Notes under the pieces: model-generated | What the model was told of the DNA's origin: nothing | What the model saw: the letters and a program-made list of their open reading frames with translations, nothing else | Databases searched by the model: none | Shown: positions 1-64,000 of the stretch, piece by piece | How the letters are laid out: every line of letters begins with the position of its first letter | Position numbering within the stretch: the first letter of the stretch is position 1 | Source of the DNA: Sulfuricella sp. | Lineage (GTDB): Bacteria; Pseudomonadota; Gammaproteobacteria; Burkholderiales; Sulfuricellaceae | Direction of reading: 5' to 3' | Length of the DNA: 64,000 nt | Assembly: GCF_035531155.1 (NCBI RefSeq) | Contig: NZ_DATKTK010000050.1 | Location: 14,294 to 78,293, forward strand | Translations under genes and position numbers: made by a program

Positions 1-619
1 AGATGCTGTTCACCGGGAGCAAGCCGCGTTGCTCTCGCGCCTCGTTAACCGGATGGCGGTGCAGCAACATCTGGGTTTCATTGAGGAGGCTGTGCCAGCG
101 TTTGCCATCCGATCCACTTGGCAGAATATTCCGGATATTCCTGCCAATAGCGGTTTCCAGGGGATGGGTTTGCAGGTGGGCGGGGGGGTGAGTCAGGCGC
201 AAATGCCAGTGGCCGGGCCGGGTCGGAAAGAAGCGCATCCCCTCATCGGCGAAATGCTCGTTAAGGGCGGCAGTCAGGCTGTTCGCCTCTTCCTGAGTGA
301 TGTCCAGGTTGCCGGCATCCGCCAGCACCAGTCGGTCGCGTTGCAACTGCAGGTGCACGGGGTCCGCCAGCAGCCAGAAATCGCCGCCGGGGTTGCCGCC
401 GTCCGCCAGCAGAGTGAAGGCCGCTACGGGCCAGTCGTGCTGTTTCTCGACACCGAAGCTTCGGCACAGCCAGGCATCCATGCTGTCATCCGGAAGCGTC
501 TTCTGGCTGCCGCGCGCCAGCAGCGTTGCCAGAGCGGGCAGGGATAAATCCCGTAGCGCGTGTCTGGTTTCGGGGCGGAAGGGCGGAAACAGGCCCGGAA
601 TGAGAAGATGGCAGTGCAT
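1..619 (-). CDS. RpfE-type / phosphoglycerate-mutase-like protein (partial, runs off the left edge)
   Basis: Manual translation from ATG at 619 gives MHCHLLIPGLF...WLLADPVHLQLQRDRL...LNETQMLLHRHPVNEAREQRGLLPVNSI with no stop before base 1. The ADPVHL and QMLLH-HPVN motifs match this family, which is often divergent from lolC. Absent from the ORF track because it lacks a stop. Confidence 0.7.
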   Translation of the reverse strand, partial: MHCHLLIPGLFPPFRPETRHALRDLSLPALATLLARGSQKTLPDDSMDAWLCRSFGVEKQHDWPVAAFTLLADGGNPGGDFWLLADPVHLQLQRDRLVLADAGNLDITQEEANSLTAALNEHFADEGMRFFPTRPGHWHLRLTHPPAHLQTHPLETAIGRNIRNILPSGSDGKRWHSLLNETQMLLHRHPVNEAREQRGLLPVNSI

Positions 620-738
620 TGAGGGGCTAGGTTATCATCAGAGCGGCGGCAGGCCAACTCTTCCCGGCTTCGGTTAGCCGGTTTTGTGTTTCCGGCCGTT
701 AAGTGGCAAACTGGCGCCTTTGCCAGCCATTCTAAACC

Positions 739-1983
739 GTGCAACCTTTCGAGCTCTTCATCGGCCTGCGTTACACCCGCACCAAGCGGCGCAACCACTT
801 CATTTCCTTCATTTCCCTGGTTTCCATGCTGGGCATTGCGCTCGGCGTGGCGGCGCTGATCGTGGTGCTTTCCGTGATGAACGGCTTCCAGAAGGAGCTA
901 CGCACCCGCATCCTGGGCGTGGCGGCACATGTCCAGATCAGCGGCGCGAACAATACCCTGGCCGATTGGCAAAGTGTTGCCGGGGTGGCGGCGCAGCATC
1001 CCGAGGTGGTCGGCACGGCACCCTACGTCATGGCGCAGGGGCTGCTATCCTACGACCAGACCGTGCAGGGGACGGTGGTGCGAGGCATCCTGCCTGATCG
1101 CGAGGCGCAGGTGTCCGAGCTGGCAGAGAAGATGAAAGTGGGCCGGCTGGACGCTTTGCGCTCCGGCGAGTTCGGCATTGTGCTGGGTTCCGAACTGGCG
1201 CGGACGTTGTCTGTCTCGGTGGGCGACAAGGTGGTGCTGATTGCGCCTCAGGGACGAGTTACGCCGGCCGGCATCATGCCGCGGGTGAAGCAGTTTAGCG
1301 TGGTGGGGATTTTCGAGGCTGGCATGTACGAATTCGATGCCGGACTGGCACTGGTTCATATGGACGATGCGGCCAGGCTGTACAGCATGGGCAGCCGCGT
1401 TTCCGGGGTACGACTGAAACTTTCGGACATGAACCTTGCGCCGCAGGTGGCGCGGGAGCTGTCCGCCCGCTTCGGTGACGATATCACCATTAGCGACTGG
1501 ACGCGGCAACACGCCAATTTCTTCCGCGCCATCCAGATCGAAAAGAACGTGATGTTCATCATCCTGCTGCTGATCGTTGCGGTGGCGGCGTTCAACATCG
1601 TCTCCACCCTGGTGATGGCGGTCACCGACAAGCAGGCCGACATCGCCATCCTGCGCACCCTCGGCGCCTCGCCTGCAAGCATCATGAAGATTTTCATCGT
1701 CCAGGGCACCCTGATCGGGGTGATCGGGACGCTGATCGGCGTGGCCGGCGGCGTGGTGCTGGCGCTGAACATCGACGTGGTGGTGCCGGCCATCGAACGG
1801 CTTTTCGGCGTGCATTTCCTCGCCAAGGATGTGTATTACATCAGCGAACTGCCTTCCGACTTGCAAAGCCGCGACGTCGGGGTAATCGCCATCGTGTCTT
1901 TCGTTCTCACCCTGCTGGCGACGCTCTACCCCAGCTGGCGGGCTTCCAAGACCAACCCGGCGGAGGCGTTGAGATATGAGTAG
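739..1983 (+). CDS. lolC: Lipoprotein-releasing ABC transporter permease LolC/LolE
   Basis: [25 protein letters not shown] and [10 protein letters not shown] motifs; directly followed by lolD. Confidence 0.95.
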
Positions 1984-2656
1984 CGTGCTTTCCTGCACCA
2001 ATCTGCACAAGGTTTTCCGCCAGGGCAAGGTTGAAGTGCCGGTGTTGCTCGGCGTGAACCTGGAAATCGAGCAAGGCGAGCGGGTGGCGATTGTGGGTAC
2101 GTCAGGCTCCGGTAAAAGCACGCTGCTGCATTTGCTGGGCGGGCTGGATGATGCCACCTCGGGCGAGGTCGCTATCATGGGGCGAAACGTGCATGAACTG
2201 GGCGAGTCCGAACGCAGCAGCCTGCGCAACCGGTCGCTCGGCTTCATCTACCAGTTCCACCATCTGCTGCCGGAGTTTTCCGCGCTGGAAAACGTCGCCA
2301 TGCCGCTCCTGATCCGGCGCATGAAGCCGGATGCCGCCTATGAGCAAGCGGCGGAGATTCTCAAGCAGGTGGGCCTGGGGCATCGCCTCAGCCACACCCC
2401 CGGCGAGCTTTCCGGCGGCGAACGCCAGCGCGCCGCCGTGGCCCGTGCCCTGGTGACGCGTCCGGCTTGCGTGCTGGCGGACGAGCCGACCGGCAATCTG
2501 GACCGCCATACCGCGGAAGGGGTGTTCGACCTGATGCTGGAACTGAACCGGGAGCTTGGTACCAGCTTCATCATCGTCACCCATGACCCGGAGCTGGCGG
2601 CGCGGACGCAGCGGGTGCTTCGTCTGGTTGACGGAGTGCTGAGTTCTGAGTCCTGA
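1976..2656 (+). CDS. lolD: Lipoprotein-releasing ABC transporter ATPase LolD
   Basis: Walker [26 protein letters not shown]; overlaps the lolC stop. Confidence 0.95.
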
Positions 2657-2691
2657 AAGTGGTTTTACTCAGTACTTTCTACTCAGAATTC
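2634..2691. repeat. Heptamer-period imperfect inverted repeat (GAGTNCT x3 / ACTCAG arms) spanning two convergent stop codons
   Basis: GAGTGCT GAGTTCT GAGTCCT GA ... ACTCAGTACT ... ACTCAGAATTC. Confidence 0.6.
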
Positions 2692-3223
2692 GCTTTTGCC
2701 GTCGCCGCCAACTGATCACGACATGCAGCCGCCACAGCCCGCGCACCAGGAAATAACCACACACCGAAAAGATCGAGCCGAGGATGGGAACCCCAACCAG
2801 CAGCGGCAAGCCGAGTGGGCCCAGCCAGTTGAAGAAGGCGGGTAGCCAGTTAGCTAGACTTTCTGCCTGGAATTCAGTGTAGAGGTTGTGTGTACCGTCG
2901 CTCCTGCCGGTCACAAATGCGCCGATTTTATAAGCGAGCAGATAGAGCGGGACGAAGGTGAGCGGGTTGGTGTAAAGGGTGGTGAATACCGCCACCGGCA
3001 GGTTGACGCGGAACACGACAGCGAAAATTGCCGCGAACAACATCTGCACCGGCCCCGGAATCAGGCCGGTGAACAGGCCCACCGCCACACCGCCTGCGAC
3101 AGAGTGGCGGTTCAGGTGCCACAGGTTGGGATGATGCAGCAGCGTGCCAAAATGGCGCAGATGCCAGTGCTCCCTCATACTGTGGGCGCTGGGCAGAAAC
3201 TTCCTCAGGATTTTTCGCGGCAT
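2669..3223 (-). CDS. DUF2062 family membrane protein
   Basis: LWHLNRHSVAGGVAVGLF and TLYTNPLT motifs; usual neighbour of comEC. Confidence 0.85.
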   Translation of the reverse strand: MPRKILRKFLPSAHSMREHWHLRHFGTLLHHPNLWHLNRHSVAGGVAVGLFTGLIPGPVQMLFAAIFAVVFRVNLPVAVFTTLYTNPLTFVPLYLLAYKIGAFVTGRSDGTHNLYTEFQAESLANWLPAFFNWLGPLGLPLLVGVPILGSIFSVCGYFLVRGLWRLHVVISWRRRQKRILSRKY

Positions 3224-3243
3224 AATTGATTCTATCTTAAAAT

Positions 3244-5589
3244 ATGCGCACCAATATTCTCGCCTTCATCCTGGGTATTTGGCTGCTGCAGCAGCAGGCG
3301 GCGTTGCCTGGTCTGGCCTGGCTTGGCCTGCTGCTGCCTTTGTGGCTGGCAGGCCGTTTCCTTCCGGCGGTGCCACGGGGGCTGCTGGCCAAGGTGTTTT
3401 TTCTCGGGCTCGGTTTCTTCTGGGCCGCCTTCATGGCCCAGTTGCGGCTGGCCGATGCACTGCCTTCCGTCTGGGAAGGGCGCGACATCCAGGTGGTCGG
3501 TGTGGTGGCGGGCCTGCCGGTGGAAACCGAACGCGGGCTGCGCTTTACGTTCGACGTCGAGCGCGTGAAAACCCTGGAAGCGGTCGTGCCCCATCGCATC
3601 CAGCTCACTGCCTATAGCGAGGGTTTTCGCCAGAAACCATCCGGCGTCGCGCCGCCCGATTTCCATGCCGGTGAGCGCTGGCAACTGACGGTGCGCCTCA
3701 AGCGCCCGCACGGCAATGCCAACCCCAACGGTTTCGATTTCGAGGCGTGGCTGCTGGAGCGCAACATCCGCGCCTCCGGCTATGTGCGCCAGGAGGACGG
3801 TAACCGCCGCCTGGCAGAACACGTCTATCGGCCCGGCTACATCGTCGAGATGCTGCGCGAGCGGGTGGCCCAGCGGTTCCAGGCGGTGCTGGGCGAGCGG
3901 CCCTACGCCGGCGTGCTCAAGGCGCTGGCGGTGGGCGAGCAGAACGCGATTTCCCCCGACCAATGGAAGGTGTTCCTGCGCACCGGGGTGAACCACCTGA
4001 TGAGCATCTCCGGTTTGCACGTTACCTTGATCTCCAGCCTGGCCTTTGCACTGGTGTATGGCCTGTGGCGGCGCAGCCAGATACTCACCCTGCGCCTGCC
4101 GGCGCGCAAGGCGGCGGCAGTGGCGGGCGCCTTGGCCGCCTTGCTCTATGCGTTGCTGTCGGGTTTCGGTGTGCCGACCCAGCGCACCCTGTACATGTTG
4201 TCCGTGGTCGCCGTGGCGCTGTGGCTGGGGCGAGCCAGCTCGGCTTCATCGGTACTGGCGCTGGCCTTGCTGGCAGTCGTCGTGCCTGATCCGTGGGCAG
4301 TATTCGCGCCCGGTTTCTGGCTCTCTTTCGGCGCAGTGGCGGTGATCCTCTACGTTGGCGTCGGGCGTCTCGGCAGACCGCACTGGTTGCACCAGTGGGC
4401 TCGCGTGCAGTGGGCGGTGACGCTCGGTTTGATCCCGGCTTTGTTGCTGATGTTCCAGCAGGTCTCCATCGTTTCGCCGCTGGCCAATGCCTTCGCCATC
4501 CCGGTTATCAGCCTGGTGGTGGTGCCGTTGACCTTGGCGGGAGCGATTCTGCCGCTCGATTTCCCATTGCTGCTGGCGCATCAGGTGATGGCGTGGTGCA
4601 TGGCCGCACTGGAATGGTTGAGTCAGATGCCGGATGCCGTGTGGCAGCAGCATGCGCCGTCGGCGTGGACAGTGCTGGCGGCGGCGCTGGGCATCCTCTG
4701 GCTGCTGCTGCCGCGCGGTTTCCCGGCGCGCTGGCTGGGTGCGGCGGGATTTGTGCCGATGTTCCTGGTGCTGCCGCCGCAGCCCGAGCAGGGTGCCTTG
4801 TGGCTTAGCGTGCTGGATGTCGGGCAGGGATTGGCGGTGGTGGTGCAGACCCAAAACCATGCCCTGCTCTACGATACCGGCCCGCGCTATACCGCCGATG
4901 CCGACAGCGGCAGCCGCATCGTGGTGCCTTACCTGCGCGCCGCCGGCATCAAGCGACTCGACGGACTGATCGTGACCCATGACGACAGCGACCACAGCGG
5001 CGGGGCGGCTTCGGTGCTGGATGCGGTTCCGGTCGGCTGGCTCGCTTCGTCATTACCCGCCGAAAGTACTATCCTGCCCCATGCTCGAAAGTCGCTGCCC
5101 TGCTTCGCCGGCCAGTCCTGGGAATGGGACGGGGTGCGCTTCGAGATGCTGCACCCGGCCTGGGAAAGCTATGCCGACGAGCGTCTCAGGCACAACGCAC
5201 GCGGCTGCACGCTGAAAATCACCTCGCCCTACGGCAGCGTGCTTTTGCCCGCCGACATCGAGCGCGAATCGGAAGCGGAAATCCTCGCGCGCACCCCCGA
5301 CGCCCTCGCCGCCACGCTACTGGTGGCGCCGCATCACGGCAGCAAGACCTCTTCCACCGAGGCGTTCATTCGCCAGGTCCATCCTTCCATCGTGATTTTC
5401 ACTGCGGGATACCGGAATCACTTCGGCCATCCCAAGCCGGAAGTGGTGGAACGCTACCGGGTGTCGGGGAGCCGGTTGTACCGCTCGGATTTCGACGGTG
5501 CCGTGCTGCTGCGCTTTGAGAAGGGAGTTGGCATCAAGCTGCAAACCTGGCGCCAGGAACGACGGCGTTATTGGCAAAGCGGTAATTGA
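3244..5589 (+). CDS. comEC: ComEC/Rec2 DNA uptake competence protein
   Basis: HLMSISGLHV competence domain and C-terminal metallo-beta-lactamase domain (THDDSDHSGG, APHHGSKTSS). Confidence 0.95.
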   Translation: MRTNILAFILGIWLLQQQAALPGLAWLGLLLPLWLAGRFLPAVPRGLLAKVFFLGLGFFWAAFMAQLRLADALPSVWEGRDIQVVGVVAGLPVETERGLRFTFDVERVKTLEAVVPHRIQLTAYSEGFRQKPSGVAPPDFHAGERWQLTVRLKRPHGNANPNGFDFEAWLLERNIRASGYVRQEDGNRRLAEHVYRPGYIVEMLRERVAQRFQAVLGERPYAGVLKALAVGEQNAISPDQWKVFLRTGVNHLMSISGLHVTLISSLAFALVYGLWRRSQILTLRLPARKAAAVAGALAALLYALLSGFGVPTQRTLYMLSVVAVALWLGRASSASSVLALALLAVVVPDPWAVFAPGFWLSFGAVAVILYVGVGRLGRPHWLHQWARVQWAVTLGLIPALLLMFQQVSIVSPLANAFAIPVISLVVVPLTLAGAILPLDFPLLLAHQVMAWCMAALEWLSQMPDAVWQQHAPSAWTVLAAALGILWLLLPRGFPARWLGAAGFVPMFLVLPPQPEQGALWLSVLDVGQGLAVVVQTQNHALLYDTGPRYTADADSGSRIVVPYLRAAGIKRLDGLIVTHDDSDHSGGAASVLDAVPVGWLASSLPAESTILPHARKSLPCFAGQSWEWDGVRFEMLHPAWESYADERLRHNARGCTLKITSPYGSVLLPADIERESEAEILARTPDALAATLLVAPHHGSKTSSTEAFIRQVHPSIVIFTAGYRNHFGHPKPEVVERYRVSGSRLYRSDFDGAVLLRFEKGVGIKLQTWRQERRRYWQSGN

Positions 5590-5684
5590 GCGGATTCCGC
5601 AATGAACTTCAGGTTACCAATCGTTAACTGGTGGGTCATCTGATTGCTGGCTACCATCAAATCCCCGTATTTTGGATTGGAGTA

Positions 5685-6089
5685 ATGATGAGGCAGGTCT
5701 GCAATGCTTTATTGATTGCTTCGCTGACAATTCTGACCGGTTGCGACCCCTTGTCATTGACTGCGTTGGGAGTCGGTGCCGGGGCCGGCATCAACCACAC
5801 CGTGAATGGCTACACTTATCACACTTTTTCCGAAGCCTTGCCGCGTGTCAAACAGGCCGCATTGGTGGCGCTGAAACGGATGTCGATCAAGGTCGAATCG
5901 ACAGAGAAAAACGGAGTTTTTGAAACGATTAATGCCAAAAGTTCAGGGCGTTCCATCGAGCTTGAGCTGGAAGTAATCAGTCCTAAAGTGACCCGTCTTC
6001 GTTCGGTTGCGCGCAAGAACCCCTTTGTCATGGATTCGGCTACGGCCGAGGAGGTGATCGCACAGACACGGCGGGCACTGAAAGGTTAG
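5685..6089 (+). CDS. DUF3568-like lipoprotein
   Basis: GGAG then ATG at 5685 (chosen over the 5631 start in the ORF track); signal peptide with lipobox LTGC. Confidence 0.6.
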   Translation: MMRQVCNALLIASLTILTGCDPLSLTALGVGAGAGINHTVNGYTYHTFSEALPRVKQAALVALKRMSIKVESTEKNGVFETINAKSSGRSIELELEVISPKVTRLRSVARKNPFVMDSATAEEVIAQTRRALKG

Positions 6090-6173
6090 GAGGATTTTTC
6101 CGTGTAGTGAATGCACAGATGCAGGGGATATGGAGAACCCGGCATTTCTGGCCAAGTCTGCTATTATTTCGCA

Positions 6174-8369
6174 ATGGTTTCCGTCCACACTTCTCTCGCG
6201 CTGCCGATCGGCGGCGCTCAACCCGATTTCCGTTCCTGGCTGGATTCACTGGGCATAGAGTTCGGCCCCCAAGAGCGGGAAACCCTCCTGCACGCCTGCG
6301 AGTTTGCGCAGCGACTTCACGCCGAAGATCCGGAAGCCATGAGCCATGTGCTGGGCACTGCCGCTATCCTGGCGCATCAGAACCTGGATAAGGAAAGTAT
6401 TATTGCCGCGATCCTGCAAGGAGCGGCAGAGCACGGTCCGGATGAGTTAGCCAAAGTGGCGGCCATCTTCGGCGATGGGATCGCCCAGTTGGTCGATGGT
6501 GTTGCCCGCATGGGCCAGATCAGCGAATACACCGCACCGGCAGGTGGCGACAAGCGCGAGCAGGGTGCGCATATCGAGTCGTTGCGCAAAATGCTGCTGG
6601 CGATGGTGGAGGATATCCGGGTGGTGCTGATCAAGCTGGCCGAGCGCACCCAGGCCATGCGCGAGCTTTCTCGTGGCGACGAGGGCACGCGCCACCACGT
6701 AGCGCGCGAGGTGCAGGATATTTTTGCGCCGCTGGCGAACCGCCTCGGTGTGTGGCAGGTGAAGTGGGAACTGGAAGACCTGTCGTTCCGTTACCTCGAG
6801 CCCGATCTCTACAAGAAGATCGCCCGGCTGCTGGACGAGAAGCGCCTCGGCCGCGAGCAGTACATTGCGGACGTGCAAGAGCAGTTGCGGCAGGAACTGC
6901 ACAAGAACGGTGTCGTTGCCGAGGTGTCGGGTCGTCCCAAGCACATCTACAGCATTTACAAGAAGATGAAGCGCAAGGGAGTTGACTTCTCCGAACTCTA
7001 CGACGTGCGCGCGGTGCGAGTGCTGGTGCACGACCTCAAGGACTGCTACACCGCATTGGGCGTAGTGCATAGTCTGTGGCAGCCGATTCCGGGCGAGTTC
7101 GACGATTATATTGCCCATCCCAAGGGCAACGACTACCGCTCGCTGCACACCGCCGTGGTCGGGCCGGAGGACAAGGCGCTGGAAGTGCAGATTCGCACCC
7201 ACGACATGCATAACCATGCCGAGCTGGGCGTGGCGGCACATTGGCGCTACAAGGAAGGCGGCAGGCAGGATGCCGGGTTCGAGGAAAAGATCGCCTGGCT
7301 GCGCCAGATCATGGAGTGGAAGGAGGACGTCCACGATGCCGGCGAGCTGATGGAGCAATTCAAGACCGGGCTGTTCCAGGACACGGTCTACATCCTTACC
7401 CCGCAGGGCAAGGTGGTGGCGCTGCCCAAGGGGGCGACCCCGATCGACTTCGCCTATCATGTCCACACCGACCTGGGTGACCGCTGCCGTGGCGCCAAGG
7501 TAGACGGCAATATCGTGCCGCTCACTTACCCGTTACAGAACGGCCAGCGGGTCGAGATCATCACCGTGAAGCAGGGCGGGCCTTCGCGCGACTGGCTCAA
7601 CTCCAACCTGGGCTATGTCAGAACCTCGCGCGCCAAGGCGAAAATTCGCCACTGGTTCAAGCACCAGCACTACGAGGAGAACGTCACTCAGGGGCGCGAG
7701 GCGCTGGAAAAGGAAACCCACCGCCTCGGCCTGCCCCTGCCCAACCTGGAAACGCTGGCACAGAAGAACCGCTTTGCCAAGCCAGAGGATTTGCTCGCCG
7801 CCATCGGCCGCGGCGACATTACCGCCCGCCAGGTAGCTGCGGCGGCACAGGAAGAGGCGGGGTTGAAGGAGAAGGAAGAAGAATGGCAGATGCCGGCGCC
7901 GCGCGCTGGACTCGGGCCGTCTTCATCCGGGGTGCTGATCTATGGCGAAGGCGGCTTGCTTACCTCGATCGCCAAATGCTGCAAGCCGGTGCCGCCCGAC
8001 CCGATTGTCGGTTTCGTCACGCGCGGCCGGGGGGTGGCGATACACCGCAAGGATTGCCAGAATATTCTGCATTTCGACGAGAGTCAGCACGACCGGCTGC
8101 TCGACGCCAGCTGGGGTATAAAAAGCGGCGGCCACTACGACGTGGATATCGAGGTCGAGGCGAACGACCGGCAGGGATTGCTGCGCGATATTTCGGATAT
8201 CTTTACGCGCGAGAAGATTAACGTGACGGCAGTCAGCACCCTGAGCCGCGGGCTGCAGGCAGGGATGCGCTTCACCGTGCAGATCGCCGATCTCGGTCAG
8301 TTAAGCCGTCTCCTTGCCCTTATTCAGGAAGTGCCCGGCGTGGCTTGGGCGCGGCGCCTTGGCCAGTAA
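6174..8369 (+). CDS. relA: RelA (p)ppGpp synthetase with degenerate hydrolase domain
   Basis: GRPKHIYSI, YRSLHT, EVQIRT, AHWRYK, TGS and ACT domains. HD motif replaced (AILQG instead of ALLHD). Start set to ATG 6174. Confidence 0.93.
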   Translation: MVSVHTSLALPIGGAQPDFRSWLDSLGIEFGPQERETLLHACEFAQRLHAEDPEAMSHVLGTAAILAHQNLDKESIIAAILQGAAEHGPDELAKVAAIFGDGIAQLVDGVARMGQISEYTAPAGGDKREQGAHIESLRKMLLAMVEDIRVVLIKLAERTQAMRELSRGDEGTRHHVAREVQDIFAPLANRLGVWQVKWELEDLSFRYLEPDLYKKIARLLDEKRLGREQYIADVQEQLRQELHKNGVVAEVSGRPKHIYSIYKKMKRKGVDFSELYDVRAVRVLVHDLKDCYTALGVVHSLWQPIPGEFDDYIAHPKGNDYRSLHTAVVGPEDKALEVQIRTHDMHNHAELGVAAHWRYKEGGRQDAGFEEKIAWLRQIMEWKEDVHDAGELMEQFKTGLFQDTVYILTPQGKVVALPKGATPIDFAYHVHTDLGDRCRGAKVDGNIVPLTYPLQNGQRVEIITVKQGGPSRDWLNSNLGYVRTSRAKAKIRHWFKHQHYEENVTQGREALEKETHRLGLPLPNLETLAQKNRFAKPEDLLAAIGRGDITARQVAAAAQEEAGLKEKEEEWQMPAPRAGLGPSSSGVLIYGEGGLLTSIAKCCKPVPPDPIVGFVTRGRGVAIHRKDCQNILHFDESQHDRLLDASWGIKSGGHYDVDIEVEANDRQGLLRDISDIFTREKINVTAVSTLSRGLQAGMRFTVQIADLGQLSRLLALIQEVPGVAWARRLGQ

Positions 8370-8394
8370 CAGCCGGTTGGGCGCCGCGGGCCGC

Positions 8395-8595
8395 TCAGTG
8401 TGATTGCGCGGCCAATTGGGTTTTCGATTTCTCTAGTTGTTCGGCGATTTCCAGAAAACCGTCGTCCTTGGCGAACAGGGCAACCCTGTCCCAAGGATCG
8501 TTGCGATCGATGGATTTTGCGGTTTTGCAGTCGGTGGGAATGTTTTTGCGGAACTCGTACAGCATTGCTTCTGTTTGAATGAAAAAACGATGCAT
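8395..8595 (-). CDS. Small hypothetical protein (66 aa)
   Basis: GGAGGT Shine-Dalgarno 5 nt upstream of ATG 8595; fills the relA-mtfA gap with almost no overlap. Confidence 0.6.
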   Translation of the reverse strand: MHRFFIQTEAMLYEFRKNIPTDCKTAKSIDRNDPWDRVALFAKDDGFLEIAEQLEKSKTQLAAQSH

Positions 8596-8707
8596 TTGTC
8601 ACCTCCATCATGTTGGGTTTCCAGATTTCATATTCAAAGCGGAAGACGTCTTTTTTTATTATTTAAATATAGAAGTTGGCGCGATTAATTCAAGGGGATT
8701 TTTTGGG

Positions 8708-9493
8708 GTGTTGAAGGCGCTTAAATCCTGGCACAGAAAGCGCATCTTGCGGCGCAATGCTTTGCCGGAAGGGGCGTGGCGCACGGTGGTTTCAGCTCTG
8801 CCCTTGCTGCGGGGGCTTGCAGGTGAGGAGCTGGAGCGCTTGCGTGAACTGGTGGTTCTGTTCCTGCACGAAAAGGAGGTGGTCGCGGCGGGCGGCTATT
8901 CGATGGACGAGGTGGTGCGCCTGAAAATCGCCGCTCAGGCTTGCCTGCCGATACTCAATCTCGGCCTGGATTATTACGCGGGCTGGGTCTCGGTGATCGT
9001 CTATCCCGATGAATTCGTGCCGGAATACGAGTACATCGACGAAGCGGGCGTGGTGCACCTCGCGCGCGAGCCGATGGTCGGCGAATCCTGGGAGCGCGGG
9101 CCGGTCATCCTGTCCAGCGCCGACGTGGAGCGTTCCGGCGAGCACGACGGCGTCAATGTGGCGATCCATGAATTCGCCCACAAGCTGGACATGCTGAACG
9201 GCGCGCCGGACGGCTTCCCGCCGCTGCACCGTGAGATGGATCGGATCGCCTGGAATCAGGCTTTCTCCGGGGCATTTGACGACTTTAGCGCCAAAGTCGA
9301 ATCCGGCGTGGAAACGCTGATCGACCCTTACGCGGCGGAGAGCCCGGCGGAATTCTTTGCCGTGTTGAGCGAGGCCTTTTTTGAAGTTCCGCACACCTTG
9401 CGGCGGGAATATCCCGAGGTGTACCGGCAGCTTGCTGCTTTTTTCCGCCAGGATCCTGCAGGGCGGATGAGCAGGGGAACCGGGTGCGCATGA
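8708..9493 (+). CDS. MtfA-like M90 family zinc peptidase
   Basis: HEFAHKLD zinc motif and YAAESPAEFFAV; GTG 8708 is a likelier start than 8579. Confidence 0.85.
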   Translation: MLKALKSWHRKRILRRNALPEGAWRTVVSALPLLRGLAGEELERLRELVVLFLHEKEVVAAGGYSMDEVVRLKIAAQACLPILNLGLDYYAGWVSVIVYPDEFVPEYEYIDEAGVVHLAREPMVGESWERGPVILSSADVERSGEHDGVNVAIHEFAHKLDMLNGAPDGFPPLHREMDRIAWNQAFSGAFDDFSAKVESGVETLIDPYAAESPAEFFAVLSEAFFEVPHTLRREYPEVYRQLAAFFRQDPAGRMSRGTGCA

Positions 9494-10335
9494 TGTGGCA
9501 GGCTCTGGGTATCCTGGCTGCGGCCTACGCCGGTCTTGGCCTGGCGCTGTTTGCGTTGCAGTCGAACATGGTTTATTACCCCGAGATCGGGCGCGAAATG
9601 GTTGCCACGCCGCGCCAGGCCGGGCTCGATTACGAAGACGTGAAGCTGGTTACGGCGGACGGCATCACCCTGCATGGCTGGTTCGTCCCCAGCGCTGAAT
9701 CCCGCGGCACGGTGCTGTTCCTGCATGGCAACGCCGGCAATATTTCCCACCGCCTCGATTTCCTGCTGATGTTCCACCGCCTCGGCTACAGCACCCTGAT
9801 CATCGACTACCGCGGTTACGGCAACAGCGGCGGCAAGCCTTCTGAACAGGGCACCTATCAGGATGCCGAGGCGGCCTGGCGCTATTTGAGAGAAAGTCGG
9901 CAAACCTCTCCCAGTTCGATCGTGCTGTTCGGCGAATCACTGGGCGGCGCCGTCGCCGCCTGGTTGGCGGTTCGCCACGAACCGGCGGCGTTGGTAATTG
10001 CCTCCGGCTTCACCTCCGTGCCCGATATCGCGGCGCAGTTCTACCCCTACCTTCCTGTCAGGTGGCTGTCCCGTTTCAGTTACGACACGCGGGAATATCT
10101 GCAATCAGTCTCGGCTCCCGTCTTCATCGCCCACAGCCCGGACGATGAAATCATCCCCTACCGGCACGGGCGAGCGCTTTACGATGCGGCGAAACCGCCC
10201 AAGCAGTTCCTCGAACTCAGCGGCGGTCACAACGAGGGGTTTATATTCGTGCGCGATTCCTGGGTGCGGACGCTGGGTGAGTTCCTGGACGAGCATGTGG
10301 GCGCGGACAGCGGGCAAGGCACGCGCGCTGAATAA
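9490..10335 (+). CDS. Alpha/beta hydrolase with N-terminal membrane anchor
   Basis: LHGNAGN, GESLGG nucleophile elbow, GGHN; ATGA overlap with the upstream stop. Confidence 0.85.
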   Translation: MMWQALGILAAAYAGLGLALFALQSNMVYYPEIGREMVATPRQAGLDYEDVKLVTADGITLHGWFVPSAESRGTVLFLHGNAGNISHRLDFLLMFHRLGYSTLIIDYRGYGNSGGKPSEQGTYQDAEAAWRYLRESRQTSPSSIVLFGESLGGAVAAWLAVRHEPAALVIASGFTSVPDIAAQFYPYLPVRWLSRFSYDTREYLQSVSAPVFIAHSPDDEIIPYRHGRALYDAAKPPKQFLELSGGHNEGFIFVRDSWVRTLGEFLDEHVGADSGQGTRAE

Positions 10336-10387
10336 AGTTTGACAGATGAATTTTCCGAGATGCAAGCATGGGATGAAATAATAATTG

Positions 10388-10750
10388 CTAGGACACAATC
10401 CCCAACGCAACCAGCAGCGTGACCGTCCCCGCGACCAGGGCGCCGCAGCTAAGCAGCAACACGGCTCCAGCAGCGCAGTCTTTGGCGGTTTTGATGGCAG
10501 GATGGATTTCCGGATGCAGGTGATCGATCAAGGATTCCAGGGCGGTGTTGAATAATTCCGCCGCCAAGACCAGAACGGCCATGATGAAACACAACGTCCA
10601 CCATATGGGGGGCGGACGCAAGAGCAACAGCACAATCAGCAAGACGATTGCAAAACCGGTCTGCACCCGGAAGCTACGCTCTTTTTTCCAGGCTACGCGG
10701 ATGCCTGCCCAGGCAAAATCGAGACGGTTGATGAACTTTTGGTTTTTCAT
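10388..10750 (-). CDS. dgkA: Prokaryotic diacylglycerol/undecaprenol kinase family
   Basis: ELFNTALE and AKDCAAGAVL motifs; 3 hydrophobic segments. Confidence 0.85.
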   Translation of the reverse strand: MKNQKFINRLDFAWAGIRVAWKKERSFRVQTGFAIVLLIVLLLLRPPPIWWTLCFIMAVLVLAAELFNTALESLIDHLHPEIHPAIKTAKDCAAGAVLLLSCGALVAGTVTLLVALGIVS

Positions 10751-12789
10751 GGTTTATCCAATTCTAGCGCCAACACGACCCACCCGTCCCACGTTATCCG
10801 CTCCTCTTTTGAGCCGAGCGTATTGGCCCGCCTCGCCAAGCGCACCCGCACATCCACGAGGCTTTCCAGCAAGACTTGACGTGGCTGGTCAAAATTCTTG
10901 CTGTCCTGGGGCAGGTTAAACCAGGACAGTGGACGGCGTAGGGTTTCCTGCGTCACGGTTCCGACCCATACGGGCTGGCCCTGGTCGCGCAAGACCGTAT
11001 CTGCGGGCCAAAGGCGCAATACCAGGCGCCTGTCGTCCCGGTTCAGCACCGGGTAGACGAGTGCCAGCGCTTCGTAGCGGCCGTCGTGGGCACGTGGTAG
11101 CAGCGGCAATTGCATGGCGGGGCGGGCTGTATCGAGCCACAGCAGCAAACTTTTTTCGGGCAACGGATCCCGCCAGCCACTTGTCAGCAGTCTATGGTGC
11201 AAGGATTCGAGCGAGCCTGCCCATTGCACGGTAAGCGGCTGCTCGTACTCGCCTTCGATATCGATGCGCCATGCAGGCAGGGTTTGCCACGTGTTGCCCC
11301 ACCAATCCTGTTGCGCCATTATTCTGGTTTCCTGACGCACGGCATAACGCAGGGTATCGGCGCCGTGCCGCGTTGCCACATTCCAGGCTCCCCCTGCCAG
11401 CAAAGCCGAGAACGCCACGATCATCAAGCCGCGGGGTGACAGCGCCGCCGCGGAATGGCGCGAGTACGCAATACCCAGCACGGCCACCCACGCCATGCCA
11501 AAAGCCACACCGCCCAATACATCGGAAAGCCAATGCGCGCCCAGGTATAGCCGTGAAAAGGCGATCAAGGCGACCAGCAGGATAATCGCGGTAAATGCTA
11601 TCAGACGCCCACGGGGAGAAAGCTCGCGCGCAATCAGCACTGCCAGAAAACCGTAGGTCACCATGCTCATGGTGACGTGGCCGCTCGGAAAGGAAAACAG
11701 GCTTGGCCCTTCATACAGAGGAAACGGACGCGCCCGGCCCAATCCCGCTTTGATTGCCATGGTCAAGGCGGCGGCGAAGCCTGCCGCGGCCAGCCAATAG
11801 GCCGTCGCCCGCCAGGCGCGTTTCCACGACAGCCAGAGCAGTACCGCCAACACCACCGTGAGGGTGACCGCAGCATCGCCCAGTTCGGTCAGTGCGACCA
11901 TGATACTGTCGCCGAAAGGGGTGCGCAGCCCCTGCAACAGGTGATAAATGGAGCTGTCGATGAGCACCAAAGGGTCGCGGGTGACGACATCTTCCAGAAT
12001 GCCGAAAAATCCCCAGGCGGCAAGAACTAACAGCCCCGCAAATGCCAATAGGGCGCGGGATTCTGGTTTTTCTGGATCAAACAGCGCGTTGACCAAGCCC
12101 CGAAAAGAGCGACCTTCTCCAGGTGCCGCAGCCCATGCCTGCATATGAGCCAAGCTGGCTTCAAAGGGTGGTAGCAGCCACAGGATAGCGTGGCGTATCA
12201 CCCATATCCCGACCCAGACGGCGAGCAGCAGCAACGCGATGAGCACGGCGAGGCGCGTCGCCACCGCTCCCGCCAGCCCCAGTGATGCGCCGAACACCAC
12301 GCCAGGGAGAATGTAGACGGGCGCCCAGCACAATGCGGACAGAATATTCACGAAGTAAAAGCGTAGCGGCGGCATTCCCAGCATTCCCGCTACGGCAGGA
12401 ATGACCGGACGTACCGGCCCGACAAAGCGGCCCAGCAAGACGCTTTTGTCACCATGCCGACGAAAGAATGCTTCGCCTCTCGCCAGCAATTGCGGGTAAC
12501 GTCTGAACGGCCACAGGGTCCGCAACTGCCCTCGGTAACGGTGACCCAGCCAGTAGCTGATGCCATCGCCCGCAATCGCCCCGGACGCCGCCCAAGCCAG
12601 GGTAGCCCATAAATTCAGCACGCCGGCGGCCACCAAGGCTCCTACTCCAAACATCGCTAACGTGCCGGGAATGAACAAGCCCACCAACACCAGGGATTCG
12701 GCCAGAGAAACAAAAAAAACTGCGGCGCCAGCCCAGTGGGAGTGTTGTGCGATCCAGTCAAGCAGAGGCTGGGTGTCGGTGATGGACAT
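10747..12789 (-). CDS. DedA-PAP2 phosphatase fusion with C-terminal LssY-like domain
   Basis: DedA motifs (GLFIPG, GRFVGPVR), PAP2 motifs (K...RARP, FPSGH, SRLYLGAHWLSDV) and an extra C-terminal domain of about 200 aa. Confidence 0.85.
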   Translation of the reverse strand: MSITDTQPLLDWIAQHSHWAGAAVFFVSLAESLVLVGLFIPGTLAMFGVGALVAAGVLNLWATLAWAASGAIAGDGISYWLGHRYRGQLRTLWPFRRYPQLLARGEAFFRRHGDKSVLLGRFVGPVRPVIPAVAGMLGMPPLRFYFVNILSALCWAPVYILPGVVFGASLGLAGAVATRLAVLIALLLLAVWVGIWVIRHAILWLLPPFEASLAHMQAWAAAPGEGRSFRGLVNALFDPEKPESRALLAFAGLLVLAAWGFFGILEDVVTRDPLVLIDSSIYHLLQGLRTPFGDSIMVALTELGDAAVTLTVVLAVLLWLSWKRAWRATAYWLAAAGFAAALTMAIKAGLGRARPFPLYEGPSLFSFPSGHVTMSMVTYGFLAVLIARELSPRGRLIAFTAIILLVALIAFSRLYLGAHWLSDVLGGVAFGMAWVAVLGIAYSRHSAAALSPRGLMIVAFSALLAGGAWNVATRHGADTLRYAVRQETRIMAQQDWWGNTWQTLPAWRIDIEGEYEQPLTVQWAGSLESLHHRLLTSGWRDPLPEKSLLLWLDTARPAMQLPLLPRAHDGRYEALALVYPVLNRDDRRLVLRLWPADTVLRDQGQPVWVGTVTQETLRRPLSWFNLPQDSKNFDQPRQVLLESLVDVRVRLARRANTLGSKEERITWDGWVVLALELDKP

Positions 12790-12903
12790 GCGCGTATGCT
12801 TTGCTCAAGATCTTCGCGCATTCGGTACAGAGCGCAGAACCCATGGAGTATAAATTTGGGCTCGTAATGATAAGCGGCCAGGTGATGAGTCTCGCAACAC
12901 GTG

Positions 12904-14310
12904 TCAGGCCCGACCGCCGCCGGTGGGAAAGTGCAGGGTGAAGGTGGTGAGCCAGCCCGGTTCGCTGGTTACCGTGGCATCGCCGCCATGCAGACGCATG
13001 ATGGATTTGACGATGGCGAGCCCCAATCCGGTCCCCGCGTCGGTATGCTCGCGCGCGTCATCCACTTGGTAGAAGCGGTCGAAAACTCTTTCTACATGCT
13101 CGGGGGGGATGCCAGGACCGGGGTTGCTGACGCGCAGTTCCATGGCGTCGCCAGACGCGGCGAGGGTGGCGCGAATCTCGCCGCCCGGCGGGGTGTGGCG
13201 GATGGCGTTGGACAACAGGTTGGCGATGGCGCGTTGCGCCAGAATGCGTTCCGCCACGGCGCGACCTTCACCCGCGCAAACGATTTTCAGGCCGGCCTCG
13301 TCGGCGAGCACTTCATAGAACTCGGCGACCTTGTCCAGTTCCACCCGCAGGTCGATTTCTTCTGCATGGAGCGGCGTCTGGGCGTTATCCGCCTTGGCGA
13401 GAAACAGCATGTCGCCGATCATGCGCGCTAACTGCTCGTATTCCTCCAGGTTCGACTCCAGCACGGCGCGGTATTCCTCGGCGCTACGGGCGCGGGACAA
13501 GACGACTTGGGTCTGCCCCATCAGGTTGTTGATGGGGGTGCGCAGCTCGTGGGCCAGATCAGAGGAAAAATCCGACAAGCGGGTGAACGAATCCCGTAGC
13601 CGCTCCAGCATGGCGTTGAAGGCGGCGGCCAGCGCCTTCAGCTCCTGCGGGGCGTTCGCCACCTCCAGTCGGCGGTCGAGGCGGCTGGCGGAGATGTCGC
13701 TGGCCGTTTCCGCCATCTGGCGCAACGGCCGCAAGCTATTGCGGGCGGTGAGAAAACCGAGGGCAGCGGCAGCCAGTCCGCCAAACAGCATGGCGGCGAA
13801 CAGTGCCCGGCGGTAATTCGCCAGCAGTTCCAGCGCTTCCCGAGAGTCCAGCGACAGGACGATCAGCGCCCGCTCCCCCGCGCCGCCCCCCAAGGCGCCC
13901 CACGCCGCAACGGTGTGATAAGGGTCGCCGGGGGTCGGCATGCGGATCGCGATGCCACCCGGCGCGGCCCCTTCGGCGACCGGCGCTTGGAATATTTCCG
14001 TGCCGGGCCGCCAGTCCGCGGACGAGAGCAGAACATTGCCCGCCTCGTCCAGCAGGGCGAGGCGCAGGTGAGGATGGCCGATGATGGCGTCGCGGAATTC
14101 GTTGGGTGCGGCGACGATTTCTGACAGCGAGTTCACCGCCGCGAGGTGATGGCGGAAAAGCTCCACCTTGCCGACCAGTTCGGCGTGATCCCGCTGCATC
14201 AGCTCGACGTCGAGAAAGCGGTAGAGATAGGCGCCGATGCCGGCGAGCAGCAGAACCGTGGTAAGCGCGAACAGGATGCTGAGGCGAAGGGTGAGCGAGC
14301 CCGGCTTCAT
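12904..14310 (-). CDS. Heavy-metal sensor histidine kinase (CusS/CzcS-like)
   Basis: Two TM segments, HAMP, DLAHELRTP H-box, NLLSNA N-box, GTGLGL G-box. Confidence 0.92.
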   Translation of the reverse strand: MKPGSLTLRLSILFALTTVLLLAGIGAYLYRFLDVELMQRDHAELVGKVELFRHHLAAVNSLSEIVAAPNEFRDAIIGHPHLRLALLDEAGNVLLSSADWRPGTEIFQAPVAEGAAPGGIAIRMPTPGDPYHTVAAWGALGGGAGERALIVLSLDSREALELLANYRRALFAAMLFGGLAAAALGFLTARNSLRPLRQMAETASDISASRLDRRLEVANAPQELKALAAAFNAMLERLRDSFTRLSDFSSDLAHELRTPINNLMGQTQVVLSRARSAEEYRAVLESNLEEYEQLARMIGDMLFLAKADNAQTPLHAEEIDLRVELDKVAEFYEVLADEAGLKIVCAGEGRAVAERILAQRAIANLLSNAIRHTPPGGEIRATLAASGDAMELRVSNPGPGIPPEHVERVFDRFYQVDDAREHTDAGTGLGLAIVKSIMRLHGGDATVTSEPGWLTTFTLHFPTGGGRA

Positions 14311-14346
14311 TCCGGGTAGTCCGTTCCGCTAAAACAATTACAATAA

Positions 14347-14420
14347 ACCGTTCGGCCTGAGCTTGTCGAAGGCCAGCATTGGCGTGGAATTGGCGGTTCG
14401 ACAAGCTCACCGTGAACGGT
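14347..14420. repeat. REP-like palindrome CCGTTCG-CTGAGCTTGTCGAA ... TTCGACAAGCTCAC-GAACGG
   Basis: Long inverted arms between the regulator and kinase genes; second copy at 16957-17027. Confidence 0.75.
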
Positions 14421-14449
14421 AACGGTTTGAACGGAACGCATTGTTATGT

Positions 14450-15121
14450 TCATTCCCGCTCCTCCAGCACATACCCCATGCCGCGCACGGTATGCAGCAA
14501 TTTACGGTCGAACGGGTCGTCCATCTTGGCGCGCAGCCGCCGGATCGCGACCTCCACCACGTTGGTGTTGCTGTCGAAATTCATGTCCCACACCTGCTCG
14601 GCGATGAAGGTGCGCGACAGCACCTCGCTTTGGTGCCGCATCATCAGGTGCAGCAGCGCGAATTCCTTGGCGGTGAGATCAATCCGGGCGGTGCCCCGCG
14701 CCACCCGGCGCCGCACCGGATCGAGTTCCAGGTCGGCGATGGCCAGAACTTCAGCTTGGACGTTCCGGCCACGCCGCAACAAGGTGCGCAGCCGTGCGAG
14801 CAGTTCGGAAAAGGCGAAGGGCTTGACCAGATAGTCGTCTGCGCCGAGTTCCAGCCCTTTGACCCGGTCTTCGACCTCGTCCCGCGCGGTGAGGAAGATC
14901 ACCGGGGTATCCTTGGCCTTGCGCAGTTCGCGCAGCATACTCCAGCCGTCCATGCCGGGCAGCATTACGTCGAGCACGATAACGGCGTAGTCCCCGGTCA
15001 TGGCAAGATGCAGGCCGTCCGCGCCGTTGCGCACCAGATCGACGACGAACCCGTTCTCGGTCAAACCCTTGCGCAGGTAGTCGCCGGTCTTGGCTTCGTC
15101 TTCAACGATCAGAACCTTCAT
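14450..15121 (-). CDS. Heavy-metal response regulator (CusR/CzcR-like)
   Basis: Receiver domain ([20 protein letters not shown]) and OmpR DNA-binding domain ([21 protein letters not shown]). Confidence 0.93.
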
Positions 15122-15172
15122 CTGCAAGCCTCGTTAGTCATGGATTCAAACATTCTAGCCGGCTCGGCGAAG

Positions 15173-15188
15173 ATAACCAAAATGTAAT
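15173..15188. promoter_or_regulatory. Putative cop/cus box
   Basis: ATAACC-AAAA-TGTAAT versus the consensus (A/C)TGACA-N4-TGTAAT, located in the divergent promoter between the regulator and the efflux operon. Confidence 0.5.
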
Positions 15189-15300
15189 TTTCCGGTCAGC
15201 TTGGTGTAGGCACGCGGGGCGTACGATGGGCTTCACCATCAGGACACTGGTGGGTTGCCGGCCCGAAAGGGCCCTACTCAATTTAAAGGAAAGATCAATC

Positions 15301-15591
15301 ATGAAAACCTCAATTCGTTTGACTATCGCCACCCTGGGGATCGTCCTGGGCACCATTGCCGCCGCCCACGCGACGGACGACCACATGTATCGCGAGATGA
15401 CGGGGGCGCCGAGTAAAGCCGTCGAGAAAAGCGGCAAGGCGGCACAGGGAACCATTCTGGATGATCCGCACTACCAGCAAATGACGCAAGGCACCGCCGC
15501 GAAGAAGGAAGGGAAGTCCGGTTCAGGAGCAAGTACCCTCCTCGACGAACCCTGGTACCTGGAAGCGACAGGGCAGATTCGCCAACGTTAA
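15301..15591 (+). CDS. Small secreted protein with three DDxxYxxMTG-like repeats
   Basis: AAGGA then ATG 15301; signal peptide ending AAAHA; repeats DDHMYREMTG, DDPHYQQMTQG, DEPWYLEATG. Confidence 0.75.
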   Translation: MKTSIRLTIATLGIVLGTIAAAHATDDHMYREMTGAPSKAVEKSGKAAQGTILDDPHYQQMTQGTAAKKEGKSGSGASTLLDEPWYLEATGQIRQR

Positions 15592-15741
15592 ACGGTGGTG
15601 GCATTTGACGACCCAAGGGGCGCAGGGCAGTTCGGCGGCACCGCCGCCGAACCCTAACCCCAGGTTCCGCCTCCCACAGGGCGACGGGTTATACCCAGTC
15701 GTCCATTTTTATGGGGCTCACGCTGGTCGATCGAGGACATC

Positions 15742-16929
15742 ATGCGACACACCCTGTTGATTTTAGGCTTGCTGCTCACGCAACCCGTTTACGCCGCCAG
15801 CCTGCGCACGGCGCTGGATCAAGCCTGGGAAAATAGCCCCCAAGCGCAAACCCTTGAGGCAAGGCGCGCGGAAAGCGATGCCCAGACCGTCGCCGCGAAC
15901 AGCCTGTTGCCCGGCGCGCCCGCCGTCATCCTGGGCCATCGTGGCGACCAGTTGAACAGTAACGCCGGCAAGCGCGAGTGGGAAGCCGGCATTGCCATGC
16001 CCATCTGGCTGCCCGGCCAACGCGACGCGCGGCAACGCCAGGCGCAGGCCGGCAAGGATGGCCTGGAAGCCAATATCCGTGCGCTGCGCCTGAAGCTGGC
16101 GGGGGAGCTGCGCGAGGCAATCTGGCAGGTGCGCCAGGCAGAGGCCCAAACCCGGCTCGACGAAGAACGCGCGCTAACCGCGAAAAAGCTGGCGGAAGAT
16201 GTCGCCAAGCGGGTTCTGGCAGGTGAACTGGCCAAGACCGATTTAAATCTGGCGCAGAATGAATGGCGCACCGCCCAGGCCGCGGTTTTGCACAGTCGCA
16301 ACCGGCAGCTTCAGGCGCAGCAAGCCTATGCCACCCTCACCGGCATGACGGCCTTGCCTGACGACGTTTCGGAAATCGCACAGCCGAAGCCCTTGCCAGA
16401 CGACCACCCGGTGCTGGAAGAAGCGCGACTAGCCATCGAAGCGGCGCAGGCGCAAGTGCGCGTGGCGATGAACTCGCGCCGCGACAGTCCCGAGGTCGAA
16501 CTCAGCACGCGCCGTGAGCGCGGCAACCTGAACGACCCTTACGCCAGCACCGTGGCAATCTCCCTGCGTCTGCCTTTGTCCACCGACGCGCGCAACCTGC
16601 CGCGGAGCAGCGCCGCCCAAACCGCCCTCACCGGCGCGCATAGCGAATACGCCCGTGTCCGGCTTACGCTGGAATACCACGGACAGCAAGCGGATCAGGC
16701 GTTGCAAGCCGCCGATCAAGTGCTGGATCTGGCGCGGCAGCAGCGCGCCGCAGCGCGGGAAAACCTCGACCTGATCCAGAAATCCTTCAATCTCGGAGAA
16801 TCCGACCTGTTTACCCTGTTACGCGCCAGGGCTGCTTCCTTTGAGGCGGAGCAGTCTTACAACCAACAAGAGATCGCGCAGGCGTTGGCCCGCGCCCGCC
16901 TCAATCAAGCGCAAGGAGTCTTACCGTGA
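15742..16929 (+). CDS. TolC-family outer membrane efflux protein
   Basis: Signal peptide, helical OEP-type repeats, first gene of the OMF-MFP-RND triad. Confidence 0.88.
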   Translation: MRHTLLILGLLLTQPVYAASLRTALDQAWENSPQAQTLEARRAESDAQTVAANSLLPGAPAVILGHRGDQLNSNAGKREWEAGIAMPIWLPGQRDARQRQAQAGKDGLEANIRALRLKLAGELREAIWQVRQAEAQTRLDEERALTAKKLAEDVAKRVLAGELAKTDLNLAQNEWRTAQAAVLHSRNRQLQAQQAYATLTGMTALPDDVSEIAQPKPLPDDHPVLEEARLAIEAAQAQVRVAMNSRRDSPEVELSTRRERGNLNDPYASTVAISLRLPLSTDARNLPRSSAAQTALTGAHSEYARVRLTLEYHGQQADQALQAADQVLDLARQQRAAARENLDLIQKSFNLGESDLFTLLRARAASFEAEQSYNQQEIAQALARARLNQAQGVLP

Positions 16930-18704
16930 CCGTATTCAATATCGGCTTCTCTCAATCGTTCGCACTGAGTCCTGAGCATGTCGAAGGGTCGAAGGGCTGT
17001 GTGGTTCGACAGGCTCACCACGAACGGCCAAGGTCAACAGCATTGATCTTGGCGCTGGTTCTCATGCTTTTGCCGCTGTTCGCCTTTGCCGGCGGCGGCG
17101 ATGACCACAGCCACGGCGACGAGGCCAAGGCGCCCATCGCTGCAACGGCAGCAGGCGGGGCGCGGCTGGAATTGAAGTCGCCCGACGTGGAACTGTTGGG
17201 AATACTCCGCGACGGCAAGCTCACTCTCTATGTCGACCGCTACGCCAGCAATGAGCCGATCCGCAGCGCCAGGATCGAACTCGAAAGCAACGGGCGCAAG
17301 GTTCAGGCACAAGCGGAAAAAGACGGCAGCTATACGGCCGCCGCGGATTGGCTCAGGCAGCCCGGCAAACATGAAGTCGTGGCGAGCGTGGAAGCGGACG
17401 GGCTGGAAGACCTGCTCATCGGCGCCCTGGAAGTTCCCGGCACGAAACCCGAAGCCCTCGGGCGCACCTGGCTCGATGATGCGAAGTGGGTGGCTGGCGG
17501 TGTCGCGGCGGCCACCCTGCTGGCAGTGTTGTTCAGGCGTGTGCGCCGCCGCAAGGGCGTTGCGGCAAGCGCGTTGTTGCCCTTGTTTGCGGCTTTTCTG
17601 CTCGGCGGGCACGGCAATCCAGGCTTCGCGCACGGCGACGAAGATCACGGCGACAAACCCCATGCCGCGCCTGCTGGTGCGGCGAGTAACGTGCCGGCCG
17701 CCGCGCAGGCTGCTCCTGTGCGCTTGCCCGACGGCAGTGTTTTCGTGCCCAAGCCGGTGCAGCGGCTGCTCGGCATCCGTACCGTGCTGGGCGAGCTGCG
17801 CGACATCGCCCAAACCGTGGAACTCAATGGCCATGTCAGTACCGACCCGAATTTCAGCGGGCGCGTGCAGTCCGGCCAGTCGGGGCGGATTGCAACGCCA
17901 GTCGGCGGCTTCCCAACTTTGGGCATGAAGGTAAGTAAAGGGCAAATCCTGGCCTACATCGAACCCGCCGCCAGCAACATCGAGAAAGGCAATCAGCAGG
18001 CTCAACTGGCCGAATTGAGCAGCAATCTCGGCCTCGCCGAAAGGCGTGCAGAGCGGCTGGAGCAATTGGTGGGCAGCCTGCCGCAAAAGGAGATCGAAGC
18101 GGCGCGGGCTGAAGCAGCCAGTCTCAAGGCCCGCAAGGCGGCGGTGGCGGCTAGCCTGTTTCAGCGCGAGGCCCTGCGTGCGCCGGTTTCCGGCGTGATC
18201 AGCCGAGCCGATGTGGTCGCTGGCCAAGTGGTGGAAGCCAGGGAGATCCTGTTTGAAGTGATGGATCCATCCAGACTCCGAGTGGAGGCCGTCGCCTACG
18301 ATACCGCGCTGGCCGGACAGGTGGCGGGCGCCTCCGGCGTGACCGCTGGCAACCAGCCATTGGCGTTGGCGTTCATCGGACTCAGCCATCAGCTCCGCGA
18401 ACAGGCGCTGCCCATGCAGTTCGCCGTCAAGCCGCCGTTGCCAACATTAAGCGTGGGCCAGCCGGTTAAGGTGTTCGTGCAAACCAAGCAGGCCATCCGC
18501 GGCATCCCTGTTCCGCAAGGCAGCGTCATGAAAAGCAGCAACGGCGAGAGCATCGTGTGGCTGCACGCCTCCGCCGAGCGCTTCGTGCCGCAACGGGTGA
18601 AGCAGCAGCTGCTGGACGGCAATACGGTCACGGTACTGGAGGGGTTGCATGACGGCGACCGGGTAGTGACGCAGGGCGCGGCGCTGCTTTCGCAGATCAG
18701 GTAA
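16926..18704 (+). CDS. RND periplasmic adaptor (CusB/CzcB-like) with long N-terminal extension
   Basis: GTGA coupling to the OMF stop; C-terminal MFP (LRAPVSGVIS, V..G..V); two His-rich patches. Confidence 0.85.
   Translation: MTVFNIGFSQSFALSPEHVEGSKGCVVRQAHHERPRSTALILALVLMLLPLFAFAGGGDDHSHGDEAKAPIAATAAGGARLELKSPDVELLGILRDGKLTLYVDRYASNEPIRSARIELESNGRKVQAQAEKDGSYTAAADWLRQPGKHEVVASVEADGLEDLLIGALEVPGTKPEALGRTWLDDAKWVAGGVAAATLLAVLFRRVRRRKGVAASALLPLFAAFLLGGHGNPGFAHGDEDHGDKPHAAPAGAASNVPAAAQAAPVRLPDGSVFVPKPVQRLLGIRTVLGELRDIAQTVELNGHVSTDPNFSGRVQSGQSGRIATPVGGFPTLGMKVSKGQILAYIEPAASNIEKGNQQAQLAELSSNLGLAERRAERLEQLVGSLPQKEIEAARAEAASLKARKAAVAASLFQREALRAPVSGVISRADVVAGQVVEAREILFEVMDPSRLRVEAVAYDTALAGQVAGASGVTAGNQPLALAFIGLSHQLREQALPMQFAVKPPLPTLSVGQPVKVFVQTKQAIRGIPVPQGSVMKSSNGESIVWLHASAERFVPQRVKQQLLDGNTVTVLEGLHDGDRVVTQGAALLSQIR
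16957..17027. repeat. REP-like palindrome inside the adaptor coding sequence
   Basis: CGTTCGCACTGAG...TGTCGAAGGG ... GGTTCGACAGGCTCACCACGAACGG, same family as 14347-14420. Confidence 0.75.
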
Positions 18705-18796
18705 GAGGTTAGGCGTGAGGGGTAAGGGGTGAGGCGAAAGCTCAAACCCGCACCGACCCCGCTTTTACTCATCACTCCTCACCCATTACTCCTCAC
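18705..18796. repeat. Heptamer-period imperfect inverted repeat (GGGGTGA / TCACTCC type)
   Basis: GAGGTTA GGCGTGA GGGGTAA GGGGTGA ... TTACTCA TCACTCC TCACCCA TTACTCC TCAC. Confidence 0.6.
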
Positions 18797-18808
18797 ATAA
18801 GGACAAAC

Positions 18809-21800
18809 ATGTTTAAGGCAATCATTCATTCCAGCCTGAGCCAGCGCATTTTTGTGCTCGCAGTGGCGATCCTGCTGCTGGTGTACGGCATGCTCAGCCT
18901 CAAGCAGTTGCCGGTGGACGTATTCCCCGACCTCAACAAACCCACCGTGACGCTGATGACCGAGGCTGCGGGCATGGCGCCGGAGGAAGTGGAGCAGCTC
19001 ATTTCTTTCCCCGTCGAGACGGCGATGAACGGCTTGCCGGGAGTGACCCGCGTGCGCTCGGTTTCCGGCATCGGGCTGTCCGTCGTGTACGTGGAGTTCG
19101 ACTGGGGCACGGATATTTACCGCAACCGCCAGCAGATCGCCGAGCGCCTGTCCCTGGTCAAGGAGCAGATTCCTGCCGGGATCACGCCGCAGATGGGGCC
19201 GATCAGCTCCATCATGGGCGAAATCATGCTGATCGCCATGACCGTTGACCCCGCCAAGGCGAACCCGATGCAGGCGCGTGAACTGGCCGACTGGGTGGTG
19301 CGGCCGCGTCTGTTGACTATTCCCGGCGTGTCGCAGGTCATCCCCATCGGCGGCGAGGTGAAGCAGTACCGCGTCACGCCAGACCCGGCCAATCTCGACC
19401 GCCTGGGCATCTCGCTGGAACAGATGGAAAAGACGCTGGCGAATTTCGCCAGCAACACCAGCGGCGGCTTCCTGGAATCGCAGGCGCAGGAATACCTGAT
19501 CCGCAATATCGGGCGCACCACCAAACTCGAAAATTTGCAGGATCTGGTGGTGGGCTACCGCGCGGGGGGGGCTATCCTGCTCAAGCAAGTCGCCAAGGTG
19601 GACTTCGCCGCCCGCCTGAAGCGCGGCGACGCAAGCTTCATGGGCAAGCCGGCGGTGATCCTGTCGGTGCAGAAGCAGCCTGCGGCGGATACGGTCAAAC
19701 TGACGCGGGAAATCGAGGCGGCGCTCCAGGAGATGAACAAGGGCATGCCTGCCGGCATCGCCGTGAAAGACATCCTGTTCAAGCAGGCCAATTTCATCGA
19801 AAGCTCGGTGAGCAACGTGGAAGAGGCCTTGCGCGACGGCGCCATCATGGTGGCGGTGGTGCTGTTCCTGTTTCTGCTCAATTTTCGCACGACTTTCATA
19901 TCGCTCACCGCGATCCCCGTCTCCATCCTGATTACGGTGCTGGTGTTCAAGTACTTCGGGCTGTCCATCAACACCATGACGCTGGGGGGGCTGGCCATTG
20001 CCATCGGCGAGCTGGTGGACGACGCGGTGGTGGGGGTGGAGAACGTATTCCGGCGCTTGAAGCAGAACCGCGCGGAGGGCGACAAAATACCCGTGCTGGA
20101 AGTGATCGCGGCGGCCACCCTGGAAGTACGTTCCGCCATCGTTTATGCCACCCTCATCATCGTGCTGGTGTTCGTGCCGCTGTTCGTTCTTTCCGGCATC
20201 GAGGGCAAGCTGTTCGCGCCGCTGGGCGTGGCCTACATCGTGTCCATCCTCGCCAGCATGCTGGTGTCGGTGACGCTGACGCCGGTGCTGTGCTATTACC
20301 TGCTGCCGAAAATGAAGCGGCTGGAGCATGACGACAGCCCGGTCGTCAAAAAACTCAAGCAATGGGATACGGGCCTGCTGCAATGGTCGTTCGACCACAG
20401 CAAGCTGGTGCTAGGCGCGGGACTGCTCGCGGTGGTGCTCGCCGCAGCCGCAGTGCCATTTTTCGCCCGTTCTTTCCTGCCCGCGTTCAACGAAGGCACG
20501 CTCACCATCACGGCCATCATGAACCCAGGCACTTCGCTTTCGGAGGCCAATCGCATCGGCACCCTGGCGGAACAGTTGATCCTGCAGGTGCCGGAAGTGA
20601 CTCAGGTGGGACGCCGCACCGGTCGTGCCGAGCTGGACGAGCATGCGGAAGGCGTGCACTACGGCGAGATCGAGGTGGACCTGAAGAAATCCGCCCGCTC
20701 CCGTGAGGCCGTTCTGCAGGACATCCGCGACCGCCTCGCGCCACTGCCTGCGGCCATCAGCACCGGCCAGCCCATCTCGCACCGGCTTGACCACATGCTG
20801 TCCGGGGTGCGCGCGCAGATCGTGCTGAAAATCTTCGGCGACGACGTGGACACCCTGCGCGGACTGGCGGCGGATATGCAAACCCGGCTTGCCAACATCC
20901 CCGGCCTGGTGGATTTGCAGCTGGAAAAACAGGTGCGCATTCCGCAGCTGAAAATCAGCGTCGATTACGCCAAGGCCAGACAGTACGGCGTTACTCCGGC
21001 AGCGATCAATACCGCGCTGGAAACGCTGTCCAATGGCGCTACCGCAGCACAGGTGATCGAAGGCAACCGGCGCTTCGACGTGGTGATCCGTCTTGCTGAT
21101 ACCGACCGCACTGCGCAGGGCTTGAGCAATCTTTTGGTGGAAACGCCGAGCGGACGCATCCCGCTACGCCTCATCGCTGAAATCGAGGACAGCGACGGCC
21201 CCAACCAGATTTTGCGGGAAAACAGCCGCCGCCGCATGGTGCTGATGGGCAACAGTGACGGCACCGACATGGCGCAGATTATTCGCGATATCCGCGCCGA
21301 GCTTGCCAGATACCCGCTGCCAGAAGGTTATTTCACCAAACTGGAAGGCCAGTTCCAGGCACAGGAAGAAGCCAGCCAACTGATTACGGGGCTGTCGCTG
21401 GTGTCATTGGCCATGATCTTCCTGGTTTTGTACAGCCGCTACAAATCCACCGTGCTGTCGCTGATGATCATGGGCAATATTCCGCTCGCGCTGGTGGGTA
21501 GCGTTATCGCGCTGAAGCTCTCCGGCGGCGCGCTGTCGGTGGCGAGCCTGATCGGCTTCATCACCCTGGCCGGCATCAGCACGCGCAACGGCATCCTGAA
21601 GATCAGCCACTATATCAACCTGGTTGCGCACGAGGGTGAAGCGTTCGGCAAACAGATGATCGTCCGAGGCAGCCTGGAACGCCTCACGCCCGTACTCATG
21701 ACCGCGCTGGTGGCGGCTTTCGCACTGATCCCCCTGATGCTGGCCGGAGGCGATCCAGGCAAGGAAATCCTGCATCCGGTGGCAGTGGTGATTTTCGGCG

Positions 21801-21913
21801 GCCTGGTGAGCTCCACGCTGCTGGATACCTTGCTCACGCCGGTGATGTTTTATCTGTGGGGGGAGAGGCCGATGATGAAATTGTTGGCGCAGGGCAGCAA
21901 GGAAAACTTCTGA
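18809..21913 (+). CDS. Heavy-metal efflux RND permease (CusA/CzcA family)
   Basis: 1034 aa; [21 protein letters not shown] (TM4), RLTPVLMTA. Confidence 0.95.
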
Positions 21914-22049
21914 ATTCACACAAATCAAGGAGGGCAAGAGGAAGTCGGCCGCGCAATATTTTTTCGATGGCGTGACGACTTGCAAAAGTAGTAACGAGTA
22001 ATTGCTAAAAACAGTAGTCTTTTTTTACATTAAGTTAAGGAGATACATC

Positions 22050-22522
22050 ATGAAAAAATCAATTTTGTTTGCCGTTCTCACCACGGTTGCGCTATCCGCA
22101 CCCATTGCTTTTGCCGATGACGCACACCACCCGGAGCAGGATAAAAAAGCCGCGCCAGCCAAATCAAGCAAGACCGCAGGTGCCGCAGACAAACAAACCG
22201 ATATGCAAATGGACCAGATGCAGGAGCAGATGAAAAAAATGCAAGCGCAGATGGAAAAAATCCGCAAAACCACGGATCCCAAGGAACGCCAGAAACTCAT
22301 GCAGCAGCATATGCAAAGCATGAACGAAGGCATGAAGATGATGCGCGGTATGTGTGGCGACATGAAGGGGGCAGCGGCATGATGGGCGGCGGCATGAAAG
22401 GTGGAATGAAGGGAGGCGACATGATGGAAAAACACATGGAGATGATGCAGATGATGCAGATGATGATGGACCAAATGATGGAACACCAGGGTCAGCAAGA
22501 ATCCATGCCAATGCCGAAATAA
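22050..22522 (+). pseudogene. Met-rich periplasmic metal-binding-like protein split by a 1-nt frameshift in a G run
   Basis: ORF 22050-22382 (signal peptide, AHH, Met-rich helices) stops early. The Met-rich reading continues in another frame at 22379-22522. One extra G in G5 at 22367-22371 would join them. Confidence 0.7.
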
Positions 22523-22595
22523 GTATCCTGTCCGCGTCCAGGATGGGCGCGGACTTCACGGGAATGCGGTTTTTTTAATCGAAAAGGAAAATGAA

Positions 22596-23012
22596 ATGAA
22601 ATACCTGAATTTGTCACTGCTGGCAGCATCCCTGATTTTCTCGCAAGGCGCGTTTGCTCACAGCGATGAATATCTCGACACCCAAGCCGCACCGCACGGT
22701 GGGCAGTTGCGCATGGCGGGCATGTACCACTACGAGCTGGTGGTGAAGGCCAACGAAATTACGGTTTACCTCACTGACCATGCTGGTACGAAAATACCGA
22801 GCAACGCTGCGGCCGGAACGGCCACCGTGCTTTCCGGCAAAGACAAAGCCTCGGTGAAGCTGCAACCTGCCAGCGACAATGTGCTGAAGGGGGCGGGCAA
22901 ATTCGGCCTTGCACCGGACATGAAGGTGGTGGTTTCCACCACCCTGCCGGGCCAATCCGCGGAACAGGCGCGCTTCACGCCGCTGCAAAAAACGAAGACG
23001 GAAGGCAAGTAA
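22596..23012 (+). CDS. Periplasmic protein, metal-efflux-associated hypothetical
   Basis: Signal peptide ending AFA; PHGGQLRMAGMYHYELV. Confidence 0.75.
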   Translation: MKYLNLSLLAASLIFSQGAFAHSDEYLDTQAAPHGGQLRMAGMYHYELVVKANEITVYLTDHAGTKIPSNAAAGTATVLSGKDKASVKLQPASDNVLKGAGKFGLAPDMKVVVSTTLPGQSAEQARFTPLQKTKTEGK

Positions 23013-23167
23013 AAGCAAGCTAAGCAACATTGCATCAGACGGGATATAATTTATACTTAATGATAATTACTCCGAATACCTGCGAAGCTATCCCGTCTGC
23101 AGCACCCACCATCGGAAGGCAGGAGATTCATTCGTTTGTCATTTTATTATTTTAGGAGATTGAAGTT

Positions 23168-23557
23168 ATGTATGGTTTCAGCATTCAACTCGACATACCG
23201 TTTGACGCCGCAGTTGAAAAAACTGTCGAAGGCCTGAAGAAGGAAGGCTTCGGCGTGCTTACCGATATCGACGTCAAGGCCACCATGAAGGCAAAGCTCA
23301 ATATCGACAAACGCCCCTACCGCATTCTTGGCGCCTGCAACCCGCCGCTGGCCAACCGTGCCATCGATGCGGAATCCGACATCGGCCTGCTGTTGCCCTG
23401 CAATGTTGTGGTACGCGAAGAAGCGGACGGCAAGATCACCGTCGCTTTCCTGGATCCCGACGTGATGGTGAAGCTCATCGACAATCCTGAAATCCTGGAA
23501 GTGGCAAAAGAAGCGCGCGCCCGGCTGGAACGCGTGCGCGACAGCCTGAAGGCATAA
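23168..23557 (+). CDS. DUF302 domain protein
   Basis: [16 protein letters not shown] and [10 protein letters not shown] motifs; AGGAG SD. Confidence 0.9.
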
Positions 23558-23606
23558 CCGATACAACGCTGACTACGGGAACGTAGAAAGTGGAAAGGAG
23601 TGCGAC

Positions 23607-23873
23607 ATGTATGGATGGGATCACGGAGGCTGGATGTCCGGCAGCGGCGGCTGGATGATTTTCGGCTGGTTCTGGATGGCGCTCATTTGGCTGGTTCCCA
23701 TCCTGCTGCTGTTCGCTCTCGCCAAATACCTGTTCGGTAGCCAAAAATTCGGCGCGCCCGCCAAGGAAGAAACGCATCGGTCCGCCCTCGACATTCTGGA
23801 CGAGGCCTATGCCCGCGGGGAATTGACGCGCGAGGACTATTTGCAAAAACGCGACGATTTGCAGAAGACATAG
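23607..23873 (+). CDS. SHOCT-domain small membrane protein
   Basis: One TM segment and ALDILDEAYARGELTREDY. Confidence 0.85.
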   Translation: MYGWDHGGWMSGSGGWMIFGWFWMALIWLVPILLLFALAKYLFGSQKFGAPAKEETHRSALDILDEAYARGELTREDYLQKRDDLQKT

Positions 23874-24147
23874 GGGCGATTTTCAAGAAAAACGTTACCA
23901 CTCATCCCCTTAAGAAGAAAATGAAAAATGAAGCAATTTTTTCATATTTACCCTTGCGACATTGGCACTCGACATGCCTTATGCGCTTGGTGAACCCCCA
24001 AGGCCAGGAAATCAGGAAATGATGCCAATTGATGATAGCGCATCAGGGACAAACCGTGCCTATGGTGAAGAAATGGTATCGACGTCCACATCGGCGCAAG
24101 GTGCGGACGTTTTATTTTGTGCCACCCATCCGAAAAGGAACCCAGCC

Positions 24148-24663
24148 ATGCACAACTTTCCCTTGATCGCCCTAATCTTCGGCGCCTTGATCTCAAACAG
24201 CACATTGGCAGTCTCTGCGCACCATCCCAAGCAGCAGGATCAAGCACCTAAAGCCTCGACAGCAATTGGCACGCAAATGGCGAAGCCGCTGGTCGAAGTC
24301 TGGAAATCGCCCACCTGCGGATGCTGCAAGGACTGGATCAAGCACCTGGAACAGAACGGCTTCTCAGTGCGCAGTCATGATGACGGCAATACCGACGCTC
24401 GCGTTCGACTTGGCATGCCCATCAAGTACGGCTCGTGCCACACGGCGAGCGTTGGCGGCTATGCGCTGGAAGGCCATGTGCCAGCGCGCGAAGTTCACCG
24501 CTTGCTGAAGGAGCGACCCAAGGCCGTGGGCCTTGCCGTGCCCGCGATGCCGATCGGCTCACCCGGCATGGACGGTCCGGAATACGGCAACCGCAAAGAT
24601 CCCTACGATGTGCTGCTGGTCCGCAGGGACGGCAACTCAACGGTTTTTCAACCCTACCGCTGA
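24148..24663 (+). CDS. DUF411 (CopG-like) periplasmic metal-binding protein
   Basis: SPTCGCC, SCHTA, EGHVP and PGMDG motifs; AAGGA then ATG 24148. Confidence 0.88.
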   Translation: MHNFPLIALIFGALISNSTLAVSAHHPKQQDQAPKASTAIGTQMAKPLVEVWKSPTCGCCKDWIKHLEQNGFSVRSHDDGNTDARVRLGMPIKYGSCHTASVGGYALEGHVPAREVHRLLKERPKAVGLAVPAMPIGSPGMDGPEYGNRKDPYDVLLVRRDGNSTVFQPYR

Positions 24664-24666
24664 CCC

Positions 24667-24846
24667 AAGGAGTTCAACAGACACGTTTACCGGCGTTGCT
24701 GTTCGGCGCAGGCGCAACCGGGCATGCAGATGATGGAACAGCACATGGAAATGATGTTTGCGCATCATGCACAAACCACCCAAACCACCCAAACCACCCA
24801 AACCACCCATAGTGAAATAGTATTGGCGCAAGCTGCGAGAGGTTAA
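24667..24846 (+). pseudogene. Decayed Met-rich periplasmic protein remnant
   Basis: AAGGAG SD with no ATG, a signal-peptide-like frame (TRLPALLFGA), then a second frame reading QAQPGMQMMEQHMEMMFAHH. Confidence 0.4.
24772..24807. repeat. Tandem repeat (CAAACCACC)x4
   Basis: Four exact 9-nt copies read directly. Confidence 0.95.
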
Positions 24847-24852
24847 ATAAAG

Positions 24853-24955
24853 AACCCCGCCGCAAGCAGCGGGTTATTGTGACGAATTGCTCGAAAATTA
24901 TAGATTTTCATTGCAATTTTATTCATACGCTGCAAGCGGCGGGGAACTTAGACCC
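24853..24955. repeat. Pair of related imperfect hairpins (CGCYGC-AA-GCRGCG), possible non-autonomous mobile element ends
   Basis: AACCCCGCCGCAAGCAGCGGGTT and ATACGCTGCAAGCGGCGGGGAACTTAGACCC flank an AT-rich spacer. Confidence 0.4.
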
Positions 24956-25082
24956 ATAGTGATTAATTTCAGCGGCGATTCAAAACAGTTCAGCGTCTGG
25001 CGTGCGGCCAAGCCGATAATCATCGGCTGATTGCGGGATTGGAAAAACGCTAGCGAGTACGAGTAATCTGTTCAAATGCTAA

Positions 25083-25111
25083 TTGAATCGTAGGCGAAAT
25101 TAGGTTAGAAT
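25083..25111 (+). promoter_or_regulatory. Sigma70 promoter for tRNA-Val/thrS
   Basis: TTGAAT-17 nt-TAGAAT ending 11 nt before the tRNA. Confidence 0.6.
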
Positions 25112-25121
25112 TCGTTTTTTT

Positions 25122-25198
25122 AGGCGCGTAGCTCAGCTGGTTAGAGCACCACCTTGACATGGTGGGGGTCGTTGGTTCGAGTCCAATCGCGCCTACCA
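25122..25198 (+). tRNA. tRNA-Val(GAC)
   Basis: Acceptor stem AGGCGCG/CGCGCCT, anticodon stem CCACC/GGTGG with loop TTGACAT, GTTCGA, encoded CCA. Confidence 0.97.
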
Positions 25199-25205
25199 AA
25201 TTCTT

Positions 25206-25231
25206 AAAAAGTGCGGCCATGCCGCACTTTT
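25206..25231 (+). terminator. Hairpin after the tRNA (terminator or processing site)
   Basis: AAAAAGTGCGGC-CAT-GCCGCACTTTT. Confidence 0.6.
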
Positions 25232-25248
25232 GTTTTGGTAGGATTCAA

Positions 25249-27165
25249 ATGCCTGTTATTCGCTTGCCTGATGGCTCCGAGCGCAAATTCGATCAGCCAG
25301 TAACGGTAGCCGAAGTGGCTGCCAGCATCGGTGCGGGTTTGGCTCGCGCGGCACTGGCCGGCAAGGTCGACGGCAAGCTGGTGGATACCTCCCACCTCAT
25401 CGCGGTGGATGCCGAACTGGCTATTATCACCGACCGGGATGCAGAAGGCCTGGAAGTGATCCGCCACTCCACTGCGCATCTCCTCGCGCAAGCCGTAAAA
25501 TCCCTCTTCCCTGATGCTCAGGTTACGATCGGCCCGGTGATCGAGGATGGCTTCTTCTACGATTTCTCCTACAAGCGCCCGTTCACGCCTGATGACCTGC
25601 TGGCCATCGAAAAGAAAATGGCGGAGCTTGCAAAGGCCGACCTGAAAGTCGAACGCAAGGTGCTGCCGCGCTCTGACGCCATTGCCTTCTTCAAGGGGCT
25701 GGGCGAGCAGTATAAGGCGCAGATCATCGAATCCATTCCCAGCGACGAGGATGTGTCGCTGTATGCCCAGGGTGACTTCACCGACCTGTGCCGTGGCCCG
25801 CACGTACCCTCCACCGGCAAGCTCAAGGTGTTCAAGCTGATGAAGGTGGCAGGGGCTTACTGGCGCGGCGACTCGAAGAACGAAATGCTGACGCGCGTGT
25901 ATGGCACAGCCTGGTCGAAGAAGGAAGACCAGGAAGCCTATCTGCATCGTCTGGAAGAAGCCGAAAAGCGCGACCACCGCAAGATCGGCAAGCTGCTGGA
26001 CCTGTTCCATACCCAGGAAGAAGCGCCGGGCATGGTGTTCTGGCATCCCAGGGGCTGGACGCTGTACCAGATCGTCGAGCAGTACATGCGCGGCGTGTTC
26101 CGCGACAACGGCTACCAGGAAATCCGCACGCCGCAGGTGGTGGATCGCTCCCTGTGGGAGAAATCCGGTCACTGGGACAAGTTCCAGGCGATGATGTTCA
26201 CCACCCATTCGGAAAATCGCGATTACGCAGTCAAGCCGATGAACTGCCCGTGCCATATCCAGGTGTTCAACCAGGGCCTGAAGAGCTACCGCGATCTGCC
26301 CCTGCGGCTGGCCGAATTCGGCTCTTGCCACAGGAACGAGCCTTCCGGCACGCTCGCCGGCATCATGCGGGTGCGCAACTTCACCCAGGACGATGCTCAT
26401 ATTTTTTGTACCGAAGCGCAGATCCAGGATGAAGTGGCGACCTTCATCGACCTGCTGCAAAAGGTCTATGCTGAATTCGGCTTCGACGATATTGTCGTCA
26501 AGCTTTCCACCCGGCCGGAGCAGCGCGTCGGCTCCGACGAGGTGTGGGACAAGGCCGAGGCAGCTCTGGAAACGGCGCTCAAGCGCAAGGGTCTGGAATT
26601 CGAACTGCAGCCGGGCGAGGGGGCATTTTATGGGCCGAAGATCGAATTTTCGCTGCGTGACTGCCTGAATCGCGTCTGGCAGTGCGGCACCATTCAGGTG
26701 GACTTCTCCATGCCTGGCCGGCTGGACGCAACCTACATCAACGAAGAGAGCGCCAAGCAGACGCCGGTAATGCTGCACCGCGCCATTCTCGGCTCGCTCG
26801 AGCGCTTCATCGGCATCCTGATCGAACACTACGCCGGGGCTTTCCCGATGTGGCTGGCACCGCAGCAGTTGGTGGTCATGAATATCACCGATGCCCAGGC
26901 GGATTATGTGCGTGAGGTGGTGGCCGAGCTCAAAAAGAATGGTCTGCGCGTCGAGGCGGACTTGAGAAATGAGAAAATAACCTATAAAATACGGGAACAT
27001 AGTTTGCAAAGGCTGCCTTACCTCCTGATCGTGGGGGACAAAGAGGTGGCTTCGAAACAGGTTGCCGTACGTACCCGTAAAGGCGAAGACCTAGGCCAGA
27101 TGCCGCTCGAAGCGTTGATTGAGCGGCTCAAAGGCGAGGTCGCCGAGAGGGTAGGTACGGTTTAA
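25249..27165 (+). CDS. thrS: Threonine-tRNA ligase
   Basis: [30 protein letters not shown]; ATG 25249. Confidence 0.98.
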
Positions 27166-27190
27166 TTTTTTTGATTTTGGAGGTTTTGCT

Positions 27191-27709
27191 ATCGCTCAGG
27201 AAAAAGAATCACGAATCAATGGCGAGATTACTGCGCCCGAGATTCGTTTGGTCGGTGTGGAAGGTGAGCCGCTTGGCATAGTTAGCCTGGCCGAGGCCAT
27301 GAAAATGGCGGAAGATGCCGAGATCGACCTGGTCGAGATCGCTCCGCAAGCCCAGCCGCCGGTGTGCCGTTTGATGGATTACGGCAAGTTCAAATACCGC
27401 GAAAGCAAGAAGCAGCACGAAGCCAAGCTGAAGCAGATTCAGATCAAGGTCAAGGAAGTGAAGTTTCGTCCGGGAACGGACGAGGGCGACTATCTGATCA
27501 AGTTGCGCAATCTGATCCGTTTTCTGGAAGAAGGCGACAAGTGCAAAATCACGCTGCGTTTCCGCGGTCGGGAGATGGCGCACCAGGAGATCGGTTTGCG
27601 GCTCCTCAAGCGCGTTGAGGCCGATCTGATGGAACACGGTACGGTCGAGCAGTTCCCGAAAATGGAAGGCCGTCAGATGGTGATGGTGTTGTCGCCGAAG
27701 AAGAAGTAA
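27191..27709 (+). CDS. infC: Translation initiation factor IF-3 (non-canonical ATC start)
   Basis: GGAGG 7 nt upstream of an in-frame ATC giving [13 protein letters not shown]; MDYGKFKY and KEVKFRP. Confidence 0.95.
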
Positions 27710-27719
27710 TAGGAATCTG

Positions 27720-27748
27720 GCGGTCAACAGATCGGTATTGTTGACCGC
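27720..27748 (+). promoter_or_regulatory. Perfect 10-bp hairpin in the infC-rpmI spacer (possible L20-regulated leader or terminator element)
   Basis: GCGGTCAACA-9 nt-TGTTGACCGC. Confidence 0.4.
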
Positions 27749-27827
27749 TAAAAACAAGTGGTGTTCAGGCTACCAAGTTTCCCCGCAGGGGAGCGCCTGG
27801 CATCAAGCTAAAATGTAGGAGTTGAAC

Positions 27828-28025
27828 ATGCCTAAGATGAAAACCAAGAGCGGCGCTGCCAAGCGCTTCAAGTCTCTGGGTGGCGGCGGTATCAAGCGCA
27901 CCCATTCCCACCTGCGCCACATCCTGACCAAGAAAACGACCAAGCGCAAGCGTCAGCTGCGCGGTACTACGATGGTTTGTGCGAGCGACATGAAGTCGGT
28001 TCGCGCCATGATGCCCTACGCGTAA
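27828..28025 (+). CDS. rpmI: 50S ribosomal protein L35
   Basis: [20 protein letters not shown]. Confidence 0.97.
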
Positions 28026-28037
28026 GGAGACGGAAAA

Positions 28038-28397
28038 ATGCCAAGAGTTAAACGTGGTGTAACGGCGCGCGCGCGCCACAAGAAAGTTCTGGAACAGGCC
28101 AAGGGTTTCCGCGGCCGCCGCAAGAACGTATACCGCATCGCCAAACAGGCGGTGATGAAAGCCGGTCAGTATGCTTATCGTGACCGTCGCCAGAAGAAGC
28201 GCCAATTCCGCGCGCTGTGGATTGTCCGTATCAACGCGGCAGCTCGCGAACTGGGCCTGACTTACAGCGTGTTCATGAACGGCCTGAAGAAAGCCGCAAT
28301 CGAAGTGGACCGCAAGGTTCTGGCCGATCTGGCGGTGTTCGACAAGCCCGCTTTTGCACACATCGTGGATCAGGTAAAAGTCCGCCTCGCTGCCTAG
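28038..28397 (+). CDS. rplT: 50S ribosomal protein L20
   Basis: [28 protein letters not shown]. Confidence 0.98.
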
Positions 28398-28409
28398 CCA
28401 GCAGTAAAG

Positions 28410-28439
28410 AAAAAGGAGGCTGAGAGGCCTCCTTTTTTT
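28410..28439 (+). terminator. Rho-independent terminator after rplT
   Basis: AAAAAGGAGGC-loop-GCCTCC-T7. Confidence 0.8.
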
Positions 28440-28512
28440 GTTTGGGTGGTTTCATTTGTAGGATGCGCCATGCGCATCCCTCCGTTGCGTATGCCGCATC
28501 GACGAAAAATAA

Positions 28513-29532
<1,020 letters not shown>

Positions 29533-31890
29533 ATGAAATTTTCCGAAAACTGGCTGCGTGCCTACGTCAATCCCGATCTCGACAGTGACCGGCTCGCCCA
29601 TGCCCTGACCATGGCGGGGCTGGAGGTGGAGGCGCTGGAATCGGTCGCGCCTCCCTTCGACAAGGTGGTGGTGGGAGAAGTGCTGTCGCTGGAGAAGCAT
29701 CCCGATGCCGACCGGCTGAATGTCTGCCGGGTCAATATCGGTGCCGGCGAACCGTTGCAGATTGTGTGCGGTGCGGCCAATGTTCGTGCCGGAGCGAAGG
29801 TTCCGTGCGCCCTGGTCGGTGCGCAACTGCCGAAGATGGCGATCAAGCAGGCCAAGGTGCGTGGCGTCGAATCCTTCGGCATGCTGTGTTCCGAGCAGGA
29901 GCTGGGACTGGCCGATGAAAGCAGCGGCCTGTTGCTGCTGCCGTCCGATGCGACGGTCGGGCAATCGATCCGCGACTATCTCGGCCTCGACGACAAGCTG
30001 TACACCCTCAAGCTTACTCCCAACCGCAGCGACTGCCTGAGCGTAACCGGCGTGGCGCGCGAAGTGGCGGCGGTGACGGGCGCGGCGTTGAACCTGCCGA
30101 ATGCGGTGGTCGTGCCTGCCTCCATTCCTGACCGGATCGCTGTTGCGGTGGATAAACCCGCGGCTTGTCCGCGTTATTGCGGTCGGGTGCTGAAAGGCCT
30201 CAATGCGATGGCAACTACGCCGGAATGGATGGCACGCCGGCTGAAAAGAAGCGGACTGCGTCCGATCAGTGCGATCGTGGATGTGACCAATTACGTTCTG
30301 CTGGAACTGGGGCAACCGCTGCATGCGTTTGACCTGGCGAAAATTCAGGGCGGCATCAGCGTGCGTTTCGCCCGTTCCGGAGAGCGACTGGAACTGCTCA
30401 ACCAGCAGACGGCAGCACTGGATTCCGACATGCTGGTCATCAGCGACGCTGTCCAGGTTCTGGCACTGGCAGGCGTGATGGGCGGCCAGGCCAGCGCGGT
30501 GTCTGATGAGACCGTCGATATTTTCCTGGAAAGCGCCTTCTTCAGCCCGGAAACGATCGCCGGCAAGGCGCGCCGGCTGACCCTTTCCACCGATTCATCC
30601 TATCGTTTCGAACGCGGTGTGGATTTCGCCGCAACGCGTGCTGCACTGGAGCGGGGAACGCTGTTGCTGCTGGAAATCTGCGGCGGCGCGGCAGGCGAGA
30701 TCACCGAGGTGGCGGCTGAATTGCCGCAGCGTGCGCCGATCCGGCTACGGGTGGCGCGCGTCAATCAGGTGCTGGGCATAGGTTTGAGCGCAGTCCAAAT
30801 AGCGGCGCTGCTGTCCCGCCTGCAATTCGATTTTGCCGAAGACGGCGGGGTATTCCAGGTCACACCGCCGAGCTATCGCTTCGATCTGGCCATCGAGGCC
30901 GACCTGATCGAAGAAATGGCGCGGCTCTACGGCTACGACAACATCCCCGCACTGCCACCCCGAGGCAGTCTGAACATGCTGGCCCAGTCCGAGGCGGCGC
31001 GGGGGCGGGATGCGCTGCGGGCGCTGCTGACTGCGCGCGATTACCAGGAAGTGATCAATTACAGTTTTGTCGACGCGGCGTGGGAGCGCGATATTGCCGG
31101 CAACGACAGTCCGCTGCCGCTAAAAAACCCGATTGCCAGCCAGATGGGCGTAATGCGCTCGACCCTGTTCGGTGGGTTGATCGATAACCTGTGCTTCAAT
31201 CTCAACCGCAAGCAGGAACGCGTGCGCCTGTTTGAAACCGGGTGCTGCTTCTACCGGTCGGCAGATGGCTTTAACCAGCCTGAAAGAATCGCCGGCCTGT
31301 GTTACGGCAACGCCAAGCCCGAGCAGTGGGGCGAGGCGGTGCGCGCAGTGGATTTTTATGACGCCAAGGCGGATGTGGAAGCCCTCTTCTGGCCTGCGGT
31401 TCCCCGCTTCGAAGCCGCCTCGCATCCAGCGTTGCACCCCGGTCAGTCAGCAAAGGTGTGGCTGGAAGGTGAGTTTCTCGGCTGGATAGGCACGCTACAT
31501 CCGAAGTGGCAGCAGAAATACGAGCTGCCGGCTGCGCCGGTATTGTTCGAGCTGGATATGGCCGTGATGCTGCGCGGTCGGGTTCCGGCGTTTGCCGAGA
31601 TCTCGAAGTTTCAGGTGGTGCGCCGCGATATCGCGGTGGTCGTGGACGAGGGAGTCAGCGTGCAGACCTTGCTTGATGGCATGAGTGAGCACTTGCCGGA
31701 TGTCGTCGCCGAGCTCGCGTTGTTTGATGTTTATCGAGGCAAAGGCATTGATTTGGGTAAAAAAAGTCTTGCATTCCGGGTGTTGATGCAAGATACTCGA
31801 CAGACTCTGACCGATGAAGAAGTAGACGCGGTGACCGCGCAACTTGCTGAAGTTTTGACTTCCCGCTTCGGCGCGAAGTTACGTAATTGA
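29533..31890 (+). CDS. pheT: Phenylalanine-tRNA ligase beta subunit
   Basis: HPDADRL, RGVESFGMLCS, TPNRSDCLS, SYRFERGVD. Confidence 0.98.
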   Translation: MKFSENWLRAYVNPDLDSDRLAHALTMAGLEVEALESVAPPFDKVVVGEVLSLEKHPDADRLNVCRVNIGAGEPLQIVCGAANVRAGAKVPCALVGAQLPKMAIKQAKVRGVESFGMLCSEQELGLADESSGLLLLPSDATVGQSIRDYLGLDDKLYTLKLTPNRSDCLSVTGVAREVAAVTGAALNLPNAVVVPASIPDRIAVAVDKPAACPRYCGRVLKGLNAMATTPEWMARRLKRSGLRPISAIVDVTNYVLLELGQPLHAFDLAKIQGGISVRFARSGERLELLNQQTAALDSDMLVISDAVQVLALAGVMGGQASAVSDETVDIFLESAFFSPETIAGKARRLTLSTDSSYRFERGVDFAATRAALERGTLLLLEICGGAAGEITEVAAELPQRAPIRLRVARVNQVLGIGLSAVQIAALLSRLQFDFAEDGGVFQVTPPSYRFDLAIEADLIEEMARLYGYDNIPALPPRGSLNMLAQSEAARGRDALRALLTARDYQEVINYSFVDAAWERDIAGNDSPLPLKNPIASQMGVMRSTLFGGLIDNLCFNLNRKQERVRLFETGCCFYRSADGFNQPERIAGLCYGNAKPEQWGEAVRAVDFYDAKADVEALFWPAVPRFEAASHPALHPGQSAKVWLEGEFLGWIGTLHPKWQQKYELPAAPVLFELDMAVMLRGRVPAFAEISKFQVVRRDIAVVVDEGVSVQTLLDGMSEHLPDVVAELALFDVYRGKGIDLGKKSLAFRVLMQDTRQTLTDEEVDAVTAQLAEVLTSRFGAKLRN

Positions 31891-31899
31891 GGAACGGAC

Positions 31900-32226
31900 A
31901 TGACATTAACAAAAGCAGAACTTGCAGACATGCTGTTCGAAAAAGTGGGATTGAACAAACGGGAAGCCAAGGACATGGTGGAATCCTTCTTTGAAGAGAT
32001 TCGCGTATCCCTGGAAAAAGGGGAAGGCGTCAAGTTGTCCGGGTTCGGCAACTTCGAATTGCGTGACAAGCCCGAACGTCCTGGCCGCAATCCCAAAACC
32101 GGTGAAGAAATTCCGATCACCGCGCGGCGCGTGGTGACCTTTCATGCCAGCCAGAAGTTGAAGGCGATGGTGGAAGAATCCTATCAATTAGAGGCCGCAA
32201 ATGGCGGAACTCGCAAGCAAGCCTGA
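31900..32226 (+). CDS. ihfA: Integration host factor alpha
   Basis: [18 protein letters not shown]; follows pheT. Confidence 0.97.
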
Positions 32227-32584
32227 TTTACCGCCGATTCCGGCAAAGCGTTATTTCACGATTGGTGAAGTGAGCGAATTGTGCGGGGTCAAGCCCCACG
32301 TACTGCGCTACTGGGAGCAGGAGTTCACCCAGCTCAAGCCGGTGAAACGGCGCGGCAATCGCCGCTACTACCAGCACCACGAGGTGCTGCTGGTGCGTCG
32401 CATCCGCGACCTGCTGTACGAACAGGGTTTCACCATCAGCGGCGCGCGCCATCGCCTGGAAGACGCGGGTGATCAGCAAGCGCCGGCAGTGGTCGCAGAC
32501 GCCATATCTGAAGCAGGCCATACGATGGATCTGGCATTGCTAAGACGGGAAATCAAAAGCGTGCTGGAAATGCTTCGAATGTAG
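32201..32584 (+). CDS. MerR-family transcriptional regulator
   Basis: [10 protein letters not shown]...[13 protein letters not shown]; conserved position after ihfA. Confidence 0.92.
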
Positions 32585-32619
32585 CCGAGCCCGGAGGTTT
32601 CGGCTATAATGCCGTTTCT

Positions 32620-32697
<78 letters not shown>

Positions 32698-32769
32698 CTA
32701 ATAATTGAAGCGGAAGCCCGAATGGGTATGCCGCTTCGAGATTTCACTGGCCAACCGTAAAAATCAACG

Positions 32770-33507
32770 ATGCGGATTCTGTTGAGTAACGATGACGGTT
32801 ATTTCGCTCCTGGCTTGGCCTGCCTTGCCGAAACACTTTCCTCCCTTGCCGATATCACTGTAGTCGCCCCAGAGCGCGACCGCAGCGGTGCCAGCAACTC
32901 GCTCACACTTGATCGCCCGCTAAGCTTACGCAGAGCCCATAGCGGTTTCTATTACGTGAACGGCACCCCCACCGACTGCGTCCATCTTGCCGTGACCGGC
33001 ATGCTGGATCATCTGCCTGACATGGTGATTTCGGGCATCAACCACGGTGCCAACATGGGCGACGACACGATTTATTCCGGTACGGTGGCGGCGGCAACTG
33101 AAGGCTACCTCCTGGGTATCCCCTCAATCGCTGTGTCCTTGGTGAGCAGGGGGGCTGGCAACTATGTCGCTGCAGCACGCGTGGTCGCCGAGATTGTCAA
33201 GCACCACCAGGATCAGCCCTTCACCAGTCCGGTGCTGTTGAACGTCAACGTGCCGGATGTTCCCTACGAGCAAATTCAGGGCCGGGAAGTCACGCGGCTG
33301 GGCAGGCGCCACAAGGCCGAGCCGGTGGTGAAATCGGAGAACCCGCGTGGCGAAACGGTATACTGGGTGGGCGCGGCCGGCGCTGCGCAGGATGCCGGGG
33401 CCGGCACGGATTTCGGTGCTGTGGCACGCGGCATGGTTTCTGTGACGCCGTTGCAGATCGACTTGACTCATTATGGGCAGATGGACGTGATCAAAGGGTG
33501 GTTATGA
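32770..33507 (+). CDS. surE: 5'/3'-nucleotidase SurE
   Basis: [23 protein letters not shown]. Confidence 0.97.
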
Positions 33508-34160
33508 GTGCGAAATTCAGTGGCATCGGCATGACTTCGCAGCGTACCCGTGTGCGCATGGTGGAGCGCTTGCGCAGCCAGGGCATCAAGGACGAGGTGG
33601 TGCTCGATGCGATGGCTTCCGTGCCGCGCCATATTTTCGTGGACGAGGCATTGGCCACCCGCGCCTACGAAGACTGCTCGCTGCCGATCGGTTTCGGGCA
33701 GACCATTTCCAACCCCCAAACCGTTGCGCGCATGACTGAGTTGCTGCGCGGCGGCAGATCGCTGGGCCGAGTACTGGAAATCGGCACGGGCTGCGGCTAT
33801 CAGACTGCCGTGCTGGCACGCCTGGCGAAGGAAGTGTATTCCGTTGAGCGGATCGCGCCGCTGCTGATGAAGGCGCGGGGGCATCTGCGCGAAATTCGCG
33901 CCGCCAACATCAAGGTCAAGCATGCAGACGGCTCCCTCGGGTTGGAGGAACTGGGGCCGTTCGACGGCATCATCATGACTGCGGCTGCCACCCACGTGCC
34001 GGAGGCGCTGCTGCCGCAATTGGCCGAGGGTGGGCGGATGGTGTTCCCGATTGGAACCGGCGAGCAGCGCCTTTGTCTGATCGAACATACCGCTGAAGAA
34101 TATCGTCAAACGACGCTGGAAGTGGTGAAATTCGTGCCGCTATTGCCGGGGTTGGCATGA
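33504..34160 (+). CDS. pcm: Protein-L-isoaspartate O-methyltransferase
   Basis: [18 protein letters not shown]; ATGA overlap with surE. Confidence 0.96.
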
Positions 34161-35140
34161 ACCTAGGCGCTGTCCTGGCCGCTAGTGCATTTGCTTTGAT
34201 GGTAAGCGGTTGCGCATCGACAAAGTCGAGTGCGCCTGTGGTCGAGCGTGTTTCAATGGCCCAAAAGGCACCCGTTACAAGCAGGAAGGACGGGGACGGG
34301 CGTCCCCAGGCTTATACTGTGCAGAAGGGCGATACCTTATATGGTATCGCGCTGGAGCATGGCTTCGACTACAAGGAAGTGGCGGAGTGGAACGGCATCA
34401 CGTCGCCCTACACCATCCGCATCGGCCAGCAATTGAAGTTTAATGTCTCTCCACAGACGGTAGTGGTCACTCCGTTGAAAGCCGGGTCGGTGGTGGATGC
34501 CCGGCAAGCCGTCGAGGATCCGTTGCTGAAGACCCAGCCCAAAGCGGTTAAGCTGGCTTATTCCCCGCTAGGGGACTCCGATCCGCTACGGGCTAAAGCC
34601 CGTGCGGAATCGCATGCAGAACAGGCAGAAAAGGGTTCCACGGCCAGGGCGGAATCCCAGGACAAGCCAGCGTCGGCTGAATTGCCGGCAGAGAAAAAAG
34701 AGGGTATCCAGGCCGATGATGATGAGCGGGTCGAATGGAACTGGCCCGCTGCGGGCAAGGTGATCGCGCCGTTCAATGAGTCATCCGGTTCTGGCAAAGG
34801 CCTGGATATCGGCGGGAAGAGCGGTCAACCGGTTCTCGCTGCGGGACCGGGCAAAGTGGTTTATAGCGGTAGCGGACTGCGCGGCTATGGAAAATTGGTG
34901 ATCATCAAGCACAACAAGACTTATTTGAGCGCCTACGCGCACAATCACAAGATTCTGGTCAAGGAAGGGCAGAACGTGATCAGGGGCCAGAAAATTGCCG
35001 AAATGGGTGATTCCGATGCCGATCAGGTCAAGCTGCATTTCGAGATACGGCGGTTTGGCAAACCGGTCGATCCGATAAAATATCTGCCGCAAACGGCCTT
35101 CCACGGGCTTCAGCCCGTAGTAAAGTCGGAGTCCTTATAG
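34157..35140 (+). CDS. nlpD: LysM/M23 lipoprotein NlpD
   Basis: Lipobox VSGC, LysM ([10 protein letters not shown]), M23 domain (AYAHN, LHFEIR). Confidence 0.93.
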
Positions 35141-35156
35141 GGAATGACAGACCCGC

Positions 35157-36098
35157 ATGAGCGATGATATCTTTGGCGAAGAAGAGGAATTCCCGGGTGT
35201 AGGGAAGGCTGCTCTTGAAGAGGAGAAGGCCGATGTGGCGCCGGAGCTGAAAGAGAATCCAAGCGAGCATCAATCCGATCCCATGCTGATCTACTTCAAT
35301 GAAATAGGTCAGAATGAGCTGCTGAGCGCTGCCGAGGAGTACACCCTGGCATGCCGGGTGAAGCTGGGAGATTTCGATGCGCGCCAGCGGATGATCGAGT
35401 GCAATCTCCGGTTGGTCGTGAATATCGCCAAGCACTACGTGAGTCGTGGCATGGCATTGCTGGACCTGATCGAGGAAGGCAACCTGGGGCTCATCCATGC
35501 CCTGGAAAAATTCGATCCGGAGCGGGGGTTCCGCTTTTCCACCTACGCCACCTGGTGGATACGGCAGAATATCGAACGCGCCATCATGAACCAGTCGCGC
35601 ACTATCCGCATTCCGGTGCATGTGATCCGGGAGATGAACATCTGCCTGCAGGCGTTTCGTCACCTTGAGGCCCACAAGAACCACGAACCCAGCGTGGAAG
35701 AGGTGGCGCACTTGCTGGGCAAGCCAGTGGCCGATGTGCGCTACGTGCTGAACCTGAATGAGCGCATAGCATCCCTGGATACGCCGCTGGATATCGACCC
35801 TAGCCTCTCCCTGTGTGATGCGCTTCCTGACGAGAACACCCTCTCGCCAGAACTGCAACTGCAGCACACCGAGCTTGAGGCGCTTGTGCGTCAGTGGCTG
35901 GAGGAACTGGGAGACAAACAGCGCTGCGTGATAGAGCGGCGCTTTGGCTTGAACGGGCACGCCATTCACACCCTGGAGGAAGTAGCTGACACCCTGGATA
36001 TCACCCGTGAGCGGGTGCGCCAGATTCAGGTGGAGGCCTTGAAACTTTTGCGCCGCAGCTTGAAGCGCAAGGGGATATCGCGAGACGATACCCTCTGA
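35157..36098 (+). CDS. rpoS: RNA polymerase sigma factor RpoS
   Basis: [28 protein letters not shown]; surE-pcm-nlpD synteny. Confidence 0.93.
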
Positions 36099-36163
36099 GA
36101 AATCAAGGATCCCGGGAAAATCAGTCGGTACGAATTTTGCGGATTACTGTAGAGATAGCAAGT

Positions 36164-37240
36164 CTAAACACGGAAGGCGTGCGTGCCCAGACTTGTCAAG
36201 TAGGTCATAACGCGCGCAGCCATGTCATGCAGTGGCACGACTTCATCGACGCCGCCAGTGAGGATGGCTTCCTTGGGCATGCCGAACACCACGCAACTGG
36301 CTTCATCCTGGGCGAAATTGAAGGCGCCTGCCTGCTTCATCTCCAGCATCCCCTTGGCGCCATCCTTGCCCATGCCGGTAAGAATCACGCCGATTGCATT
36401 CTTACCCACATGATTCGCAGCGGAACGGAACAGGACGTCCACCGAGGGACGGTGACGATTGACGGGCGGTCCATCGGATAGCTCGCAGATGTAATTGGCG
36501 CCGCTGCGCTTTACCATCAAGTGGGAATGTCCCGGCGCGATAAAGGCATGACCTGGCAGGATGCGGTCGCCATTTTCGGCTTCTTTCACCGAAATCTTGC
36601 ACAGCGTGTCGAGGCGCTGGGCGAACGACTTGGTGAAAGTTTCCGGCATGTGCTGAGTGATGGCGATGCCGGGGCAGTCCGACGGCAATTTGATGAGGAA
36701 GTCCTTGATCGCCTCGGTTCCACCCGTGGAGGCGCCAACGATAATCAATTTTTCTGTCGAGGCGATATGATTGGACAGGGATGGCAGTATGGCATCGGCC
36801 GTCAGACTCTTCTGGACTGTCATGGCCGGAGCCTTTCTCAGGCGCGCCTTGGCGGCGGCACGGATCTTGTCGGCGATTTCATCGCTGTATTCCTGCAAGC
36901 TGCGGCTGATATCGAGTTTGGGTTTGGAAACGAAATCGACCGCGCCCAGTTCCAGCGCGCGGCAGGTGATGTCGGAGCCTTTCTCGGTGAGGGTAGTAAT
37001 CATCACCACCGGCATGGGCCTGAGGCGCATCAGTTTTTCCAGGAAATCCAGGCTATCCATGCGCGGCATTTCGACATCGAGGGTGATCACGTCGGGGTTC
37101 AGCGTCTGGATCATTTTTCTGGCGACGAGGGGATCGGGCGCTGAACCGACCACCTTTAAATCTTTGTGGCTTTCGATAATCTCCTTGAGCGCACTGCAGA
37201 TGAGTGCAGAGTCAGCGACAATGAGAACTTTGATGGTCAT
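36164..37240 (-). CDS. cheB: Chemotaxis methylesterase CheB
   Basis: Receiver domain plus methylesterase motifs [24 protein letters not shown]. Confidence 0.93.
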
Positions 37241-37302
37241 ATAAACTTCCATGTTTGAGGTGAGGGGCTAGGGGCGAGAGGCTGGCAGCCCCTCTCCTCC
37301 GC

Positions 37303-37397
37303 TCAAAATAGTTCCACGTCGCGCTTTCCATCTTGGCGTAATCCAGACGAGACTCATAATCCTTCTCGCGTTCAACGCTGGTGTTGTTGTGAACGCC
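37303..37397 (-). pseudogene. cheD: CheD C-terminal remnant
   Basis: Reads GVHNNTSVEREKDYESRLDYAKMES then, after a frameshift, DVELF-stop, matching the betaproteobacterial CheD tail; lies between cheR and cheB. Confidence 0.7.
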
Positions 37398-37411
37398 TTT
37401 CTGTCCCCCGG

Positions 37412-38281
37412 TTATCTATGGGCAGCGAGAGCGAGGTGCTTGGCCTGGGGCGATAGTTCATAGACGGTCTTGCCCAGCGATTTGAACAAATCGGCGGCAT
37501 GATAAAAGCTTTCCGAGTGGCCGGCAAACAGCAAGCCGTCCTTGTGCAGCAGCGGGACGAACTTCTTCAGTACATCGTATTGAGTTTTTTTGTCGAAATA
37601 GATCATGACATTGCGGCAGAAAATCGCATCGAACGGCCCGCGCATCGGCCAGGATTCATCGAGCAGGTTGATTTGCCTGAAGGTGATCATGTCGCGCAAT
37701 TCTTGGCGCACCAGGGCCTGTCCTTCATGCTGTCCGGTGCCTTTGAGAAAAAACTTTTTCACCATTTCCTCCGGCATCTTTTCCAGCCGCTCCAGCGGAT
37801 AGACGCCTTCCTGGGCCTGTTGCAATACCATGGTGTCCAGATCCGTCGCCAGGATGTGCACCGGCGGGGTGAATGTGCCGAACAGATCCACCATGGTCAT
37901 GGCCATGGAATAGGGCTCTTCACCGGTAGAGGCGGCAGAGCACCAGAGCGAGATCGGCTGCTTCATGCCGCGCTTTTTTACATGCTCGGCCAGGAGCGGG
38001 AAATGATGCTGCTCGCGGAAAAAGGAGGTGAGGTTGGTAGTGAGGCAGTTGGTGAAAGCCTCCATTTCCACATCGTCGCCACGCTCAAGGCGGGCCAGGT
38101 ATTCGTTAAAGCTAGGTATTCGTGTCGTACGCAAACGTCGCGCCAGGCGGCTGTAGACCATGTCCTGCTTGGCGGGCGACAGGGAAATGCCAGCCCGATC
38201 ATAGATCAGCTTGCGGATACGTTCGAAATCTTGCGCAGTGAAATGAAATTCGCGTGCATCGTTAATTGGGGATTCTGCCAT
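37412..38281 (-). CDS. cheR: Chemotaxis methyltransferase CheR
   Basis: TTNLTSFFRE, WCSAASTGEEPYS, FCRNVMIYF. Confidence 0.95.
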   Translation of the reverse strand: MAESPINDAREFHFTAQDFERIRKLIYDRAGISLSPAKQDMVYSRLARRLRTTRIPSFNEYLARLERGDDVEMEAFTNCLTTNLTSFFREQHHFPLLAEHVKKRGMKQPISLWCSAASTGEEPYSMAMTMVDLFGTFTPPVHILATDLDTMVLQQAQEGVYPLERLEKMPEEMVKKFFLKGTGQHEGQALVRQELRDMITFRQINLLDESWPMRGPFDAIFCRNVMIYFDKKTQYDVLKKFVPLLHKDGLLFAGHSESFYHAADLFKSLGKTVYELSPQAKHLALAAHR

Positions 38282-38350
38282 AACTAATTTTTTGAGTGCT
38301 GAGTCGCAAGTTTAGAGGCTGGTAGTCAGTGAACATGAAATGCTGTCATT

Positions 38351-38392
38351 GTAGGTCGGGTTTTAACCCGACATGTCGGGCTGAAGCCCGAT
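38351..38392. repeat. GTAG-type REP doublet, truncated at its right end
   Basis: GTAGGTCGGG-TTTTAA-CCCGAC followed by GTCGGG-CTGAAG-CCCGAT; the expected closing CTAC is interrupted after CT. Confidence 0.75.
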
Positions 38393-38840
38393 CTTGTATC
38401 TTGTTTCCCGTGGTGGTTGGCTTCCACCCTACGAGGCGGGGAGAGCTTGAGTCAACCTGAAGGGTCGAACCTTGATTTGTAGATAGGGACCTCCGCCTCT
38501 CTTTCCGCCGGACACCACACTGGTCGGCAGCCAAGGACCTGGGAACCAGAGACCCTGTATGGACAAGGTACGCGGCAGTGAAAGACACCCTGAGCTGCAA
38601 GGAGGACTCCCATGGTTTATCTGGGTATCGACGTTTCCAAGGCCAACCTGGATTGTACCCTGCTTGACCCGGTAGCGGACAAGCATAAGACCGAAGTGGT
38701 CAGCAACGACAAAGCCGGGTTGGAAGCCCTGTCGGCGTGGCTTACCAAGCAAGGCGTTTCCCTGACCGAAGCGCATGGCGTGATGGAAGCCACTGGGGTT
38801 TACCACGAGCAGGCGGCCGGCGGTTACGCGGTTTCCCTAC
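38393..38840 (+). mobile_element. IS110-family element remnant (left end plus 5' part of recombinase)
   Basis: Structured non-coding leader and the RuvC-like N-terminus GIDVSK...MEATGVYHE; remainder of element absent. Confidence 0.85.
38412..38580 (+). ncRNA. Putative IS110 bridge RNA
   Basis: 5' hairpin GGTGG/CCACC; loop closed by GAGGCGG/CCGCCTC containing CCT..GGGT..AACC..GTAGAT; loop closed by CACTG/CAGTG containing GTAT..ACAAGG. Layout parallels the IS621 bridge RNA as I recall it. Confidence 0.65.
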
Positions 38841-38884
38841 TGCCAAAAATATATTTTGTGATTGTGACCTTATCGGTTTCATGA
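38612..38884 (+). pseudogene. Truncated IS110 DEDD recombinase
   Basis: AAGGAGG SD; about 70 aa of RuvC-like domain, then unrelated AT-rich sequence. Confidence 0.85.
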
Positions 38885-38920
38885 TTACATAGCGTGAGCC
38901 AATCGATCAAGGGAAACCGT

Positions 38921-38972
38921 ACTGAGTGCTGCGTGTCGGGTAAAGCCGGCTCAGAACTTCGTACTCAGGACT
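38921..38972. repeat. Heptamer-type imperfect inverted repeat (CTGAGTGCT / ACTCAG)
   Basis: Same motif as 2634-2691 and 38293-38304. Confidence 0.5.
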
Positions 38973-38977
38973 GAACA

Positions 38978-39646
38978 ATGCTGAACTGGAATCTAATCGA
39001 TACCGTTTTCCTCGACATGGATGGCACCTTGCTCGACCTGCATTTCGACAACCATTTCTGGCTCGAGCATGTGCCGCTGCGCTACGCCGAGAAGCATGGC
39101 CTGAGCTATGCGGAGGCGCAGGATGCATTGGCGCCGCGATACCACAAGGTGGTGGGTACCATGGAATGGTATTGCGTGGATTACTGGACGCGCGAACTGG
39201 GGCTGGACATCGCCCGACTCAAGGAGGAAGTGGAGCATCTCATCGCCGTGCATCCGCATGTCACCGATTTTCTTGCAGCGCTGCACGGCAGCCGCCGGCG
39301 TACTGTGCTGGTGACCAACGCCCACCATAAAAGCCTGGCATTGAAGATGCGCAAAACCCGTTTGGATGGCTATTTCGACGCGGTGATTTGTGCCCACGAC
39401 ATCGGCGTGCCCAAGGAACATCCCGAGTTCTGGGGCAAGCTCCAATCCGCCGAGCGCTTTGACCCCATCGCCACGCTGCTGGTGGACGACAGCCTGCCGG
39501 TGCTGCGCTCGGCGCGGGATTACGGCATTGCCCATCTGCTTGCGGTGCATCGGCCGGATACGCAACTGCCGGTCAAGGATGTGGCGGAATTCCGGGCGAT
39601 TCGCAGTTTCCGCGATATTCTGCCCTCAGTCCGTAGGCTGGGGTGA
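38978..39646 (+). CDS. yrfG: HAD-family GMP/IMP nucleotidase (YrfG-like)
   Basis: FLDMDGTLLDLHFDNHFW, WYCVDYW, LVTNAH. Confidence 0.88.
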   Translation: MLNWNLIDTVFLDMDGTLLDLHFDNHFWLEHVPLRYAEKHGLSYAEAQDALAPRYHKVVGTMEWYCVDYWTRELGLDIARLKEEVEHLIAVHPHVTDFLAALHGSRRRTVLVTNAHHKSLALKMRKTRLDGYFDAVICAHDIGVPKEHPEFWGKLQSAERFDPIATLLVDDSLPVLRSARDYGIAHLLAVHRPDTQLPVKDVAEFRAIRSFRDILPSVRRLG

Positions 39647-39706
39647 GGAAACCGAACCCCAGCGATTTGACCCCGGCTGGGGTGCGCTAAGCTTACCCCA
39701 GCCTAC
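39633..39706. repeat. GTAG-type REP doublet overlapping the yrfG stop
   Basis: GTAGGCTGGGG...CCCCAGC ... GCTGGGG...CCCCAGCCTAC. Confidence 0.8.
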
Positions 39707-39711
39707 AGGCT

Positions 39712-40083
39712 CTAGCCCAGCAGCAGCACCGCTGCCACTTTCCTGCCCTCGGACGCGAGGATGTTGTAGGTGCGGCAGGCCGCCGGGGTGTCCATCACCT
39801 CTACGCCGATATGCATCCGGATCAGCGCCTCCGTCAGGCGGGGGTGAGGAAAGCGCAGGGTGCTGCCGGTGCCGAGCAGTACGATCTCCGGCATTAATTC
39901 CAGAATGGCCTCGAAATGGGCGGCCTCCAGCGCTGCGAAGCTTTGCGGCGGCCATTTTTCGACGATCCGATCCGGCAGCACGATCAGGCTGGCTTGATAG
40001 TGTTGATGGTTGACCGCGACATAATCGGTGTCGTAGCCGGTGAAAAGGTTTAAGCCGGCAGCGTCGGCCAGGTGGAATTTCAA
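39712..40083 (-). CDS. Mth938-like (DUF498) protein
   Basis: LLGTG, EVMDTPAACRTYNILASEGR; GGAGG upstream of TTG 40083. Confidence 0.88.
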   Translation of the reverse strand: MKFHLADAAGLNLFTGYDTDYVAVNHQHYQASLIVLPDRIVEKWPPQSFAALEAAHFEAILELMPEIVLLGTGSTLRFPHPRLTEALIRMHIGVEVMDTPAACRTYNILASEGRKVAAVLLLG

Positions 40084-40188
40084 GGTGGGCCTCCATTTGC
40101 GGGACAAGGGACGGTCGGGTAAGATTATACCTTTTAAGCGCATTCTGTGGAGCGACTACGTCGCCGGCGCAAAAAGGGGCTCGAAGCC

Positions 40189-41415
40189 ATGCAACCCGTA
40201 CTTAAATCCACCAAGCTCGCCAACGTCTGCTACGACATCCGTGGCCCGGTGATGGCGCGCGCCCGGCAGATGGAGGAGGACGGTCACCGCATCATCAAGC
40301 TCAACATCGGCAATCCGGCGCCGTTCGGTTTCGAAGCACCGGAAGAAATTCTCCAGGACGTGATTCACAATTTGCCCAATGCCTCCGGCTATTCCGATTC
40401 CAAGGGGCTGTTCGCCGCGCGCAAGGCGATCATGCACTACACCCAGGAAAAAAAGATTCGCGATGTGCAGATGGAGGACATCTACATCGGCAACGGCGTG
40501 TCCGAGCTGATCGTGATGGCGATGCAGGCACTGTTGAATACCGACGATGAAGTGCTGGTGCCGACGCCGGACTACCCGTTGTGGACCGCGGCAGTGACCC
40601 TGGCGGGTGGCGTGACGCGCCACTACATCTGCGACGAGCAGGCGGGCTGGCTGCCCGACCTGGACGACATCCGCGGCAAGATCGGCCCGAATACCCGCGC
40701 CATCGTCCTGATCAACCCGAACAACCCGACCGGTGCGCTGTATCCGGTGGAACTGCTGCAGGAGATCGTCGAGATTGCCCGTCAGCACCAACTGATCATC
40801 TACGCCGACGAGATCTACGACAAGGTCTTGTACGATGGCGCGACCCACACTTCGATCGCCTCGCTGGCTGACGATGTGCTGTTCATCACCTTCAACGGGC
40901 TGTCGAAGAACTACCGCGCCGCCGGCTATCGCGCCGGCTGGCTGGTGGTCTCGGGTGAAAAGCGTCATGCCCAGGACTATGTCGAGGGGCTGACCATGCT
41001 CGCCTCGATGCGGCTGTGTTCCAACGTGCCGGCGCAATACGGCATTCAGACCGCACTCGGCGGCTATCAGAGCATCAACGATCTGGTCGCGCCCGGCGGT
41101 CGTCTGGCTAAGCAGCGCGACCTCGCCTGGAAACTGCTGACCGACATCCCCGGTGTGTCCTGCGTCAAGCCGCAGGGGGCGATGTATCTGTTCCCCAGGC
41201 TCGACCCGAAAATGTATCCGATTGCCGACGACCAGGAGTTTATCCTCGAGCTGCTGCTCGAGGAGAAGGTCCTGCTGGTTCAGGGCAGCGGCTTCAACTG
41301 GCCCAATACCGACCATTTCCGGGTGGTGTTTCTGCCCAACGTGGACGACCTCACCGAGGCCATCGGACGCATTGCGCGCTTCCTCGAGCATTACCGCAAG
41401 CGGCATGGCTCCTGA
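40189..41415 (+). CDS. alaA: PLP-dependent aminotransferase AlaA
   Basis: KLANVCYDIRG, NPNNPTG, NGLSKNYR; usual position upstream of hom. Confidence 0.9.
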   Translation: MQPVLKSTKLANVCYDIRGPVMARARQMEEDGHRIIKLNIGNPAPFGFEAPEEILQDVIHNLPNASGYSDSKGLFAARKAIMHYTQEKKIRDVQMEDIYIGNGVSELIVMAMQALLNTDDEVLVPTPDYPLWTAAVTLAGGVTRHYICDEQAGWLPDLDDIRGKIGPNTRAIVLINPNNPTGALYPVELLQEIVEIARQHQLIIYADEIYDKVLYDGATHTSIASLADDVLFITFNGLSKNYRAAGYRAGWLVVSGEKRHAQDYVEGLTMLASMRLCSNVPAQYGIQTALGGYQSINDLVAPGGRLAKQRDLAWKLLTDIPGVSCVKPQGAMYLFPRLDPKMYPIADDQEFILELLLEEKVLLVQGSGFNWPNTDHFRVVFLPNVDDLTEAIGRIARFLEHYRKRHGS

Positions 41416-41451
41416 ACTGATTACTGACAACGGATAATTGAAAACTCACAT

Positions 41452-42768
41452 ATGAAACCCATCAACGTAGGATTGTTAGGCCTGGGCACCGTCGGCGGCG
41501 GCACCCTCACGGTATTGCGGCGCAATGCCGGGGAAATCACCCGTCGTGCCGGGCGCGAGATTCGCATCAAGATGGCGGCGGATCGCAACCTGGAAATGGC
41601 ACGGAAACTCGCCGGCCCAGAGCTGGAAATCACCGCCGACCCGATGGCAGTGGTGAACAACCCGGACATCGATATCGTCGTCGAGCTGATCGGCGGTACT
41701 ACGCTCGCCAAGGAACTGATCCTGAAAGCGATCGCCAACGGCAAGCACGTGGTCACGGCGAATAAGGCGCTGCTGGCGCTGCACGGCAATGAAATCTTCA
41801 AGGCGGCGCAGGCCAAGGGCGTGATGGTTGCCTTCGAGGCGGCGGTGGCAGGCGGTATCCCGATCATCAAGGCGTTGCGCGAGGGCCTCACCGCCAACCG
41901 CATCGAGTGGATCGTCGGCATCATCAACGGCACCACCAACTTCATCCTGACCGAGATGCGCGACAAGGGCCTGGCCTTCGATACCGTGCTTAAACAGGCG
42001 CAGGAACTCGGCTACGCAGAGGCCGACCCGACCTTCGACATCGAGGGCGTCGACGCCGCGCACAAGCTTACCATCATGGCGGCGATCGGCTTCGGCATTC
42101 CGATGCAATTCGACAAGGCCTACACCGAGGGCATCAGCAAGCTGACCAAGGAAGACATCGCCTACGCCGAGGAACTGGGCTACCGCATCAAGCTGCTCGG
42201 CATCACCAAACGCACCGACAAGGGCATCGAGCTGCGCGTCCACCCGACGCTGATCCCGGCCAAGCGCCTGATCGCCAACGTGGAAGGCGTGATGAACGCG
42301 GTGCTGGTGAAAGGCGACGCCGTCGGCGCGACCATGTATTACGGCCGCGGCGCCGGTGCGGAGCCGACCGCCAGCGCGGTGGTAGCGGACCTGGTGGACG
42401 TGACCCGGATGCTCACCTCCGATCCGGAGAACCGCGTGCCGCACCTGGCCTTCCAGCCGGACGCCTTGTCCGATGTGCCGGTACTGCCGATCGACGAGGT
42501 TCGCACCTCCTACTATCTGCGCCTGCGCGTGTTCGACAAGCCCGGCGTGCTGGCCGATGTGACGCGCATCCTGGCCGATCTGGGTATCTCGATCGACGCT
42601 ATGATCCAGAAAGAGCCCGCTGAAGGCGAGGACCAGGCGGACGTGATCCTGCTGACGCACGAAACCGTGGAGAAACACATCAACCAGGCGATCGCCAAAA
42701 TCGAGGCGCTGCCTTCGATTTCAGGCAAGGTGACGCGGATACGCATGGAAGCACTGGGATCGAACTAA
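41452..42768 (+). CDS. hom: Homoserine dehydrogenase
   Basis: GLGTVG, FEAAVAGGIP, YAEADP, C-terminal ACT domain. Confidence 0.97.
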   Translation: MKPINVGLLGLGTVGGGTLTVLRRNAGEITRRAGREIRIKMAADRNLEMARKLAGPELEITADPMAVVNNPDIDIVVELIGGTTLAKELILKAIANGKHVVTANKALLALHGNEIFKAAQAKGVMVAFEAAVAGGIPIIKALREGLTANRIEWIVGIINGTTNFILTEMRDKGLAFDTVLKQAQELGYAEADPTFDIEGVDAAHKLTIMAAIGFGIPMQFDKAYTEGISKLTKEDIAYAEELGYRIKLLGITKRTDKGIELRVHPTLIPAKRLIANVEGVMNAVLVKGDAVGATMYYGRGAGAEPTASAVVADLVDVTRMLTSDPENRVPHLAFQPDALSDVPVLPIDEVRTSYYLRLRVFDKPGVLADVTRILADLGISIDAMIQKEPAEGEDQADVILLTHETVEKHINQAIAKIEALPSISGKVTRIRMEALGSN

Positions 42769-42782
42769 TCAACGGCAATTTG

Positions 42783-42850
42783 AACCGCAGAGGCGCGGAG
42801 GCGCAGAGGGTTTCAAGCGATTTCCTCTGCGTCTCCGCGTCTCCGCGGTG
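42783..42850. repeat. Periodic-arm palindrome, CGCAGAG subtype (copy 1)
   Basis: AACCGCAGAGGCGCGGAGGCGCAGAGG ... CCTCTGCGTCTCCGCGTCTCCGCGGTG. Confidence 0.85.
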
Positions 42851-42861
42851 AGGTTTTAAAT

Positions 42862-44262
42862 ATGAAATATCTCAGCACCCGCGGCGGCATGCCGCCCAAG
42901 ACTTTCACCGAAATCCTGCTCGGCGGCCTCGCTACCGATGGCGGATTGACCATCTCCGAAGCTTACCCCAAGTTCAGCAAGGAAGAGCTCGCCGCCATGC
43001 GCGGCATGAGCTACCGCGAGCTGGCATTCGAGGTGATCCGCCGCTTCGCCGACGACATTCCTGCCGCCGACCTCAGGGCCATCGTCGACAAGACCTACAC
43101 CGCCGCGATTTTCTGCAGCGACGAGATCACTCCGGTGAAGACGCTGGAACCGGGGCTGCACATCCTCGGCCTGTCCTACGGCCCGACCCTGGCTTTTAAA
43201 GATGTGGCGATGCAGTTGCTCGGCAACCTGTTCGAGTATGTGCTGGCCAAGGAAAACGCCGAGATCAACATCCTCGGCGCGACTTCGGGCGATACCGGCA
43301 GCGCGGCGGAATACGCCATGCGCGGAAAAAGAGGAATCAGAGTGTTCATGCTCTCGCCGCAGGGAAAGATGAGCCCGTTCCAGACCGCCCAGATGTTCTC
43401 CCTGCTGGACCCGAACATTTTTAACATCGCCGTGAAGGGCGCGTTCGATGACTGCCAGGACATCGTCAAGGCCGTCTCCAACGACCTGGAATTCAAGGCC
43501 AAACACAAGATCGGCGCAGTCAACTCGATCAACTGGGCGCGCGTCACGGCCCAGGTGGTGTACTACTTCAAGGCCTATTTCGCGGTGACTAAAAACAACG
43601 ACGAGGAAGTGTCTTTCTCCGTGCCATCGGGCAATTTCGGCAACGTCTGCGCCGGCCATATCGCCCGCCAGATGGGTTTGCCGATCCACAAGCTGATCGT
43701 CGCCACCAACGAGAACGACGTGCTCGACGAGTTCTTCCGCACCGGCGTTTATCGTCCCCGTCCGGAAACGCAGCATACCAGTAGCCCGTCGATGGATATC
43801 TCCAAGGCGTCCAACTTCGAGCGCTTTGTTTACGATCTGGTCGGACGCGATCCGGCAATCGTGAATGAGCTATGGAAGGAAGTGGACGCCGGCGGAAGTT
43901 TTGATCTTTCCAAAACGCCGTATTTCGCCAGGGTCAGGGAATTCGGCTTCGAATCCGGTTCCAGTAATCACGCCAACCGGCTGGAAACCATACGCCGCAT
44001 GCATCAGCGGTACGGCGTGATGATCGATACCCATACCGCCGACGGCGTAAAAGTGGGGCTGGAGCACCGCGAAGCGGGCATTCCTCTGGTCTGTCTGGAA
44101 ACCGCGCTGCCCGCCAAATTCGAGGAAACCATCCGCGAAGCGCTGGGCTGCGAGCCCGAGCGCCCGGCTGAGCTGGTGGGGATAGAGAAGCTGCCGCAGC
44201 GCTTTGAAGTCATGGAGGCTGATGCGGAAGCGGTCAAGCGCTGCATCGTGGCGCACTCCTGA
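42862..44262 (+). CDS. thrC: Threonine synthase
   Basis: GPTLAFKD, GATSGDTG, NSINWAR, VPSGNFGN. Confidence 0.97.
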   Translation: MKYLSTRGGMPPKTFTEILLGGLATDGGLTISEAYPKFSKEELAAMRGMSYRELAFEVIRRFADDIPAADLRAIVDKTYTAAIFCSDEITPVKTLEPGLHILGLSYGPTLAFKDVAMQLLGNLFEYVLAKENAEINILGATSGDTGSAAEYAMRGKRGIRVFMLSPQGKMSPFQTAQMFSLLDPNIFNIAVKGAFDDCQDIVKAVSNDLEFKAKHKIGAVNSINWARVTAQVVYYFKAYFAVTKNNDEEVSFSVPSGNFGNVCAGHIARQMGLPIHKLIVATNENDVLDEFFRTGVYRPRPETQHTSSPSMDISKASNFERFVYDLVGRDPAIVNELWKEVDAGGSFDLSKTPYFARVREFGFESGSSNHANRLETIRRMHQRYGVMIDTHTADGVKVGLEHREAGIPLVCLETALPAKFEETIREALGCEPERPAELVGIEKLPQRFEVMEADAEAVKRCIVAHS

Positions 44263-44309
44263 CTTATTCCAATTTGCATTCAATCCAACAATAAACAGCA
44301 AAAATCTTT

Positions 44310-44406
44310 CACCGCAAAGGACGCGAAGGACGCAAAGGAAAAGCAATCAGGCTGGCATGTCTGAGGGTTTGGTTTTTCCTTTGCAACCTTTGCGTCCTTT
44401 GCGGTT
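44310..44406. repeat. Periodic-arm palindrome, CGCAAAG subtype (copy 2)
   Basis: ACCGCAAAGGACGCGAAGGACGCAAAGG ... CCTTTGCAACCTTTGCGTCCTTTGCGGT. Confidence 0.85.
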
Positions 44407-44485
44407 AGTGTTTTTTTGATAGAGAAATGGAATTGCAAGCTGGTACCCGGTCAGGGTTCGAACAAATATTATGTTCGAGTCGGCC

Positions 44486-45361
44486 TTATTGGCCACGGCG
44501 CACGACGATGAACACAGAAAAGGTCACGATGGACATGCCGGCGATCTTCTCGATGCCGAGCTTTTCGTCAAACAGCCATGCGGCCTCAAGTGCGGTGACG
44601 GCGGGCACCAGATAAAACAGGCTGGAAACTTTGTGGATCTCGCCGTGCTTGATGAGATAGTTGAGCAGCAGGATGGCGCCGATTGACAGCACGATGGCCA
44701 GCCAGAAGATGGCGAAGATCAGCTGATGGGTGAACTGGATTTCACGGCTTTCGAACAGATAGGTGCCGAGCCCGAAAATCACCACGGTGGAAAGGTACTG
44801 GAAGAACGCGCTGCTGAGGATTTCATTGTGGGCGCAGAATTTCTTCTGGTAGAGCGTCCCCGCCGTGATGCCCAGCAGTGCGATTACGGCGGCCCATGCC
44901 GCGTGCTGGTTGAACGGTGCCGCATGGTTGCTGCCGGCGGCGAAAATCAGGGTTAGCCCGAACAGCCCGAGCACCACGCCCAACCACTGCATGCGAGTGA
45001 CTCGCTCACCCAGCAGCAGTGGAGCGGAGATCGTGGTCAGCAACGGCTGCAACCCGACAATCAACGCGCACAGGCCGGCGGGCATGCCGGCCTTGATCGC
45101 GGTGAACACGCCCCCCAGATAGGCACCGTGGATCAGGCTGCCGCTGACCATCAAATGGAAGCGCTGGCGCCAGTTTGCCGGGGGAGCGGGTTTGAAGTAC
45201 GCGATCAGCGCGACGAGCAGAGCCAGCGTCAGCACGAAGCGCAGGAACAGCAGCGTGTAGGGCTCCGCGTAGGGCAAGCCGTATTTTGCGCCGATGAAGC
45301 CGGTGCTCCATAGCAGGACGAACAGCAGCGGAATGTTGGCGAGAAAGACCCGCTTAAGCAA
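44486..45361 (-). CDS. DMT/EamA family transporter
   Basis: LWSTGFIGAK, VGLQPLLT; about 10 hydrophobic segments. Confidence 0.9.
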   Translation of the reverse strand: MLKRVFLANIPLLFVLLWSTGFIGAKYGLPYAEPYTLLFLRFVLTLALLVALIAYFKPAPPANWRQRFHLMVSGSLIHGAYLGGVFTAIKAGMPAGLCALIVGLQPLLTTISAPLLLGERVTRMQWLGVVLGLFGLTLIFAAGSNHAAPFNQHAAWAAVIALLGITAGTLYQKKFCAHNEILSSAFFQYLSTVVIFGLGTYLFESREIQFTHQLIFAIFWLAIVLSIGAILLLNYLIKHGEIHKVSSLFYLVPAVTALEAAWLFDEKLGIEKIAGMSIVTFSVFIVVRRGQ

Positions 45362-46994
45362 TCTTGCCCAGCTTTCGGTCTTCCCGGATCATGTCGCTGG
45401 CTTTCTCGGCGAACATGACCACCGGCGAACTGGTGTTGCCCGAGGTGATGGCCGGCATGATCGATGCATCCACCACCCGCAGGCCGGCGATACCATGCAC
45501 GCGCAACCGCGCGTCGACCACTGCCATGGGGTCGGCTTTGAGGTCATTGCCCATTTTGCAGGTACCGACCGGGTGGAAAATGGTCGTGCCGATGTCGCCG
45601 GCCGCTTTGGCCAATTCTTCATCGCTTTGGCAGGCGGGGCCAGGCTTGAACTCTTCCGGCGTGTAGCGTTGCAAGGCCGGGGCGGCGACAATGCGGCGCG
45701 TCAGGCGCAGCGAATCTGCCGCCACTTTGCGGTCGCCCTCGGTGGACAGGTAATTGGGCTGAATAAGCGGTGCTTCGCGGCTGTCGGCGCTCTTGATGCG
45801 GATATGGCCGCGGCTTTCCGGATGCAGATTGCACACCGAGGCAGTAAAGGCCGGGAAATCATGCAGCGGATCGCCGAACTTGTCGAGCGACAAGGGTTGC
45901 ACGTGGTATTCCAGATTCGGAGTGACCTGGCTTTCATCCGAGCGGACAAAAGCGCCAAGCTGGCTGGGGGACATGGAGAGCGGGCCGCTCCGGAAGAGCA
46001 GATATTGCAGCCCCATGCCGAGCCGCCCCAGCAGGCTTCCGGCAGTTTCATTCAGGGTGCGGGTGTTTTTCACCTTGAACGCCATGCGCAGTTGCAGGTG
46101 ATCCTGGAGGTTCTCGCCGACCCCGGGCAGTTCGTGAATTACCGGGATGCCGTGTTGTTGCAGCAATGGAGCCGGGCCGATACCGGAACATTGCAGAATC
46201 TGGGGCGAACTCACTGCTCCCGCAGCGAGCAGGGTTTCGAGAGTGGAATCAGCCTGGAAGGCTTGATTGTTCTGCCAGAACTCAACGCCAATGACACGCT
46301 TGCCTTCGAAGCGCAGGCGCCGCACGACCGCGTTGGTGATGACTTTGATGTTGGGGCGACTCAGGGCGGGGCGCAGGAAACCTTTTGAGGCATTCCAGCG
46401 CACGCCGCGTTTCTGATTGACTTCGAAATAGCCACACCCCTCATTATTGCCGCGATTGAAGTCGATGACCTTGGGAATGCCGACCTCGGCGGCTGCATCG
46501 CGAAAGGCGTCGAGGATTTCCCACGACAACCGCTGCTGTTCAACCCGCCATTCGCCGCCGGTGTTGTGCATCTCGTCCGCGCCGCGCGCGTAGTCTTCAG
46601 AGCGTTTGTAGTAGGGCAGGACCTCGTCCCATCCCCAGCCGGGATTGCCCTGCGCCTGCCATTTCTCGAAATCGCGTACCTGGCCGCGCATGTAGATCAT
46701 GCCGTTGATCGATGAGCTGCCGCCGAGTACCCGGCCGCGGGGGTAGCCAATGGCGCGCCCGTTCAAGCCGGGTTCGGGCTCGGTTTTGAAGCACCAGTCG
46801 GTACGAGGGTTGCCGACGCAATACAGATACCCGACCGGAATATGAATCCACAAGTAGTTATCCTTGCCGCCCGCTTCGAGTAACAGGACCTTGATGTCGG
46901 GGTCGCTGGACAGGCGGTTGGCCAGTACGCAGCCGGCTGTTCCGCCGCCGATGATGATGTAGTCGTAAGAGCCGATCGAGGTATTCATGTTCAT
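45354..46994 (-). CDS. GMC-family FAD oxidoreductase (choline dehydrogenase-like; HpdH/DddA-type candidate)
   Basis: GGGTAG, LLEAG, GGSSSINGM, NLQDH, FHPVGTCKMG, VVDAS; WIHIPVGY segment differs from BetA as I recall it. Confidence 0.85.
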   Translation of the reverse strand: MNMNTSIGSYDYIIIGGGTAGCVLANRLSSDPDIKVLLLEAGGKDNYLWIHIPVGYLYCVGNPRTDWCFKTEPEPGLNGRAIGYPRGRVLGGSSSINGMIYMRGQVRDFEKWQAQGNPGWGWDEVLPYYKRSEDYARGADEMHNTGGEWRVEQQRLSWEILDAFRDAAAEVGIPKVIDFNRGNNEGCGYFEVNQKRGVRWNASKGFLRPALSRPNIKVITNAVVRRLRFEGKRVIGVEFWQNNQAFQADSTLETLLAAGAVSSPQILQCSGIGPAPLLQQHGIPVIHELPGVGENLQDHLQLRMAFKVKNTRTLNETAGSLLGRLGMGLQYLLFRSGPLSMSPSQLGAFVRSDESQVTPNLEYHVQPLSLDKFGDPLHDFPAFTASVCNLHPESRGHIRIKSADSREAPLIQPNYLSTEGDRKVAADSLRLTRRIVAAPALQRYTPEEFKPGPACQSDEELAKAAGDIGTTIFHPVGTCKMGNDLKADPMAVVDARLRVHGIAGLRVVDASIMPAITSGNTSSPVVMFAEKASDMIREDRKLGKIA

Positions 46995-47029
46995 GATGGT
47001 GGGCGAAGCCTCCGGTTAATTACCAAACA

Positions 47030-48253
47030 CTAGGCTAACGCCTCATCCAGCAGTTCGATCCAATGGCGCACCGGCAGGTCGGTGCCGCTTTGCAGGTGGG
47101 CCTGGCAGCCGATGTTGGCGCTGGCGATCTGCGCCGGGCTCCCGCTTTGCAGCGCATCCAGCTTGTTGCGCAGCAACTGCTGCGACAATTCCTTCTGCAG
47201 TATCGAATAGGTTCCCGCCGAGCCGCAGCACAGGTGTTTGTCCGCTACCGGCGTAAGCTCGTAGCCGGCCCTGGTCAGCAATTCCTCAATCACGCCGACG
47301 ATTCTTTGCCCGTGCTGCAAGGTGCAGGGGGAATGGAATGCCACCTTGCCGCGCGGGGCTGGCGAGAGCAGGCAGAACAGCCCGTCCTTTTCCGCAGCGA
47401 GAATCTCGCTCAGGTCGCGGGTGAGGCCGGAAATCCGTGCCGCTTTCCCGGCATAGGCCGGATCGTCGCGCAGCAGGTGGCCGTATTCCTTGACCATCGC
47501 GCCGCAGCCGCTGGCGGTCATCACCACCGCCTCCGTGCCTTGTTCCAGGTAGGGCCACCAGGCGTCGATATTGCGGCGCATGTAGTCCAGCCCTTCCGCA
47601 TGGGCGTTCAGGTGATAGCTGACCGCGCCGCAGCAGCCGGCTTTCTCGGCGCTGAACAGCGTAATGCCGAGCCGATCCAGCACCCGCGCAGCGGCGGCAT
47701 TGGTGTTGGGCGCCAAGCCGGGCTGCACGCAGCCTTCCAGCACCAGCATGGTGCGAGCATGTCGCGCGGTTGGCCAGGGTTTCGCCGGCCGGGCGATGGG
47801 CACTTCCTTTGCCAGCGCGCCTGGCAGCAGCGGGCGAAACAGGCGGCCGAGGGTGAGCAGGGAATTGAAGATGGCCGGACGGGGCAGCACCGCGCGCAGC
47901 AGCCTGCGCTGCACGGCCTGCCACGGGCTGCGGCCGATCTTTTCCTCGGCGATGGCGCGACCGATGTCCACCAGGCGGCCGTAGCGCACGCCGGACGGGC
48001 AGGTGGTTTCGCAGGAGCGGCAGGTGAGGCAGCGATCCAGGTGGAGCAGGGTTTTTTCCGTCACCTCGGCGCCTTCGAGCATCTGCTTAATCAGGTAGAT
48101 GCGTCCGCGCGGGCTGTCCAGCTCGTTGCCGAGCAGCTGGTAGGTGGGGCAGGTGGCGGTGCAAAAACCGCAATGCACACAGGCGCGCAGGATGGCCTCC
48201 GCCTCTTGGCCGGCGGCGGTGTGCTTGATGGAATCGACGAGATTGGTTTGCAT
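47030..48253 (-). CDS. glcF: Glycolate oxidase iron-sulfur subunit
   Basis: CVHCGFCTATC, CLTCRSCETTC, CCGSAG. Confidence 0.95.
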   Translation of the reverse strand: MQTNLVDSIKHTAAGQEAEAILRACVHCGFCTATCPTYQLLGNELDSPRGRIYLIKQMLEGAEVTEKTLLHLDRCLTCRSCETTCPSGVRYGRLVDIGRAIAEEKIGRSPWQAVQRRLLRAVLPRPAIFNSLLTLGRLFRPLLPGALAKEVPIARPAKPWPTARHARTMLVLEGCVQPGLAPNTNAAAARVLDRLGITLFSAEKAGCCGAVSYHLNAHAEGLDYMRRNIDAWWPYLEQGTEAVVMTASGCGAMVKEYGHLLRDDPAYAGKAARISGLTRDLSEILAAEKDGLFCLLSPAPRGKVAFHSPCTLQHGQRIVGVIEELLTRAGYELTPVADKHLCCGSAGTYSILQKELSQQLLRNKLDALQSGSPAQIASANIGCQAHLQSGTDLPVRHWIELLDEALA

Positions 48254-48262
48254 GTCGCTTAA

Positions 48263-48486
48263 TCCTAAAAACGGCGATTAACCACGAATGACACGAATGT
48301 TCACGAATAACCAAGAGTAGGCGCCTCTAGGCGACACGAAATAGTTAGAGACAATCATCGTGTCGTCTAGAGGCGCCTATTTTTGGCACCAAACAGGTGA
48401 ATCAGACTATCCATTATAACTAACTGATTATTAGTGAACATTCGTGTTTCATTCGTGTAAATTCGTGGTTAAAAGCTTTTTCTAGG
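48263..48486. repeat. Periodic-arm palindrome, CACGAAT subtype (copy 3)
   Basis: TTAACCACGAATGACACGAAT ... ATTCGTGTAAATTCGTGGTTAA with CCTAAAAA/TTTTTCTAGG outer ends. Confidence 0.9.
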
Positions 48487-49542
48487 TTAAAACGCCTGGT
48501 GCATGCGGCCGGGGTTGAGGATGCCGTGCGGATCGAAGGTCTGCTTCAGCCGCTGGTGCAGTTCCAGCAGAGGTGCGGACAGGGGATGGAACGGCTCGGC
48601 GCTGGGCTCCGGGCTGCGGAACAGGGTCGCCTGGCCGCCGAGCGCAGCCGCCGCCTGGCGGATGGTCGTCGCATCGGCGTCGCTCGCCAGCCAGCGCAAT
48701 GCGCCGCCCCACTCGACCAGTTGCCGTCCCGGCACGGCGATAGCCGGTGCCGTGGATGGCAGCGACAGCCGCCACAGCGTTTCGGCATGGAAAAACGGGT
48801 GGCGCTGCTCGCGCACGCTGTGCCAGAAACTGTCGGCATCTTCCACTATTTCGCCGCCGAGTTTTTGCCGTACCGAGCGCACCGCGGCGGAGGCGCCGGA
48901 AAGGCGCACGGTCAGCGCGCCTTCGTGGTAGCAGGTGGCGGACAGCGACAGCGGCTGCGCCGCCCAGCGATTCATCGCCTCGAGCGCCTCCCGCTCTGCC
49001 ATGCCGAAGCGCAGGGTCAGCTCTTCGGCCGGCAGCGGCAGGATCTTCAGCGACACTTCCAGCAGCAGCCCCAGGGTGCCGAGCGATCCGGCCATCAGTC
49101 GCGACACGTCGTAGCCGGCGACATTCTTCATGACCTGGCCGCCAAAGCGCAGCACCTCGCCCTTGCCGTCGATCATGCGCACGCCCAGCACGTAGTCGCG
49201 CACCGCGCCTGCATAGGCGCGGCGCGGCCCGGACAGCCCGGCGGCGACGCAGCCGCCGAGGGTCGCACCTGGGCCGAAATGGGGCGGCTCGAACGGCAGC
49301 ATTTGCCGGTTGGCCGCCAGCGCCGCCTCGATCTCGGCCAGCGGCGTACCGGCGCGGGCGGTAAGCACGAGTTCGGTGGGTTCGTAGGAGACGATGCCGC
49401 GACAAACGGTCGCGTCCAGCGTTTCGCCATGCGTAGGGCGGCCGTAGAACGACTTGCTGCCCGAGCCGAGGATGCGCAACGGGCGGCGATCGTGGCCGGC
49501 TTCGCGCACGGTCTGGCTGAATTGTTCGATGGTGTCCTGCAT
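48487..49542 (-). CDS. glcE: Glycolate oxidase FAD subunit GlcE
   Basis: YEPTELV, FEPPHF, GGQVMKNVAGYD; ATG 49542 (the longer ORF start lies in a repeat). Confidence 0.95.
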   Translation of the reverse strand: MQDTIEQFSQTVREAGHDRRPLRILGSGSKSFYGRPTHGETLDATVCRGIVSYEPTELVLTARAGTPLAEIEAALAANRQMLPFEPPHFGPGATLGGCVAAGLSGPRRAYAGAVRDYVLGVRMIDGKGEVLRFGGQVMKNVAGYDVSRLMAGSLGTLGLLLEVSLKILPLPAEELTLRFGMAEREALEAMNRWAAQPLSLSATCYHEGALTVRLSGASAAVRSVRQKLGGEIVEDADSFWHSVREQRHPFFHAETLWRLSLPSTAPAIAVPGRQLVEWGGALRWLASDADATTIRQAAAALGGQATLFRSPEPSAEPFHPLSAPLLELHQRLKQTFDPHGILNPGRMHQAF

Positions 49543-49550
49543 CGCTTTAA

Positions 49551-49726
49551 CCTTAAAACCGTAATTAACCACGAATGACACGAATGTTCACGAATGAACA
49601 CAAATAGTTAACAACAAATATCGCCTCACCAAACAGGTGAATCGGGTGAATTTCATTAATCCTTTGATTATTCGTGAACATTAGTGTTTTATTCGTGTAA
49701 ATTCGTGGTTAATCGCTTTTTTTAGG
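49551..49726. repeat. Periodic-arm palindrome, CACGAAT subtype (copy 4)
   Basis: Same arms as copy 3 with a shorter interior. Confidence 0.9.
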
Positions 49727-49742
49727 TTTATCTATAATCTTC

Positions 49743-51197
49743 TCAAAAACGGGGAATGTCGGGGAACGGCACCTGCCCGTGGTGCACGTGCATGCCACCG
49801 AATTCCGAGCAGCGGTGGGCGGTGGGAATTACCTTGCCGGGATTGAGCAGGCCGGACTGGTCGAACGCCAGCTTCACCTCGCGGAACCTCTGCAGCTCCT
49901 CGGGCTTGAACTGCGCGCACATCTGGTTGATTTTTTCGATCCCGACGCCGTGCTCGCCGGTGATGGTGCCGCCCACTTCCACGCATAGTTCCAGGATCTT
50001 GCCGCCGAGTTCCTCGGCGCGATGCCATTCGCCCGGCTGGTTGGCATCGTACAGGATCAGGGGGTGGAGGTTGCCGTCGCCGGCGTGGAATACGTTGGCC
50101 ACGCGCAGGCCGTATTCACGCGACAGCTCGTCGATGCGCCGCAGCACGTGGGTCAGCTCGCGGCGCGGGATGGTGCCGTCCATGCAGTAGTAATCGGGGG
50201 AGATGCGGCCCATGGCGGGGAAGGCGGCCTTGCGCCCGGCCCACAGCCTGAGACGATCCGTCTCATTCTCGGAGGTGCGCAGCGAGGTTGCGCCGCAGCG
50301 GGAGAGAATCGCCTGCATTTTGGCGATTTCCTCGGCGACTTCCTCCGGCGTGCCGTCAGATTCGCACAGTAGAATGGCTTCGGCGTCGAGGGGGTAACCG
50401 GCGTGGACGAAATCCTCTGCCGCCTGGATCGAGAGGCGATCCATCATTTCCAGGCCGGCCGGGATGATGCCGGCGGCGATGATCTCGCCCACCGCGGCGC
50501 CGGCCTCTGCCACCGTGTCGAATGCCGCCATCACCACCTGGGCGAGTTCGGGCCTGGGCAGCAGCTTTACCGTCACCTCAGTGATTACGCCGAGCATGCC
50601 CTCGCTGCCGGTGAACAGCGCCAGCAGATCGTAGCCGGCGGCGTCCATGGCCTCCGAGCCGATCTCCAGCAACTCGCCATCCATGGTGTAGGCGCGCAGC
50701 TTGAGCACGTTGTGGACGGTGAGGCCGTATTTCAGGCAATGCACCCCGCCGGCGTTTTCCGCCACGTTGCCGCCGATGGAGCAGGCGATCTGGCTGGATG
50801 GGTCGGGGGCGTAATAAAGGCCGTGCGGCGCCGCTGCCTCGGAGATGGCCAGGTTGCGCACGCCGGGCTGGACGCGGGCGATGCGGGCGAGGGGGTCGAG
50901 CGACAGAATGCGGTTGAACTTCGACAGGCTGAGCAGCACGCCGTCGGAGAGCGGCAGCGCCCCGCCCGACAGCCCGGTGCCGGCGCCGCGCGCCACCACC
51001 GGCACGTTTTCGCGGCGGCACAGCAGCAGGATTTCCCGCACCTGCTCCTCGGTTTCCGGCAGAACGACCGCCAGCGGCAGCTGGCGGTAGGCCGACAGGC
51101 CGTCGCACTCGAAGGGCTTGAGGTCCTCCTCCTCGAACAGCACTGCGTCGGAGGGGAGAATTCTCTGCAGCTGTTTTACCAGTTCATGCTTTTCCAT
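49743..51197 (-). CDS. glcD: Glycolate oxidase subunit GlcD
   Basis: ARGAGTGLSGG, PDPSSQIAC, HAGDGNLHP, GEHGVG. Confidence 0.96.
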   Translation of the reverse strand: MEKHELVKQLQRILPSDAVLFEEEDLKPFECDGLSAYRQLPLAVVLPETEEQVREILLLCRRENVPVVARGAGTGLSGGALPLSDGVLLSLSKFNRILSLDPLARIARVQPGVRNLAISEAAAPHGLYYAPDPSSQIACSIGGNVAENAGGVHCLKYGLTVHNVLKLRAYTMDGELLEIGSEAMDAAGYDLLALFTGSEGMLGVITEVTVKLLPRPELAQVVMAAFDTVAEAGAAVGEIIAAGIIPAGLEMMDRLSIQAAEDFVHAGYPLDAEAILLCESDGTPEEVAEEIAKMQAILSRCGATSLRTSENETDRLRLWAGRKAAFPAMGRISPDYYCMDGTIPRRELTHVLRRIDELSREYGLRVANVFHAGDGNLHPLILYDANQPGEWHRAEELGGKILELCVEVGGTITGEHGVGIEKINQMCAQFKPEELQRFREVKLAFDQSGLLNPGKVIPTAHRCSEFGGMHVHHGQVPFPDIPRF

Positions 51198-51235
51198 GGT
51201 CTCGGCGCCGAAATCGCGCTCCTTTCATTGCCAGC

Positions 51236-52540
51236 TTATTCCTTCGTACCGCGAAGCCTATGATACACCTCGGCCAGCGCCTTTTCGTCGCCGACGTTGC
51301 CGGGGAAAATCACCACCGGAATTTCGGGGAAGGCATGGTCGGCGGGGGTCAGCACCACGCTGCAGCCGGCCAGTATCTGCCCCGCCAGGCGTGTCGTGGG
51401 CAGGGCGAGCCCCTTGCTCAACATGTCGTTGGAGGTAATGCCGCCCTTGCTGATGATGAAGCCGATGGTGGCGGGCAGGCCATGCACCACGTCCATCAGG
51501 AAACCGGACACGTGCTCGCCGAACGCCAGGCGGGCGGCCTGGTCGGGAAACTGGCGTTCCACCCGGCTGGTGAACACCACCGGGGTCAGGCCATTCTGGT
51601 GCGCCTGGGCAACTTTCGCCAGCACTTCTTGTAGCAGGGCCGGGCTCTCTTCTGGCATGCGGCTAACATCCACTTCCACCGCTGCGATGCCTTCCTGCTG
51701 CAGCAATACCTGAAGCTGGTCGGTAGTCTTCTTGACGTGCGAGCCCACCACCACCACGCCTGGCCGGTTATTTTTGACATAGCGGTGCATGTCCTCGGCC
51801 GCAACTGGCTGCGGCGGCAATTTTGCCAGGGCGGTCAGCAGGCTGGCGGCGCTGCGGAACAGGAAACGCTTTCCCTGGCTGGCGGCCTGTTCCAGATCGT
51901 CGGCGAAGCGGTCGAGATCGGCCTGGATTTCGGCATCCACCACGCAGCAGGCATTGCCCGCAAGCGCCATCAGACGGTCGAGCGAGCCGGCGCGGATGTC
52001 GTTGAGGGTGAAGCGCACCACTTGATCGGCCTTGATGCGGCCTCGGGTTTTCTCTTCCACGTAGTCAGGCAGGTAGCTGTGGCGGTAGCCGAACACGGAA
52101 TCGCGGGCGAACTCGGTTTCGTGCACCGGCACTGGCTGGCCGCTTACCTTGAGATAGTGGATGCTGTCCACGGTGAAGCGGCCGCCCTCAAAAAAGGCGG
52201 GCACCAGGAAGTGGGCGTCGAACGGGCCCAGTTCCTCGGCCATGACGTCGGTTTCCACCGGATAGTGGCCGCGCAGGGTGGAGTCGGAGCGGCTGACGAA
52301 CAGCGCCGGCCGGCCGAACCCTTCCATCGCCAGCTTCAGGTTGTGGCACGTCTCGCGCGTCACCTGGCTGGCCTCGGCGGCGCCCATGCCGCGGGTATTG
52401 GTCAGCACGAACATCAGCGGGGAGGCATCGTACAGCCCCTGTTTCAGCGTCTCGACATCCCAGCGGGTGAGCAGCAGACTGCCATGCACCGTTTGCGAGC
52501 CGGTGGGGTCGTCGTCGAGGACTATGATTTTGGGTTGCAT
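51236..52540 (-). CDS. Four-carbon acid sugar kinase family (DUF1537)
   Basis: VLDDDPTG, SRSDSTLRGH, PAFFEGGR, SKGGITS. Confidence 0.88.
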   Translation of the reverse strand: MQPKIIVLDDDPTGSQTVHGSLLLTRWDVETLKQGLYDASPLMFVLTNTRGMGAAEASQVTRETCHNLKLAMEGFGRPALFVSRSDSTLRGHYPVETDVMAEELGPFDAHFLVPAFFEGGRFTVDSIHYLKVSGQPVPVHETEFARDSVFGYRHSYLPDYVEEKTRGRIKADQVVRFTLNDIRAGSLDRLMALAGNACCVVDAEIQADLDRFADDLEQAASQGKRFLFRSAASLLTALAKLPPQPVAAEDMHRYVKNNRPGVVVVGSHVKKTTDQLQVLLQQEGIAAVEVDVSRMPEESPALLQEVLAKVAQAHQNGLTPVVFTSRVERQFPDQAARLAFGEHVSGFLMDVVHGLPATIGFIISKGGITSNDMLSKGLALPTTRLAGQILAGCSVVLTPADHAFPEIPVVIFPGNVGDEKALAEVYHRLRGTKE

Positions 52541-52554
52541 CGAAATTCCTTTTT

Positions 52555-52626
52555 CACCGCAGAGGCGCGGAGGCGCTGAGAAAAACTAAACCCAACCGAT
52601 TGTTCGATCTCTGCGCCTCTGCGGTT
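52555..52626. repeat. Periodic-arm palindrome, CGCAGAG subtype (copy 5)
   Basis: CACCGCAGAGGCGCGGAGGCGC ... CTCTGCGCCTCTGCGGTT. Confidence 0.85.
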
Positions 52627-52632
52627 AAGTCA

Positions 52633-54855
52633 TTAACCCAGCAAAGCCAGCGCCCGTTGCTCCATCGCCTTGGCGTTCATGCCGTTGAGGTCGAACAACT
52701 GGCCTACGCTGGCGGTGGTTTCGCCACGCCGCCAGCAGAATGTTTCGCGGCGTGCCGCGCGGGTTCTCAGCAGTACCGGCTCAAGCATGGCGGACGGACC
52801 GCCGGTGACGGCGATCAGCGCGTCGCCGTGGAACATGGCCTCAAAGTCACCGTCACTCATGAACAGGCCGTCCGGCTGGGACACGGTATTCCACGACACG
52901 TCGGTTGGGCGGTACAGGCGGCGCGGGTTGACCACGGCGACGATGCGCACGCCGATGCCCTGCTTGGTTAGCGCTTCGGCCGCCTCGAATACCGGCAGAA
53001 GCACCATGTCGCCCGTCACTGCGAATACCACCTTGGCCTTGCCGTCAGTGTCGAGCAGGGTGATCGCGCCTTCCTCCACTGCCTTGCGGCTCTGTGCCAG
53101 AGTGGTGCGTACCGGCAGTGGACTCTTGGAGGCGGTGATGACGATACCCTTGTTGTAGGTCTGCAGCGCCCATTCGTAGGCCACCTGGATCATGTTGGCG
53201 TCGGTCGGGAACAGCGGGAACACGTTGCCGTTGCGCATCATGGCGGCGAAGTAGGCTTCGACTTCCGGCCGCTGGTGGGTCCAGCCGTTGCGGCCCTGCT
53301 CCAGTGCGCCGGCGGTGAACAGGCACACCGTGCTCGGCGTTTTGCGACGCAGCTCGGCCATCGCCTGGATCACCGTCTGCCAGATCGGCAGGCCGTTGAT
53401 GACGAAAGATTCGTAAGAGCACCACAGGCTGCGCCCGCCGAATAGCGCCACTGCGGCAGCGAGCCCGGCGCAGGCATCCTCGTTGAGCGGCTCGTAAACC
53501 TGGCCGTTGGGGCCCTGGAAATACAGCTCATCCACCGTCGGATGGCGGATCGTGAGTGCCTTGTTGATGTTGGCCATGGCCGAGGCTTCGTTGCCATCGG
53601 CATTGGTGACGATGAAACGCGGGTCGCGCTTGCCGACCTCGGCCACCACTTGGCCGAAGGCGGTAGTCGGCACCTTGGCCTCGCCATCTACGTCGTATTC
53701 GGTCATCAGCGGCAGGCCGTCGAGGCTGGCCAACTCCAGCTCGAATTCGGTCACCACGGTCTTAACGGCGGGTCCGCCGCCGGCATGGCGGAAATTCTCG
53801 CGCACCAATTCCCAGGCGGCGGTCGACAGGGCGCGGCGTTGCAGGCCGCCCTTGACGTCGTCGCTTTCCAGGGTGTGGTAGGCGTACATGTTATGCGACT
53901 TGGCACCGGTGGCATGCACCCCGGTGCCCTTGAGTTGTTTCAGGATCAGCACCGACAGCCCGCCGTTGAGGCCGTTTTGCGCGGCTGCATGGCTGGCTTT
54001 TAGCACTGCGCCGGCAAAGGCCACGCGCCGCTGCCACGAGAACAGCGAGCTGTCGACGTAGGCGCCATCCTGATTCTGGTCGTCGAATTCCTTGGCGTCC
54101 ACCAGGTACACGTGCTTGAAACCGTGGGCCTTCCAGTAGGCCGTCATGCGGGCATTGTCCCAAGTCGAGACCATGCTGTGGTGTTCCTGGGAATAGCCGT
54201 TCCAGACCAGGATCGGTAGGAAGTTGGTGGCCTTGGGGTAGGCGGTGTTGAAATGCACCATGGCGCTCATGATGTAGGGCTCGCCCAGGCCGCCGTCGCC
54301 GATGGTCACCGGGAACAGCTTGCCGGGATGGAGCAGGGCGCCGGCCATGGCGAAATGCTGGCCCTGGCCCAAGGGGCCGGCGGGGGAGAGTAGGCCGGGA
54401 ATAGCGCCGGACAGATGTCCCAGCAGGCCGTGGGTTTCGCGGAAGCGCTCGCGCATCTGCTGCACCGTGGTTATGCCCATTTCTTCCAGCGAGGTGTCGA
54501 GGAACATGGCGCTGTAGAAGCCCGGCGCATGGTGGCCGACTTCGGTCACGATATTGGTGTGGCCCAGCATCACCATGGAGGCATAGGCTTCCGCGCTGCT
54601 GGCGAAACCGCCGGGGTGGCCGGAAGATTTGGCGCCGGTCACCTGGAGGGTGAGATAGCGCAGGGCATCCGCAACCAGCAGGGTCTGATAGGCCGCCTTT
54701 TCATCGTTGGCGTCGGCAACGCCGTGAACCTTTTCCGACAGGCAGGGGGCAGCGCCGTAACGATCGAAGTCCGGCATGGATTCCGCGAAATATTGAATTC
54801 CTTGGCAAAACGCCGGCGTAGCCTGCGGTGCTATCAGCTTTTTTTCCGCGCTCAT
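52633..54855 (-). CDS. Phosphoketolase-family ThDP-dependent enzyme (short 740-aa type)
   Basis: GDG...WNG ThDP motif, SGHPGG, EVGHH, SYESF, NGWTHQ. Confidence 0.82.
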   Translation of the reverse strand: MSAEKKLIAPQATPAFCQGIQYFAESMPDFDRYGAAPCLSEKVHGVADANDEKAAYQTLLVADALRYLTLQVTGAKSSGHPGGFASSAEAYASMVMLGHTNIVTEVGHHAPGFYSAMFLDTSLEEMGITTVQQMRERFRETHGLLGHLSGAIPGLLSPAGPLGQGQHFAMAGALLHPGKLFPVTIGDGGLGEPYIMSAMVHFNTAYPKATNFLPILVWNGYSQEHHSMVSTWDNARMTAYWKAHGFKHVYLVDAKEFDDQNQDGAYVDSSLFSWQRRVAFAGAVLKASHAAAQNGLNGGLSVLILKQLKGTGVHATGAKSHNMYAYHTLESDDVKGGLQRRALSTAAWELVRENFRHAGGGPAVKTVVTEFELELASLDGLPLMTEYDVDGEAKVPTTAFGQVVAEVGKRDPRFIVTNADGNEASAMANINKALTIRHPTVDELYFQGPNGQVYEPLNEDACAGLAAAVALFGGRSLWCSYESFVINGLPIWQTVIQAMAELRRKTPSTVCLFTAGALEQGRNGWTHQRPEVEAYFAAMMRNGNVFPLFPTDANMIQVAYEWALQTYNKGIVITASKSPLPVRTTLAQSRKAVEEGAITLLDTDGKAKVVFAVTGDMVLLPVFEAAEALTKQGIGVRIVAVVNPRRLYRPTDVSWNTVSQPDGLFMSDGDFEAMFHGDALIAVTGGPSAMLEPVLLRTRAARRETFCWRRGETTASVGQLFDLNGMNAKAMEQRALALLG

Positions 54856-54912
54856 CTTCTTCTCCAGTAATCAGAAAACTGTTAGGCATGGCAGAACTTG
54901 TCTACCATTTAA

Positions 54913-54948
54913 AATTTCACTATATGAAATTAACATTCATGTTATGAA
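54913..54948. promoter_or_regulatory. Tandem TTCA-N5-TGAA (T-N11-A) palindromes, LysR-type sites
   Basis: AATTTCA-CTATA-TGAAATT and TTCA-TGTTA-TGAA, offset by 20 bp, in the AT-rich gap upstream of the phosphoketolase gene. Confidence 0.55.
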
Positions 54949-55023
54949 AATAGTAGCAAAGCCCCCGGATAAATGCAACAGGCAAATCCTTGCTTCAGCA
55001 AGGAGATAGTTGCAGCGGGTAGC

Positions 55024-56616
55024 CTATTCCATGACGGCGTAACAGTGATTGGTAAGGAATTCCACGATAGCCTCGCTGGCGATCAGTTGATCGAAAACCT
55101 TCGCCCCTTGCTGATAATCCCCGGAAATGAAGCGTTTTTCGCTCACGCCCGCGATGATTCCGGCAACAGTTGCCGGAATCATCGCGCGGACCATCTCGAC
55201 TGTCACCTTGCGGCCGTCGTCCAGCACTCCGCGGGCGCTGTGTATCCACTGCCATACCTGGGAGCGGGAAATTTCGGCGGTGGCGGCGTCCTCCATCAGG
55301 TTGTGTATCGGCACGCAGCCAGTGCCAGCCAGCCAAGCGCCAAGGTAGGCTATCGCTACTTCGATGTTGGCGCGCAGCCCCGCCTCGGTGATCGGGCCTT
55401 CAGGTTCGAATTTCAGCAGGTCGGCGGCGCTAGCCTGGACGTCTTCGCGCTTCTTGTGCAACTGATTTGGGGTGGGCATCAGCCGGTCGAAAACCTCCAT
55501 CGCCAGCGGCACCAGGCCGGGATGGGCTACCCAAGTGCCGTCGTGGCCGTCGCTTGCTTCTCGCTCCTTGTCGGCGCGTACCTTGGCGAGTGCCATGGCA
55601 TTCGCCTCGGGGTCGGACTTGATCGGGATCTGTGCCGCCATTCCGCCCATGGCATGGGCGTTGCGGCGATGGCAGGTCTTGATCGATAGCAGCGAATAGG
55701 CGCGCATGAAGGGCGAGGTCATGGTCACCAGGCCGCGGTCGGCCAGGATGAAGCTCGGGTTGCGGCTGAACTTCTTGATGCAGCTGAAGATGTAATCCCA
55801 GCGTCCGCAGTTGAGGCCGGCCGAGTGCTCGCGCAGCTCGTAGAGGAATTCGTCCATCTCGAAGGCGGCGGGGAGGGTCTCGATCAGCGCCGTCGCCTTG
55901 ACGGTGCCGCGCGGGATGCCGAGGCGCTCCTGGGCGTAGACGAAGACGTCGTTCCACAACCGGGCTTCGAGGTGGCTTTCCATCTTGGGCAGGTAGAAAT
56001 AGGGCGCGGTGCCCCGGGACAGCAGGGTTTTTGCGTTGTGGAAGAAGTACAGGCCGAAGTCGAAGAGGCTGCCGGACACCGGCTTTCCGTCCACGGTCAC
56101 GTGCTTCTCCAGCATGTGCCAGCCGCGCGGGCGAACGAACAGCACCGCGGTTTTTTCATTCAACTGGTAGGTCTTGCCGTCCGGGTTGACGTGGCTGATG
56201 GTACGGGCGACCGCGTCGCGCAGGTTGATCTGGGCCTCGACCACGTTGGGCCAGGTCGGGGTCATGGAATCTTCCAGGTCCGCCATGTATACCTTTGCTC
56301 CGGCGTTGAGTCCGTTGATCAGCATCTTGCGCTCCGCCGGGCCGGTGATCTCGACGCGCCGGTCCTGCAGTTCGGCAGGCACCGGGGCGACGCTCCAGTC
56401 GCCGCTGCGCACGTCGGCGGTTTCGGGCAGGAAGTCTGGCAGCTTGCCGCTGTCCAGTTCGGCCTGGCGGGCCACCCGCCGCTCCAGCAGGGATAGACGC
56501 ACGGGCTCGAACTTGCGCGCCAGTTCGGCGATGAACGTCAGTGCCTCGGGAGTGAGGATGCTGGATTGCTCCGGGGTGACCGGGGCGGAGATTGCTATGC
56601 CTGCGGGATGAGTCAT
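55024..56616 (-). CDS. aceB: Malate synthase A
   Basis: RRVEITGP, VRPRGWH, LNCGRWDYIFS, DGHDGTWVAHP, LMEDAATAEISR. Confidence 0.96.
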   Translation of the reverse strand: MTHPAGIAISAPVTPEQSSILTPEALTFIAELARKFEPVRLSLLERRVARQAELDSGKLPDFLPETADVRSGDWSVAPVPAELQDRRVEITGPAERKMLINGLNAGAKVYMADLEDSMTPTWPNVVEAQINLRDAVARTISHVNPDGKTYQLNEKTAVLFVRPRGWHMLEKHVTVDGKPVSGSLFDFGLYFFHNAKTLLSRGTAPYFYLPKMESHLEARLWNDVFVYAQERLGIPRGTVKATALIETLPAAFEMDEFLYELREHSAGLNCGRWDYIFSCIKKFSRNPSFILADRGLVTMTSPFMRAYSLLSIKTCHRRNAHAMGGMAAQIPIKSDPEANAMALAKVRADKEREASDGHDGTWVAHPGLVPLAMEVFDRLMPTPNQLHKKREDVQASAADLLKFEPEGPITEAGLRANIEVAIAYLGAWLAGTGCVPIHNLMEDAATAEISRSQVWQWIHSARGVLDDGRKVTVEMVRAMIPATVAGIIAGVSEKRFISGDYQQGAKVFDQLIASEAIVEFLTNHCYAVME

Positions 56617-56639
56617 GGTCGTTTCCTTTCAAATGGGTG

Positions 56640-57587
56640 TCAGGCGACGCGGTTCTGCGCTTCGCCGCGCATGAACGCCTCGATGTTGTCGATCAACTGG
56701 TCGGCCAGGGTCTGCATCGCTTCCCGGCCCGACCAGGCGATGTGCGGCGTGAGGATGAAGTTGGGCAGGTCGAGGTCGAGCAGGGGGTTGCCTTCTCTGG
56801 GCGGCTCCTTGCCCAGCACGTCGAATCCGGCGCCGCCGATTCTGCCCGAATGCAGGACATCGAGCAGCGCCGCTTCGTCCACCAGACCGCCGCGGGCGGT
56901 GTTGATCAGCAGGGCGTGGGGTTTCATCCGGGCGAATTCAGCCGCACCGATCAGGTGGCGGGTTTGCTCGCTGAGGGGCAAGTGCAAACTGATCACGTCG
57001 CTTTCCTGCAGCACCGTGTCGAACGCGGTGTAGCCCGGGCGCACCTCGGCGGCACCCTTGTGCTCGGCGATCAGCACCTTCATGCCGAATGCCAGCGCGA
57101 TCTGTTCCACCGCCTGGCCGATGGCGCCGTGGCCGATCAGCCCCAGGGTGCTGCCGTGCAGGTCGCGCACCGGATGGGTGAACAGGCAGAACTGGTCGGC
57201 CCGCTGCCATTCGCCGTTGCGCAAGTCGGCGCGGAACGCCAGCAGGTTGCGGCGCAGCGCCAGCATCAGCATGAACACGTGCTCCGGCACGGTGTGCACC
57301 GAGTAGTTGCGGATGTTGGATACCACGATGCCGCGTTCGCGGCAGCAGGCGATATCCACGTTGTCGGTGCCGGTGGCGGCGGCGGCCACCATCTTCAGCT
57401 TGGGCAATTGCTCCAGCGTTTCCCGGCGTAGCGGCACCTTGTTGGTGATGGCGACAGTGGCCTCCATCAGCCGCGCCACGATCTGGTCGGCCGGCGTGGC
57501 AGGATACTCCTCCCACTGGTGATGGAAGGACGGGTGGCGGATGTCGGCGATGATGCTGTCGGAATCGAGAAAGACGATTTTTTCCAT
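56640..57587 (-). CDS. D-2-hydroxyacid dehydrogenase (glycerate dehydrogenase/hydroxypyruvate reductase-like)
   Basis: ATGTDNVD, GHGAIG, INTARGGLVDE, LTPHIAW. Confidence 0.85.
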   Translation of the reverse strand: MEKIVFLDSDSIIADIRHPSFHHQWEEYPATPADQIVARLMEATVAITNKVPLRRETLEQLPKLKMVAAAATGTDNVDIACCRERGIVVSNIRNYSVHTVPEHVFMLMLALRRNLLAFRADLRNGEWQRADQFCLFTHPVRDLHGSTLGLIGHGAIGQAVEQIALAFGMKVLIAEHKGAAEVRPGYTAFDTVLQESDVISLHLPLSEQTRHLIGAAEFARMKPHALLINTARGGLVDEAALLDVLHSGRIGGAGFDVLGKEPPREGNPLLDLDLPNFILTPHIAWSGREAMQTLADQLIDNIEAFMRGEAQNRVA

Positions 57588-57619
57588 GAGATTTGTCCTG
57601 GCTTTGATATTTCATAAAC

Positions 57620-57746
57620 TCACCGCGGAGGCGCGGAGGCGCAGAGAACGTAGTACCCAGAATTACGACAGGCTTAGCAAATAATAGCCCGAAGAAATTA
57701 GGGGTTTATTGTGCTTTTCCTCTGCGTCTCGGCGCCTCTGCGGTGA
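57620..57746. repeat. Periodic-arm palindrome, CGCAGAG subtype (copy 6)
   Basis: TCACCGCGGAGGCGCGGAGGCGCAGAG ... CTCTGCGTCTCGGCGCCTCTGCGGTGA. Confidence 0.85.
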
Positions 57747-57756
57747 AAAGTCCAAG

Positions 57757-58644
57757 CTAATCGCCGCCCATGCCGGACATCCGTTCCAGCACCTTGACCA
57801 CTGCAGAGGAATCCAGGTCAGCGTCGCCGCTGCCCATCAGGGCGTTGAGGTGCTGGGTGACCAGGGCGGCGGCAGGCAGCACCAGGCCGAGCTGGTGGGC
57901 GGTTTCCATGACGATGCGCATGTCTTTCTGGTGCAGGCCAACCTTGAAGCCGGGCCTGAAATCGTGGTCCAGCATGCGCTTGCCGTGCACTTCCAGTATC
58001 TTGCTGCCGGCGAAACCGCCGAGCAGGGCCTCGCGCACCTTGGCCGGGTCGGCACCGTTCTTGCGGGCGAAAGTCAGCGCTTCCGCCACCGCTTCAATAG
58101 TCACCGCCACCACGATCTGGTTGCATGCCTTGGCCACTTGGCCGGCGCCGTTGCCGCCGACGTGGACGATATTCTCGCCCATGCATTCGAACAGCGGTCT
58201 GACGCGCTCGAACACCTCCGGCTTGCCGCCCGCCATGATCGAGAGGGTGGCATTGATCGCCCCGGTTTCGCCGCCGGAAACCGGCGCGTCCAGCATCTCG
58301 ATGCCTTTCGCACTAAGTCGCTCGGCGAAAGCCTTGGTGGCGGTGGGGGAGATAGTGCTCATGTCGACCACTACCAAACCTGGCCGGGCGCTGTGAATGA
58401 TGCCCTGTTCGCCGAACACCACCGTTTCCACATCCGGGGTGTCGGATACGATGGTGAAGATCACGTCCGCGTGGGCTGCTACTTCCCCGGGCGTGGCGCA
58501 GGCGGTTGCACCTGCAGCCGTCAGCTGCTGCAGGGCTTCCGGGCGGCGCGCGTAGGCCCACAGCTTGTGCCCGCCCTTCATCAGGTTGAGGGCCATGGGG
58601 CGGCCCATGATGCCGGGGCCGATAAATCCGACATTGAATGACAT
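57757..58644 (-). CDS. glxR: HIBADH-family reductase, 2-hydroxy-3-oxopropionate (tartronate semialdehyde) reductase-like
   Basis: GPGIMG, DAPVSGG, KACNQ, FRPGF...HQKD. Confidence 0.75.
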   Translation of the reverse strand: MSFNVGFIGPGIMGRPMALNLMKGGHKLWAYARRPEALQQLTAAGATACATPGEVAAHADVIFTIVSDTPDVETVVFGEQGIIHSARPGLVVVDMSTISPTATKAFAERLSAKGIEMLDAPVSGGETGAINATLSIMAGGKPEVFERVRPLFECMGENIVHVGGNGAGQVAKACNQIVVAVTIEAVAEALTFARKNGADPAKVREALLGGFAGSKILEVHGKRMLDHDFRPGFKVGLHQKDMRIVMETAHQLGLVLPAAALVTQHLNALMGSGDADLDSSAVVKVLERMSGMGGD

Positions 58645-58674
58645 AAGTTTCTCTTAAGGGTTACGTATCGTTAA

Positions 58675-58874
58675 TCCTTAAAACGGCGATTAACCACGAA
58701 TGACACGAATTTTCACGAATAAACACGAATAGTTAGAGACAAACATCGTGTCGCCCAGAGGCGTCTACTTTTGGCGCCAAACGGGTGAATCAGCTAAGCT
58801 ATGATAATCTACTGATTATTCGTGAATATTCGTGCTTCATTCGTGTAAATTCGTGGTTAAAAGCTTTTTCTAGG
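58675..58874. repeat. Periodic-arm palindrome, CACGAAT subtype (copy 7)
   Basis: Arms and interior near-identical to copies 3 and 9. Confidence 0.9.
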
Positions 58875-59828
58875 TTAATGCATCAGCCACACCGTTACCG
58901 GCAGCGTCAGCCAGAACAGTACCGTGGTCCAGCCGATCAGCAGGGCGGCGGCCTCGGTGTCGAGATGAAAGCGGTCGGTCAGGATCAGCGCCGACATGAT
59001 GGTCGGCATGCCCGCTTCGACGATGGCGGCTTTCTGCGCCTCGCCCACCGGAGCGAACAGCAGCGACGCGGTGAGCGCCACCACCAGCGGCATCAGGGCG
59101 AGCTTGATGGCGGCCACGCCGAGAATGACTCCCTTGGGTTTCAGTTGCCGCCAGGGGATGGACAGCCCCAGCACAAACATCATGACCGGGATGGTGGCCT
59201 GGCCGATCATCTTGGCCGCATGGACCAGCGGCTCGAAAGCCAGTCCGCTCATCTGCAAGCCGGCTCCCGCAAAAAACGCCCAGATCGGCGGGATGCCGAC
59301 CAGTTGGCGCCATACCGGCGGATGCAGGCCGGCGGATTCAGGCGGGCCGAGGTGGGTGCAGACCCATATGCCCAGGCTCCAGAACAGCGGCATGGTCATC
59401 AGCATGTCGTTGAAGGCCGCATAGCGAGGTGCTTCGCTGCCATAGAGGAAGACCAGCACCGGCACGCCGATGTAGAAGGTGTTGCCGAACATGCCGCCCA
59501 CCAGCAAGGCGGCGCGCGTCCCGTTGTGCAGGTCGCGCCCGAACCGGGTGCGGTAGAGCAGCAGGTAGAGCACCGCGCCGGAGGTCAGGCCGCCGATACC
59601 GACCAGAAGGGGCACCGACAGCAGTCCGGGGGTGATCGGCGTGGCAACCGCAATGGAGAACAGAATGGCCGGGAAGAACAGGTTGAGCACCAGCCGGTTG
59701 AGCTGGATGCGCAAGGTCTTGCTGGAGATTTCCCGGTAATGGTTCGGCCAGACTGCGCCCACGCCGACCAGAATGGCGGCCGGCAGCATCACCTCGATCA
59801 TGAGTTTGACCAGATGGTTCAGGTCCAT
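58875..59828 (-). CDS. AEC (auxin efflux carrier) family transporter
   Basis: FFPAILF, FGNTFYIGVP, KLALMP, EAGMP. Confidence 0.85.
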   Translation of the reverse strand: MDLNHLVKLMIEVMLPAAILVGVGAVWPNHYREISSKTLRIQLNRLVLNLFFPAILFSIAVATPITPGLLSVPLLVGIGGLTSGAVLYLLLYRTRFGRDLHNGTRAALLVGGMFGNTFYIGVPVLVFLYGSEAPRYAAFNDMLMTMPLFWSLGIWVCTHLGPPESAGLHPPVWRQLVGIPPIWAFFAGAGLQMSGLAFEPLVHAAKMIGQATIPVMMFVLGLSIPWRQLKPKGVILGVAAIKLALMPLVVALTASLLFAPVGEAQKAAIVEAGMPTIMSALILTDRFHLDTEAAALLIGWTTVLFWLTLPVTVWLMH

Positions 59829-59832
59829 AATT

Positions 59833-60001
59833 ATCCTAAAAACCGCAGTTCATTAACCGCAAAGACGCGAAGGCGCAAAGAAAACAAGGACATAAGATCC
59901 ATCTGGTATTCACCTGTCCGGTGACTGGGCAGATTCCGATAACACATTGTTTTTCCTTTGCGTTCTTTGCGCCTTTGCGGTTCAAATGCTTTTTTTAGGA
60001 T
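59833..60001. repeat. Periodic-arm palindrome, CGCAAAG subtype (copy 8)
   Basis: ATCCTAAAAA...AACCGCAAAGACGCGAAGGCGCAAAG ... CTTTGCGTTCTTTGCGCCTTTGCGGTT...TTTTTTAGGAT. Confidence 0.88.
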
Positions 60002-60035
60002 TATTCCCTGAGCGAGGCGGCTGCCGTGATGACGT

Positions 60036-61538
60036 TTAGCCGAGCGTCGGCATCACCAGCGTGGAGGCGCTGCGCTCAGACACTTCCGGCCAGCGGCTGG
60101 TGATGGCCTTGGTGCGGGTGTAGAAGTACACGCCTTCCATGCCGTGCATGTGCAGGTCGCCGAACAGCGAGGACTTCCAGCCGCCGAAGGAGAAGAAGGC
60201 CATCGGTACCGGGATCGGCACGTTGATGCCGACCATGCCGACTTCGATCTCGTTCTGGAAGCGCCGCGCCGCCGCGCCGGAACTGGTGAAGATGGCGGTG
60301 CCGTTGGCGTAGGGGTTGCTGTTGACCAGGTTGATCGCCTCGTCGAAGCTGGCGGCGCGCAGCACGATCAGCACCGGGCCGAAGATTTCCTCGCGGTAGA
60401 TGGTCATCTCGGTGGAAACATGGTCGAACAGGGTCGGCCCGACGAAAAAGCCGTTCTCGTGGCCGGGCACCTTGATGCCGCGCCCATCCGTTAACAACTT
60501 TGCGCCCTGCGCCACGCCGCTGTCGATGTGGCCGACGATCTTGTCGCGATGCTGGGCTGAGATCACCGGGCCCATCTCGACGCCTTTCCTGTCGCCCGGG
60601 CCGACCACCAGCTTCTCGGCTCTTTCCTTCAGCTTGGCCACCAGCGCATCGGCCACGTCGCCCACCGCGACCACGGTGGAGATCGCCATGCAGCGCTCGC
60701 CGGCGGAGCCGTAGGCGGCGCCCATGATGGCGTCGGCGGTGAAGTCCAGCTCGGCGTCGGGCAGTACGATGGCATGGTTCTTGGCGCCGCCCAGGGCCTG
60801 CACGCGCTTGCCGTGGCGGGCGGCGGTCTCGTAGATGTGTTTGGCCACCGGCGTCGAACCGACGAAGGACACGGCACGCACGTCGGGGTGGATGAGCAGG
60901 GTGTCCACCGCTTCCTTGTCGCCCGGCACGACGTTGAAAACGCCGTCGGGCAGGCCCGCTTCCTTGAACAGCTCGGCCATACGCAGGCTGCACGAAGGCA
61001 CCTTTTCGGAAGGCTTGAGGACGAAGGTGTTGCCGCAGGCGATGGCGATGGGGAACATCCACATCGGCACCATCGCCGGGAAGTTGAACGGGGTGATGCC
61101 GGCGCATACCCCCACCGGCTGCAGCATGGAGTGGCAATCGACGCCGCGGCCGACGTTTTCGGCATGCTCGCCTTTGAGCAGATGCGGCGCGCCGACGGCG
61201 AATTCCACCACTTCGATGCCGCGCTGCACCGAGCCGGCGGCGTCTTCCAGGGTCTTGCCATGCTCTTCGCTGGCCAGTTGCGCCAGCTCGGCGCGGTGGG
61301 TTTCGAGCAGGTCACGGAACTTGTTCAGGATGCGGCTGCGGCGCAGGGGGGTGGTATCGCGCCAGGCTGGGAATGCAGCCTTGGCGGCGGCAACTGCGCT
61401 TTCCACATCCTCGCGGCTGGCCAGCGGCACCTGACGGATCGCTTCGCCGGTGGCCGGGTTGGTCACGTCTGCCAGGCGGTTGCTGCGGCTCTCGGTGCGC
61501 TGGCCGTTGATCCATAGGGTTAAGGTAGGCTTCGACAT
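60036..61538 (-). CDS. mmsA: CoA-acylating (methyl)malonate-semialdehyde dehydrogenase
   Basis: ITPFNFPAM, SFVGSTP, GGAKNH, GERCMA, EEIFGP, FGGWK.SLFGDLH. Confidence 0.93.
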   Translation of the reverse strand: MSKPTLTLWINGQRTESRSNRLADVTNPATGEAIRQVPLASREDVESAVAAAKAAFPAWRDTTPLRRSRILNKFRDLLETHRAELAQLASEEHGKTLEDAAGSVQRGIEVVEFAVGAPHLLKGEHAENVGRGVDCHSMLQPVGVCAGITPFNFPAMVPMWMFPIAIACGNTFVLKPSEKVPSCSLRMAELFKEAGLPDGVFNVVPGDKEAVDTLLIHPDVRAVSFVGSTPVAKHIYETAARHGKRVQALGGAKNHAIVLPDAELDFTADAIMGAAYGSAGERCMAISTVVAVGDVADALVAKLKERAEKLVVGPGDRKGVEMGPVISAQHRDKIVGHIDSGVAQGAKLLTDGRGIKVPGHENGFFVGPTLFDHVSTEMTIYREEIFGPVLIVLRAASFDEAINLVNSNPYANGTAIFTSSGAAARRFQNEIEVGMVGINVPIPVPMAFFSFGGWKSSLFGDLHMHGMEGVYFYTRTKAITSRWPEVSERSASTLVMPTLG

Positions 61539-61566
61539 CTTTCTCTCCATAAGTCTTGAATTATTT

Positions 61567-61764
61567 TAAAAACGACGATTAACCACGAATGACACGAATA
61601 TTCACGAATAAACACAAATAGTTAGAGACAATCATCGTGTCGCCTGGAGGCGCCTACTTTTGGCACCAAACGGGTGAATCAGGCTATTCATGCTAACTAA
61701 CAGATTATTCGTGAACATTCGTGTTTAATTCGTGTAAATTCGTGGTTAAAAGCTTTTTCCAGGA
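61567..61764. repeat. Periodic-arm palindrome, CACGAAT subtype (copy 9)
   Basis: Arms and interior near-identical to copies 3 and 7. Confidence 0.9.
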
Positions 61765-63075
61765 TTATTTATGTCCGGAAACCGTGGTGTAGCGGCAATG
61801 GGTTTCGCGGATCGCCAGTGCGCCGAACAGGCCGACCACGGCAAAGGCCAGCATGATGCCCAGGCCGATCTGATAATTCTGTTCCGAGTAGACCCGCGCA
61901 CCCGCCAGCAGCTTGCCGTCCCAGCCCTGATCCATGGCCCAGCCCACCAGGGGCTGCAGCACTGCCGCACCGAGGAAGGAGCCGGTGTTGATAACGCTGG
62001 TCGCCATGCCGGACAGGGCGGGCGGGTTCACTTCCTTGACGCTGGCCCAGGTCAGGGTGAAGCCGGAGGCGCTCAGCCCCATCATGGCAAACAGCGGATA
62101 GCTCAGGCCGGGCGGCAGATGCCATGCGAATACGATCGGCAGCCAGCACAGGACATATAGCGCAATGCCGCCGAGGATCACCGGCATGCGCTTGCCGAGC
62201 CTGTCCGACAACATGCCGGACAGCATCGCGCCGACGGCGAAGGAGAACAGCAGCAGGGTGGTGTGGTTGGCGGCGACGGCGCGCTCCATGCCGTGCACGT
62301 CGCGCAAATAGGGAATGGCCCACAGGCCGGCAAAGGCGAACAGGCTGCCGCCGATACCGAGGTTAGGCCAGAAACCGGGCCAGGTGGCGCGGTTTTTCAT
62401 GACCTTGAGCAGGCCGTCGTACCAGTGCCCGTGATGGCGCGGATGGGCTTCCTTGCCTTCCAGCTCGCGCATGGTCGGCAGGCCGGCCTCGCCGGGATGG
62501 CTGTGGACGAGAAACCAGACCAGCACGCCCAGCAGCAGGGAAAACAGGCCGACCGCAACGAACACGTTGCGCCAGGAGGTATGCGTCACCGCCCACACCA
62601 GTGGCGCGGCGGCAAGCACCGAGCCGAGGTTGCCGAGCAGGATCGACATGCCGCCGACGGTGCCGAAATGGCGGTCGTGGAACCAGACCGAGTTCAGTTT
62701 CATCAGCGAAATGAACATGGCGGATACGCCCAGGCCGACCAGCACCCGCCCCATCGAGGCGGCCGCGAGCGTGTCGGCCAGGCCGAACAGGAGCGAGCCG
62801 AGGCCGGCGACCAGGGCGCCGATGGCGACGATCTTGCGCACCCCCATCGTATCGGCCATGACCCCGATCGGGATCTGCATCACGGTATAGGTGTAAAAAT
62901 AGGCGGCGGCCAGGGCGCCCAGCGCCGCGCCGCTGGCCTGGAAGGATTGCTGCAGGTCGCCGGCGATCGCGGCAGGCGCCATGCGATGGAAGAACGCCAG
63001 CATGTAGCCCAGCACCACCAAGGTATAGCTGGTCCAGCGCAGGCGGCGCATGCGGGCGTGGATATGTGTGGTCAT
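61765..63075 (-). CDS. MFS transporter
   Basis: QIPIGVMADTMGVRK and GMLSDRLGKR loop motifs; about 12 TM segments. Confidence 0.9.
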   Translation of the reverse strand: MTTHIHARMRRLRWTSYTLVVLGYMLAFFHRMAPAAIAGDLQQSFQASGAALGALAAAYFYTYTVMQIPIGVMADTMGVRKIVAIGALVAGLGSLLFGLADTLAAASMGRVLVGLGVSAMFISLMKLNSVWFHDRHFGTVGGMSILLGNLGSVLAAAPLVWAVTHTSWRNVFVAVGLFSLLLGVLVWFLVHSHPGEAGLPTMRELEGKEAHPRHHGHWYDGLLKVMKNRATWPGFWPNLGIGGSLFAFAGLWAIPYLRDVHGMERAVAANHTTLLLFSFAVGAMLSGMLSDRLGKRMPVILGGIALYVLCWLPIVFAWHLPPGLSYPLFAMMGLSASGFTLTWASVKEVNPPALSGMATSVINTGSFLGAAVLQPLVGWAMDQGWDGKLLAGARVYSEQNYQIGLGIMLAFAVVGLFGALAIRETHCRYTTVSGHK

Positions 63076-63173
63076 GGATGAATTTCCACCTGGGCGCATT
63101 AGCTGCTATGCGCAGATTCAGTCAGCGGCCCGGAAATGTCCGGGCCGCGTTCAGCCGGCAGGGAAGAGGCTGG

Positions 63174-63896
63174 TTAATGTGCTGCACCCAGGTAGGCCGC
63201 TTTCACCGCCGGGTCGTTCTTCAACTGCTCCGCCGGGCCGTGGCAGGAAATCCGGCCGTTTTCCAGTACATAACCGTAATCGGCGACATTCAGCGCCGCC
63301 GCCGCAAACTGTTCGACCAACAGCATGGTGATGCCGCGCGCCTTCAACTCCCGGATGATGCGGAAGACTTCCTCCACCAGCAGGGGGGCCAGACCCATCG
63401 ACGGTTCGTCCAGCAGTAAGACGTCGGGGTTGAGCATCAGCGCGCGACCCATCGCCAGCATTTGCTGTTCGCCGCCGGACAGCGTTCCCGCCAACTGCTC
63501 GCGTCTTTCCTTGAGGCGCGGGAACAAGTCGAATATCCGGTTCAGGTCGCCCTGTACGTCGCCGCGCTCGCGGCCGAAGGTGAGGCGCGGAAATGCGCCG
63601 AGGAGGAGGTTGTCGGTTACCGACAGGGTGGAAAATACGCGCCGACCCTCGGGCGAGTGCGCCAGGCCGGTGCGGGCGATTTTGTGCGAGGCCATGCCGG
63701 TCACGTCTTTGGCGCCGAGGCGGATCTCTCCGCCGGTCGGCTTGATCATGCCGGAAACGGCGCGCATGGTGGTGGTTTTGCCTGCGCCGTTGGAGCCGAT
63801 GAGGGTGACTACCTTGCCCTGCGGCACGTCGATGGAAATTCCGTGCAGCACTTCTACCTTGCCGTAGGCGGCGTGTAAGTTTTTGATCTGTAACAT
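63174..63896 (-). CDS. Branched-chain amino acid-type ABC ATPase (LivF-like)
   Basis: GSNGAGKTT, LSGGEQQM, LDEPSMGLAP. Confidence 0.92.
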   Translation of the reverse strand: MLQIKNLHAAYGKVEVLHGISIDVPQGKVVTLIGSNGAGKTTTMRAVSGMIKPTGGEIRLGAKDVTGMASHKIARTGLAHSPEGRRVFSTLSVTDNLLLGAFPRLTFGRERGDVQGDLNRIFDLFPRLKERREQLAGTLSGGEQQMLAMGRALMLNPDVLLLDEPSMGLAPLLVEEVFRIIRELKARGITMLLVEQFAAAALNVADYGYVLENGRISCHGPAEQLKNDPAVKAAYLGAAH

Positions 63897-63906
63897 TGCG
63901 GGCCCC

Positions 63907-64000
63907 TTATGCTGCCTCGGCGCTGCCGCCAAGGTAGGCTTCGATCACTTTCTCGTCGGACTGCACTTCGGCCGGAGTGCCTTCTGCGATCTTCTGGCCG
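63907..64000 (-). CDS. C-terminus of a LivG-like ABC ATPase (partial)
   Basis: GQKIAEGTPAEVQSDEKVIEAYLG-stop. Confidence 0.85.
   Translation of the reverse strand, partial: GQKIAEGTPAEVQSDEKVIEAYLGGSAEAA

Follow-up and report, generated by a model that had tools for sequence, protein, structure and literature searches.

Identity of the locus

The question raised by this locus is whether a bridge-RNA gene left with only the first codons of its IS110 recombinase can still work as a guide, or whether it is the remains of a dead element. The locus lies in a 64-kb stretch of DNA, analysed as a whole and called here the window, between cheR upstream (37412-38281, minus strand) and a GMP/IMP-nucleotidase (HAD) gene downstream (38978-39646, plus strand); for each of the two genes, the best-matching named homologue belongs to Sulfuricella. 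A sequence-only reading had described an orphan IS110 left end with a bridge-RNA gene, located at the CT of a CTAC-ended REP, with a recombinase truncated at about 70 codons and with self-consistent guides, and had suggested that an intact IS110 copy might still use this natural guide variant in trans. The structural part of this description was borne out, the coordinates of the REP, the element start and the guides being exact (Table 1). The functional part was not, and the locus is very probably a decayed, non-functional relic of an IS621-like element that inserted at the REP CT and was later shortened by a deletion of ~1 kb.

Table 1. Coordinates of the features of the locus, numbered along the window (a slash in a junction marks the boundary between target and element).
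Feature	Position	Strand	Description
REP unit 1	38350-38373	+	TGTAGGTCGGGTTTTAACCCGACA; TGTAG + hairpin GTCGGGTT/AACCCGAC
REP unit 2, inverted	38374-38394	+	TGTCGGGCTGAAGCCCGATCT; interrupted after ...GCCCGAT-CT; intact copies end ...CCCGACCTAC
CT core dinucleotide, left junction (target-left / element)	38393-38394	+	Same CT/TGTATC junction in >50 relatives
Bridge-RNA gene (degenerate)	38393-38592	+	R1 model positions 1-192, full length
Left non-coding end (LE) of IS, 217 nt	38395-38611	+	82% nt identity to L008 over 426 nt
5′ stem-loop GTGGTGG-TTGGCTT-CCACCCT	38410-38430	+	One broken pair; family-invariant loop TTAGCT reads TTGGCT
Target-binding loop (TBL) with outer stem (GAGGCGGGG / CCTCCGCCTC)	38433-38499	+	Inner stem GCTT/AAGC damaged: G-A mismatch, A102G
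Left target guide (LTG) AGTCAACCT, AGTCAAC-CT	38450-38458	+	One nt shorter than family norm
Segment deleted in sister lineage (RTG, donor-binding loop, ORF start)	38457-38728	+	~272 nt, between short CTG/CCTG repeats; L088, L091
Right target guide (RTG) ATTTGTAG, ATTTGT-AG	38475-38482	+	Predicts right flank CT-ACAAAT
Left donor guide (LDG) region TGGTCGGCAGCC	38521-38532	+	Family TGAACGGTAGCC, copy of right-end tail ACGGTAT
Right donor guide (RDG) region	38558-38568	+	ACAAG (38563-38567) complementary to element's first bases CTTGT
Shine-Dalgarno site ahead of recombinase ORF	38599-38605		
Recombinase stub, first 69 codons, DEDD/RuvC-like	38612-38818	+	Includes GIDVSK, MEATGVYHE
GGCGG junction filler, uncertain origin	38819-38823	+	With next T, weak resemblance to right-end tail GACGGT
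Native cheR-HAD intergenic DNA	38824-38977	+	Homology to Sulfuricella denitrificans skB26 resumes at 38824 (TTACGCGGTTTCCC...)

The repeat upstream of the element has the features of a REP, that is, a short GC-rich hairpin, GTAG/CTAC ends and many intergenic copies that often form inverted doublets. The genome holds 18 copies of GTAGGTCGGG, several of them as inverted doublets ending in CCCGACCTAC. Since the intact doublets of the same family (C8:47515 and C40:64014, ending in ...CCYGACCTAC(A)) end in CTAC, the window doublet must be broken off directly behind the CT of its last CTAC. REPs ending in CTACA fall into at least five families in this genome, the 7 nt before the motif being GGATGAA (51 copies), GAGGGAG (48), ACCCAAC (23), GCGGGCG (16) or ACCCGAC (6), and these REPs offer IS110 elements an abundance of potential targets in a genome without an active IS621-like copy.

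By homology, the region 38393-38818 comes from an IS621-like IS110 element, whose left end it preserves with the bridge-RNA gene and 69 recombinase codons. Its first bases, CTTGTATCTTGTTT (38393-38406), are the conserved left-end start of full-length relatives. In the ORF at 38612-38884, residues 4-67 align with positions 1-61 of the 155 in the PF01548 profile (E 2e-8), which is the first 40% of the domain only, in which the D of GIDVSK and the E of MEATG are present and the later DD is missing. The match to intact recombinases ends after codon 69 (38818), past which the ORF runs through 21 unrelated codons to a TGA stop (38882-38884). The C-terminal Tnp domain with the catalytic serine (PF02371) is absent at the locus, and this absence, together with the stop of homology at codon 69, identifies a fragment of an IS110-group member rather than a functional member. 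The right end (RE) is also absent at the locus and the right junction is lost. The hexamer GGCGGT (38819-38824) was considered as a surviving RE tail, but compared with GACGGTAT it shows 5/6 identity and needs a 3-nt deletion, and it is retained as no more than a weak possibility.

The cheR-HAD adjacency is kept in S. denitrificans skB26, with a 268-nt spacer that contains neither REP nor IS; the empty-site comparison rests on this one reference, which itself has no REP doublet. The idea that the IS marks a rearrangement (a synteny break), prompted by a signalling operon upstream of the HAD gene in other Sulfuricella genomes (see next paragraph), was dropped because skB26 has the same adjacency. 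Two CheR homologues, P0122 and P0127, lie in other gene contexts (P0122 being paralogous), and neither provided an empty site.

In several Sulfuricella genomes (T08 and groundwater MAGs), a 7-kb signalling operon precedes the HAD gene (L182:1-6929, compared with the window upstream of 38958), encoding a GAF kinase, an RR-HDOD-HD protein, an RR, a small GTPase, a kinase and an RR-MshEN-T2SSE ATPase. The operon is missing from the source genome and from this position in skB26, and the upstream junction of the HAD gene is therefore variable within the genus. Separately, a public contig (L089, ERZ27256810) begins with ACGTGTGCTCTTCCGATCT (L089:1-19), fused to window position ~38826. We take this start to be an Illumina adapter tail, and the fusion is thus an assembly artefact in that contig.

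Structure of the bridge RNA

The left ends of 26 relatives were aligned with the window left out (alignment A1). The family consensus comprises a 5′ stem-loop, a TBL with outer stem, inner stem and small hairpin, and a donor-binding loop (DBL). Its structure has 32 pairs, in which 95.3% of the cells are paired, compared with 37-52% in slid controls, and 23 of the pairs show compensatory changes. A covariance model (R1) built from this 26-relative alignment only matches the 64-kb window once, at 38393-38592, with 123.4 bits (E 2.6e-35), so that the RNA proposed earlier is recovered by a model from which the window had been excluded. With an nhmmer profile of the left end, the window locus was the only match in the 3.46-Mb genome. 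Scanning 36000-41000 against Rfam 15 gave no match at gathering score, the only hit being a chance one to sR53 (E 2.4).

Columns 1-5 and 185-189 of the family alignment are invariant and complementary (CTTGT/ACAAG), and the 5′ donor guide of the family, AACGGTAKCC, copies the conserved right-end tail GACGGTAT-CT. In the window, ACAAG of the RDG pairs with CTTGT; in the LDG, two invariant positions are changed (A143T and T147C), and the RE that it would read is deleted. In the TBL, the outer stem and the hairpin have survived intact, as has the RDG.

Guides and flanks

The roles of the guide positions can be read from the relatives, in which the 9 nt ending in CT at LE offset 58-63 are those of the locus's own left flank. 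The LTG is at least 8/9 identical to its own left flank in 33 of 53 distinct loci, compared with 22 of 2430 mismatched pairs (0.9%), and in Pokkaliibacter (L065-L071), where copies lie within one genome, guide and flank differ together. The 3′ guide of the family (...GTAG-AT) corresponds, as reverse complement, to CT followed by the right flank. It is less specific than the LTG (at least 4/5 in 13 of 33 loci, compared with 14% of controls), but the RTG position covaries with the right flanks in L023, L032, L039, L018 and L013, and does so perfectly in the three loci with a non-AC right flank (L023, TC/GAAG; L032, GC/GCAG; L039, GA/TCAG). Intact relatives sit at sites equal to their own guides and not at unrelated ones. 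Because the positions given earlier for the LTG, the RTG and the donor ACAAG of the window are homologous to these flank-covarying positions, the LTG, RTG and RDG assignments are, as judged by homology, correct.

The guides of the window are nevertheless not self-consistent. The LTG, AGTCAAC-CT, agrees with the actual flank, GCCCGAT-CT, at 2/7 non-core positions, or at 4/9 when the CT core is included, and the earlier statement that guide and flank match partly was, if anything, generous. In addition, the LDG has its two invariant-position changes and no longer has a right end to read. An exact match to the predicted target, GTCAACCTACAA, occurs nowhere in the genome (0 copies). In a sister lineage of the relic (see below) the LTG reads AGCCAAC, and in three relatives (L020, L025 and L027) the guide is (A/G)GCCCAAC-CT and the insertion site a CCCAAC-CT REP end; the genome itself holds 23-27 REPs of the type ...CCCAAC-CTACA. 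Reconstructed from one sister sequence and distant relatives, the ancestral LTG was probably AGCCCAAC-CT, a guide for the CCCAAC-CTACA REPs of the genome. Such a guide would match the actual flank at 5/7 positions and the REP consensus GCCCGAC at 6/7, from which we infer that the insertion was near-cognate. The present LTG would then have arisen by loss of one C (a 1-nt loss) and a C>T change.

Decay of the relic

Bridge RNAs can work in trans if given a promoter (PMC11208160), and the window RNA is recognisable over its full-length architecture, with outer TBL stem, TBL hairpin and RDG unharmed, which is what speaks for a still-functional orphan RNA acting with a recombinase encoded elsewhere. 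The other parts of the RNA are damaged. Five substitutions (TTAGCT>TTGGCT, A102G, A143T, T147C and A193C) fall in the 43 columns at which none of the 26 relatives varies, two of them (A143T and T147C) in the LDG, and 5 of the 32 pairs are broken, 27 being kept, whereas the four closest intact copies have 0 invariant-column changes and 0 broken pairs. The R1 score is 123 bits for the window compared with 190.7 bits for the intact copy L094, which is outside the model, and the MFE z-score is +0.89 (a fold no better than shuffles) compared with -1.68 for L094.

The partners that such an RNA would need were also looked for. No second copy of the element was detected in the assembly (3.46 Mb, 100% complete), either by blastn with a full-length relative or with the nhmmer left-end profile, and the earlier description of an orphan is thus upheld; the assembly is a 71-contig draft in which a multi-copy IS could be unassembled, and no contig-edge fragments were found. 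Two further matches to CTTGTATCTT (C55 and C56) lie inside genes and are due to chance. No cognate recombinase is encoded in the genome assembly. The sole other IS110-family gene, on C30, encodes 313 aa with 29% identity over part of the C-terminal half, and no R1-type RNA accompanies it. This gene (C30:12913-13854; L002:1486-2427) is apparently intact and belongs to a different IS110 subgroup, with both PF01548 and PF02371.

In IS621, the bridge-RNA promoter is assembled across the RE-LE junction (PMC11208160), and in the relatives of the window copy TTGAC-N17-TATCTT is likewise formed only across this junction. In the window, the REP that now precedes TATCTT (38397-38402) provides no -35, a promoter scan of 38250-39000 found no promoter-like site, and, with the RE missing, the locus has neither a donor site nor a -35 half for the junction promoter. 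By analogy with integrated IS621 copies, which give weak bridge-RNA expression (PMC13626964), the relic may still yield some transcript.

The subsequent fate of the relic can be followed in a sister lineage, represented by three Logan contigs from the same study (L088, ERR12814476; L090, ERR12814458; L091, ERR12814474). The contigs contain the same relic with the same 3′ breakpoint, and the lineage has lost, besides the large internal segment listed in Table 1, 7 nt at the element start. Its substitutions amount to 3.8% in the LE compared with 0.1-0.4% in cheR and HAD. Taking together the lack of a cognate recombinase, of a promoter and of the -35-bearing RE, the two changed invariant positions in the LDG, the five broken pairs, the changed invariant loop base, a fold like that of shuffles, the missing target and the deletion of RTG and DBL in the sister lineage, the earlier suggestion of action in trans is very unlikely indeed to be right. 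On these sequence features the relic is non-functional and evolving neutrally. Another mode of bridge-RNA loss is seen in a Methyloprofundus MAG (L080:1833-1920), in which a GIDIS-type ORF begins almost immediately behind the LE start and the 5′ stem-loop, with both guide loops apparently deleted.

Insertion and truncation

In the history that we favour, an IS621-like IS110 element would have inserted by bridge-RNA-guided recombination at the CT core, in the CTAC end of the REP doublet, between the cheR and HAD genes, the host being a Sulfuricella-like bacterium. Later, ~1 kb would have been deleted, comprising the recombinase from codon 70 onwards, the element right end and the last bases of the REP, so that the left end with its bridge-RNA gene and 69 codons was left. 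Homology to the native DNA of skB26 resumes 5 nt after the last IS-homologous base, and with native DNA back at 38824 the deletion must have reached the right terminus of the element within ~6 nt. As to mechanism, this may have been an end-anchored deletion or a partial excision.

An alternative is that the fragment was inserted as such, a partial circle having delivered to the REP a non-autonomous mini-element that consisted of LE + 5′ CDS. Native DNA does resume almost directly after the fragment, fragments of similar length exist elsewhere (L011), and partial circles are on record (10.64898/2026.08.14.744561). This reading is very unlikely, however, given that the right junction has no CT-AC core and the terminal AC of the REP is unrecognisable, that the three known fragments end at different bases, that the fragment is single-copy in the genome and that L010 lacks the LE start.

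Two further Thiobacillus/Sulfuricella-clade copies, L010 (1813-2030) and L011 (3001-3210), are truncated too. These and the relic (window 38800-38825) end within ~12 nt of each other, after codons 67, 69 and 70, with unrelated DNA downstream; in L010, ~130 nt at the beginning of the LE are missing as well. The relic could be a stereotyped product of its own recombinase, partial excision or end-anchored deletion joining codons 67-70 to the right terminus, in which case the IS110 elements of this clade would truncate themselves into modules of 'LE + about 205 nt'. Consistent with this are the distal end of the deletion, within ~6 nt of the right terminus, and the ends of L010 and L011, within ~12 nt of the same codon and with unrelated flanks. 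IS110 partial circles have been reported to reuse the terminal boundary (138- to 300-fold enriched) and to have recurrent internal endpoints, which were read as half-match recognition (10.64898/2026.08.14.744561), and these fit in outline, as does the half-match excision reported elsewhere (10.64898/2026.08.31.748434), although that preprint describes mainly single-strand copy-out, which leaves the donor locus intact.

The junctions themselves argue against a stereotyped product, since a CT core or a recognisable donor/target half-site is found at none of the three (0/3). A recombinase-made junction at a pseudo-core was considered and rejected: the internal CT in GCGGCG-CT-GTGG, the RD-like TGTATC in the codons for GVY and the LD-like GGTGTAT are at none of the three breakpoints, the internal TGTATC lying 8-20 nt upstream of the breaks and the CT in GCGGCG-CT-GTGG not being the junction. 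Moreover, the sample is three, of which L010 and L011 are metagenome-assembled contigs, and the distant look-alikes L042 and L143 turned out to be insertions of other elements. We consider it unlikely, on balance, that the relic is a product of this kind.

Other candidates for the breakpoint were discarded as well. A Chi-like GCTGTGG as a resection stop was rejected because the positions are inconsistent; to our knowledge, no Chi is known for the bacterial group of the window. L041, L044 and L125 resembled truncations, but their ends are contig ends. L042 and L143, taken at first for truncations at the same codons, are interrupted IS621-like recombinase genes, with an IS3-like element in L042 (3195-3460) and a Tn3-family element in L143 (2020-3810; terminal repeat GGGGAGCCCGCAGAATTCGG...), both located a few codons past the conserved MEATGVYHE motif.

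Two further genomes contain solo stubs next to REPs, 66-85 nt long and derived from the same LE family (L006:1499-1580 in the same-genus genome G013; L005:1500-1600, minus strand, in G017). In L006 the last bases of the stub are the CT of its own LTG-coding segment, with AC next (...GCTTGTTTAACGCC-CT/ACGCGGG), and the L005 stub ends inside the target-binding loop (...GGCTCGAC-CT/ACATAA). From their sequences, both stubs look like products of recombination between guide-coding DNA and the right junction, RE-CT/AC. A broader proposal would combine these stubs with the relic. That is, the clade would truncate itself, codons 67-70 to the right end being repeatedly removed by partial excision or right-terminus cleavage to leave 'bridge-RNA + stub' modules, and related events would take guide-coding DNA (left target + CT copy) as a half-site, giving the 66-85-nt LE stubs that end in ...LTG-CT/AC (L006, perhaps L005). 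We regard this proposal, too, as rather improbable.

Significance and comparison with known systems

As a decayed IS110 relic the locus is nothing out of the ordinary, dead IS110 ends at REPs being a class already described (PMC11208160), and the relic itself matters little. It is of modest value in other respects. The IS621-like clade in Nitrosomonadales-type bacteria shows very clean guide/flank covariation and constitutes a natural dataset of reprogrammed bridge RNAs. The sister-lineage contigs and the window form a natural time series of relic decay and give a dated example of how fast an orphan bridge RNA decays, with visible damage and a 272-nt loss at 0.1-0.4% divergence of the neighbouring genes. 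Finally, a deletion anchored at the element end and breakpoints that cluster agree with what has recently been reported on partial excision and half-match recombination (10.64898/2026.08.14.744561, 10.64898/2026.08.31.748434).

The closest intact relative is L094 (metagenome contig Ga0209269_1000010), whose recombinase carries PF01548 and PF02371 and matches IS621 (8wt6) and ISCro4 (9t56) over the full length (E about 1e-55). Further intact copies are found in Thiobacillus/Thiobacillaceae and one Gammaproteobacteria MAG (L007-L009 and L012). The recombinases of these five copies are 327-328 aa long, and the stub is 70-80% identical to them at the amino acid level over its 69 codons; at the nucleotide level, the part of L008 that matches the window begins with the element start and extends into the 5′ CDS (L008 positions 1-426). 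The intact relatives share with the window copy the identical start, CTTGTATCTTGTTT, and the same RNA architecture. Unlike the window copy, they have kept the RE (...TTGAC..GACGGTAT-CT/AC), have zero broken pairs and carry guides identical to their own flanks (GSSCCTC-CT REPs).

With enterobacterial IS621-like copies the stub shares 44-49% amino acid identity over 69 residues; that is, the clade, whose hosts are Nitrosomonadales-type betaproteobacteria, is distinct from IS621 at the sequence level. Its common ground with IS621 of E. coli and with ISCro4 comprises the DEDD N-terminal domain, the CT core and REP (...CT-AC) targets (PMC11208160, PMC11208158). The shared features extend to the RNA (PMC11208160), which is encoded in the LE, is ~180 nt long and has target-binding and donor-binding loops behind a 5′ stem-loop; in the target-binding loop the LTG is in sense with CT, whereas the RTG is antisense and carries AG. 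They extend also to a sigma-70 promoter, whose two halves lie on either side of the RE-LE junction (PMC11208160). In contrast to IS621 and ISCro4, the window copy has no Tnp/serine domain, RE or right junction, and what it has kept is a damaged RNA with a guide mismatched to its flank.

Follow-up and report, generated by a model that had tools for sequence, protein, structure and literature searches.

Nine repeat loci lie between positions 42,783 and 61,764 of the window, the 64,000-nucleotide stretch of a Sulfuricella draft genome (71 contigs) that was analyzed. All of them sit between protein-coding genes. The first-pass annotation had described nine long palindromes of three sequence subtypes that are absent from the first 42 kb. 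All nine loci exist, and their unit types are CACGAAT, CGCRGAG and CGCRAAG, as claimed. Eight are long imperfect palindromes, whereas the locus at 57620 is a lone left arm whose three units have no partner. The first 42 kb contain merely two chance matches of two units each, at 21281 and 33883. The loci are listed below.

42784..42849, no strand assigned: short CGCRGAG-type palindrome with 3+3 units and an 8-nt period, in the hom-thrC spacer
44300..44416, no strand assigned: palindrome of the CGCRAAG type, 9-nt period, located between thrC and the convergent gene of an EamA-type exporter
48263..48487, + strand: long CACGAAT-type element between glcF and glcE; TAA duplicated at 48260-48262 and 48488-48490
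49550..49727, + strand: long CACGAAT-type element between glcE and glcD; TTA duplicated at 49547-49549 and 49728-49730
52553..52628, no strand assigned: CGCRGAG-type palindrome with 3+2 units and a decayed right end
57618..57646, + strand: lone left arm of three CGCRGAG units, without a right arm
58675..58875, + strand: long CACGAAT-type element between the genes of tartronate-semialdehyde reductase and an AEC transporter; TAA duplicated at 58672-58674 and 58876-58878
59834..60000, + strand: long CGCRAAG-type element with an 8-nt period and outer ends as in the CACGAAT copies; TTA duplicated at 59831-59833 and 60001-60003
61564..61764, + strand: long element of the CACGAAT type whose left end is degenerate; TTA duplicated at 61561-61563 and 61765-61767

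The element at 59834 has the outer ends CCTAAAAA/TTTTTAGG in common with the CACGAAT copies, which the annotation had already noticed. The interior common to three CACGAAT copies is also present, and the fourth copy differs by a 23-nt module. Two GTAG modules of 23–25 nt are found in opposite orientation within the element between glcF and glcE. The three short copies that were folded (42783, 44300 and 52553) are predicted to form strong RNA hairpins with z-scores of -4.5 to -9; the copy in the hom-thrC spacer reaches -55.8 kcal/mol (z = -7.6). The lone arm has z-scores of about 0 (-0.3 and +0.5).

A mobile family of heptamer-array hairpins

An arm is a row of 3–4 heptamers that fit CRCRRAK, are spaced by 8–10 nt and have TTNACC ahead of them. 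A row of at least three such heptamers, mirrored on the opposite arm, characterizes the window copies; only the locus at 57620 is one-armed. Genome-wide, about 305 arms with at least three units are present, compared with 5 in a reversed-sequence control. The genome-wide count suggested by the first-pass annotation gives approximately 167 copies with both arms and 30 arms without a partner. Both arms belong to the same subtype in 164 of the 167 paired copies, and at least six subtypes can be distinguished. The copies are dispersed as inverted pairs over the 71 contigs and occur in every gene context. They also break assemblies, seed spurious ORFs (e.g. MNRRGAETQRE), lengthen neighboring ORFs and occur inside operons (glcDEF).

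In the genus, complete long forms carry outer inverted ends of about 20 nt (WCCTAAAAA...TTTTTAGGW). These forms insert at TNA in short AT-rich spacers, often near a downstream start codon, and duplicate the three base pairs: of 33 long copies, 31 have TNA as their left flank and 23 have identical trinucleotides on both sides. Short, without coding sequence, bounded by terminal inverted repeats and flanked by a target-site duplication, the long forms correspond to MITEs in the general sense. For the short forms, a target duplication was looked for and none is detectable. The notion that the outer ends are an independent MITE that captured the hairpins was rejected, because ends without arrays almost never occur.

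Comparison with the sister genome (G015) reveals a high turnover. Only three of the nine copies are orthologous there, although the genes of G015 are 93–95% identical. The element between glcF and glcE is present at the same site with 87% identity and lacks one GTAG module in G015. The ortholog of the copy at 52553 retains a third right unit and the TTTTTTAAGGA end, both of which are deleted in this genome, and the lone arm at 57618 is a lone arm in G015 as well (91% identity). For two copies, clean empty sites are found in G015, at 49550 (cgcTTTAtcta) and at 59834, the TNA being duplicated in the occupied sites; in G005 the spacing is likewise compatible with absence of the former. The copy in the hom-thrC spacer is absent from G015, where direct alignment shows other sequence in the spacer. 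Also absent are the copies at 44300 (spacer of 35 nt in G015 and 217 nt in this genome) and at 58675 (28 nt of different spacer). At 61564, a long CACRGAT-type element occupies the very same TTA in G015. At least two copies in the window region of G015 are missing from this genome, and independent pairs of insertion and empty site were found. Within the genus, genomes carry between 21 and 392 copies. G006 is an example of a genome with a recent burst, its CACGAAT copies being 95–96% identical. Orthologous gaps do not always contain the same copies, and the presence/absence polymorphism between related genomes, together with the TNA-duplicated empty sites, supports the proposal of the first-pass annotation that this is a poorly described, non-autonomous mobile family.

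GxxExxY genes inside the arms

The annotation had mentioned similar arms around GxxExxY genes and advised a search for copies whose arms enclose an ORF. Such copies exist. All four GxxExxY genes (TIGR04256/PF13366) of the genome are enclosed by arms of the matching subtype, one each within CGCAAAG, CGCAGAG, CGCAGAT and CACGAAT arms, and the same arrangement is found elsewhere in the genus. Genes within arms of the 9-nt period, as seen in the copy at 44300, are present in G006, G007 and G017 only. Apart from these cassettes, matching arms enclose just one IS1595-like insertion. This ORF (G000:C40:64118-65291, between CGCAGAT arms) was rejected as a parent element, since it is a nested insertion sequence with inverted ends of its own. 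Additionally, one PF05635 (S23p) gene of the genome, which is unrelated to GxxExxY, lies within GGCGAGT heptamer arms.

The coding members are single-copy genes for proteins of 116–130 residues, each at a fixed operon junction; the CACGAAT-type protein is encoded at G000:C26:28422-28802 and the CGCAGAG-type protein at G000:C5:147472-147909. The proteins have a PD-(D/E)XK fold with an intact D...ExK motif, and the catalytic D, E and K are conserved across 67 sequences. The AlphaFold model (pLDDT 89) has a core similar to Cas4 and lambda exonuclease; a PD-(D/E)XK homing endonuclease domain is among the fold matches at low rank. A sequence search of solved structures revealed no homologue. More than 593 homologues are among the matches listed, and inverted CRCRRAG arrays are present at 57 of 80 homologue loci from many phyla; a mismatched control has them at 9 of 80. 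For the cassettes in other phyla, outer ends and a target duplication were looked for and not detected. The cassettes of the genus retain remnants of the outer linker, CAGTTCATTCAC. The gene-less interiors are not deletion derivatives of the gene, as only the arms are common to both.

Arrays and gene also co-occur. Among 121 genomes of the order, at least 10 arrays are found in 17 of the 18 genomes with the gene and in 10 of the 103 without it (Fisher's exact test, 6e-13, which overstates the association because related genomes are not independent). Within the genus, the four genomes with a CACGAAT-type gene have the four highest counts of CACGAAT arrays. The copies gained in each lineage agree with its set of genes: A- and C-type copies are new in this genome, which has the A, B, C and F genes, and B-type copies are new in G015, which has the B gene only. 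CACRGAT arrays, on the other hand, are as numerous without the cognate gene (51 hits in this genome, 54 in G006 and 46 in G015) as with it (50 in G003 and 51 in G014).

What moves the hairpins

The most probable reading, at about 60%, takes the nine loci as the gene-less part of a selfish family of heptamer-array hairpins that resembles REPIN/RAYT systems, would employ a different class of enzyme and inserts in the manner of a MITE. The data show that the loci belong to the family, that it is mobile and duplicates its target, and that gene and arms are linked and co-occur; the role of the nuclease as mobilizer, the chemistry of the cut and the processing of the RNA are inferred. By analogy with RAYTs, each nuclease would recognize its cognate heptamer array and work in trans on copies that lack a gene. 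The 3-bp duplication would result from a staggered cut at TNA. Transcripts across the 25–40-bp stems are likely to be substrates of RNase III, as in the intervening sequences of 23S rRNA, and such cleavage would account for the tolerance of elements within operons like glcDEF, on which they probably impose RNA processing.

A more general proposal is tentative. GxxExxY proteins may be a widespread, as yet undescribed group of domesticated mobilizing nucleases that read arrays of 7-base words and diversify together with them (CACGAAT, CACGGAT, CGCAGAG, CGCAAAG and CGCAGAT, all within one genus). Their hairpins would insert at TNA, replace one another at identical sites and be neutralized at the RNA level; the whole would be a PD-(D/E)XK counterpart of REPIN-RAYT and the vehicle of 23S intervening sequences. 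If the nuclease is the mobilizer, it would represent a new enzymatic route to the proliferation of non-autonomous repeats in bacteria and archaea. The proposal would also assign a function to the large family PF13366, listed as 'unknown' (PMC3424549), and connect to the question of how rRNA intervening sequences arose, which has long lacked an explanation (PMC4990558). Furthermore, the pairs of protein and heptamer subtypes could reveal a simple code of DNA recognition.

Alternatively, the long forms are ordinary MITEs of a DDE transposase of the IS5/PIF-Harbinger type that is lost, unassembled or external; the GxxExxY genes would then be no more than cargo or separate parasites that share or exploit the hairpin module. 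This explanation is rather unlikely. A 3-bp TNA duplication combined with inverted ends is a hallmark of IS5/PIF-Harbinger DDE transposases, and no PD-(D/E)XK enzyme acting alone is known to have this signature. The CACRGAT-type copies without a cognate gene, the ten genomes of the order that have at least 10 arrays and no GxxExxY gene, and the lack of WCCTAAAAA-type ends in the cassettes of other phyla point in the same direction. The S23p gene is a second small gene in a heptamer hairpin, and the genes in the loop could therefore be cargo; in a draft of 71 contigs, the mobilizer could be unassembled. However, the draft contains no parent insertion sequence with the ends of the family and no transposase enclosed by them. 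PF13359 is absent, and the sole multi-copy PF01609 (DDE_Tnp_1) element has unrelated ends, CAGTAGTGTCCGGTTAA. Heptamer arrays are present in 29 of 35 pairs of outer ends, the remaining pairs matching background. The strong association of arrays and gene and the outer-linker remnants in the genus cassettes likewise argue against this explanation.

That GxxExxY is a homing-type endonuclease is very improbable. The gene-less hairpins would then be landing pads or scars of gene loss instead of products, replaced by recombination through their common arms or ends. Related genomes do carry different subtypes at one site: CACGAAT and CACRGAT cassettes share an ABC ATPase/permease junction, CGCAGAG and CGCAAAG cassettes share a trpD/trpC junction with a leftover unit, and the exchange at the TTA of 61564 is of the same kind. 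The low-ranking homing endonuclease match agrees with this idea. Homing, however, does not fit one gene copy per subtype next to tens of gene-less copies, interiors that have nothing in common with the gene region, or clean insertions into formerly empty TNA sites.

Least probable is that the host maintains the palindromes for a regulatory or structural function, with bidirectional terminators, sites of RNase III processing and arrays for protein binding as candidates: the strong predicted hairpins, the ends with A-runs and T-runs reminiscent of bidirectional terminators, the biased orientation of long forms relative to flanking genes (11:2, 8:2 and 7:0) and the enrichment between co-directional genes (78% vs 68.5%) favor it, but six of the nine window sites differ between genomes with 93–95% identical genes and copy number varies from 21 to 392 in one genus. 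The junctions that were read (three window copies) also speak for such a function, as the ...AGG(W) end supplies an AGG at a Shine-Dalgarno-like position ahead of the start codon. The end AAGGT of the copy at 49550 is 8 nt upstream of the glcE ATG, and TAGGA of the copy at 59834 occupies the Shine-Dalgarno position ahead of the ATG at 59828. Mirror A/G variants within subtypes show no compensatory covariation (72.5% vs 72.1% in the control). The annotation's claim that most mismatches are G-T-compatible on the + strand whichever strand is transcribed finds no support genome-wide (308 G:T vs 365 A:C); the mismatches do not depend on gene direction, and wobble pairs are not enriched on the transcribed strand. 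The three folded window hairpins happen to favor the transcribed strand in their mismatches, a trend that is not seen genome-wide. Intrinsic terminators do not exceed chance (17 found, 17.5 expected), the long stems lying beyond the loop limit of the scanner. Rfam yields no family at the gathering threshold, and only generic hairpins (plant miRNA) match, far below it.

Comparison with known systems

A literature search found no published description of this type of element. As stated in the first-pass annotation, the repeats are neither GTAG/CGTC REPs nor CRISPR: the arms start with TTNACC followed by heptamers, and the copies are dispersed inverted pairs instead of evenly spaced direct repeats with unique spacers. 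Integron attC sites are also different, as the R''-L''...L'-R' order, the GTTRRRY core after each cassette and the single orientation are missing here.

Cyanobacterial STRR and the TAACTGA arrays of Beggiatoaceae (MacGregor 2015, as cited in PMC4853749) likewise fill the spacers between genes with heptamer words in tandem, both direct and inverted. Their words are different, and neither defined ends nor a target duplication nor a nuclease gene within the arrays has been reported for them.

Correia elements of Neisseria (CREE/NEMIS) are likewise intergenic, hairpin-forming, MITE-like repeats of roughly 100–150 bp with no known transposase. In work ascribed to De Gregorio et al., they are reportedly co-transcribed with their neighbors, the RNA stems being cleaved by RNase III. 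They differ by a TA duplication, by 26-bp ends of unrelated sequence and by the lack of heptamer arrays and of an associated nuclease gene. Their structure is mentioned in PMC4853749.

In the 23S rRNA intervening sequences of Coxiella and Leptospira, an S23p ORF lies in the loop of an inverted-repeat stem of roughly 28 bp; their sporadic distribution suggests mobility by an unknown mechanism (PMC4990558). They are tolerated because RNase III cuts the stem. The PF05635 gene inside GGCGAGT arms resembles this arrangement. The window copies, in contrast, are gene-less and built of CRCRRAK units, their coding relatives are GxxExxY instead of S23p, and none of the nine is inserted in helix 25 or 45 of a 23S rRNA gene.

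With IS5/PIF-Harbinger MITEs (Tourist-like, TNA/TTA), the long elements share a length of 167–225 nt, non-coding AT-rich sequence, inverted repeats, a 3-bp duplication and a location next to genes. They differ by their subterminal heptamer arrays in six co-existing subtypes, by having as their only coding relatives elements with a small nuclease and not a DDE transposase, and by the lack, in this draft genome, of a parent insertion sequence with matching ends.

REPINs and their RAYTs are made differently: a REP is a single palindrome of 20–40 bp and the arms here are rows of heptamers, the terminal GTAG/CGTC tag is missing and a separate GTAG module is nested in some copies, and REPINs are not known to have the terminal inverted repeats and the 3-bp TNA duplication of the long forms. 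The enzyme has a PD-(D/E)XK fold and not the HUH/Y1 fold of RAYTs; the genes flanked by the repeats are GxxExxY genes and none is a Y1 HUH gene, three weak PF01797 matches lying elsewhere in the genome. The organization is nevertheless alike. Each genome has tens to hundreds of short palindromic copies between its genes. Every subtype has one enzyme gene, which is single-copy, vertically inherited and flanked by the cognate repeats; several such pairs can coexist in a genome, and copy number follows the presence of the gene.

Structure and distribution of the repeats

The window repeats belong to a family that is real and mobile, as the first-pass annotation had proposed, and apparently undescribed so far. 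An inverted-repeat scan and direct reading found structures at all nine places where long palindromes had been reported. Eight are long, imperfect palindromes, but 57620 consists of a single unpaired arm with three units (fold z-score ~0). Each arm is a row of heptamers fitting CRCRRAK, and the subtypes are named by unit. RNA folds of three short window palindromes reach -36 to -66 kcal/mol (z-scores -4.5 to -9). The four CACGAAT copies align from end to end; three have the common interior noticed earlier, and a 23-nt module is missing from the fourth. The first 42 kb are indeed without any real array. The copies are flanked by hom, thrC, an EamA exporter gene, glcF, glcE and glcD, so that two copies lie within glcDEF, and by genes for a DUF1537-type kinase, tartronate-semialdehyde reductase, an AEC transporter and methylmalonate-semialdehyde dehydrogenase. 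In copies 48263, 49550 and 59834 the ...AGG(W) end takes the Shine-Dalgarno position ahead of the start codon that follows. A perfect 18-nt inverted repeat with a one-base gap (CGCGATGATTCCGGCAAC G GTTGCCGGAATCATCGCG) falls within a coding region at window 55150-55186.

The pattern C[AG]C[AG][AG]A[GT] was searched in the assembly under study (G000; 3.46 Mb, 71 contigs), where the window corresponds to C50:14294-78293. About 305 arms with at least three units were counted versus 5 in the reversed genome, resolving into 167 left-arm/right-arm pairs and 30 lone arms. All three proposed subtypes are present, and CACRGAT, CACAGAG and CGCAGAT also occur genome-wide. Both arms share a subtype in 164 of the 167 pairs. 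The copies are clustered (over-dispersion across 20-kb bins), and co-directional gene pairs are modestly favoured (124/159 copies vs 68.5% of all spacers).

Long forms (167–225 nt in the window) have outer ends WCCT(A)AAAA ... TTTT(T)AGGW; a short linker connects these to TTNAC|C, and the units come next. Identical trinucleotides lie just outside both ends in 23 of 33 long copies, and the left one is TNA in 31 (TTA 9, TCA 8, TAA 8, TGA 6). Outer ends almost never occur without heptamer arrays. Short forms are arrays bordered by TTNACC...GGTNAA; no target duplication was found around them.

G000 contains 27 copies of a GTAG-tagged 25-nt module, CCAAAAGTAGGCGCCTCTAGGCGAC, among them those at window 48311-48339 and 48358-48386. 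About 19 of the copies lie within CACGAAT, CACRGAT or CACAGAG arms, directly ahead of a unit; these arms include the left one of the CACGAAT cassette on contig C26. The module has the look of a second-order parasite aimed at heptamer arrays. At G000:C5:111517-111687 lies a palindromic MITE of 170 nt (ends CTAGCCCGGATGTTTCATAAATT); the same spacer in the congener G006 holds a CACRGAT long form. A second hairpin superfamily with strict 7-nt units (AATGGGT, ATGGGTG, AGTGATG, AGTCCTG and others) has ~24 loci genome-wide. The single PF05635 (S23p / 23S_rRNA_IVP) gene of G000 lies within GGCGAGT arrays (G000:C69:39529-39837, minus strand); the intervening-sequence papers leave open how S23p elements arose and what they do (PMC4990558).

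Gain and loss among relatives

The syntenic 24 kb of the sister genome G015 (same genus, genes 93–95% identical) was aligned to the window.

Window copies and their state in G015
49550-49727: absent, clean empty site
59834-60000: absent, clean empty site
42784: absent, other sequence in spacer
44300: absent, other sequence in spacer
58675: absent, other sequence in spacer
48263: common to both
52553: common to both
57618 (lone arm): common to both
61564: CACRGAT-type long element at exactly the same TTA

The proposed comparison thus yielded two clean empty sites. Conversely, G015 has a CGCAGAGGA-type long element that is missing from G000; its TTA serves as stop codon for the gene that ends at window 51236. 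Two further 20-kb regions revealed more events, including a CACRGAT short form in G006 whose loop received a CACGAAT long form at TAA. Spacing in G005 is compatible with absence of both glc-operon copies and this genome has no CACGAAT arrays; the G000 copies are therefore gains. Beside the orthologue of gene 61765-63099, the spacer carries a CACGAAT element in G014 and a CGCAAAG element in G003, and is empty in G005 and G017. GTAG REPIN-like doublets (GTAGGAGCGACCTCCAGGTCGCGAA...) lie in G015 opposite 40160 and 47036 and are absent from G000; opposite 41430, G015 has a different G/C-rich palindromic repeat.

GxxExxY genes within heptamer arms

The first-pass annotation had suggested that similar arms flank GxxExxY genes. 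All four TIGR04256 genes of G000 lie within heptamer arms.

TIGR04256 genes of G000
C52:12587: CGCAAAG arms, ribF/ileS junction, flanks read by eye
C5:147514: CGCAGAG arms, trpD/trpC junction, flanks read by eye
C43:83070: CGCAGAT arms
C26:28455: CACGAAT arms, ABC ATPase/permease junction

The proteins share 34–52% identity and retain the GxxExxY and D...ExK motifs. Beyond these cassettes, the sole ORF between matching arms belongs to an IS1595-like insertion with its own perfect inverted ends (GATTAGCCCCCAACCTCAGCC), nested in a CGCAGAT long form with TGA duplication (G000:C40:64118-65291). Cassettes and gene-less copies have arms in common, but not interiors. Within the genus, cassettes sit at fixed junctions. 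At the ATPase/permease junction, four genomes have a CACGAAT cassette and two a CACRGAT cassette; in G015, G007, G010 and G005 this junction is empty and retains the ancestral ATGA stop/start overlap. The trpD/trpC cassette of G006 is of CGCAAAG type, with a residual CGCAGAG unit after it. The arms are translated: the CGCAGAG-type ORF (G000:C5:147472-147912) begins MNRRGAETQRE and finishes ...SAPPRLCGEI within the arms. For the CACGAAT gene (G000:C26:28284-28805), the cassette itself provides the ATG, from CACGAATG, and the ORF of the upstream ABC ATPase continues into the left arm.

Homologues number >593 across phyla, one of them in Methanothrix; among the best 80 loci, inverted CRCRRAG arrays surround the gene in 57, versus 9 of 80 for mismatched flanks. 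The 18 genomes of the genus have 21–392 array hits (controls, 0–7), and the three complete genomes lacking the gene rank at or near the bottom (21, 41, 81). CACGAAT counts are highest in the four genomes with a CACGAAT-type gene (217, 127, 111, 77); the fifth-highest, 75, is from a genome without one. CACRGAT array counts in the genus showed no correspondence with CACRGAT gene presence. Among 121 genomes of the order (≥90% complete), at least 10 arrays occur in 17/18 gene-carrying versus 10/103 gene-less genomes (Fisher 6e-13; 2e-11 with the own genus left out), both values being overstated because related genomes are not independent.

Candidate mobilisers and known systems

No transposase enclosed by long-form ends was found in G000. 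An IS4/IS5-type PF01609 element (ends CAGTAGTGTCCGGTTAA) has four diverged copies, three at contig ends; copies abut CACGAAT elements at G000:C54:1-1000 and G000:C40:91852-93718. PF13359 is absent from G000, and three weak Y1_Tnp matches are located elsewhere. We infer a role of the GxxExxY nuclease in the family. Its AlphaFold model (67 sequences, pLDDT 89.4) gave weak top Foldseek matches to Cas4 SSO0001 (E 1.5e-3), lambda exonuclease, tRNA-splicing endonuclease and Hjc; a sequence search of the PDB yielded no homologue.

Arm mismatches had been described as mostly G-T-compatible. There is no such excess (308 G:T vs 365 A:C) and no dependence on transcription direction, and A/G variants are unmirrored within subtypes. 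Therefore the heptamers look like recognition words, not pairing partners under RNA selection. Long-form orientation is biased relative to flanking genes (11:2, 8:2, 7:0).

Keyword searches of the literature found no description of heptamer-array hairpins tied to a nuclease, and only incidental mentions of 'GxxExxY', in three papers. PF13366 is classed 'unknown', with clades mixing bacteria and archaea (PMC3424549). The window family works like the REPIN-RAYT system and inserts like a TNA-type MITE.

Follow-up and report, generated by a model that had tools for sequence, protein, structure and literature searches.

A ThDP enzyme of an orphan clade and a DUF1537 kinase paired beside glycolate dehydrogenase genes in a Sulfuricella sp. 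genome

Results

Gene content of the locus

The window analyzed here is a 64,000-nucleotide stretch of DNA from a Sulfuricella sp. Combining an ORF listing with NCBIfam and Pfam scans, we found 14 complete consecutive genes between positions 44486 and 63932, all on the minus strand (Table 1), followed by a 15th, the livG-like partner of livF, that is truncated at the window end. The preliminary description had reported 15 successive minus-strand genes with named functions, a count that holds as 14 complete genes and one cut gene, and the four transporter types it listed are borne out by the gene listing. At its low-coordinate boundary the run meets convergent plus-strand genes for an aminotransferase, hom, and thrC. 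The three contiguous glc genes are predicted to encode a glycolate dehydrogenase, GlcF and GlcE scoring over their equivalog cut-offs and GlcD marginally below. Upstream of them lie genes for a DUF1537 kinase, here called K1537, and for a phosphoketolase-like ThDP enzyme, here called PKL.

Table 1. Genes and repeats of the region, in coordinates of the window
Feature	Position	Strand	Remarks
Palindromic repeat, dispersed, ~180 bp	44256-44434		thrC-side edge of accessory block; inverted repeats
Accessory block, EamA to mmsA	44486-61550	minus	12 genes
EamA + GMC	44486-46994	minus	distal block end
EamA/DMT transporter	44486-45361	minus	
GMC oxidoreductase	45354-46994	minus	
glcDEF, predicted glycolate dehydrogenase	47030-51197	minus	
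glcF	47030-48253	minus	682 bits, cut-off 333
Repeat copy	48311-48386		
glcE	48487-49581	minus	550 bits, cut-off 284
Repeat copy	49546-49731		
glcD	49743-51197	minus	859 bits, cut-off 897 (slightly below)
K1537, DUF1537 kinase	51236-52540	minus	
Repeat copy	52553-52628		
PKL, phosphoketolase-like ThDP enzyme	52633-54855	minus	740 aa
aceB, malate synthase A	55024-56616	minus	TIGR01344, 800 bits, cut-off 594
D-2-hydroxyacid dehydrogenase (2HADH)	56640-57587	minus	
Tartronate semialdehyde reductase (TSR)	57757-58644	minus	TIGR01505, 378 bits, cut-off 341
Repeat copy	58680-58876		
AEC-family permease	58875-59828	minus	
Repeat copy	59831-60001		
mmsA, CoA-acylating (methyl)malonate-semialdehyde dehydrogenase	60036-61550	minus	738 bits, cut-off 448
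Repeat copy	61567-61763		
MFS + livF-like genes, ancestral thrC context	61765-63932	minus	outside accessory block
MFS transporter	61765-63099	minus	
livF-like ABC ATPase	63174-63932	minus	

PKL, K1537, and glcDEF form a conserved core

We looked across 401 genomes of the order and 151 cyanobacterial genomes to determine which parts of the run are conserved. Five genes, PKL, K1537, glcD, glcE, and glcF, make up the conserved core. Among 33 loci from the same order, 32 had PKL and K1537 side by side and the remaining one ended at a contig edge; glcDEF lay immediately downstream of K1537 in 27 of the 33. Thermithiobacillus has a clean operon of just these five genes, and the Thiobacillus genes for PKL and the kinase share a 4-bp overlap. 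Most core loci contained no transporter gene at all.

PKL was present in 34 of the 401 genomes of the order, and 33 of those 34 also encoded RuBisCO, compared with 189 of 401 overall. The gcl gene, found in 51 of the 401, never occurred together with PKL; at the genus level this exclusion is weak (P ~0.05), related genomes being non-independent. Every PKL carrier that we examined had GlcF, including all seven carriers without adjacent glcDEF, in which a true GlcF was encoded elsewhere. The cyanobacterial genomes gave the same picture without linkage: PKL was found in 48 of 151, K1537 (at least 57% identity) and GlcF in the same 48, with the PKL, K1537, and glc genes unlinked, and gcl exceeded its cut-off in none of the 151. 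These profiles show that PKL and K1537 are co-inherited, depend on GlcF being present, and occur almost only in RuBisCO genomes.

The core sits in a strain-variable block

The 19.5-kb region had previously been described as a supercluster. We found it to be a mosaic rather than one functional unit, in which 12 genes are strain-variable and the MFS and livF genes are ancestral. The 12 genes form an accessory block that is present in two of six genomes of the genus and lies between thrC on one side and the ancestral MFS/liv transporter on the other. In G292, a sister genome, the MFS gene (89% identity) comes 1.2 kb after thrC, with nothing between them. The EamA and GMC genes accompany the core only in sister genome G018. 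Since one sister genome carries the entire run at 93-96% nucleotide identity and many other genomes carry parts of it, the gene content of the run is far beyond chance. Gaps within the accessory block are occupied by dispersed palindromic repeats, and the intergenic repeat stretches match dozens of sites in G292 at 93-96% identity.

The genes around the core varied more widely. The aceB gene, directly upstream of PKL in the window, adjoined it in 3 of 33 loci; a malate synthase of any type was encoded by 11 of the 33 carriers and by none of the other 22. Malate synthase is on these counts a local, lineage-specific extra rather than the heart of the system. With malate synthase missing from 22 carriers and gcl absent, the operon hosts have no textbook sink for glyoxylate. 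A TSR homologue lay upstream of PKL in eight loci, six of which also had 2HADH. TSR scored over its cut-off in 22 of the 33 carriers, often less than 20 kb from PKL, and was absent from 8; its presence at equivalog level in 22 carriers without gcl implies that a source of tartronate semialdehyde is needed. The mmsA gene was found in six loci and an AEC homologue, adjoining TSR, in four.

Might the island instead let the cell take in and degrade C2-C4 organic acids from outside, through mixotrophy or cross-feeding, and not serve to salvage its own phosphoglycolate? The transporters would then import glycolate, glycerate/tartronate, malonate/3-hydroxypropionate, or beta-alanine/valine products, and GlcDEF, TSR, 2HADH, MmsA, and malate synthase A would process them. 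Such a role would account for the four transporter genes, for an AEC permease that adjoins TSR in other loci too, and for mmsA, which has no part in textbook phosphoglycolate salvage; a block found in two of six genus genomes is also typical of niche-specific catabolic islands. We consider it improbable, however, because the core lacks a transporter in most loci and is almost confined to RuBisCO carriers, cyanobacteria included. Moreover, the MFS and liv genes are ancestral neighbors outside the block, and EamA-type proteins are, by family annotation, mostly exporters.

The host genome lacks gcl

The host genome, rated 100% complete, contains at least three RuBisCO large-subunit loci as well as gph (phosphoglycolate phosphatase), confirming the Calvin-cycle host proposed earlier. 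The reported absence of gcl also extended to the whole genome, where the best TIGR01504 match reached 338 bits (cut-off 711) and the matches were acetolactate-synthase-like. Searches of the host genome found no homologue of a hyi/OtnI-type isomerase, no class-I glycerate kinase, no pta, and no true isocitrate lyase; ackA was found. The single MOFRL-type glycerate kinase of the host lies within a glucosyl/mannosyl-glycerate gene set; the protein also carries a mannosyl-3-phosphoglycerate phosphatase domain, and its gene neighbors one resembling glucosyl-3-phosphoglycerate synthase. A canonical Xfp (1500 bits) is encoded on contig C66.

The preliminary description had left two options for the missing steps, namely that they are encoded elsewhere or that uncharacterized enzymes replace them. 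As gcl was not found anywhere in the genome, the first option fails for gcl and replacement is the live one, backed by the constant pairing of PKL with K1537, by their ties to glcDEF and RuBisCO, and by the lack of any genome in which they occurred together with gcl.

K1537 lies outside the characterized kinase groups

K1537 is the sole DUF1537 gene of the host genome and contains the full-length pair of domains, SBD_N (PF07005; 196 bits, 1e-57) and NBD_C (PF17042; 127 bits, 1e-36). Its only equivalog match was to the NCBIfam DtnK model, at 75 bits against a cut-off of 450, and it shares 27% identity (37 bits) with E. coli OtnK/YgbK. Outside its own clade the nearest sequence is the kinase domain of the plant threonate protein, an LtnD-DUF1537-aldolase fusion (PMC12540250), which aligns along its whole length with 37% identity. 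K1537 is thereby assigned, by sequence, to the DUF1537 acid-sugar kinase family, outside the characterized DtnK/OtnK specificity groups.

PKL is an orphan member of the transketolase/phosphoketolase superfamily

PKL is a ThDP enzyme of the transketolase/phosphoketolase superfamily that belongs to an orphan clade. Pfam gave weak matches to XFP_N, XFP, and Transket_pyr and detected neither XFP_C nor Transketolase_N. The NCBIfam models for both enzymes scored PKL below their cut-offs, the phosphoketolase models reaching at best 89 bits (cut-off 962) and the transketolase models at most 44 bits (cut-offs 488-788). Searched against 1.84 billion representatives, PKL showed at least 56% identity within its family and at most 29% to all else, and in a tree it formed a compact clade set apart by a long branch, within which the cyanobacterial members followed a species-like order. 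Its best structural neighbors in Foldseek were phosphoketolase (TMq 0.68) and then transketolase (TMq 0.57-0.62). In its PP domain PKL has the transketolase-type motifs PAGPLGQG and SGHPGG where phosphoketolase has EGGELGY and GHWG. Because the canonical Xfp coexists with it, PKL is distinct from the cell's phosphoketolase. The protein carries the database name "phosphoketolase."

Cyanobacterial orthologues of PKL (64-70% identity) are widespread, occurring in Nostoc and Anabaena among others, and PKL probably belongs to the family of the cyanobacterial "Pket2" proteins (Synechocystis sll0529, Anabaena alr1850). The annotation of alr1850 is "transketolase." The presumed counterpart sll0529 is treated as Pket2 and described as a second, divergent, unverified phosphoketolase (PMC7744508, PMC11257934).

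That treatment and the database label would suit a much plainer account of the locus, an ordinary glycolate dehydrogenase and malate synthase route, with a second isozyme of phosphoketolase and some unrelated sugar-acid kinase lying in the same block by chance. The malate cycle has reportedly been proven as a salvage route in the Cupriavidus necator study of Claassens et al. (2020), which also speaks for this account. We nevertheless find it very hard to credit. The pairing of PKL with K1537, adjacent in nearly all loci of the order and co-occurring in all cyanobacterial carriers though unlinked, is non-random; PKL fails every phosphoketolase cut-off by a wide score gap and lacks the EGGELGY signature; a canonical Xfp is already in the genome; and malate synthase is missing from most carriers.

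The phosphoketolase pocket is largely kept

Thirteen pocket residues of the Bifidobacterium phosphoketolase have been listed (PMC10547157). PKL retains 10 of them, namely H64 (H80 in PKL), H97 (H108/109), H142 (H147), G155, H320 (H321), E479 (E459), Y501 (Y481), Q546 (Q520), N549 (N523), and H553 (H527), and the PKL residues given in parentheses are invariant. At the altered sites, H548 is replaced by an invariant Arg522 and Q321 by Asn322, and S440 is ambiguous. K605, which we take to be a further phosphoketolase pocket residue, aligns to PKL K577, likewise invariant. At the positions of transketolase His461 and Asp469, presumably the phosphate-binding residue and the reader of the substrate hydroxyl, PKL has Gly and, like phosphoketolase, Asn. 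With the pocket residues mostly kept, acyl-phosphate chemistry is favored over ligation in PKL.

PKL might therefore be an enzyme of the phosphoketolase type that acts on a novel substrate. In this scheme K1537 would first phosphorylate a keto acid sugar, for instance hydroxypyruvate or a keto-tetronate, and PKL would cleave or decarboxylate the product with phosphate to give acetyl phosphate and either glyoxylate or CO2, thus salvaging C3/C4 acid by-products of the Calvin cycle or supplying acetyl units. The glcDEF genes would lie alongside since both feed the glyoxylate pool, and aceB would turn glyoxylate and acetyl-CoA into malate. Consistent with this scheme are the pocket, with K605 and the presumed phosphate-binding residues Y501/N549, the phosphoketolase fold as closest to PKL, the plant L-threonate kinase domains as nearest relatives of K1537, the position of aceB directly upstream of PKL, and the presence of ackA. 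It is unlikely in our view, for the glyoxylate produced would be without a sink in the 22 carriers that lack malate synthase, and strict GlcF dependence and gcl exclusion fit consumption of glyoxylate better than its production. In addition, pta and an OtnI/Hyi-type isomerase were not found in the host, and obligate autotrophs have no obvious source of tetronates. Alr1850, presumably the Anabaena orthologue of PKL, reportedly had no Xfp activity, the cleavage of Xu5P or F6P with phosphate to acetyl phosphate (Moriyama et al. 2015), which again counts against this scheme but has no bearing on other substrates.

Discussion

The PKL-K1537 pair most likely handles the glyoxylate made by GlcDEF, as suggested by the conserved gene order and the phylogenetic profiles. 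In such a pathway, 2-phosphoglycolate from RuBisCO would be dephosphorylated and oxidized to glyoxylate, PKL would act on the glyoxylate by ThDP-dependent C-C chemistry, and K1537 would phosphorylate the resulting hydroxy or keto acid, so that the carbon would return to central metabolism in phosphorylated form, as a C3 or C4 unit. In the host, malate synthase A, MmsA, and the permeases would provide side exits and transport. On the whole, we lean toward seeing the region as a strain-variable glycolate/glyoxylate island of a Sulfuricella-like Calvin-cycle sulfur oxidizer. We found no published description of a PKL-K1537-glcDEF module, and the occurrence of PKL and K1537 beside glycolate dehydrogenase may mark an undescribed route of glycolate recycling.

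The version that we tentatively prefer, while holding it to be well short of an even chance, is that PKL replaces glyoxylate carboligase. It would convert two glyoxylate to tartronate semialdehyde and CO2, the neighboring TSR or 2HADH would reduce this product to glycerate, and K1537 would serve as glycerate kinase; alternatively, K1537 would phosphorylate hydroxypyruvate to 3-phosphohydroxypyruvate, leading to 3-PGA. Less plausible, and rather doubtful, is a second version in which PKL transfers a ketol onto glyoxylate to yield 3-oxo-tetronate, which K1537 would phosphorylate at position 4 and which would lose CO2 to give DHAP.

Several observations weigh against a glyoxylate-consuming role. 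The kept pocket residues favor acyl-phosphate chemistry, 8 of 33 carriers have no recognizable TSR, the genus-level exclusion of gcl is weak, and glyoxylate could exit through glycine too. Other glycerate kinases exist, the MOFRL-type one in the host and, in cyanobacteria, what we take to be GLYK, so a glycerate kinase role leaves the strict pairing of PKL with K1537 unexplained. Expression of sll0529 was also similar under low and high CO2 (ratio, 1.10; PMC7744508).

Compared with known enzymes, PKL resembles Xfp (Bifidobacterium 3AHC/3AI7, cyanobacterial 8IO8) in its three-domain ThDP fold, its best structural match, and most pocket residues, but it shares only 17-20% identity, is ~60-90 residues shorter, has no detected XFP_C, and carries Arg in place of H548. 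With transketolase it shares the superfamily, similar N-terminal motifs, and a somewhat lower structural similarity, and it differs in the undetected Transketolase_N domain and in the residues at the His461 and Asp469 positions. The Pket2 literature views these proteins as Xfp isozymes and mentions neither a kinase partner nor a link to glcDEF. Gcl (TIGR01504), which acts on glyoxylate, is ThDP dependent like PKL, and PKL is found in the complementary set of genomes; the two belong to different ThDP superfamilies, transketolase type and acetolactate synthase type, and their functional equivalence is hypothetical.

The DUF1537 kinases reportedly described by Zhang et al. (2016) are OtnK/YgbK, DtnK, DenK, and LtnK; the family is also represented in E. 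coli ygbJKLM. K1537 is like them in having both Pfam domains at full length, but the customary partners OtnC, OtnI, PdxA2, and RuBisCO-like protein are not encoded nearby, and its partner is a ThDP enzyme. The run also differs from the E. coli glc operon (glcDEFGBA plus GlcC) in that its malate synthase is type A (type G models gave <30 bits) and in that the NCBIfam and Pfam scans found no lactate-permease-type (GlcA-like) transporter or GntR (GlcC-like) regulator. Of the bacterial glycerate pathway (gcl-hyi-glxR-glxK), the host has TSR, whereas gcl, hyi, and a dedicated glycerate kinase were not found. As in a malate cycle, it has malate synthase without isocitrate lyase. In Cupriavidus necator, GlcDEF reportedly leads into both the glycerate pathway, with gcl, hyi, tsr, and a glycerate kinase, and a malate cycle (Claassens et al. 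2020). The host is similarly a Calvin-cycle chemolithoautotroph with GlcDEF, TSR, and malate synthase, and with gph elsewhere in the genome. Unlike C. necator, it has a malate synthase of type A, missing from two thirds of core carriers; gcl, hyi, and class-I glycerate kinase were not found, and PKL and K1537 lie in the operon at the place where one would expect those steps.

Gene content of the run and of its genome

ORF listing combined with NCBIfam and Pfam scans gave 14 complete minus-strand genes, with a livG-like gene beyond the livF-like one truncated by the window end. The preliminary description had listed these genes correctly, but its two most unusual proteins were left unnamed: a 740-aa phosphoketolase-like ThDP enzyme (PKL) and a DUF1537 acid-sugar kinase (K1537). 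Convergent aminotransferase, hom and thrC genes form the low-coordinate boundary of the run. Its tartronate semialdehyde reductase (TSR) scored above the equivalog cutoff. We considered whether its D-2-hydroxyacid dehydrogenase (2HADH) might be the newly described L-threonate 3-dehydrogenase and rejected this, since the latter is an SDR and belongs to a different family. Taken singly, the transporters, the GMC oxidoreductase, mmsA and aceB are ordinary components; the interest of the run lies in the orphan PKL-K1537 pair, tied to glycolate dehydrogenase in RuBisCO organisms.

Features of the gene run and of related loci in the same genome (G000)
Feature	Contig	Position	Strand
Run of 14 complete genes	C50 (window)	44486-63932	minus
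Low-coordinate part, in order: EamA transporter, GMC oxidoreductase, glcF, glcE, glcD, K1537, PKL	C50 (window)	from 44486	minus
Part after PKL, in order: malate synthase A, 2HADH, TSR, AEC permease, mmsA, MFS transporter, livF-like ABC ATPase	C50 (window)	to 63932	minus
glcDEF (glycolate dehydrogenase)	C50 (window)	47030-51197	minus
K1537	C50 (window)	51236-52540	minus
PKL	C50 (window)	52633-54855	minus
Accessory block, EamA to mmsA	C50 (window)	44486-61550	
Intergenic palindromic elements (about 75-200 bp; most cluster gaps)	C50 (window)	44256-44434, 48311-48386, 49546-49731, 52553-52628, 58680-58876, 59831-60001, 61567-61763	
Canonical xfp	C66	38947-41334	
Acetate-kinase fragments	C66	37506-37753	
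IclR homologue	C43	133007-133744	
MOFRL protein gene, followed by glucosyl-3-phosphoglycerate synthase-like gene (L007)	C4	about 56034-59197	

The window belongs to a 3.46-Mb assembly rated 100% complete. A whole-genome search found no glyoxylate carboligase (gcl; best match 338 bits against a cutoff of 711), hydroxypyruvate isomerase (hyi), class-I glycerate kinase, pta or true isocitrate lyase. The preliminary description had allowed that gcl and glycerate kinase might be encoded elsewhere, an option we abandoned because the search for gcl, hyi or a glycerate kinase returned a single MOFRL-type glycerate-2-kinase-like protein of 629 aa. Joined to a mannosyl-3-phosphoglycerate phosphatase domain and neighbored by a glucosyl-3-phosphoglycerate synthase-like gene, this protein looks, from its sequence context, like part of a compatible-solute (glucosyl/mannosyl-glycerate) gene set. 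The genome also has gph, an intact ackA on contig C3 and, besides PKL, one normal Xfp (canonical phosphoketolase; 1,500 bits). Directly downstream of the canonical xfp there are two short stretches of acetate kinase, scoring 42 and 19 bits, which could be what is left of an xfp-ackA pair. The salvage reading had been tied to the presence of RuBisCO and to the lack of a complete gcl pathway elsewhere; the genome search placed RuBisCO large-subunit genes at at least three places, and gcl was not found.

The run is a mosaic

Of five other genomes of the genus, one (G018) had the run, at 93 to 96% nucleotide identity. In a second, G292, the MFS gene (89% identity) comes 1.2 kb after thrC, a layout which indicates that the 12-gene stretch from EamA to mmsA is an accessory block. 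G076 lacks PKL and K1537 and has, at the same place, a divergent glcDEF together with thrC and liv genes. The 17-kb block is flanked by two palindromic repeats of a kind found in the 160- to 230-bp gaps between genes; stretches of these palindromes match dozens of sites in G292 at 93 to 96% identity and are thus dispersed REP/MITE-like repeats. Scanning the run for promoters and terminators gave no signal over shuffled sequence.

In two genomes of another family (G226 and G141; loci L042 and L043), the proteins from livF to K1537 were 70 to 93% identical to those of the window, and GlcDEF just 55 to 70%; congeners of these two genomes have PKL at 67 to 71% identity. The identity pattern points to exchange between lineages, and it looks as if a recombination junction formed between K1537 and glcD following a between-family transfer. 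The 12-gene insertion between thrC and the MFS gene in sister genomes, the repeat-filled gaps and the mosaic identity together led us to reject one 19.5-kb operon. Of the earlier picture of a supercluster resembling phosphoglycolate salvage without gcl, the missing gcl holds genome-wide and the single 19.5-kb unit does not, the MFS and liv genes lying outside the accessory block.

A conserved core of PKL, K1537 and glcDEF

We examined synteny in the 33 other PKL-carrying genomes of the order. K1537 directly followed PKL at 32 of the 33 loci, the remaining locus ending at a contig edge, and glcDEF came next at 27. A TSR homologue lay just upstream of PKL at 8 loci, 6 of them with 2HADH alongside; mmsA was nearby at 6 and aceB at 3, and GMC and EamA accompanied the core in G018 alone. 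Thermithiobacillus has the core as a clean five-gene operon. In Thiobacillus the genes for PKL and K1537 share a 4-bp overlap, with a divergent IclR regulator. IclR precedes PKL at 17 of the 33 loci and is missing at the window locus; an IclR homologue of 50% identity lies on another contig of the same genome. Where glcDEF was not adjacent, a true GlcF was encoded elsewhere in all seven proteobacterial carriers, and one was found in 1 of 8 PKL-free relatives of the family.

Some operons have additional small genes within glcDEF. By Pfam label, a gene of the glyoxalase/VOC family separates glcE from glcF at the Thiobacillus locus L023, where glcF is followed by a metallo-beta-lactamase-fold gene, and the spacing of matched genes at L072, L092 and L094 allows room for extra genes within glcDEF.

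PKL co-occurs with RuBisCO and was not found with gcl

Among 401 genomes of the order, 34 had PKL, and RuBisCO was present in 33 of these 34 versus 189 of the 401 overall. gcl occurred in 51 genomes, with no overlap with PKL. Fisher tests over genomes, in which relatives are not independent, gave P = 7e-11 for the RuBisCO link and P = 0.003-0.008 for the exclusion of gcl; counted by genus, with the same nonindependence of relatives, the values were 3e-5 and 0.05. Three unpublished genomes (G026, G294 and G379), none a PKL carrier, were counted solely in the gcl and RuBisCO tallies.

A species-genome scan found at least 564 PKL loci, including one in Candidatus Nitrotoga and many in cyanobacteria (Nostoc, Tolypothrix, Microcoleus, Pseudanabaena and Gloeobacterales; 66 to 70% identity). 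Between cyanobacteria and Betaproteobacteria, PKL identity was 64 to 70%. In a sample of 151 genomes from the cyanobacterial phylum, PKL was present in 48, and K1537 in the same 48 at 57 to 69% identity; no PKL-free genome of the sample had a K1537 homologue above 54%. GlcF was found in 48/48 carriers versus 24/103 PKL-free genomes, and gcl in none of the 151. In cyanobacteria the PKL, K1537 and glc genes are usually unlinked. We set their neighbors aside as uninformative about function, PKL lying by Uma2 nuclease, COP23 and defence genes and K1537 adjoining minCD. In the PKL tree the cyanobacteria form one group with Gloeobacterales at its base, a shape that suggests old vertical descent.

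Five PKL-free cyanobacteria (G442, G457, G514, G535 and G546) have a more distant K1537-like kinase (42 to 54% identity), accompanied in three of them (G442, G457 and G535) by a GlcF of high score. This lineage of kinases may live independently of the ThDP partner.

The PKL and K1537 proteins

PKL matched the Pfam families XFP_N, XFP and Transket_pyr, all weakly, and fell below every phosphoketolase and transketolase cutoff in NCBIfam. Its family is isolated among 1.84 billion representatives, with identities of 56% or more within it and of no more than 29% beyond it. The closest relatives are from Sulfuricella sp. (97%), and the family also includes names from Thiobacillus, Sulfuriferula, Sulfurirhabdus, Thiobacter and Thermithiobacillus. 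The AlphaFold model (pLDDT 79.8) matched phosphoketolases best (TMq 0.68, 17 to 20% identity), with transketolases behind at TMq 0.57 to 0.62. Of 13 pocket residues listed for Bifidobacterium phosphoketolase, PKL retains 10 (PMC10547157). The His548 position is an invariant Arg and the Gln321 position an Asn. Lys605 of phosphoketolase is retained as well. The N-terminal motifs are transketolase-like: SGHPGG is present, and PAGPLGQG replaces EGGELGY. The cutoff failures, the isolation of the family and these motifs lead us to place PKL, on its sequence, as a third branch of the superfamily and not an Xfp isozyme.

K1537 is the sole DUF1537 protein of its genome. It scored 75 bits against the DtnK model (cutoff, 450) and, aligned along its full length, shares 37% identity with the kinase domain of plant threonate-metabolizing fusion proteins. 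A metagenome protein of 1,191 aa (P0271) appeared to fuse PKL with K1537. We rejected it as a Rosetta-stone fusion because PKL sequence stops at residue 657, leaving about 85 unrelated residues rich in Arg and Gly ahead of the kinase; a frameshift in the gene call is the probable cause.

Possible roles of the pair

Gene identities, linkage and co-occurrence are direct observations, and the function of the pair has to be read from them. Malate synthase was found in merely 11 of the 33 PKL carriers, which rules it out as a general glyoxylate exit; with gcl also missing, most hosts make glyoxylate via the operon-encoded GlcDEF without gcl or malate synthase. TSR was above the cutoff in 22 of the 33 carriers and missing in 8, and its retention by many carriers requires a source of tartronate semialdehyde. 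These missing textbook exits, the TSR retention and the strict dependence among PKL, K1537 and GlcF make glyoxylate the likeliest entry substrate of the pair. Alternatively, glyoxylate could leave through glycine formation.

We tentatively suggest that PKL and K1537 might be a previously unknown, ancient glyoxylate-consuming route from RuBisCO-derived glycolate, a nonhomologous substitute for glyoxylate carboligase and later steps, common to about a third of the cyanobacterial genomes (48/151) and many sulfur- and nitrite-oxidizing autotrophs. The scheme we favor, possible but still doubtful, has PKL act as a carboligase analogue: it would yield tartronate semialdehyde, TSR or 2HADH would reduce this, and K1537 would phosphorylate either glycerate or hydroxypyruvate, the latter giving 3-phosphohydroxypyruvate and then 3-PGA. 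The scheme is weakened because PKL retains a phosphoketolase pocket and because other glycerate kinases exist. That same pocket favors the main alternative, itself unlikely, in which PKL produces acetyl phosphate out of the K1537 product; most hosts have no malate synthase, however, pta was not found in the Sulfuricella genome, and there is no obvious tetronate source. Quite improbable is a version of the glyoxylate route in which PKL would move a ketol unit onto glyoxylate to give 3-oxo-tetronate, and K1537 would make 3-oxo-tetronate 4-phosphate, leading to DHAP and CO2.

Significance and comparison with known enzymes

Our literature searches for DUF1537 with a phosphoketolase or phosphoketolase-like enzyme, with glycolate or glcDEF, or with phosphoglycolate salvage turned up no account of the module. 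Synechocystis sll0529 and Anabaena alr1850 have been treated as an unverified second phosphoketolase, "Pket2" (PMC7744508, PMC11257934). We infer that sll0529 is a PKL orthologue, and alr1850 is annotated as a transketolase. Moriyama et al. reportedly saw no Xfp activity for Alr1850 in 2015. sll1981, which formerly served as gcl in cyanobacteria, is regarded as a 2-oxoglutarate decarboxylase (PMC5460508). If the glyoxylate-route reading is true, the long-unverified Pket2 would gain a real function and the carboligase gap after the sll1981 reassignment might be filled.

Little is known of how Calvin-cycle bacteria without glyoxylate carboligase dispose of the carbon in phosphoglycolate, and bypassing photorespiration is a major goal of engineering. 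Comparison with 400 related and 151 cyanobacterial genomes replaces a vague gap with a directly testable two-enzyme question, for which Synechocystis, Anabaena and Thiobacillus are tractable carriers. Should the pair turn out to assimilate glyoxylate by a new route, photorespiration would gain another natural pathway and the "phosphoketolase" label on thousands of genes would be corrected; acetyl phosphate formation from an acid-sugar phosphate would be a new phosphoketolase reaction.

Compared with known systems, PKL resembles Xfp in fold and pocket but is without EGGELGY, and it shares N-terminal-type motifs with transketolase but scores under the transketolase cutoffs. K1537, at 27% identity to E. 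coli OtnK (YgbK), was rejected as an OtnK orthologue.

Follow-up and report, generated by a model that had tools for sequence, protein, structure and literature searches.

A ThDP enzyme (PKL) and a DUF1537 kinase, encoded side by side in a 64,000-nucleotide stretch of Sulfuricella sp. DNA (the window), appear to work together as a dedicated two-enzyme module of glycolate/glyoxylate metabolism in bacteria that have RuBisCO. The pair travels together in cyanobacteria and in CO2-fixing sulfur bacteria, and the sulfur bacteria have it joined to their glycolate oxidase operon; it probably represents a step, not yet described, in the handling of RuBisCO-derived glycolate. The chemistry that we favour, with a probability of roughly 0.3, is ketol transfer onto glyoxylate by PKL followed by phosphorylation by the kinase.

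Gene content of the locus

A minus-strand run comprises genes for TSR, 2-hydroxyacid dehydrogenase, malate synthase A, PKL, the DUF1537 kinase, GlcDEF and a GMC oxidoreductase (Table 1). ORFs and profile scores agree with an earlier note on this DNA, which had described the ThDP enzyme and the kinase as adjacent and co-directional between aceB and glcDEF. The glcDEF set is the sole complete one in the genome, and the GMC oxidoreductase was not conserved beside the module in the other loci compared. Elements resembling the palindrome in the PKL-kinase spacer were also seen at 44300-44416 and 48311-48386.

Table 1. Features of the window around PKL and the DUF1537 kinase
Feature	Position	Strand	Score or description
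GMC oxidoreductase (choline-dehydrogenase-like), last of co-directional run	45354..46994	-	GMC_oxred_N/C; NF002550 593.5 vs 605
glcF, Fe-S subunit	47030..48253	-	NF008434 682.6 bits > 333 (equivalog cut-off)
glcE	48487..49581	-	NF008439 550 bits > 284 (equivalog cut-off)
glcD, glycolate oxidase FAD subunit	49743..51197	-	NF008408 859 bits (below cut-off 897); TIGR00387 558 bits
DUF1537 (SBD_N+NBD_C) acid-sugar kinase, 434 aa	51236..52540	-	Pfam 195.6 and 127.3 bits
REP-like palindrome in 92-bp PKL-kinase spacer	52553..52628	.	20-nt arms, 90% complementary
PKL, 740-aa ThDP enzyme	52633..54855	-	Pfam XFP 44 bits, Transket_pyr 37, XFP_N 34 (all weak)
Malate synthase A	55024..56616	-	TIGR01344 799.8 > 594.5
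D-isomer-specific 2-hydroxyacid dehydrogenase (glyoxylate/hydroxypyruvate reductase or PGDH-like)	56640..57587	-	Pfam 2-Hacid_dh_C 193.6 bits; PRK06487 384.8 (cut-off 448)
Tartronate semialdehyde reductase (TSR), GlxR-type HIBADH	57757..58644	-	TIGR01505 377.6 > 340.75
Mem_trans/AEC-family permease, between MMSDH and TSR	58875..59828	-	PF03547 66.6 bits
CoA-acylating (methyl)malonate-semialdehyde dehydrogenase (MMSDH), upstream, same direction	60036..61550	-	TIGR01722 738 > 448.5

PdxA2, class II aldolase, RuBisCO-like protein, Gcl and glycerate kinase, which the note had listed as missing, were indeed not found among the window ORFs, nor were OtnI and LtnD found within the window. Genome-wide, there was no Gcl above cut-off and no GK-I glycerate kinase; a single MOFRL glycerate kinase and the RuBisCO genes are encoded outside the contig of the window, and the genome also has a canonical Xfp. 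The protein at 57757 had been likened to LtnD as a HIBADH member; the family assignment stood and the LtnD type did not, since the protein passes the TSR model and an L-threonate dehydrogenase identity was rejected (198.5 < 350). Together with the 2-hydroxyacid dehydrogenase and malate synthase A, TSR seems to provide lineage-specific extra glyoxylate outlets in the window.

Family and active site of the ThDP enzyme

PKL, publicly annotated as 'phosphoketolase', is neither a true Xfp nor a transketolase (TK); its family is compact and isolated and stands between the two. The best NCBIfam phosphoketolase model gave 89 bits where its cut-off is 962 (cut-offs of these models span 777-1518, a shortfall of about tenfold), and the TK models gave 44 bits against 575. 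The best Foldseek matches, solved phosphoketolases, reached TM 0.69 at 17-20% identity, and the fold match to transketolase was about 0.6. Among sequences clustered at 50%, one more full-length representative was found (56% identity), after which identity dropped to 28%. The cyanobacterial "Pkt2" proteins sll0529 and alr1850 are members of the family, whose cyanobacterial representatives are 64-70% identical to the window protein; the cyanobacterial homologs suggested in the note are real, at 67-70% identity.

Phosphoketolase-type motifs read earlier in the enzyme (SGHPGG, VGHHAPG, SYESF and NGWTHQ) were all found. TK-type SGHPGG and GPLGQG stand where phosphoketolase (PK) has GHWGT and EGGELGY, other residues take the place of the signatures EGGELGY and GDGE, the C-terminal ~50 residues of phosphoketolases are gone (about 740 aa vs 790-825), and a ~45-residue family-specific insert follows the PP domain. 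All histidines used by TK and PK on the donor CH2OH and C3-OH are retained. D469, the Asp with which TK recognises the C4-OH, is Asn523 in PKL, lying between the family-specific Arg522 (PK His548) and Arg529 (the Asp after HQ), and the distal sugar-phosphate ligands of TK are missing (R358 to T398, H461 to G516), with further changes of R520 to K577 and F434 to Y481. Tyr481, Asn523, Gln520 and Lys577 correspond to PK Tyr501, Asn549, Gln546 and Lys605, which we take to be the residues separating phosphoketolase from transketolase; Glu459 is likewise retained. The kept donor-side histidines, the arginines that flank Asn523 and the loss of the distal phosphate ligands would together suit a short substrate whose carboxylate occupies the C4 position.

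The kinase is the obligate partner of PKL and belongs to an uncharacterised DUF1537 subfamily: the D-threonate kinase model gave it just 75 bits (cut-off 450), and a PDB search returned a single weak match (4XFR, E=0.001).

Pairing across genomes

About 30 independent loci of proteobacteria (64-90% identity), from Burkholderiales, other Gammaproteobacteria and one further class of the phylum, show the order PKL-DUF1537-glcD-glcE-glcF, so the adjacency is not due to chance. In proteobacteria, the two genes share an operon with the sole glycolate oxidase of the organism. Among 251 cyanobacterial genomes, where the two genes are unlinked, 90 carry both, 1 only PKL, 7 only the kinase and 153 neither (Fisher p about 1e-58, not corrected for relatedness). 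PKL and the kinase are an obligate functional pair tied to glycolate/glyoxylate metabolism, as the note had proposed; the co-occurrence is very strongly positive (90/91 PKL-bearing cyanobacterial genomes have the kinase). No paper found mentions the pairing or the proteobacterial glycolate-oxidase operon.

Other neighbours recur more sparsely. An MMSDH homolog (78-91% identity) adjoins the module in loci L014 and L019; TSR reappears near PKL in L019, L036 and G319, with the AEC-family permease again beside it in L019 and L036. A 2-Hacid_dh gene also adjoins PKL in L019, an unrelated one does so in L126, and a canonical Xfp adjoins the module in L017.

Links to glycolate and RuBisCO

A divergently transcribed IclR regulator, closest to the glyoxylate-responsive BhcR/IclR/AllR, is present in 24 loci. 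In a fast-evolving sub-branch, the pair retains a 2-hydroxyacid oxidase neighbour, the family of which varies (fused GlcD/GlcF type in L120, GlcD-like in L123, GlcE-like in L121, FMN/cytochrome-b5 type in L126); achiral glycolate is the substrate common to D-specific and L-specific oxidase families. The divergent sub-branch is nested on a long branch within the autotroph clade, and its gene context may reflect a derived function. Its companions include HisD-like dehydrogenases (alcohol to acid), an enolase-superfamily dehydratase and a class II aldolase homolog; L126 has the order reductase, glycolate dehydrogenase, PKL, kinase, and in L118 a class II F_bP_aldolase homolog directly follows PKL. 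The F_bP_aldolase family includes 2-oxo-tetronate-4-P decarboxylase (PMC12540250).

RuBisCO was found in 26/28 PKL-bearing Burkholderiales compared to 99/273 other genomes of the order, and in 5/5 carriers among other proteobacteria, in line with the RuBisCO-linked role suspected earlier. In cyanobacteria, PKL showed no linkage to glycolate oxidase genes save one GlcF-like neighbour (L051), and sll0529 hardly responds to low CO2 (1.10-fold; PMC7744508). The glycine cleavage system was present in 6/6 proteobacterial carriers tested and acetate kinase in 11/11 carriers tested.

Among 18 PKL-bearing genomes, malate synthase was found in two, TSR above cut-off in two and Gcl in none, with neither of the former two in 16; seven of 12 cyanobacteria had no HIBADH match at 1e-40. 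Malate synthase, TSR and Gcl are thus not obligate partners, and the malate synthase link is local, being confined to 2/18 carriers. The placement 'between malate synthase and glcDEF', which had framed the earlier note, is particular to this lineage, and the pair cannot in general serve to supply malate synthase, as model C and the note's wording of model B would have it.

Proposed mechanism and alternatives

In the favoured reading, which like model A of the note adds a C2 unit to glyoxylate and has the kinase trap the product, GlcDEF would convert glycolate to glyoxylate. PKL would take up a C2 unit as dihydroxyethyl-ThDP, the ketol donor being either hydroxypyruvate or a ketose phosphate of the Calvin cycle, and transfer it to glyoxylate, with the glyoxylate carboxylate in the phosphoketolase phosphate (anion) site. 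The product would be 3-oxo-tetronate (HOCH2-CO-CHOH-COO-), the terminal CH2OH of which the kinase would phosphorylate, like the characterised 3-oxo-tetronate kinases of DUF1537; the beta-keto acid phosphate would then yield dihydroxyacetone phosphate and CO2, spontaneously or on a class II aldolase. In net terms, one glyoxylate carbon would return to the triose-phosphate pool at the cost of one ATP, with no ammonia release.

This reading is supported by the obligate pairing in proteobacterial loci and cyanobacterial genomes, the kept gene order around the genome's sole complete glcDEF, the regulator resembling glyoxylate-responsive ones, the oxidase families that swap around a common achiral substrate, the accompanying RuBisCO, the lack of another dedicated outlet (Gcl, malate synthase, TSR) in most carriers, an active site suited to a short carboxylate substrate, and the aldolase homolog after PKL in L118. 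Against it, the kept equivalents of Tyr501, Asn549, Gln546 and Lys605 indicate acyl-phosphate formation rather than ketol transfer, the operon has no conserved decarboxylase, just one of two glycolate carbons would be retained, the cyanobacterial genes are (L051 excepted) unlinked to glycolate oxidase, sll0529 is barely induced, and glycine cleavage gives glyoxylate another sink. A Synechocystis mutant blocked in the three known glyoxylate routes reportedly needs high CO2 despite having sll0529, so any such shunt would carry little flux there.

About equally likely is that the kinase acts first, an extension of the earlier model B by a C3 variant. In a short keto acid, either 3-oxo-tetronate or the hydroxypyruvate formed by D-glycerate oxidation, the kinase would phosphorylate the terminal CH2OH that adjoins the keto group; the ThDP of PKL would add to the keto carbon, glyoxylate (or CO2) would be released, and phosphate, expelled as leaving group instead of water, would attack acetyl-ThDP to give acetyl-phosphate. 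The retained PK-specific Tyr481, Asn523, Gln520 and Lys577, catalytic histidines and Glu459 agree with such cleavage, Arg522 and Arg529 suit an acid substrate and the loss of distal phosphate ligands a short one, and the obligate kinase is accounted for without a further enzyme. C3-hydroxy-acid enzymes (TSR, hydroxypyruvate-reductase type) stand beside the pair here, in L019 and in L126, acetyl-phosphate plus glyoxylate would supply the adjacent malate synthase in this window, and Alr1850 reportedly lacks Xfp activity. Acetate kinase in every carrier tested also agrees, but is explained equally by the co-resident canonical Xfp. However, a source of 3-oxo-tetronate is not evident in autotrophs (OtnI and LtnD being missing from the window), neither the co-operonic sole glycolate oxidase in about 30 loci nor the interchange of D-type and L-type oxidases has a simple reason, and the tetronate variant adds glyoxylate in genomes without malate synthase and Gcl.

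We consider it rather unlikely that the pair is a non-orthologous glycerate pathway, in which PKL, as a glyoxylate carboligase analog, would turn 2 glyoxylate into tartronate semialdehyde and CO2, and the kinase would act on the C3 product, either converting hydroxypyruvate to 3-phosphohydroxypyruvate for 2-Hacid_dh/SerA-type reduction to 3-PGA or using D-glycerate after TSR. Canonical Gcl is missing in 18/18 carriers, yet a bona fide TSR lies two genes upstream here; the order in L126 and the 2-Hacid_dh gene here and in L019 fit as well, the carbon yield would be highest (75%), and DXS offers a precedent for decarboxylative carboligation in the TK fold. However, the donor-CH2OH histidines are conserved though unnecessary for a hydroxymethyl-ThDP intermediate, TSR and HIBADH matches are missing from many carriers, existing glycerate kinases (MOFRL here) would make a dedicated one superfluous if its substrate were glycerate, the confinement to RuBisCO organisms is left unexplained, and Synechocystis is reported to possess Gcl too.

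A C4 acid-sugar route or metabolite repair is improbable. Here an FAD/FMN oxidase would turn a tetronate (e.g. erythronate from erythrose-4-P damage) into 2-oxo-tetronate, the kinase would make the 4-phosphate, and PKL, as a ThDP 2-oxoacid decarboxylase, would yield glyceraldehyde-3-P and CO2. Oxidase, kinase and ThDP enzyme would give a linear order of steps, the companions in the divergent branch suit it, and 2-oxo-tetronate kinases occur within DUF1537 (PMC12540250); however, the genome's sole set has GlcE and GlcF with equivalog-level scores for the E. coli glycolate oxidase, the divergent branch may have a derived context, and the PK-type phosphate-site residues are left without a role.

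An ordinary second phosphoketolase isoenzyme (Xu5P/F6P to acetyl-P; model C) with the kinase and glcDEF as mere neighbours is the least probable of all: the public annotation, retained catalytic residues and acetate kinase agree with it, whereas the tenfold sub-threshold score, the replaced EGGELGY and GDGE, the lost C-terminus, the canonical Xfp in the same genome and beside the module in L017, the near-perfect kinase co-occurrence and the reported inactivity of Alr1850 all speak against it. This reading of Pkt2 is assumed in PMC7744508, as in databases; of the three Anabaena candidates, that paper refers to just two as biochemically characterised enzymes.

Comparison with known systems

Xfp (Bifidobacterium 3AHC/3AI7, Synechococcus 8IO8) shares with PKL the three-domain ThDP fold, the PK-type spacing of the GDG...N motif and equivalents of His64, His97, His142, His320, Glu479, Tyr501, Gln546, Asn549, His553 and Lys605. 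It differs in its low identity to PKL, whose scores fall tenfold under the family cut-offs, in the motifs GHWGT and EGGELGY and in its C-terminal extension; PKL always comes with a DUF1537 kinase and coexists with true Xfp. Transketolase (TktA/CbbT) has the same PP-domain motifs (SGHPG, GH, GPLGQG, GDG), catalytic histidines and Glu, but lacks the insert and differs at the five ligand positions given above. Cyanobacterial Pkt2/PKET2 (Synechocystis sll0529, Nostoc 7120 alr1850) is the same protein family, and the family-specific block YQTLLAADALRYLTLQ..SGHPGGFAS is printed for both (PMC7744508 supplement); the literature treats it as an unverified second phosphoketolase, with no kinase partner mentioned in any paper found.

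DUF1537 kinases are known from pathways for L-threonate/D-erythronate/D-threonate and D-apionate (Zhang et al. 2016, Carter et al. 2018), with a three-step variant cited in PMC12540250. They share the two-domain kinase family. Its characterised members act on C4/C5 (keto) acid sugars, the type of substrate proposed for the window kinase, and place the phosphate on the terminal CH2OH. Known partners comprise dehydrogenases, isomerases, decarboxylases of class II aldolase families, PdxA2 and RuBisCO-like proteins, with no ThDP enzyme among them, and none of these partners lies in the window. The window kinase is remote from the characterised subfamilies, and its context is autotrophy with glycolate oxidase rather than sugar-acid catabolism.

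As in E. coli glcDEFGBA and gcl-hyi-glxR-glxK and in the malate cycle reported for Cupriavidus necator, glycolate oxidase in the window is clustered with glyoxylate-consuming enzymes, including TSR and malate synthase. Unlike in the E. coli systems, gcl, hyi, glxK and glcG are all missing from the window cluster, the malate synthase is of the A type rather than the G type, and PKL and the kinase hold a conserved core position next to glcD.

Gene organization and host genome

From 44.5 to 63 kb of the window, the minus-strand genes form a single co-directional run, which contains the 740-aa ThDP enzyme (PKL) and the DUF1537 kinase (table). Outside this run the window holds housekeeping genes (LolCDE-like, ComEC, SpoT, Cus-type efflux, ThrRS, PheST, SurE, an RpoS-like sigma factor and CheB). 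Promoter and terminator scans of the run gave counts no higher than in shuffled sequence; upstream of PKL just a weak -35/-10 match was detected, and no minus-strand terminator was found from the tartronate-semialdehyde reductase (TSR) gene (58644) to the GMC gene. Nine REP-like elements had been noted at the first reading of the sequence; only three passed the inverted-repeat settings used. These palindromes contain short purine-rich units in repeated copies and lie in intergenic gaps of the cluster.

Features of the gene run in the window and of other loci (L, other loci with PKL; G, genomes, with G000 the window's own; C, contigs)
Feature	Location	Strand	Remark
MFS transporter		minus	first gene of the run in transcription order
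CoA-acylating (methyl)malonate-semialdehyde dehydrogenase	60036-61550	minus	second in the run; TIGR01722, 738 bits
AEC-family permease	58875-59828	minus	between (methyl)malonate-semialdehyde dehydrogenase and TSR
Tartronate-semialdehyde reductase (TSR)	57757-58644	minus	TIGR01505, 377.6 > 340.75
D-2-hydroxyacid dehydrogenase	56640-57587	minus	after TSR in transcription order
Malate synthase A	55024-56616	minus	directly before PKL in transcription order
PKL, 740-aa ThDP enzyme	52633-54855	minus	between malate synthase A and kinase
DUF1537 kinase, 434 aa	51236-52540	minus	between PKL and glcD
glcD, glcE, glcF, in that order		minus	after kinase
GMC oxidoreductase, then EamA transporter		minus	3' end of the run, after glcF
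REP-like palindromes	44300-44416; 48311-48386; 52553-52628		the third in the PKL-kinase spacer
(Methyl)malonate-semialdehyde dehydrogenase beside the module	L014:16342-17847; L019:2-2471		with the window, three genomes
Canonical phosphoketolase (Xfp)	G000 C66:38968-41295		42% identity to standard Xfp representative
Acetate kinase fragments	G000 C66:37506-37753		beside canonical Xfp; intact ackA on contig C3
Canonical phosphoketolase-like gene and acetate kinase	L017:426-2090; G165:C19:2518-3660		just upstream of PKL-kinase-glcDEF operon; one genome of other proteobacterial class
HisD paralogs	L120:8397-9686; L123:3951-5342		directly upstream of PKL
Class II fructose-bisphosphate-aldolase-family protein, 283 aa	L118:12524-13375		directly after PKL
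Cytochrome P450	L085:8396-9778		divergent from PKL; example from a cyanobacterium
Oxidase, fused GlcD/GlcF-like protein	L120		fast-evolving sub-branch
Oxidase, GlcD-like protein	L123		fast-evolving sub-branch
Oxidase, GlcE-like protein	L121		fast-evolving sub-branch
FMN/cytochrome-b5 flavoenzyme and 2-Hacid_dh	L126		fast-evolving sub-branch

The host genome (3.46 Mb, 100% complete) carries three to four RuBisCO large-subunit genes. A genome-wide profile search detected neither glyoxylate carboligase (Gcl) nor class I glycerate kinase (GK-I), and one MOFRL glycerate kinase was found on a contig other than that of the window. The best score of the genome against the Gcl model TIGR01504 was 338 bits (cut-off 711), and none of the 18 PKL-bearing genomes (carriers) exceeded that cut-off. 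TSR was above its cut-off in the window, but in only 2 of the 18 carriers. The (methyl)malonate-semialdehyde dehydrogenase recurs beside the module, and the AEC-family permease also adjoins it in some loci.

Kinase and glycolate oxidase

The kinase has both domains at full length, SBD_N (PF07005, 195.6 bits) and NBD_C (PF17042, 127.3 bits), and is a member of the DUF1537 four-carbon acid-sugar kinase family. Its sole NCBIfam match was the D-threonate kinase model, at 75 bits against a cut-off of 450, and its sole match among PDB sequences was 4XFR (E=0.001), which yields no ligand information; in these comparisons it fits no characterised specificity group (OtnK, DtnK, DenK or OiaK). PdxA2, OtnC, OtnI, LtnD, a RuBisCO-like protein, Gcl and glycerate kinase were not detected among the window ORFs, in agreement with the earlier note, which had reported the window to be free of the usual DUF1537 partners, of Gcl and of glycerate kinase. 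The HIBADH-family protein of the window was considered as LtnD and rejected on its NCBIfam scores, which identify it as TSR.

GlcE (550 > 284) and GlcF (682.6 > 333) exceeded their equivalog cut-offs, and GlcD was slightly under (859 vs 897). With all three subunits present, GlcDEF is a glycolate oxidase, and it is the only complete glcDEF set in the host genome.

Pairing and distribution of PKL and the kinase

Five distant genomes of proteobacteria keep the order PKL-DUF1537-glcD-glcE-glcF, an operon with glycolate oxidase, and so do about 30 of the best 80 species-level loci (64-90% identity); in loci without this order the contig usually ends there. In cyanobacteria the two genes are scattered, with a kinase of the same clade (61-71% identity), and they are adjacent or close in a few early-branching or filamentous members (loci L056, L073 and L095). 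Among 251 sampled cyanobacterial genomes, uncorrected for relatedness, 90 carried both genes, 1 PKL only, 7 the kinase only (four of these kinases at just 48-54% identity) and 153 neither. PKL and the kinase are an obligate pair, and the co-occurrence anticipated from the first reading of the sequence was strongly borne out.

PKL was found in 28 of 301 genomes of the window's order. A RuBisCO-linked role had also been suspected, and RuBisCO was present in 26 of the 28 carriers compared to 99 of the 273 non-carriers (uncorrected for relatedness), as well as in all five other proteobacterial carriers. All six sampled genomes of the window's genus carried RuBisCO but only two had PKL, so the module is accessory at the genus level. 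In a quick maximum-likelihood tree, the proteobacterial PKLs grouped in a single clade (SH-aLRT 99), adjacent to cyanobacterial sequences that branch early. The phosphoketolase outgroup branch was about 10 substitutions per site and did not fix the root; because this rooting is unreliable, no direction of transfer is claimed.

Variable neighbors

An IclR regulator closest to the glyoxylate-responsive BhcR/IclR/AllR proteins is divergent from PKL in 24 proteobacterial loci. Malate synthase was found in 2 of 18 carriers, so the role proposed in the earlier note, in which the pair serves malate synthase, does not hold in general. PKL as the sole glyoxylate sink was likewise rejected, with the glycine cleavage system present in six of six proteobacterial carriers. 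Acetate kinase (11/11 carriers) and Pta (4/11) were dropped as a test of acetyl-phosphate formation; they are non-discriminating because a canonical Xfp is co-resident. The canonical Xfp of the host genome lies on another contig and is 24% identical to PKL.

A fast-evolving sub-branch (56-64% identity) inside the proteobacterial clade retains the PKL-kinase pair, and a 2-hydroxyacid oxidase of varying type still adjoins it (table). D-specific and L-specific oxidase families have glycolate as their common achiral substrate, so this swapping supports glycolate/glyoxylate as the linked metabolite, with the caveat that the branch may have shifted function. Additional neighbors in the sub-branch included HisD-like dehydrogenases, an enolase-superfamily dehydratase, malic enzyme and, at locus L118, a class II aldolase homolog. 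The HisD paralogs occur in two different divergent contexts, above the hisD domain cut-off and far under the equivalog cut-off, and one of the two loci also carries the dehydratase and malic enzyme. The aldolase homolog is under all equivalog cut-offs, with an IclR regulator adjoining and no DUF1537 kinase within 10 kb.

A cytochrome P450 is divergent from PKL in 24 cyanobacterial loci, and in some Nostocales the partner kinase adjoins minCDE; in both cases lineage synteny seems a likelier explanation than function. No metabolic signal was found in the cyanobacterial neighborhoods of PKL (P450, Uma2-like, CrtI-like) or of the kinase (minCDE).

Family identity of PKL

The best score of PKL against the NCBIfam phosphoketolase models was 89.2 bits (cut-off 962), and the others were 68-86 bits against cut-offs of 777-1518; the Pfam XFP domains scored merely 34-44 bits, and the NCBIfam transketolase model 43.6 bits (cut-off 575). 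Identity to solved phosphoketolases was 17-20%, and the closest public protein (97% identity) came from a Sulfuricella MAG. When 1.84 billion representatives (clustered at 50% identity) were searched, one full-length match at 56% was obtained, and the next full-length ones were ordinary phosphoketolases at 26-30%; this gap indicates that PKL is a compact, isolated family. The closest structural matches of the AlphaFold model (pLDDT 75.6, moderate) were phosphoketolases (TM 0.69), ahead of transketolases (about 0.6).

The block YQTLLAADALRYLTLQ..SGHPGGFAS is shown for sll0529 (Synechocystis) and alr1850 (Nostoc 7120) in the supplementary alignment of PMC7744508, and the PKL family is therefore the cyanobacterial Pkt2/PKET2; the cyanobacterial homologs mentioned in the earlier note do exist. 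The same paper treats Pkt2 as an unverified second phosphoketolase and calls for experimental proof, with just two enzymes characterised in Anabaena (PMC7744508). The papers found in our literature search made no mention of a kinase partner or a glycolate oxidase operon of Pkt2, and no paper was found that ties a DUF1537/four-carbon acid-sugar kinase to a phosphoketolase-like enzyme or to glycolate. Alr1850 reportedly showed no Xfp activity in the 2015 work of Moriyama et al.

Proposed reactions

We infer all of the chemistry of PKL and the kinase. There is a real chance, though short of even, that Pkt2-family PKL and its dedicated DUF1537 kinase form an undescribed reaction pair on glyoxylate or a derived C3/C4 keto acid. 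The favored reading, with a probability of about 0.3, is ketol transfer onto glyoxylate followed by phosphorylation. PKL would join dihydroxyethyl-ThDP to glyoxylate to give 3-oxo-tetronate, the kinase would phosphorylate it to a beta-keto acid phosphate, and this 3-oxo-tetronate phosphate would decarboxylate to DHAP. With glyoxylate as substrate, an acid-sugar kinase would have to be supplied with a product that bears a carboxylate as well as a CH2OH group, and 3-oxo-tetronate, the best-known DUF1537 substrate, matches this exactly. The carboxylate would occupy the site of the donor ketose's C4 substituent, the position at which PKL has an Asp-to-Asn change and two new Arg. Ketol transfer is weakened because the phosphoketolase-type residues argue for acyl-phosphate chemistry, and the finding of no decarboxylase conserved with the PKL-kinase module counts against it, as does Synechocystis blocked in the known glyoxylate routes, which sll0529 is said not to rescue.

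The main rival, which we consider only slightly less likely, has the kinase act first to form a phosphorylated keto acid, which PKL would split, with phosphate as leaving group, to acetyl-phosphate; it agrees with the active site better than any other reading, and with the glycolate-oxidase context least well. It is unlikely that PKL acts as a carboligase in an analog of the glycerate pathway, and tetronate repair by PKL and the kinase is quite improbable. Least credible is PKL as a plain Xfp, given a score far under the phosphoketolase cut-off (89.2 vs 962 bits) and the missing signatures and C-terminal extension. The probability left over from these five readings is assigned to none of them.

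Cyanobacterial photorespiratory metabolism is considered well mapped, with three routes. If the proposal is true, the pair would constitute a fourth, widespread 2-phosphoglycolate/glycolate route in cyanobacteria and chemolithoautotrophs, and the transketolase/phosphoketolase superfamily would gain PKL as a third functional branch. Found in about a third of the sampled cyanobacterial genomes and, in sulfur-oxidising autotrophs, tightly joined to glycolate oxidase, the pair would supply a missing reaction, correct the widespread "phosphoketolase" annotation used by Synechocystis metabolic models, and add a new type of chemistry to both the DUF1537 kinases and the superfamily. A short ATP-only module, from glyoxylate to triose or from keto acid to acetyl-phosphate, would be directly useful for engineered photorespiratory bypasses, and the question is open to immediate test with two soluble proteins of laboratory strains.

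Comparison with phosphoketolases and transketolases

PKL was aligned with six phosphoketolases and two transketolases; the E. coli transketolase sequence used is approximate and matches the genome's own transketolase at 68% identity. In this alignment PKL is a mosaic of both groups and is neither a standard Xfp nor a standard transketolase. Its PP domain carries the transketolase motifs SGHPGG and GPLGQG, and the spacing of the ThDP motif and the Pyr domain (SYESF, NGWTHQ, ASKSP) are phosphoketolase-like. Where Xfp has EGGELGY, GDGE and GHWGT, PKL has PAGPLGQG, GDGG and SGHPGG, and it ends about 50 residues earlier, without the phosphoketolase C-terminal helical extension.

Every catalytic histidine and the cofactor Glu are retained, as are the phosphoketolase-specific Tyr, Asn, Gln and Lys. 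His64, His97, His142 and His320 of B. breve Xfp correspond to H80, H108, H147 and H321 of PKL, and Glu479, Tyr501, Asn549, His553 and Lys605 to E459, Y481, N523, H527 and K577; all nine are invariant in 21 PKL-family members. The catalytic roles of these Xfp residues we take to be those of Suzuki et al. 2010. R522 and R529, on either side of the Asn/His dyad, are specific to the PKL family. Asp469, Arg358, His461 and Arg520, which are presumably the acceptor and phosphate ligands of transketolase in E. coli numbering, correspond to N523, T398, G516 and K577; PKL has thus lost the residues with which transketolase binds the distal sugar phosphate, and has T398 and G516 in their place.
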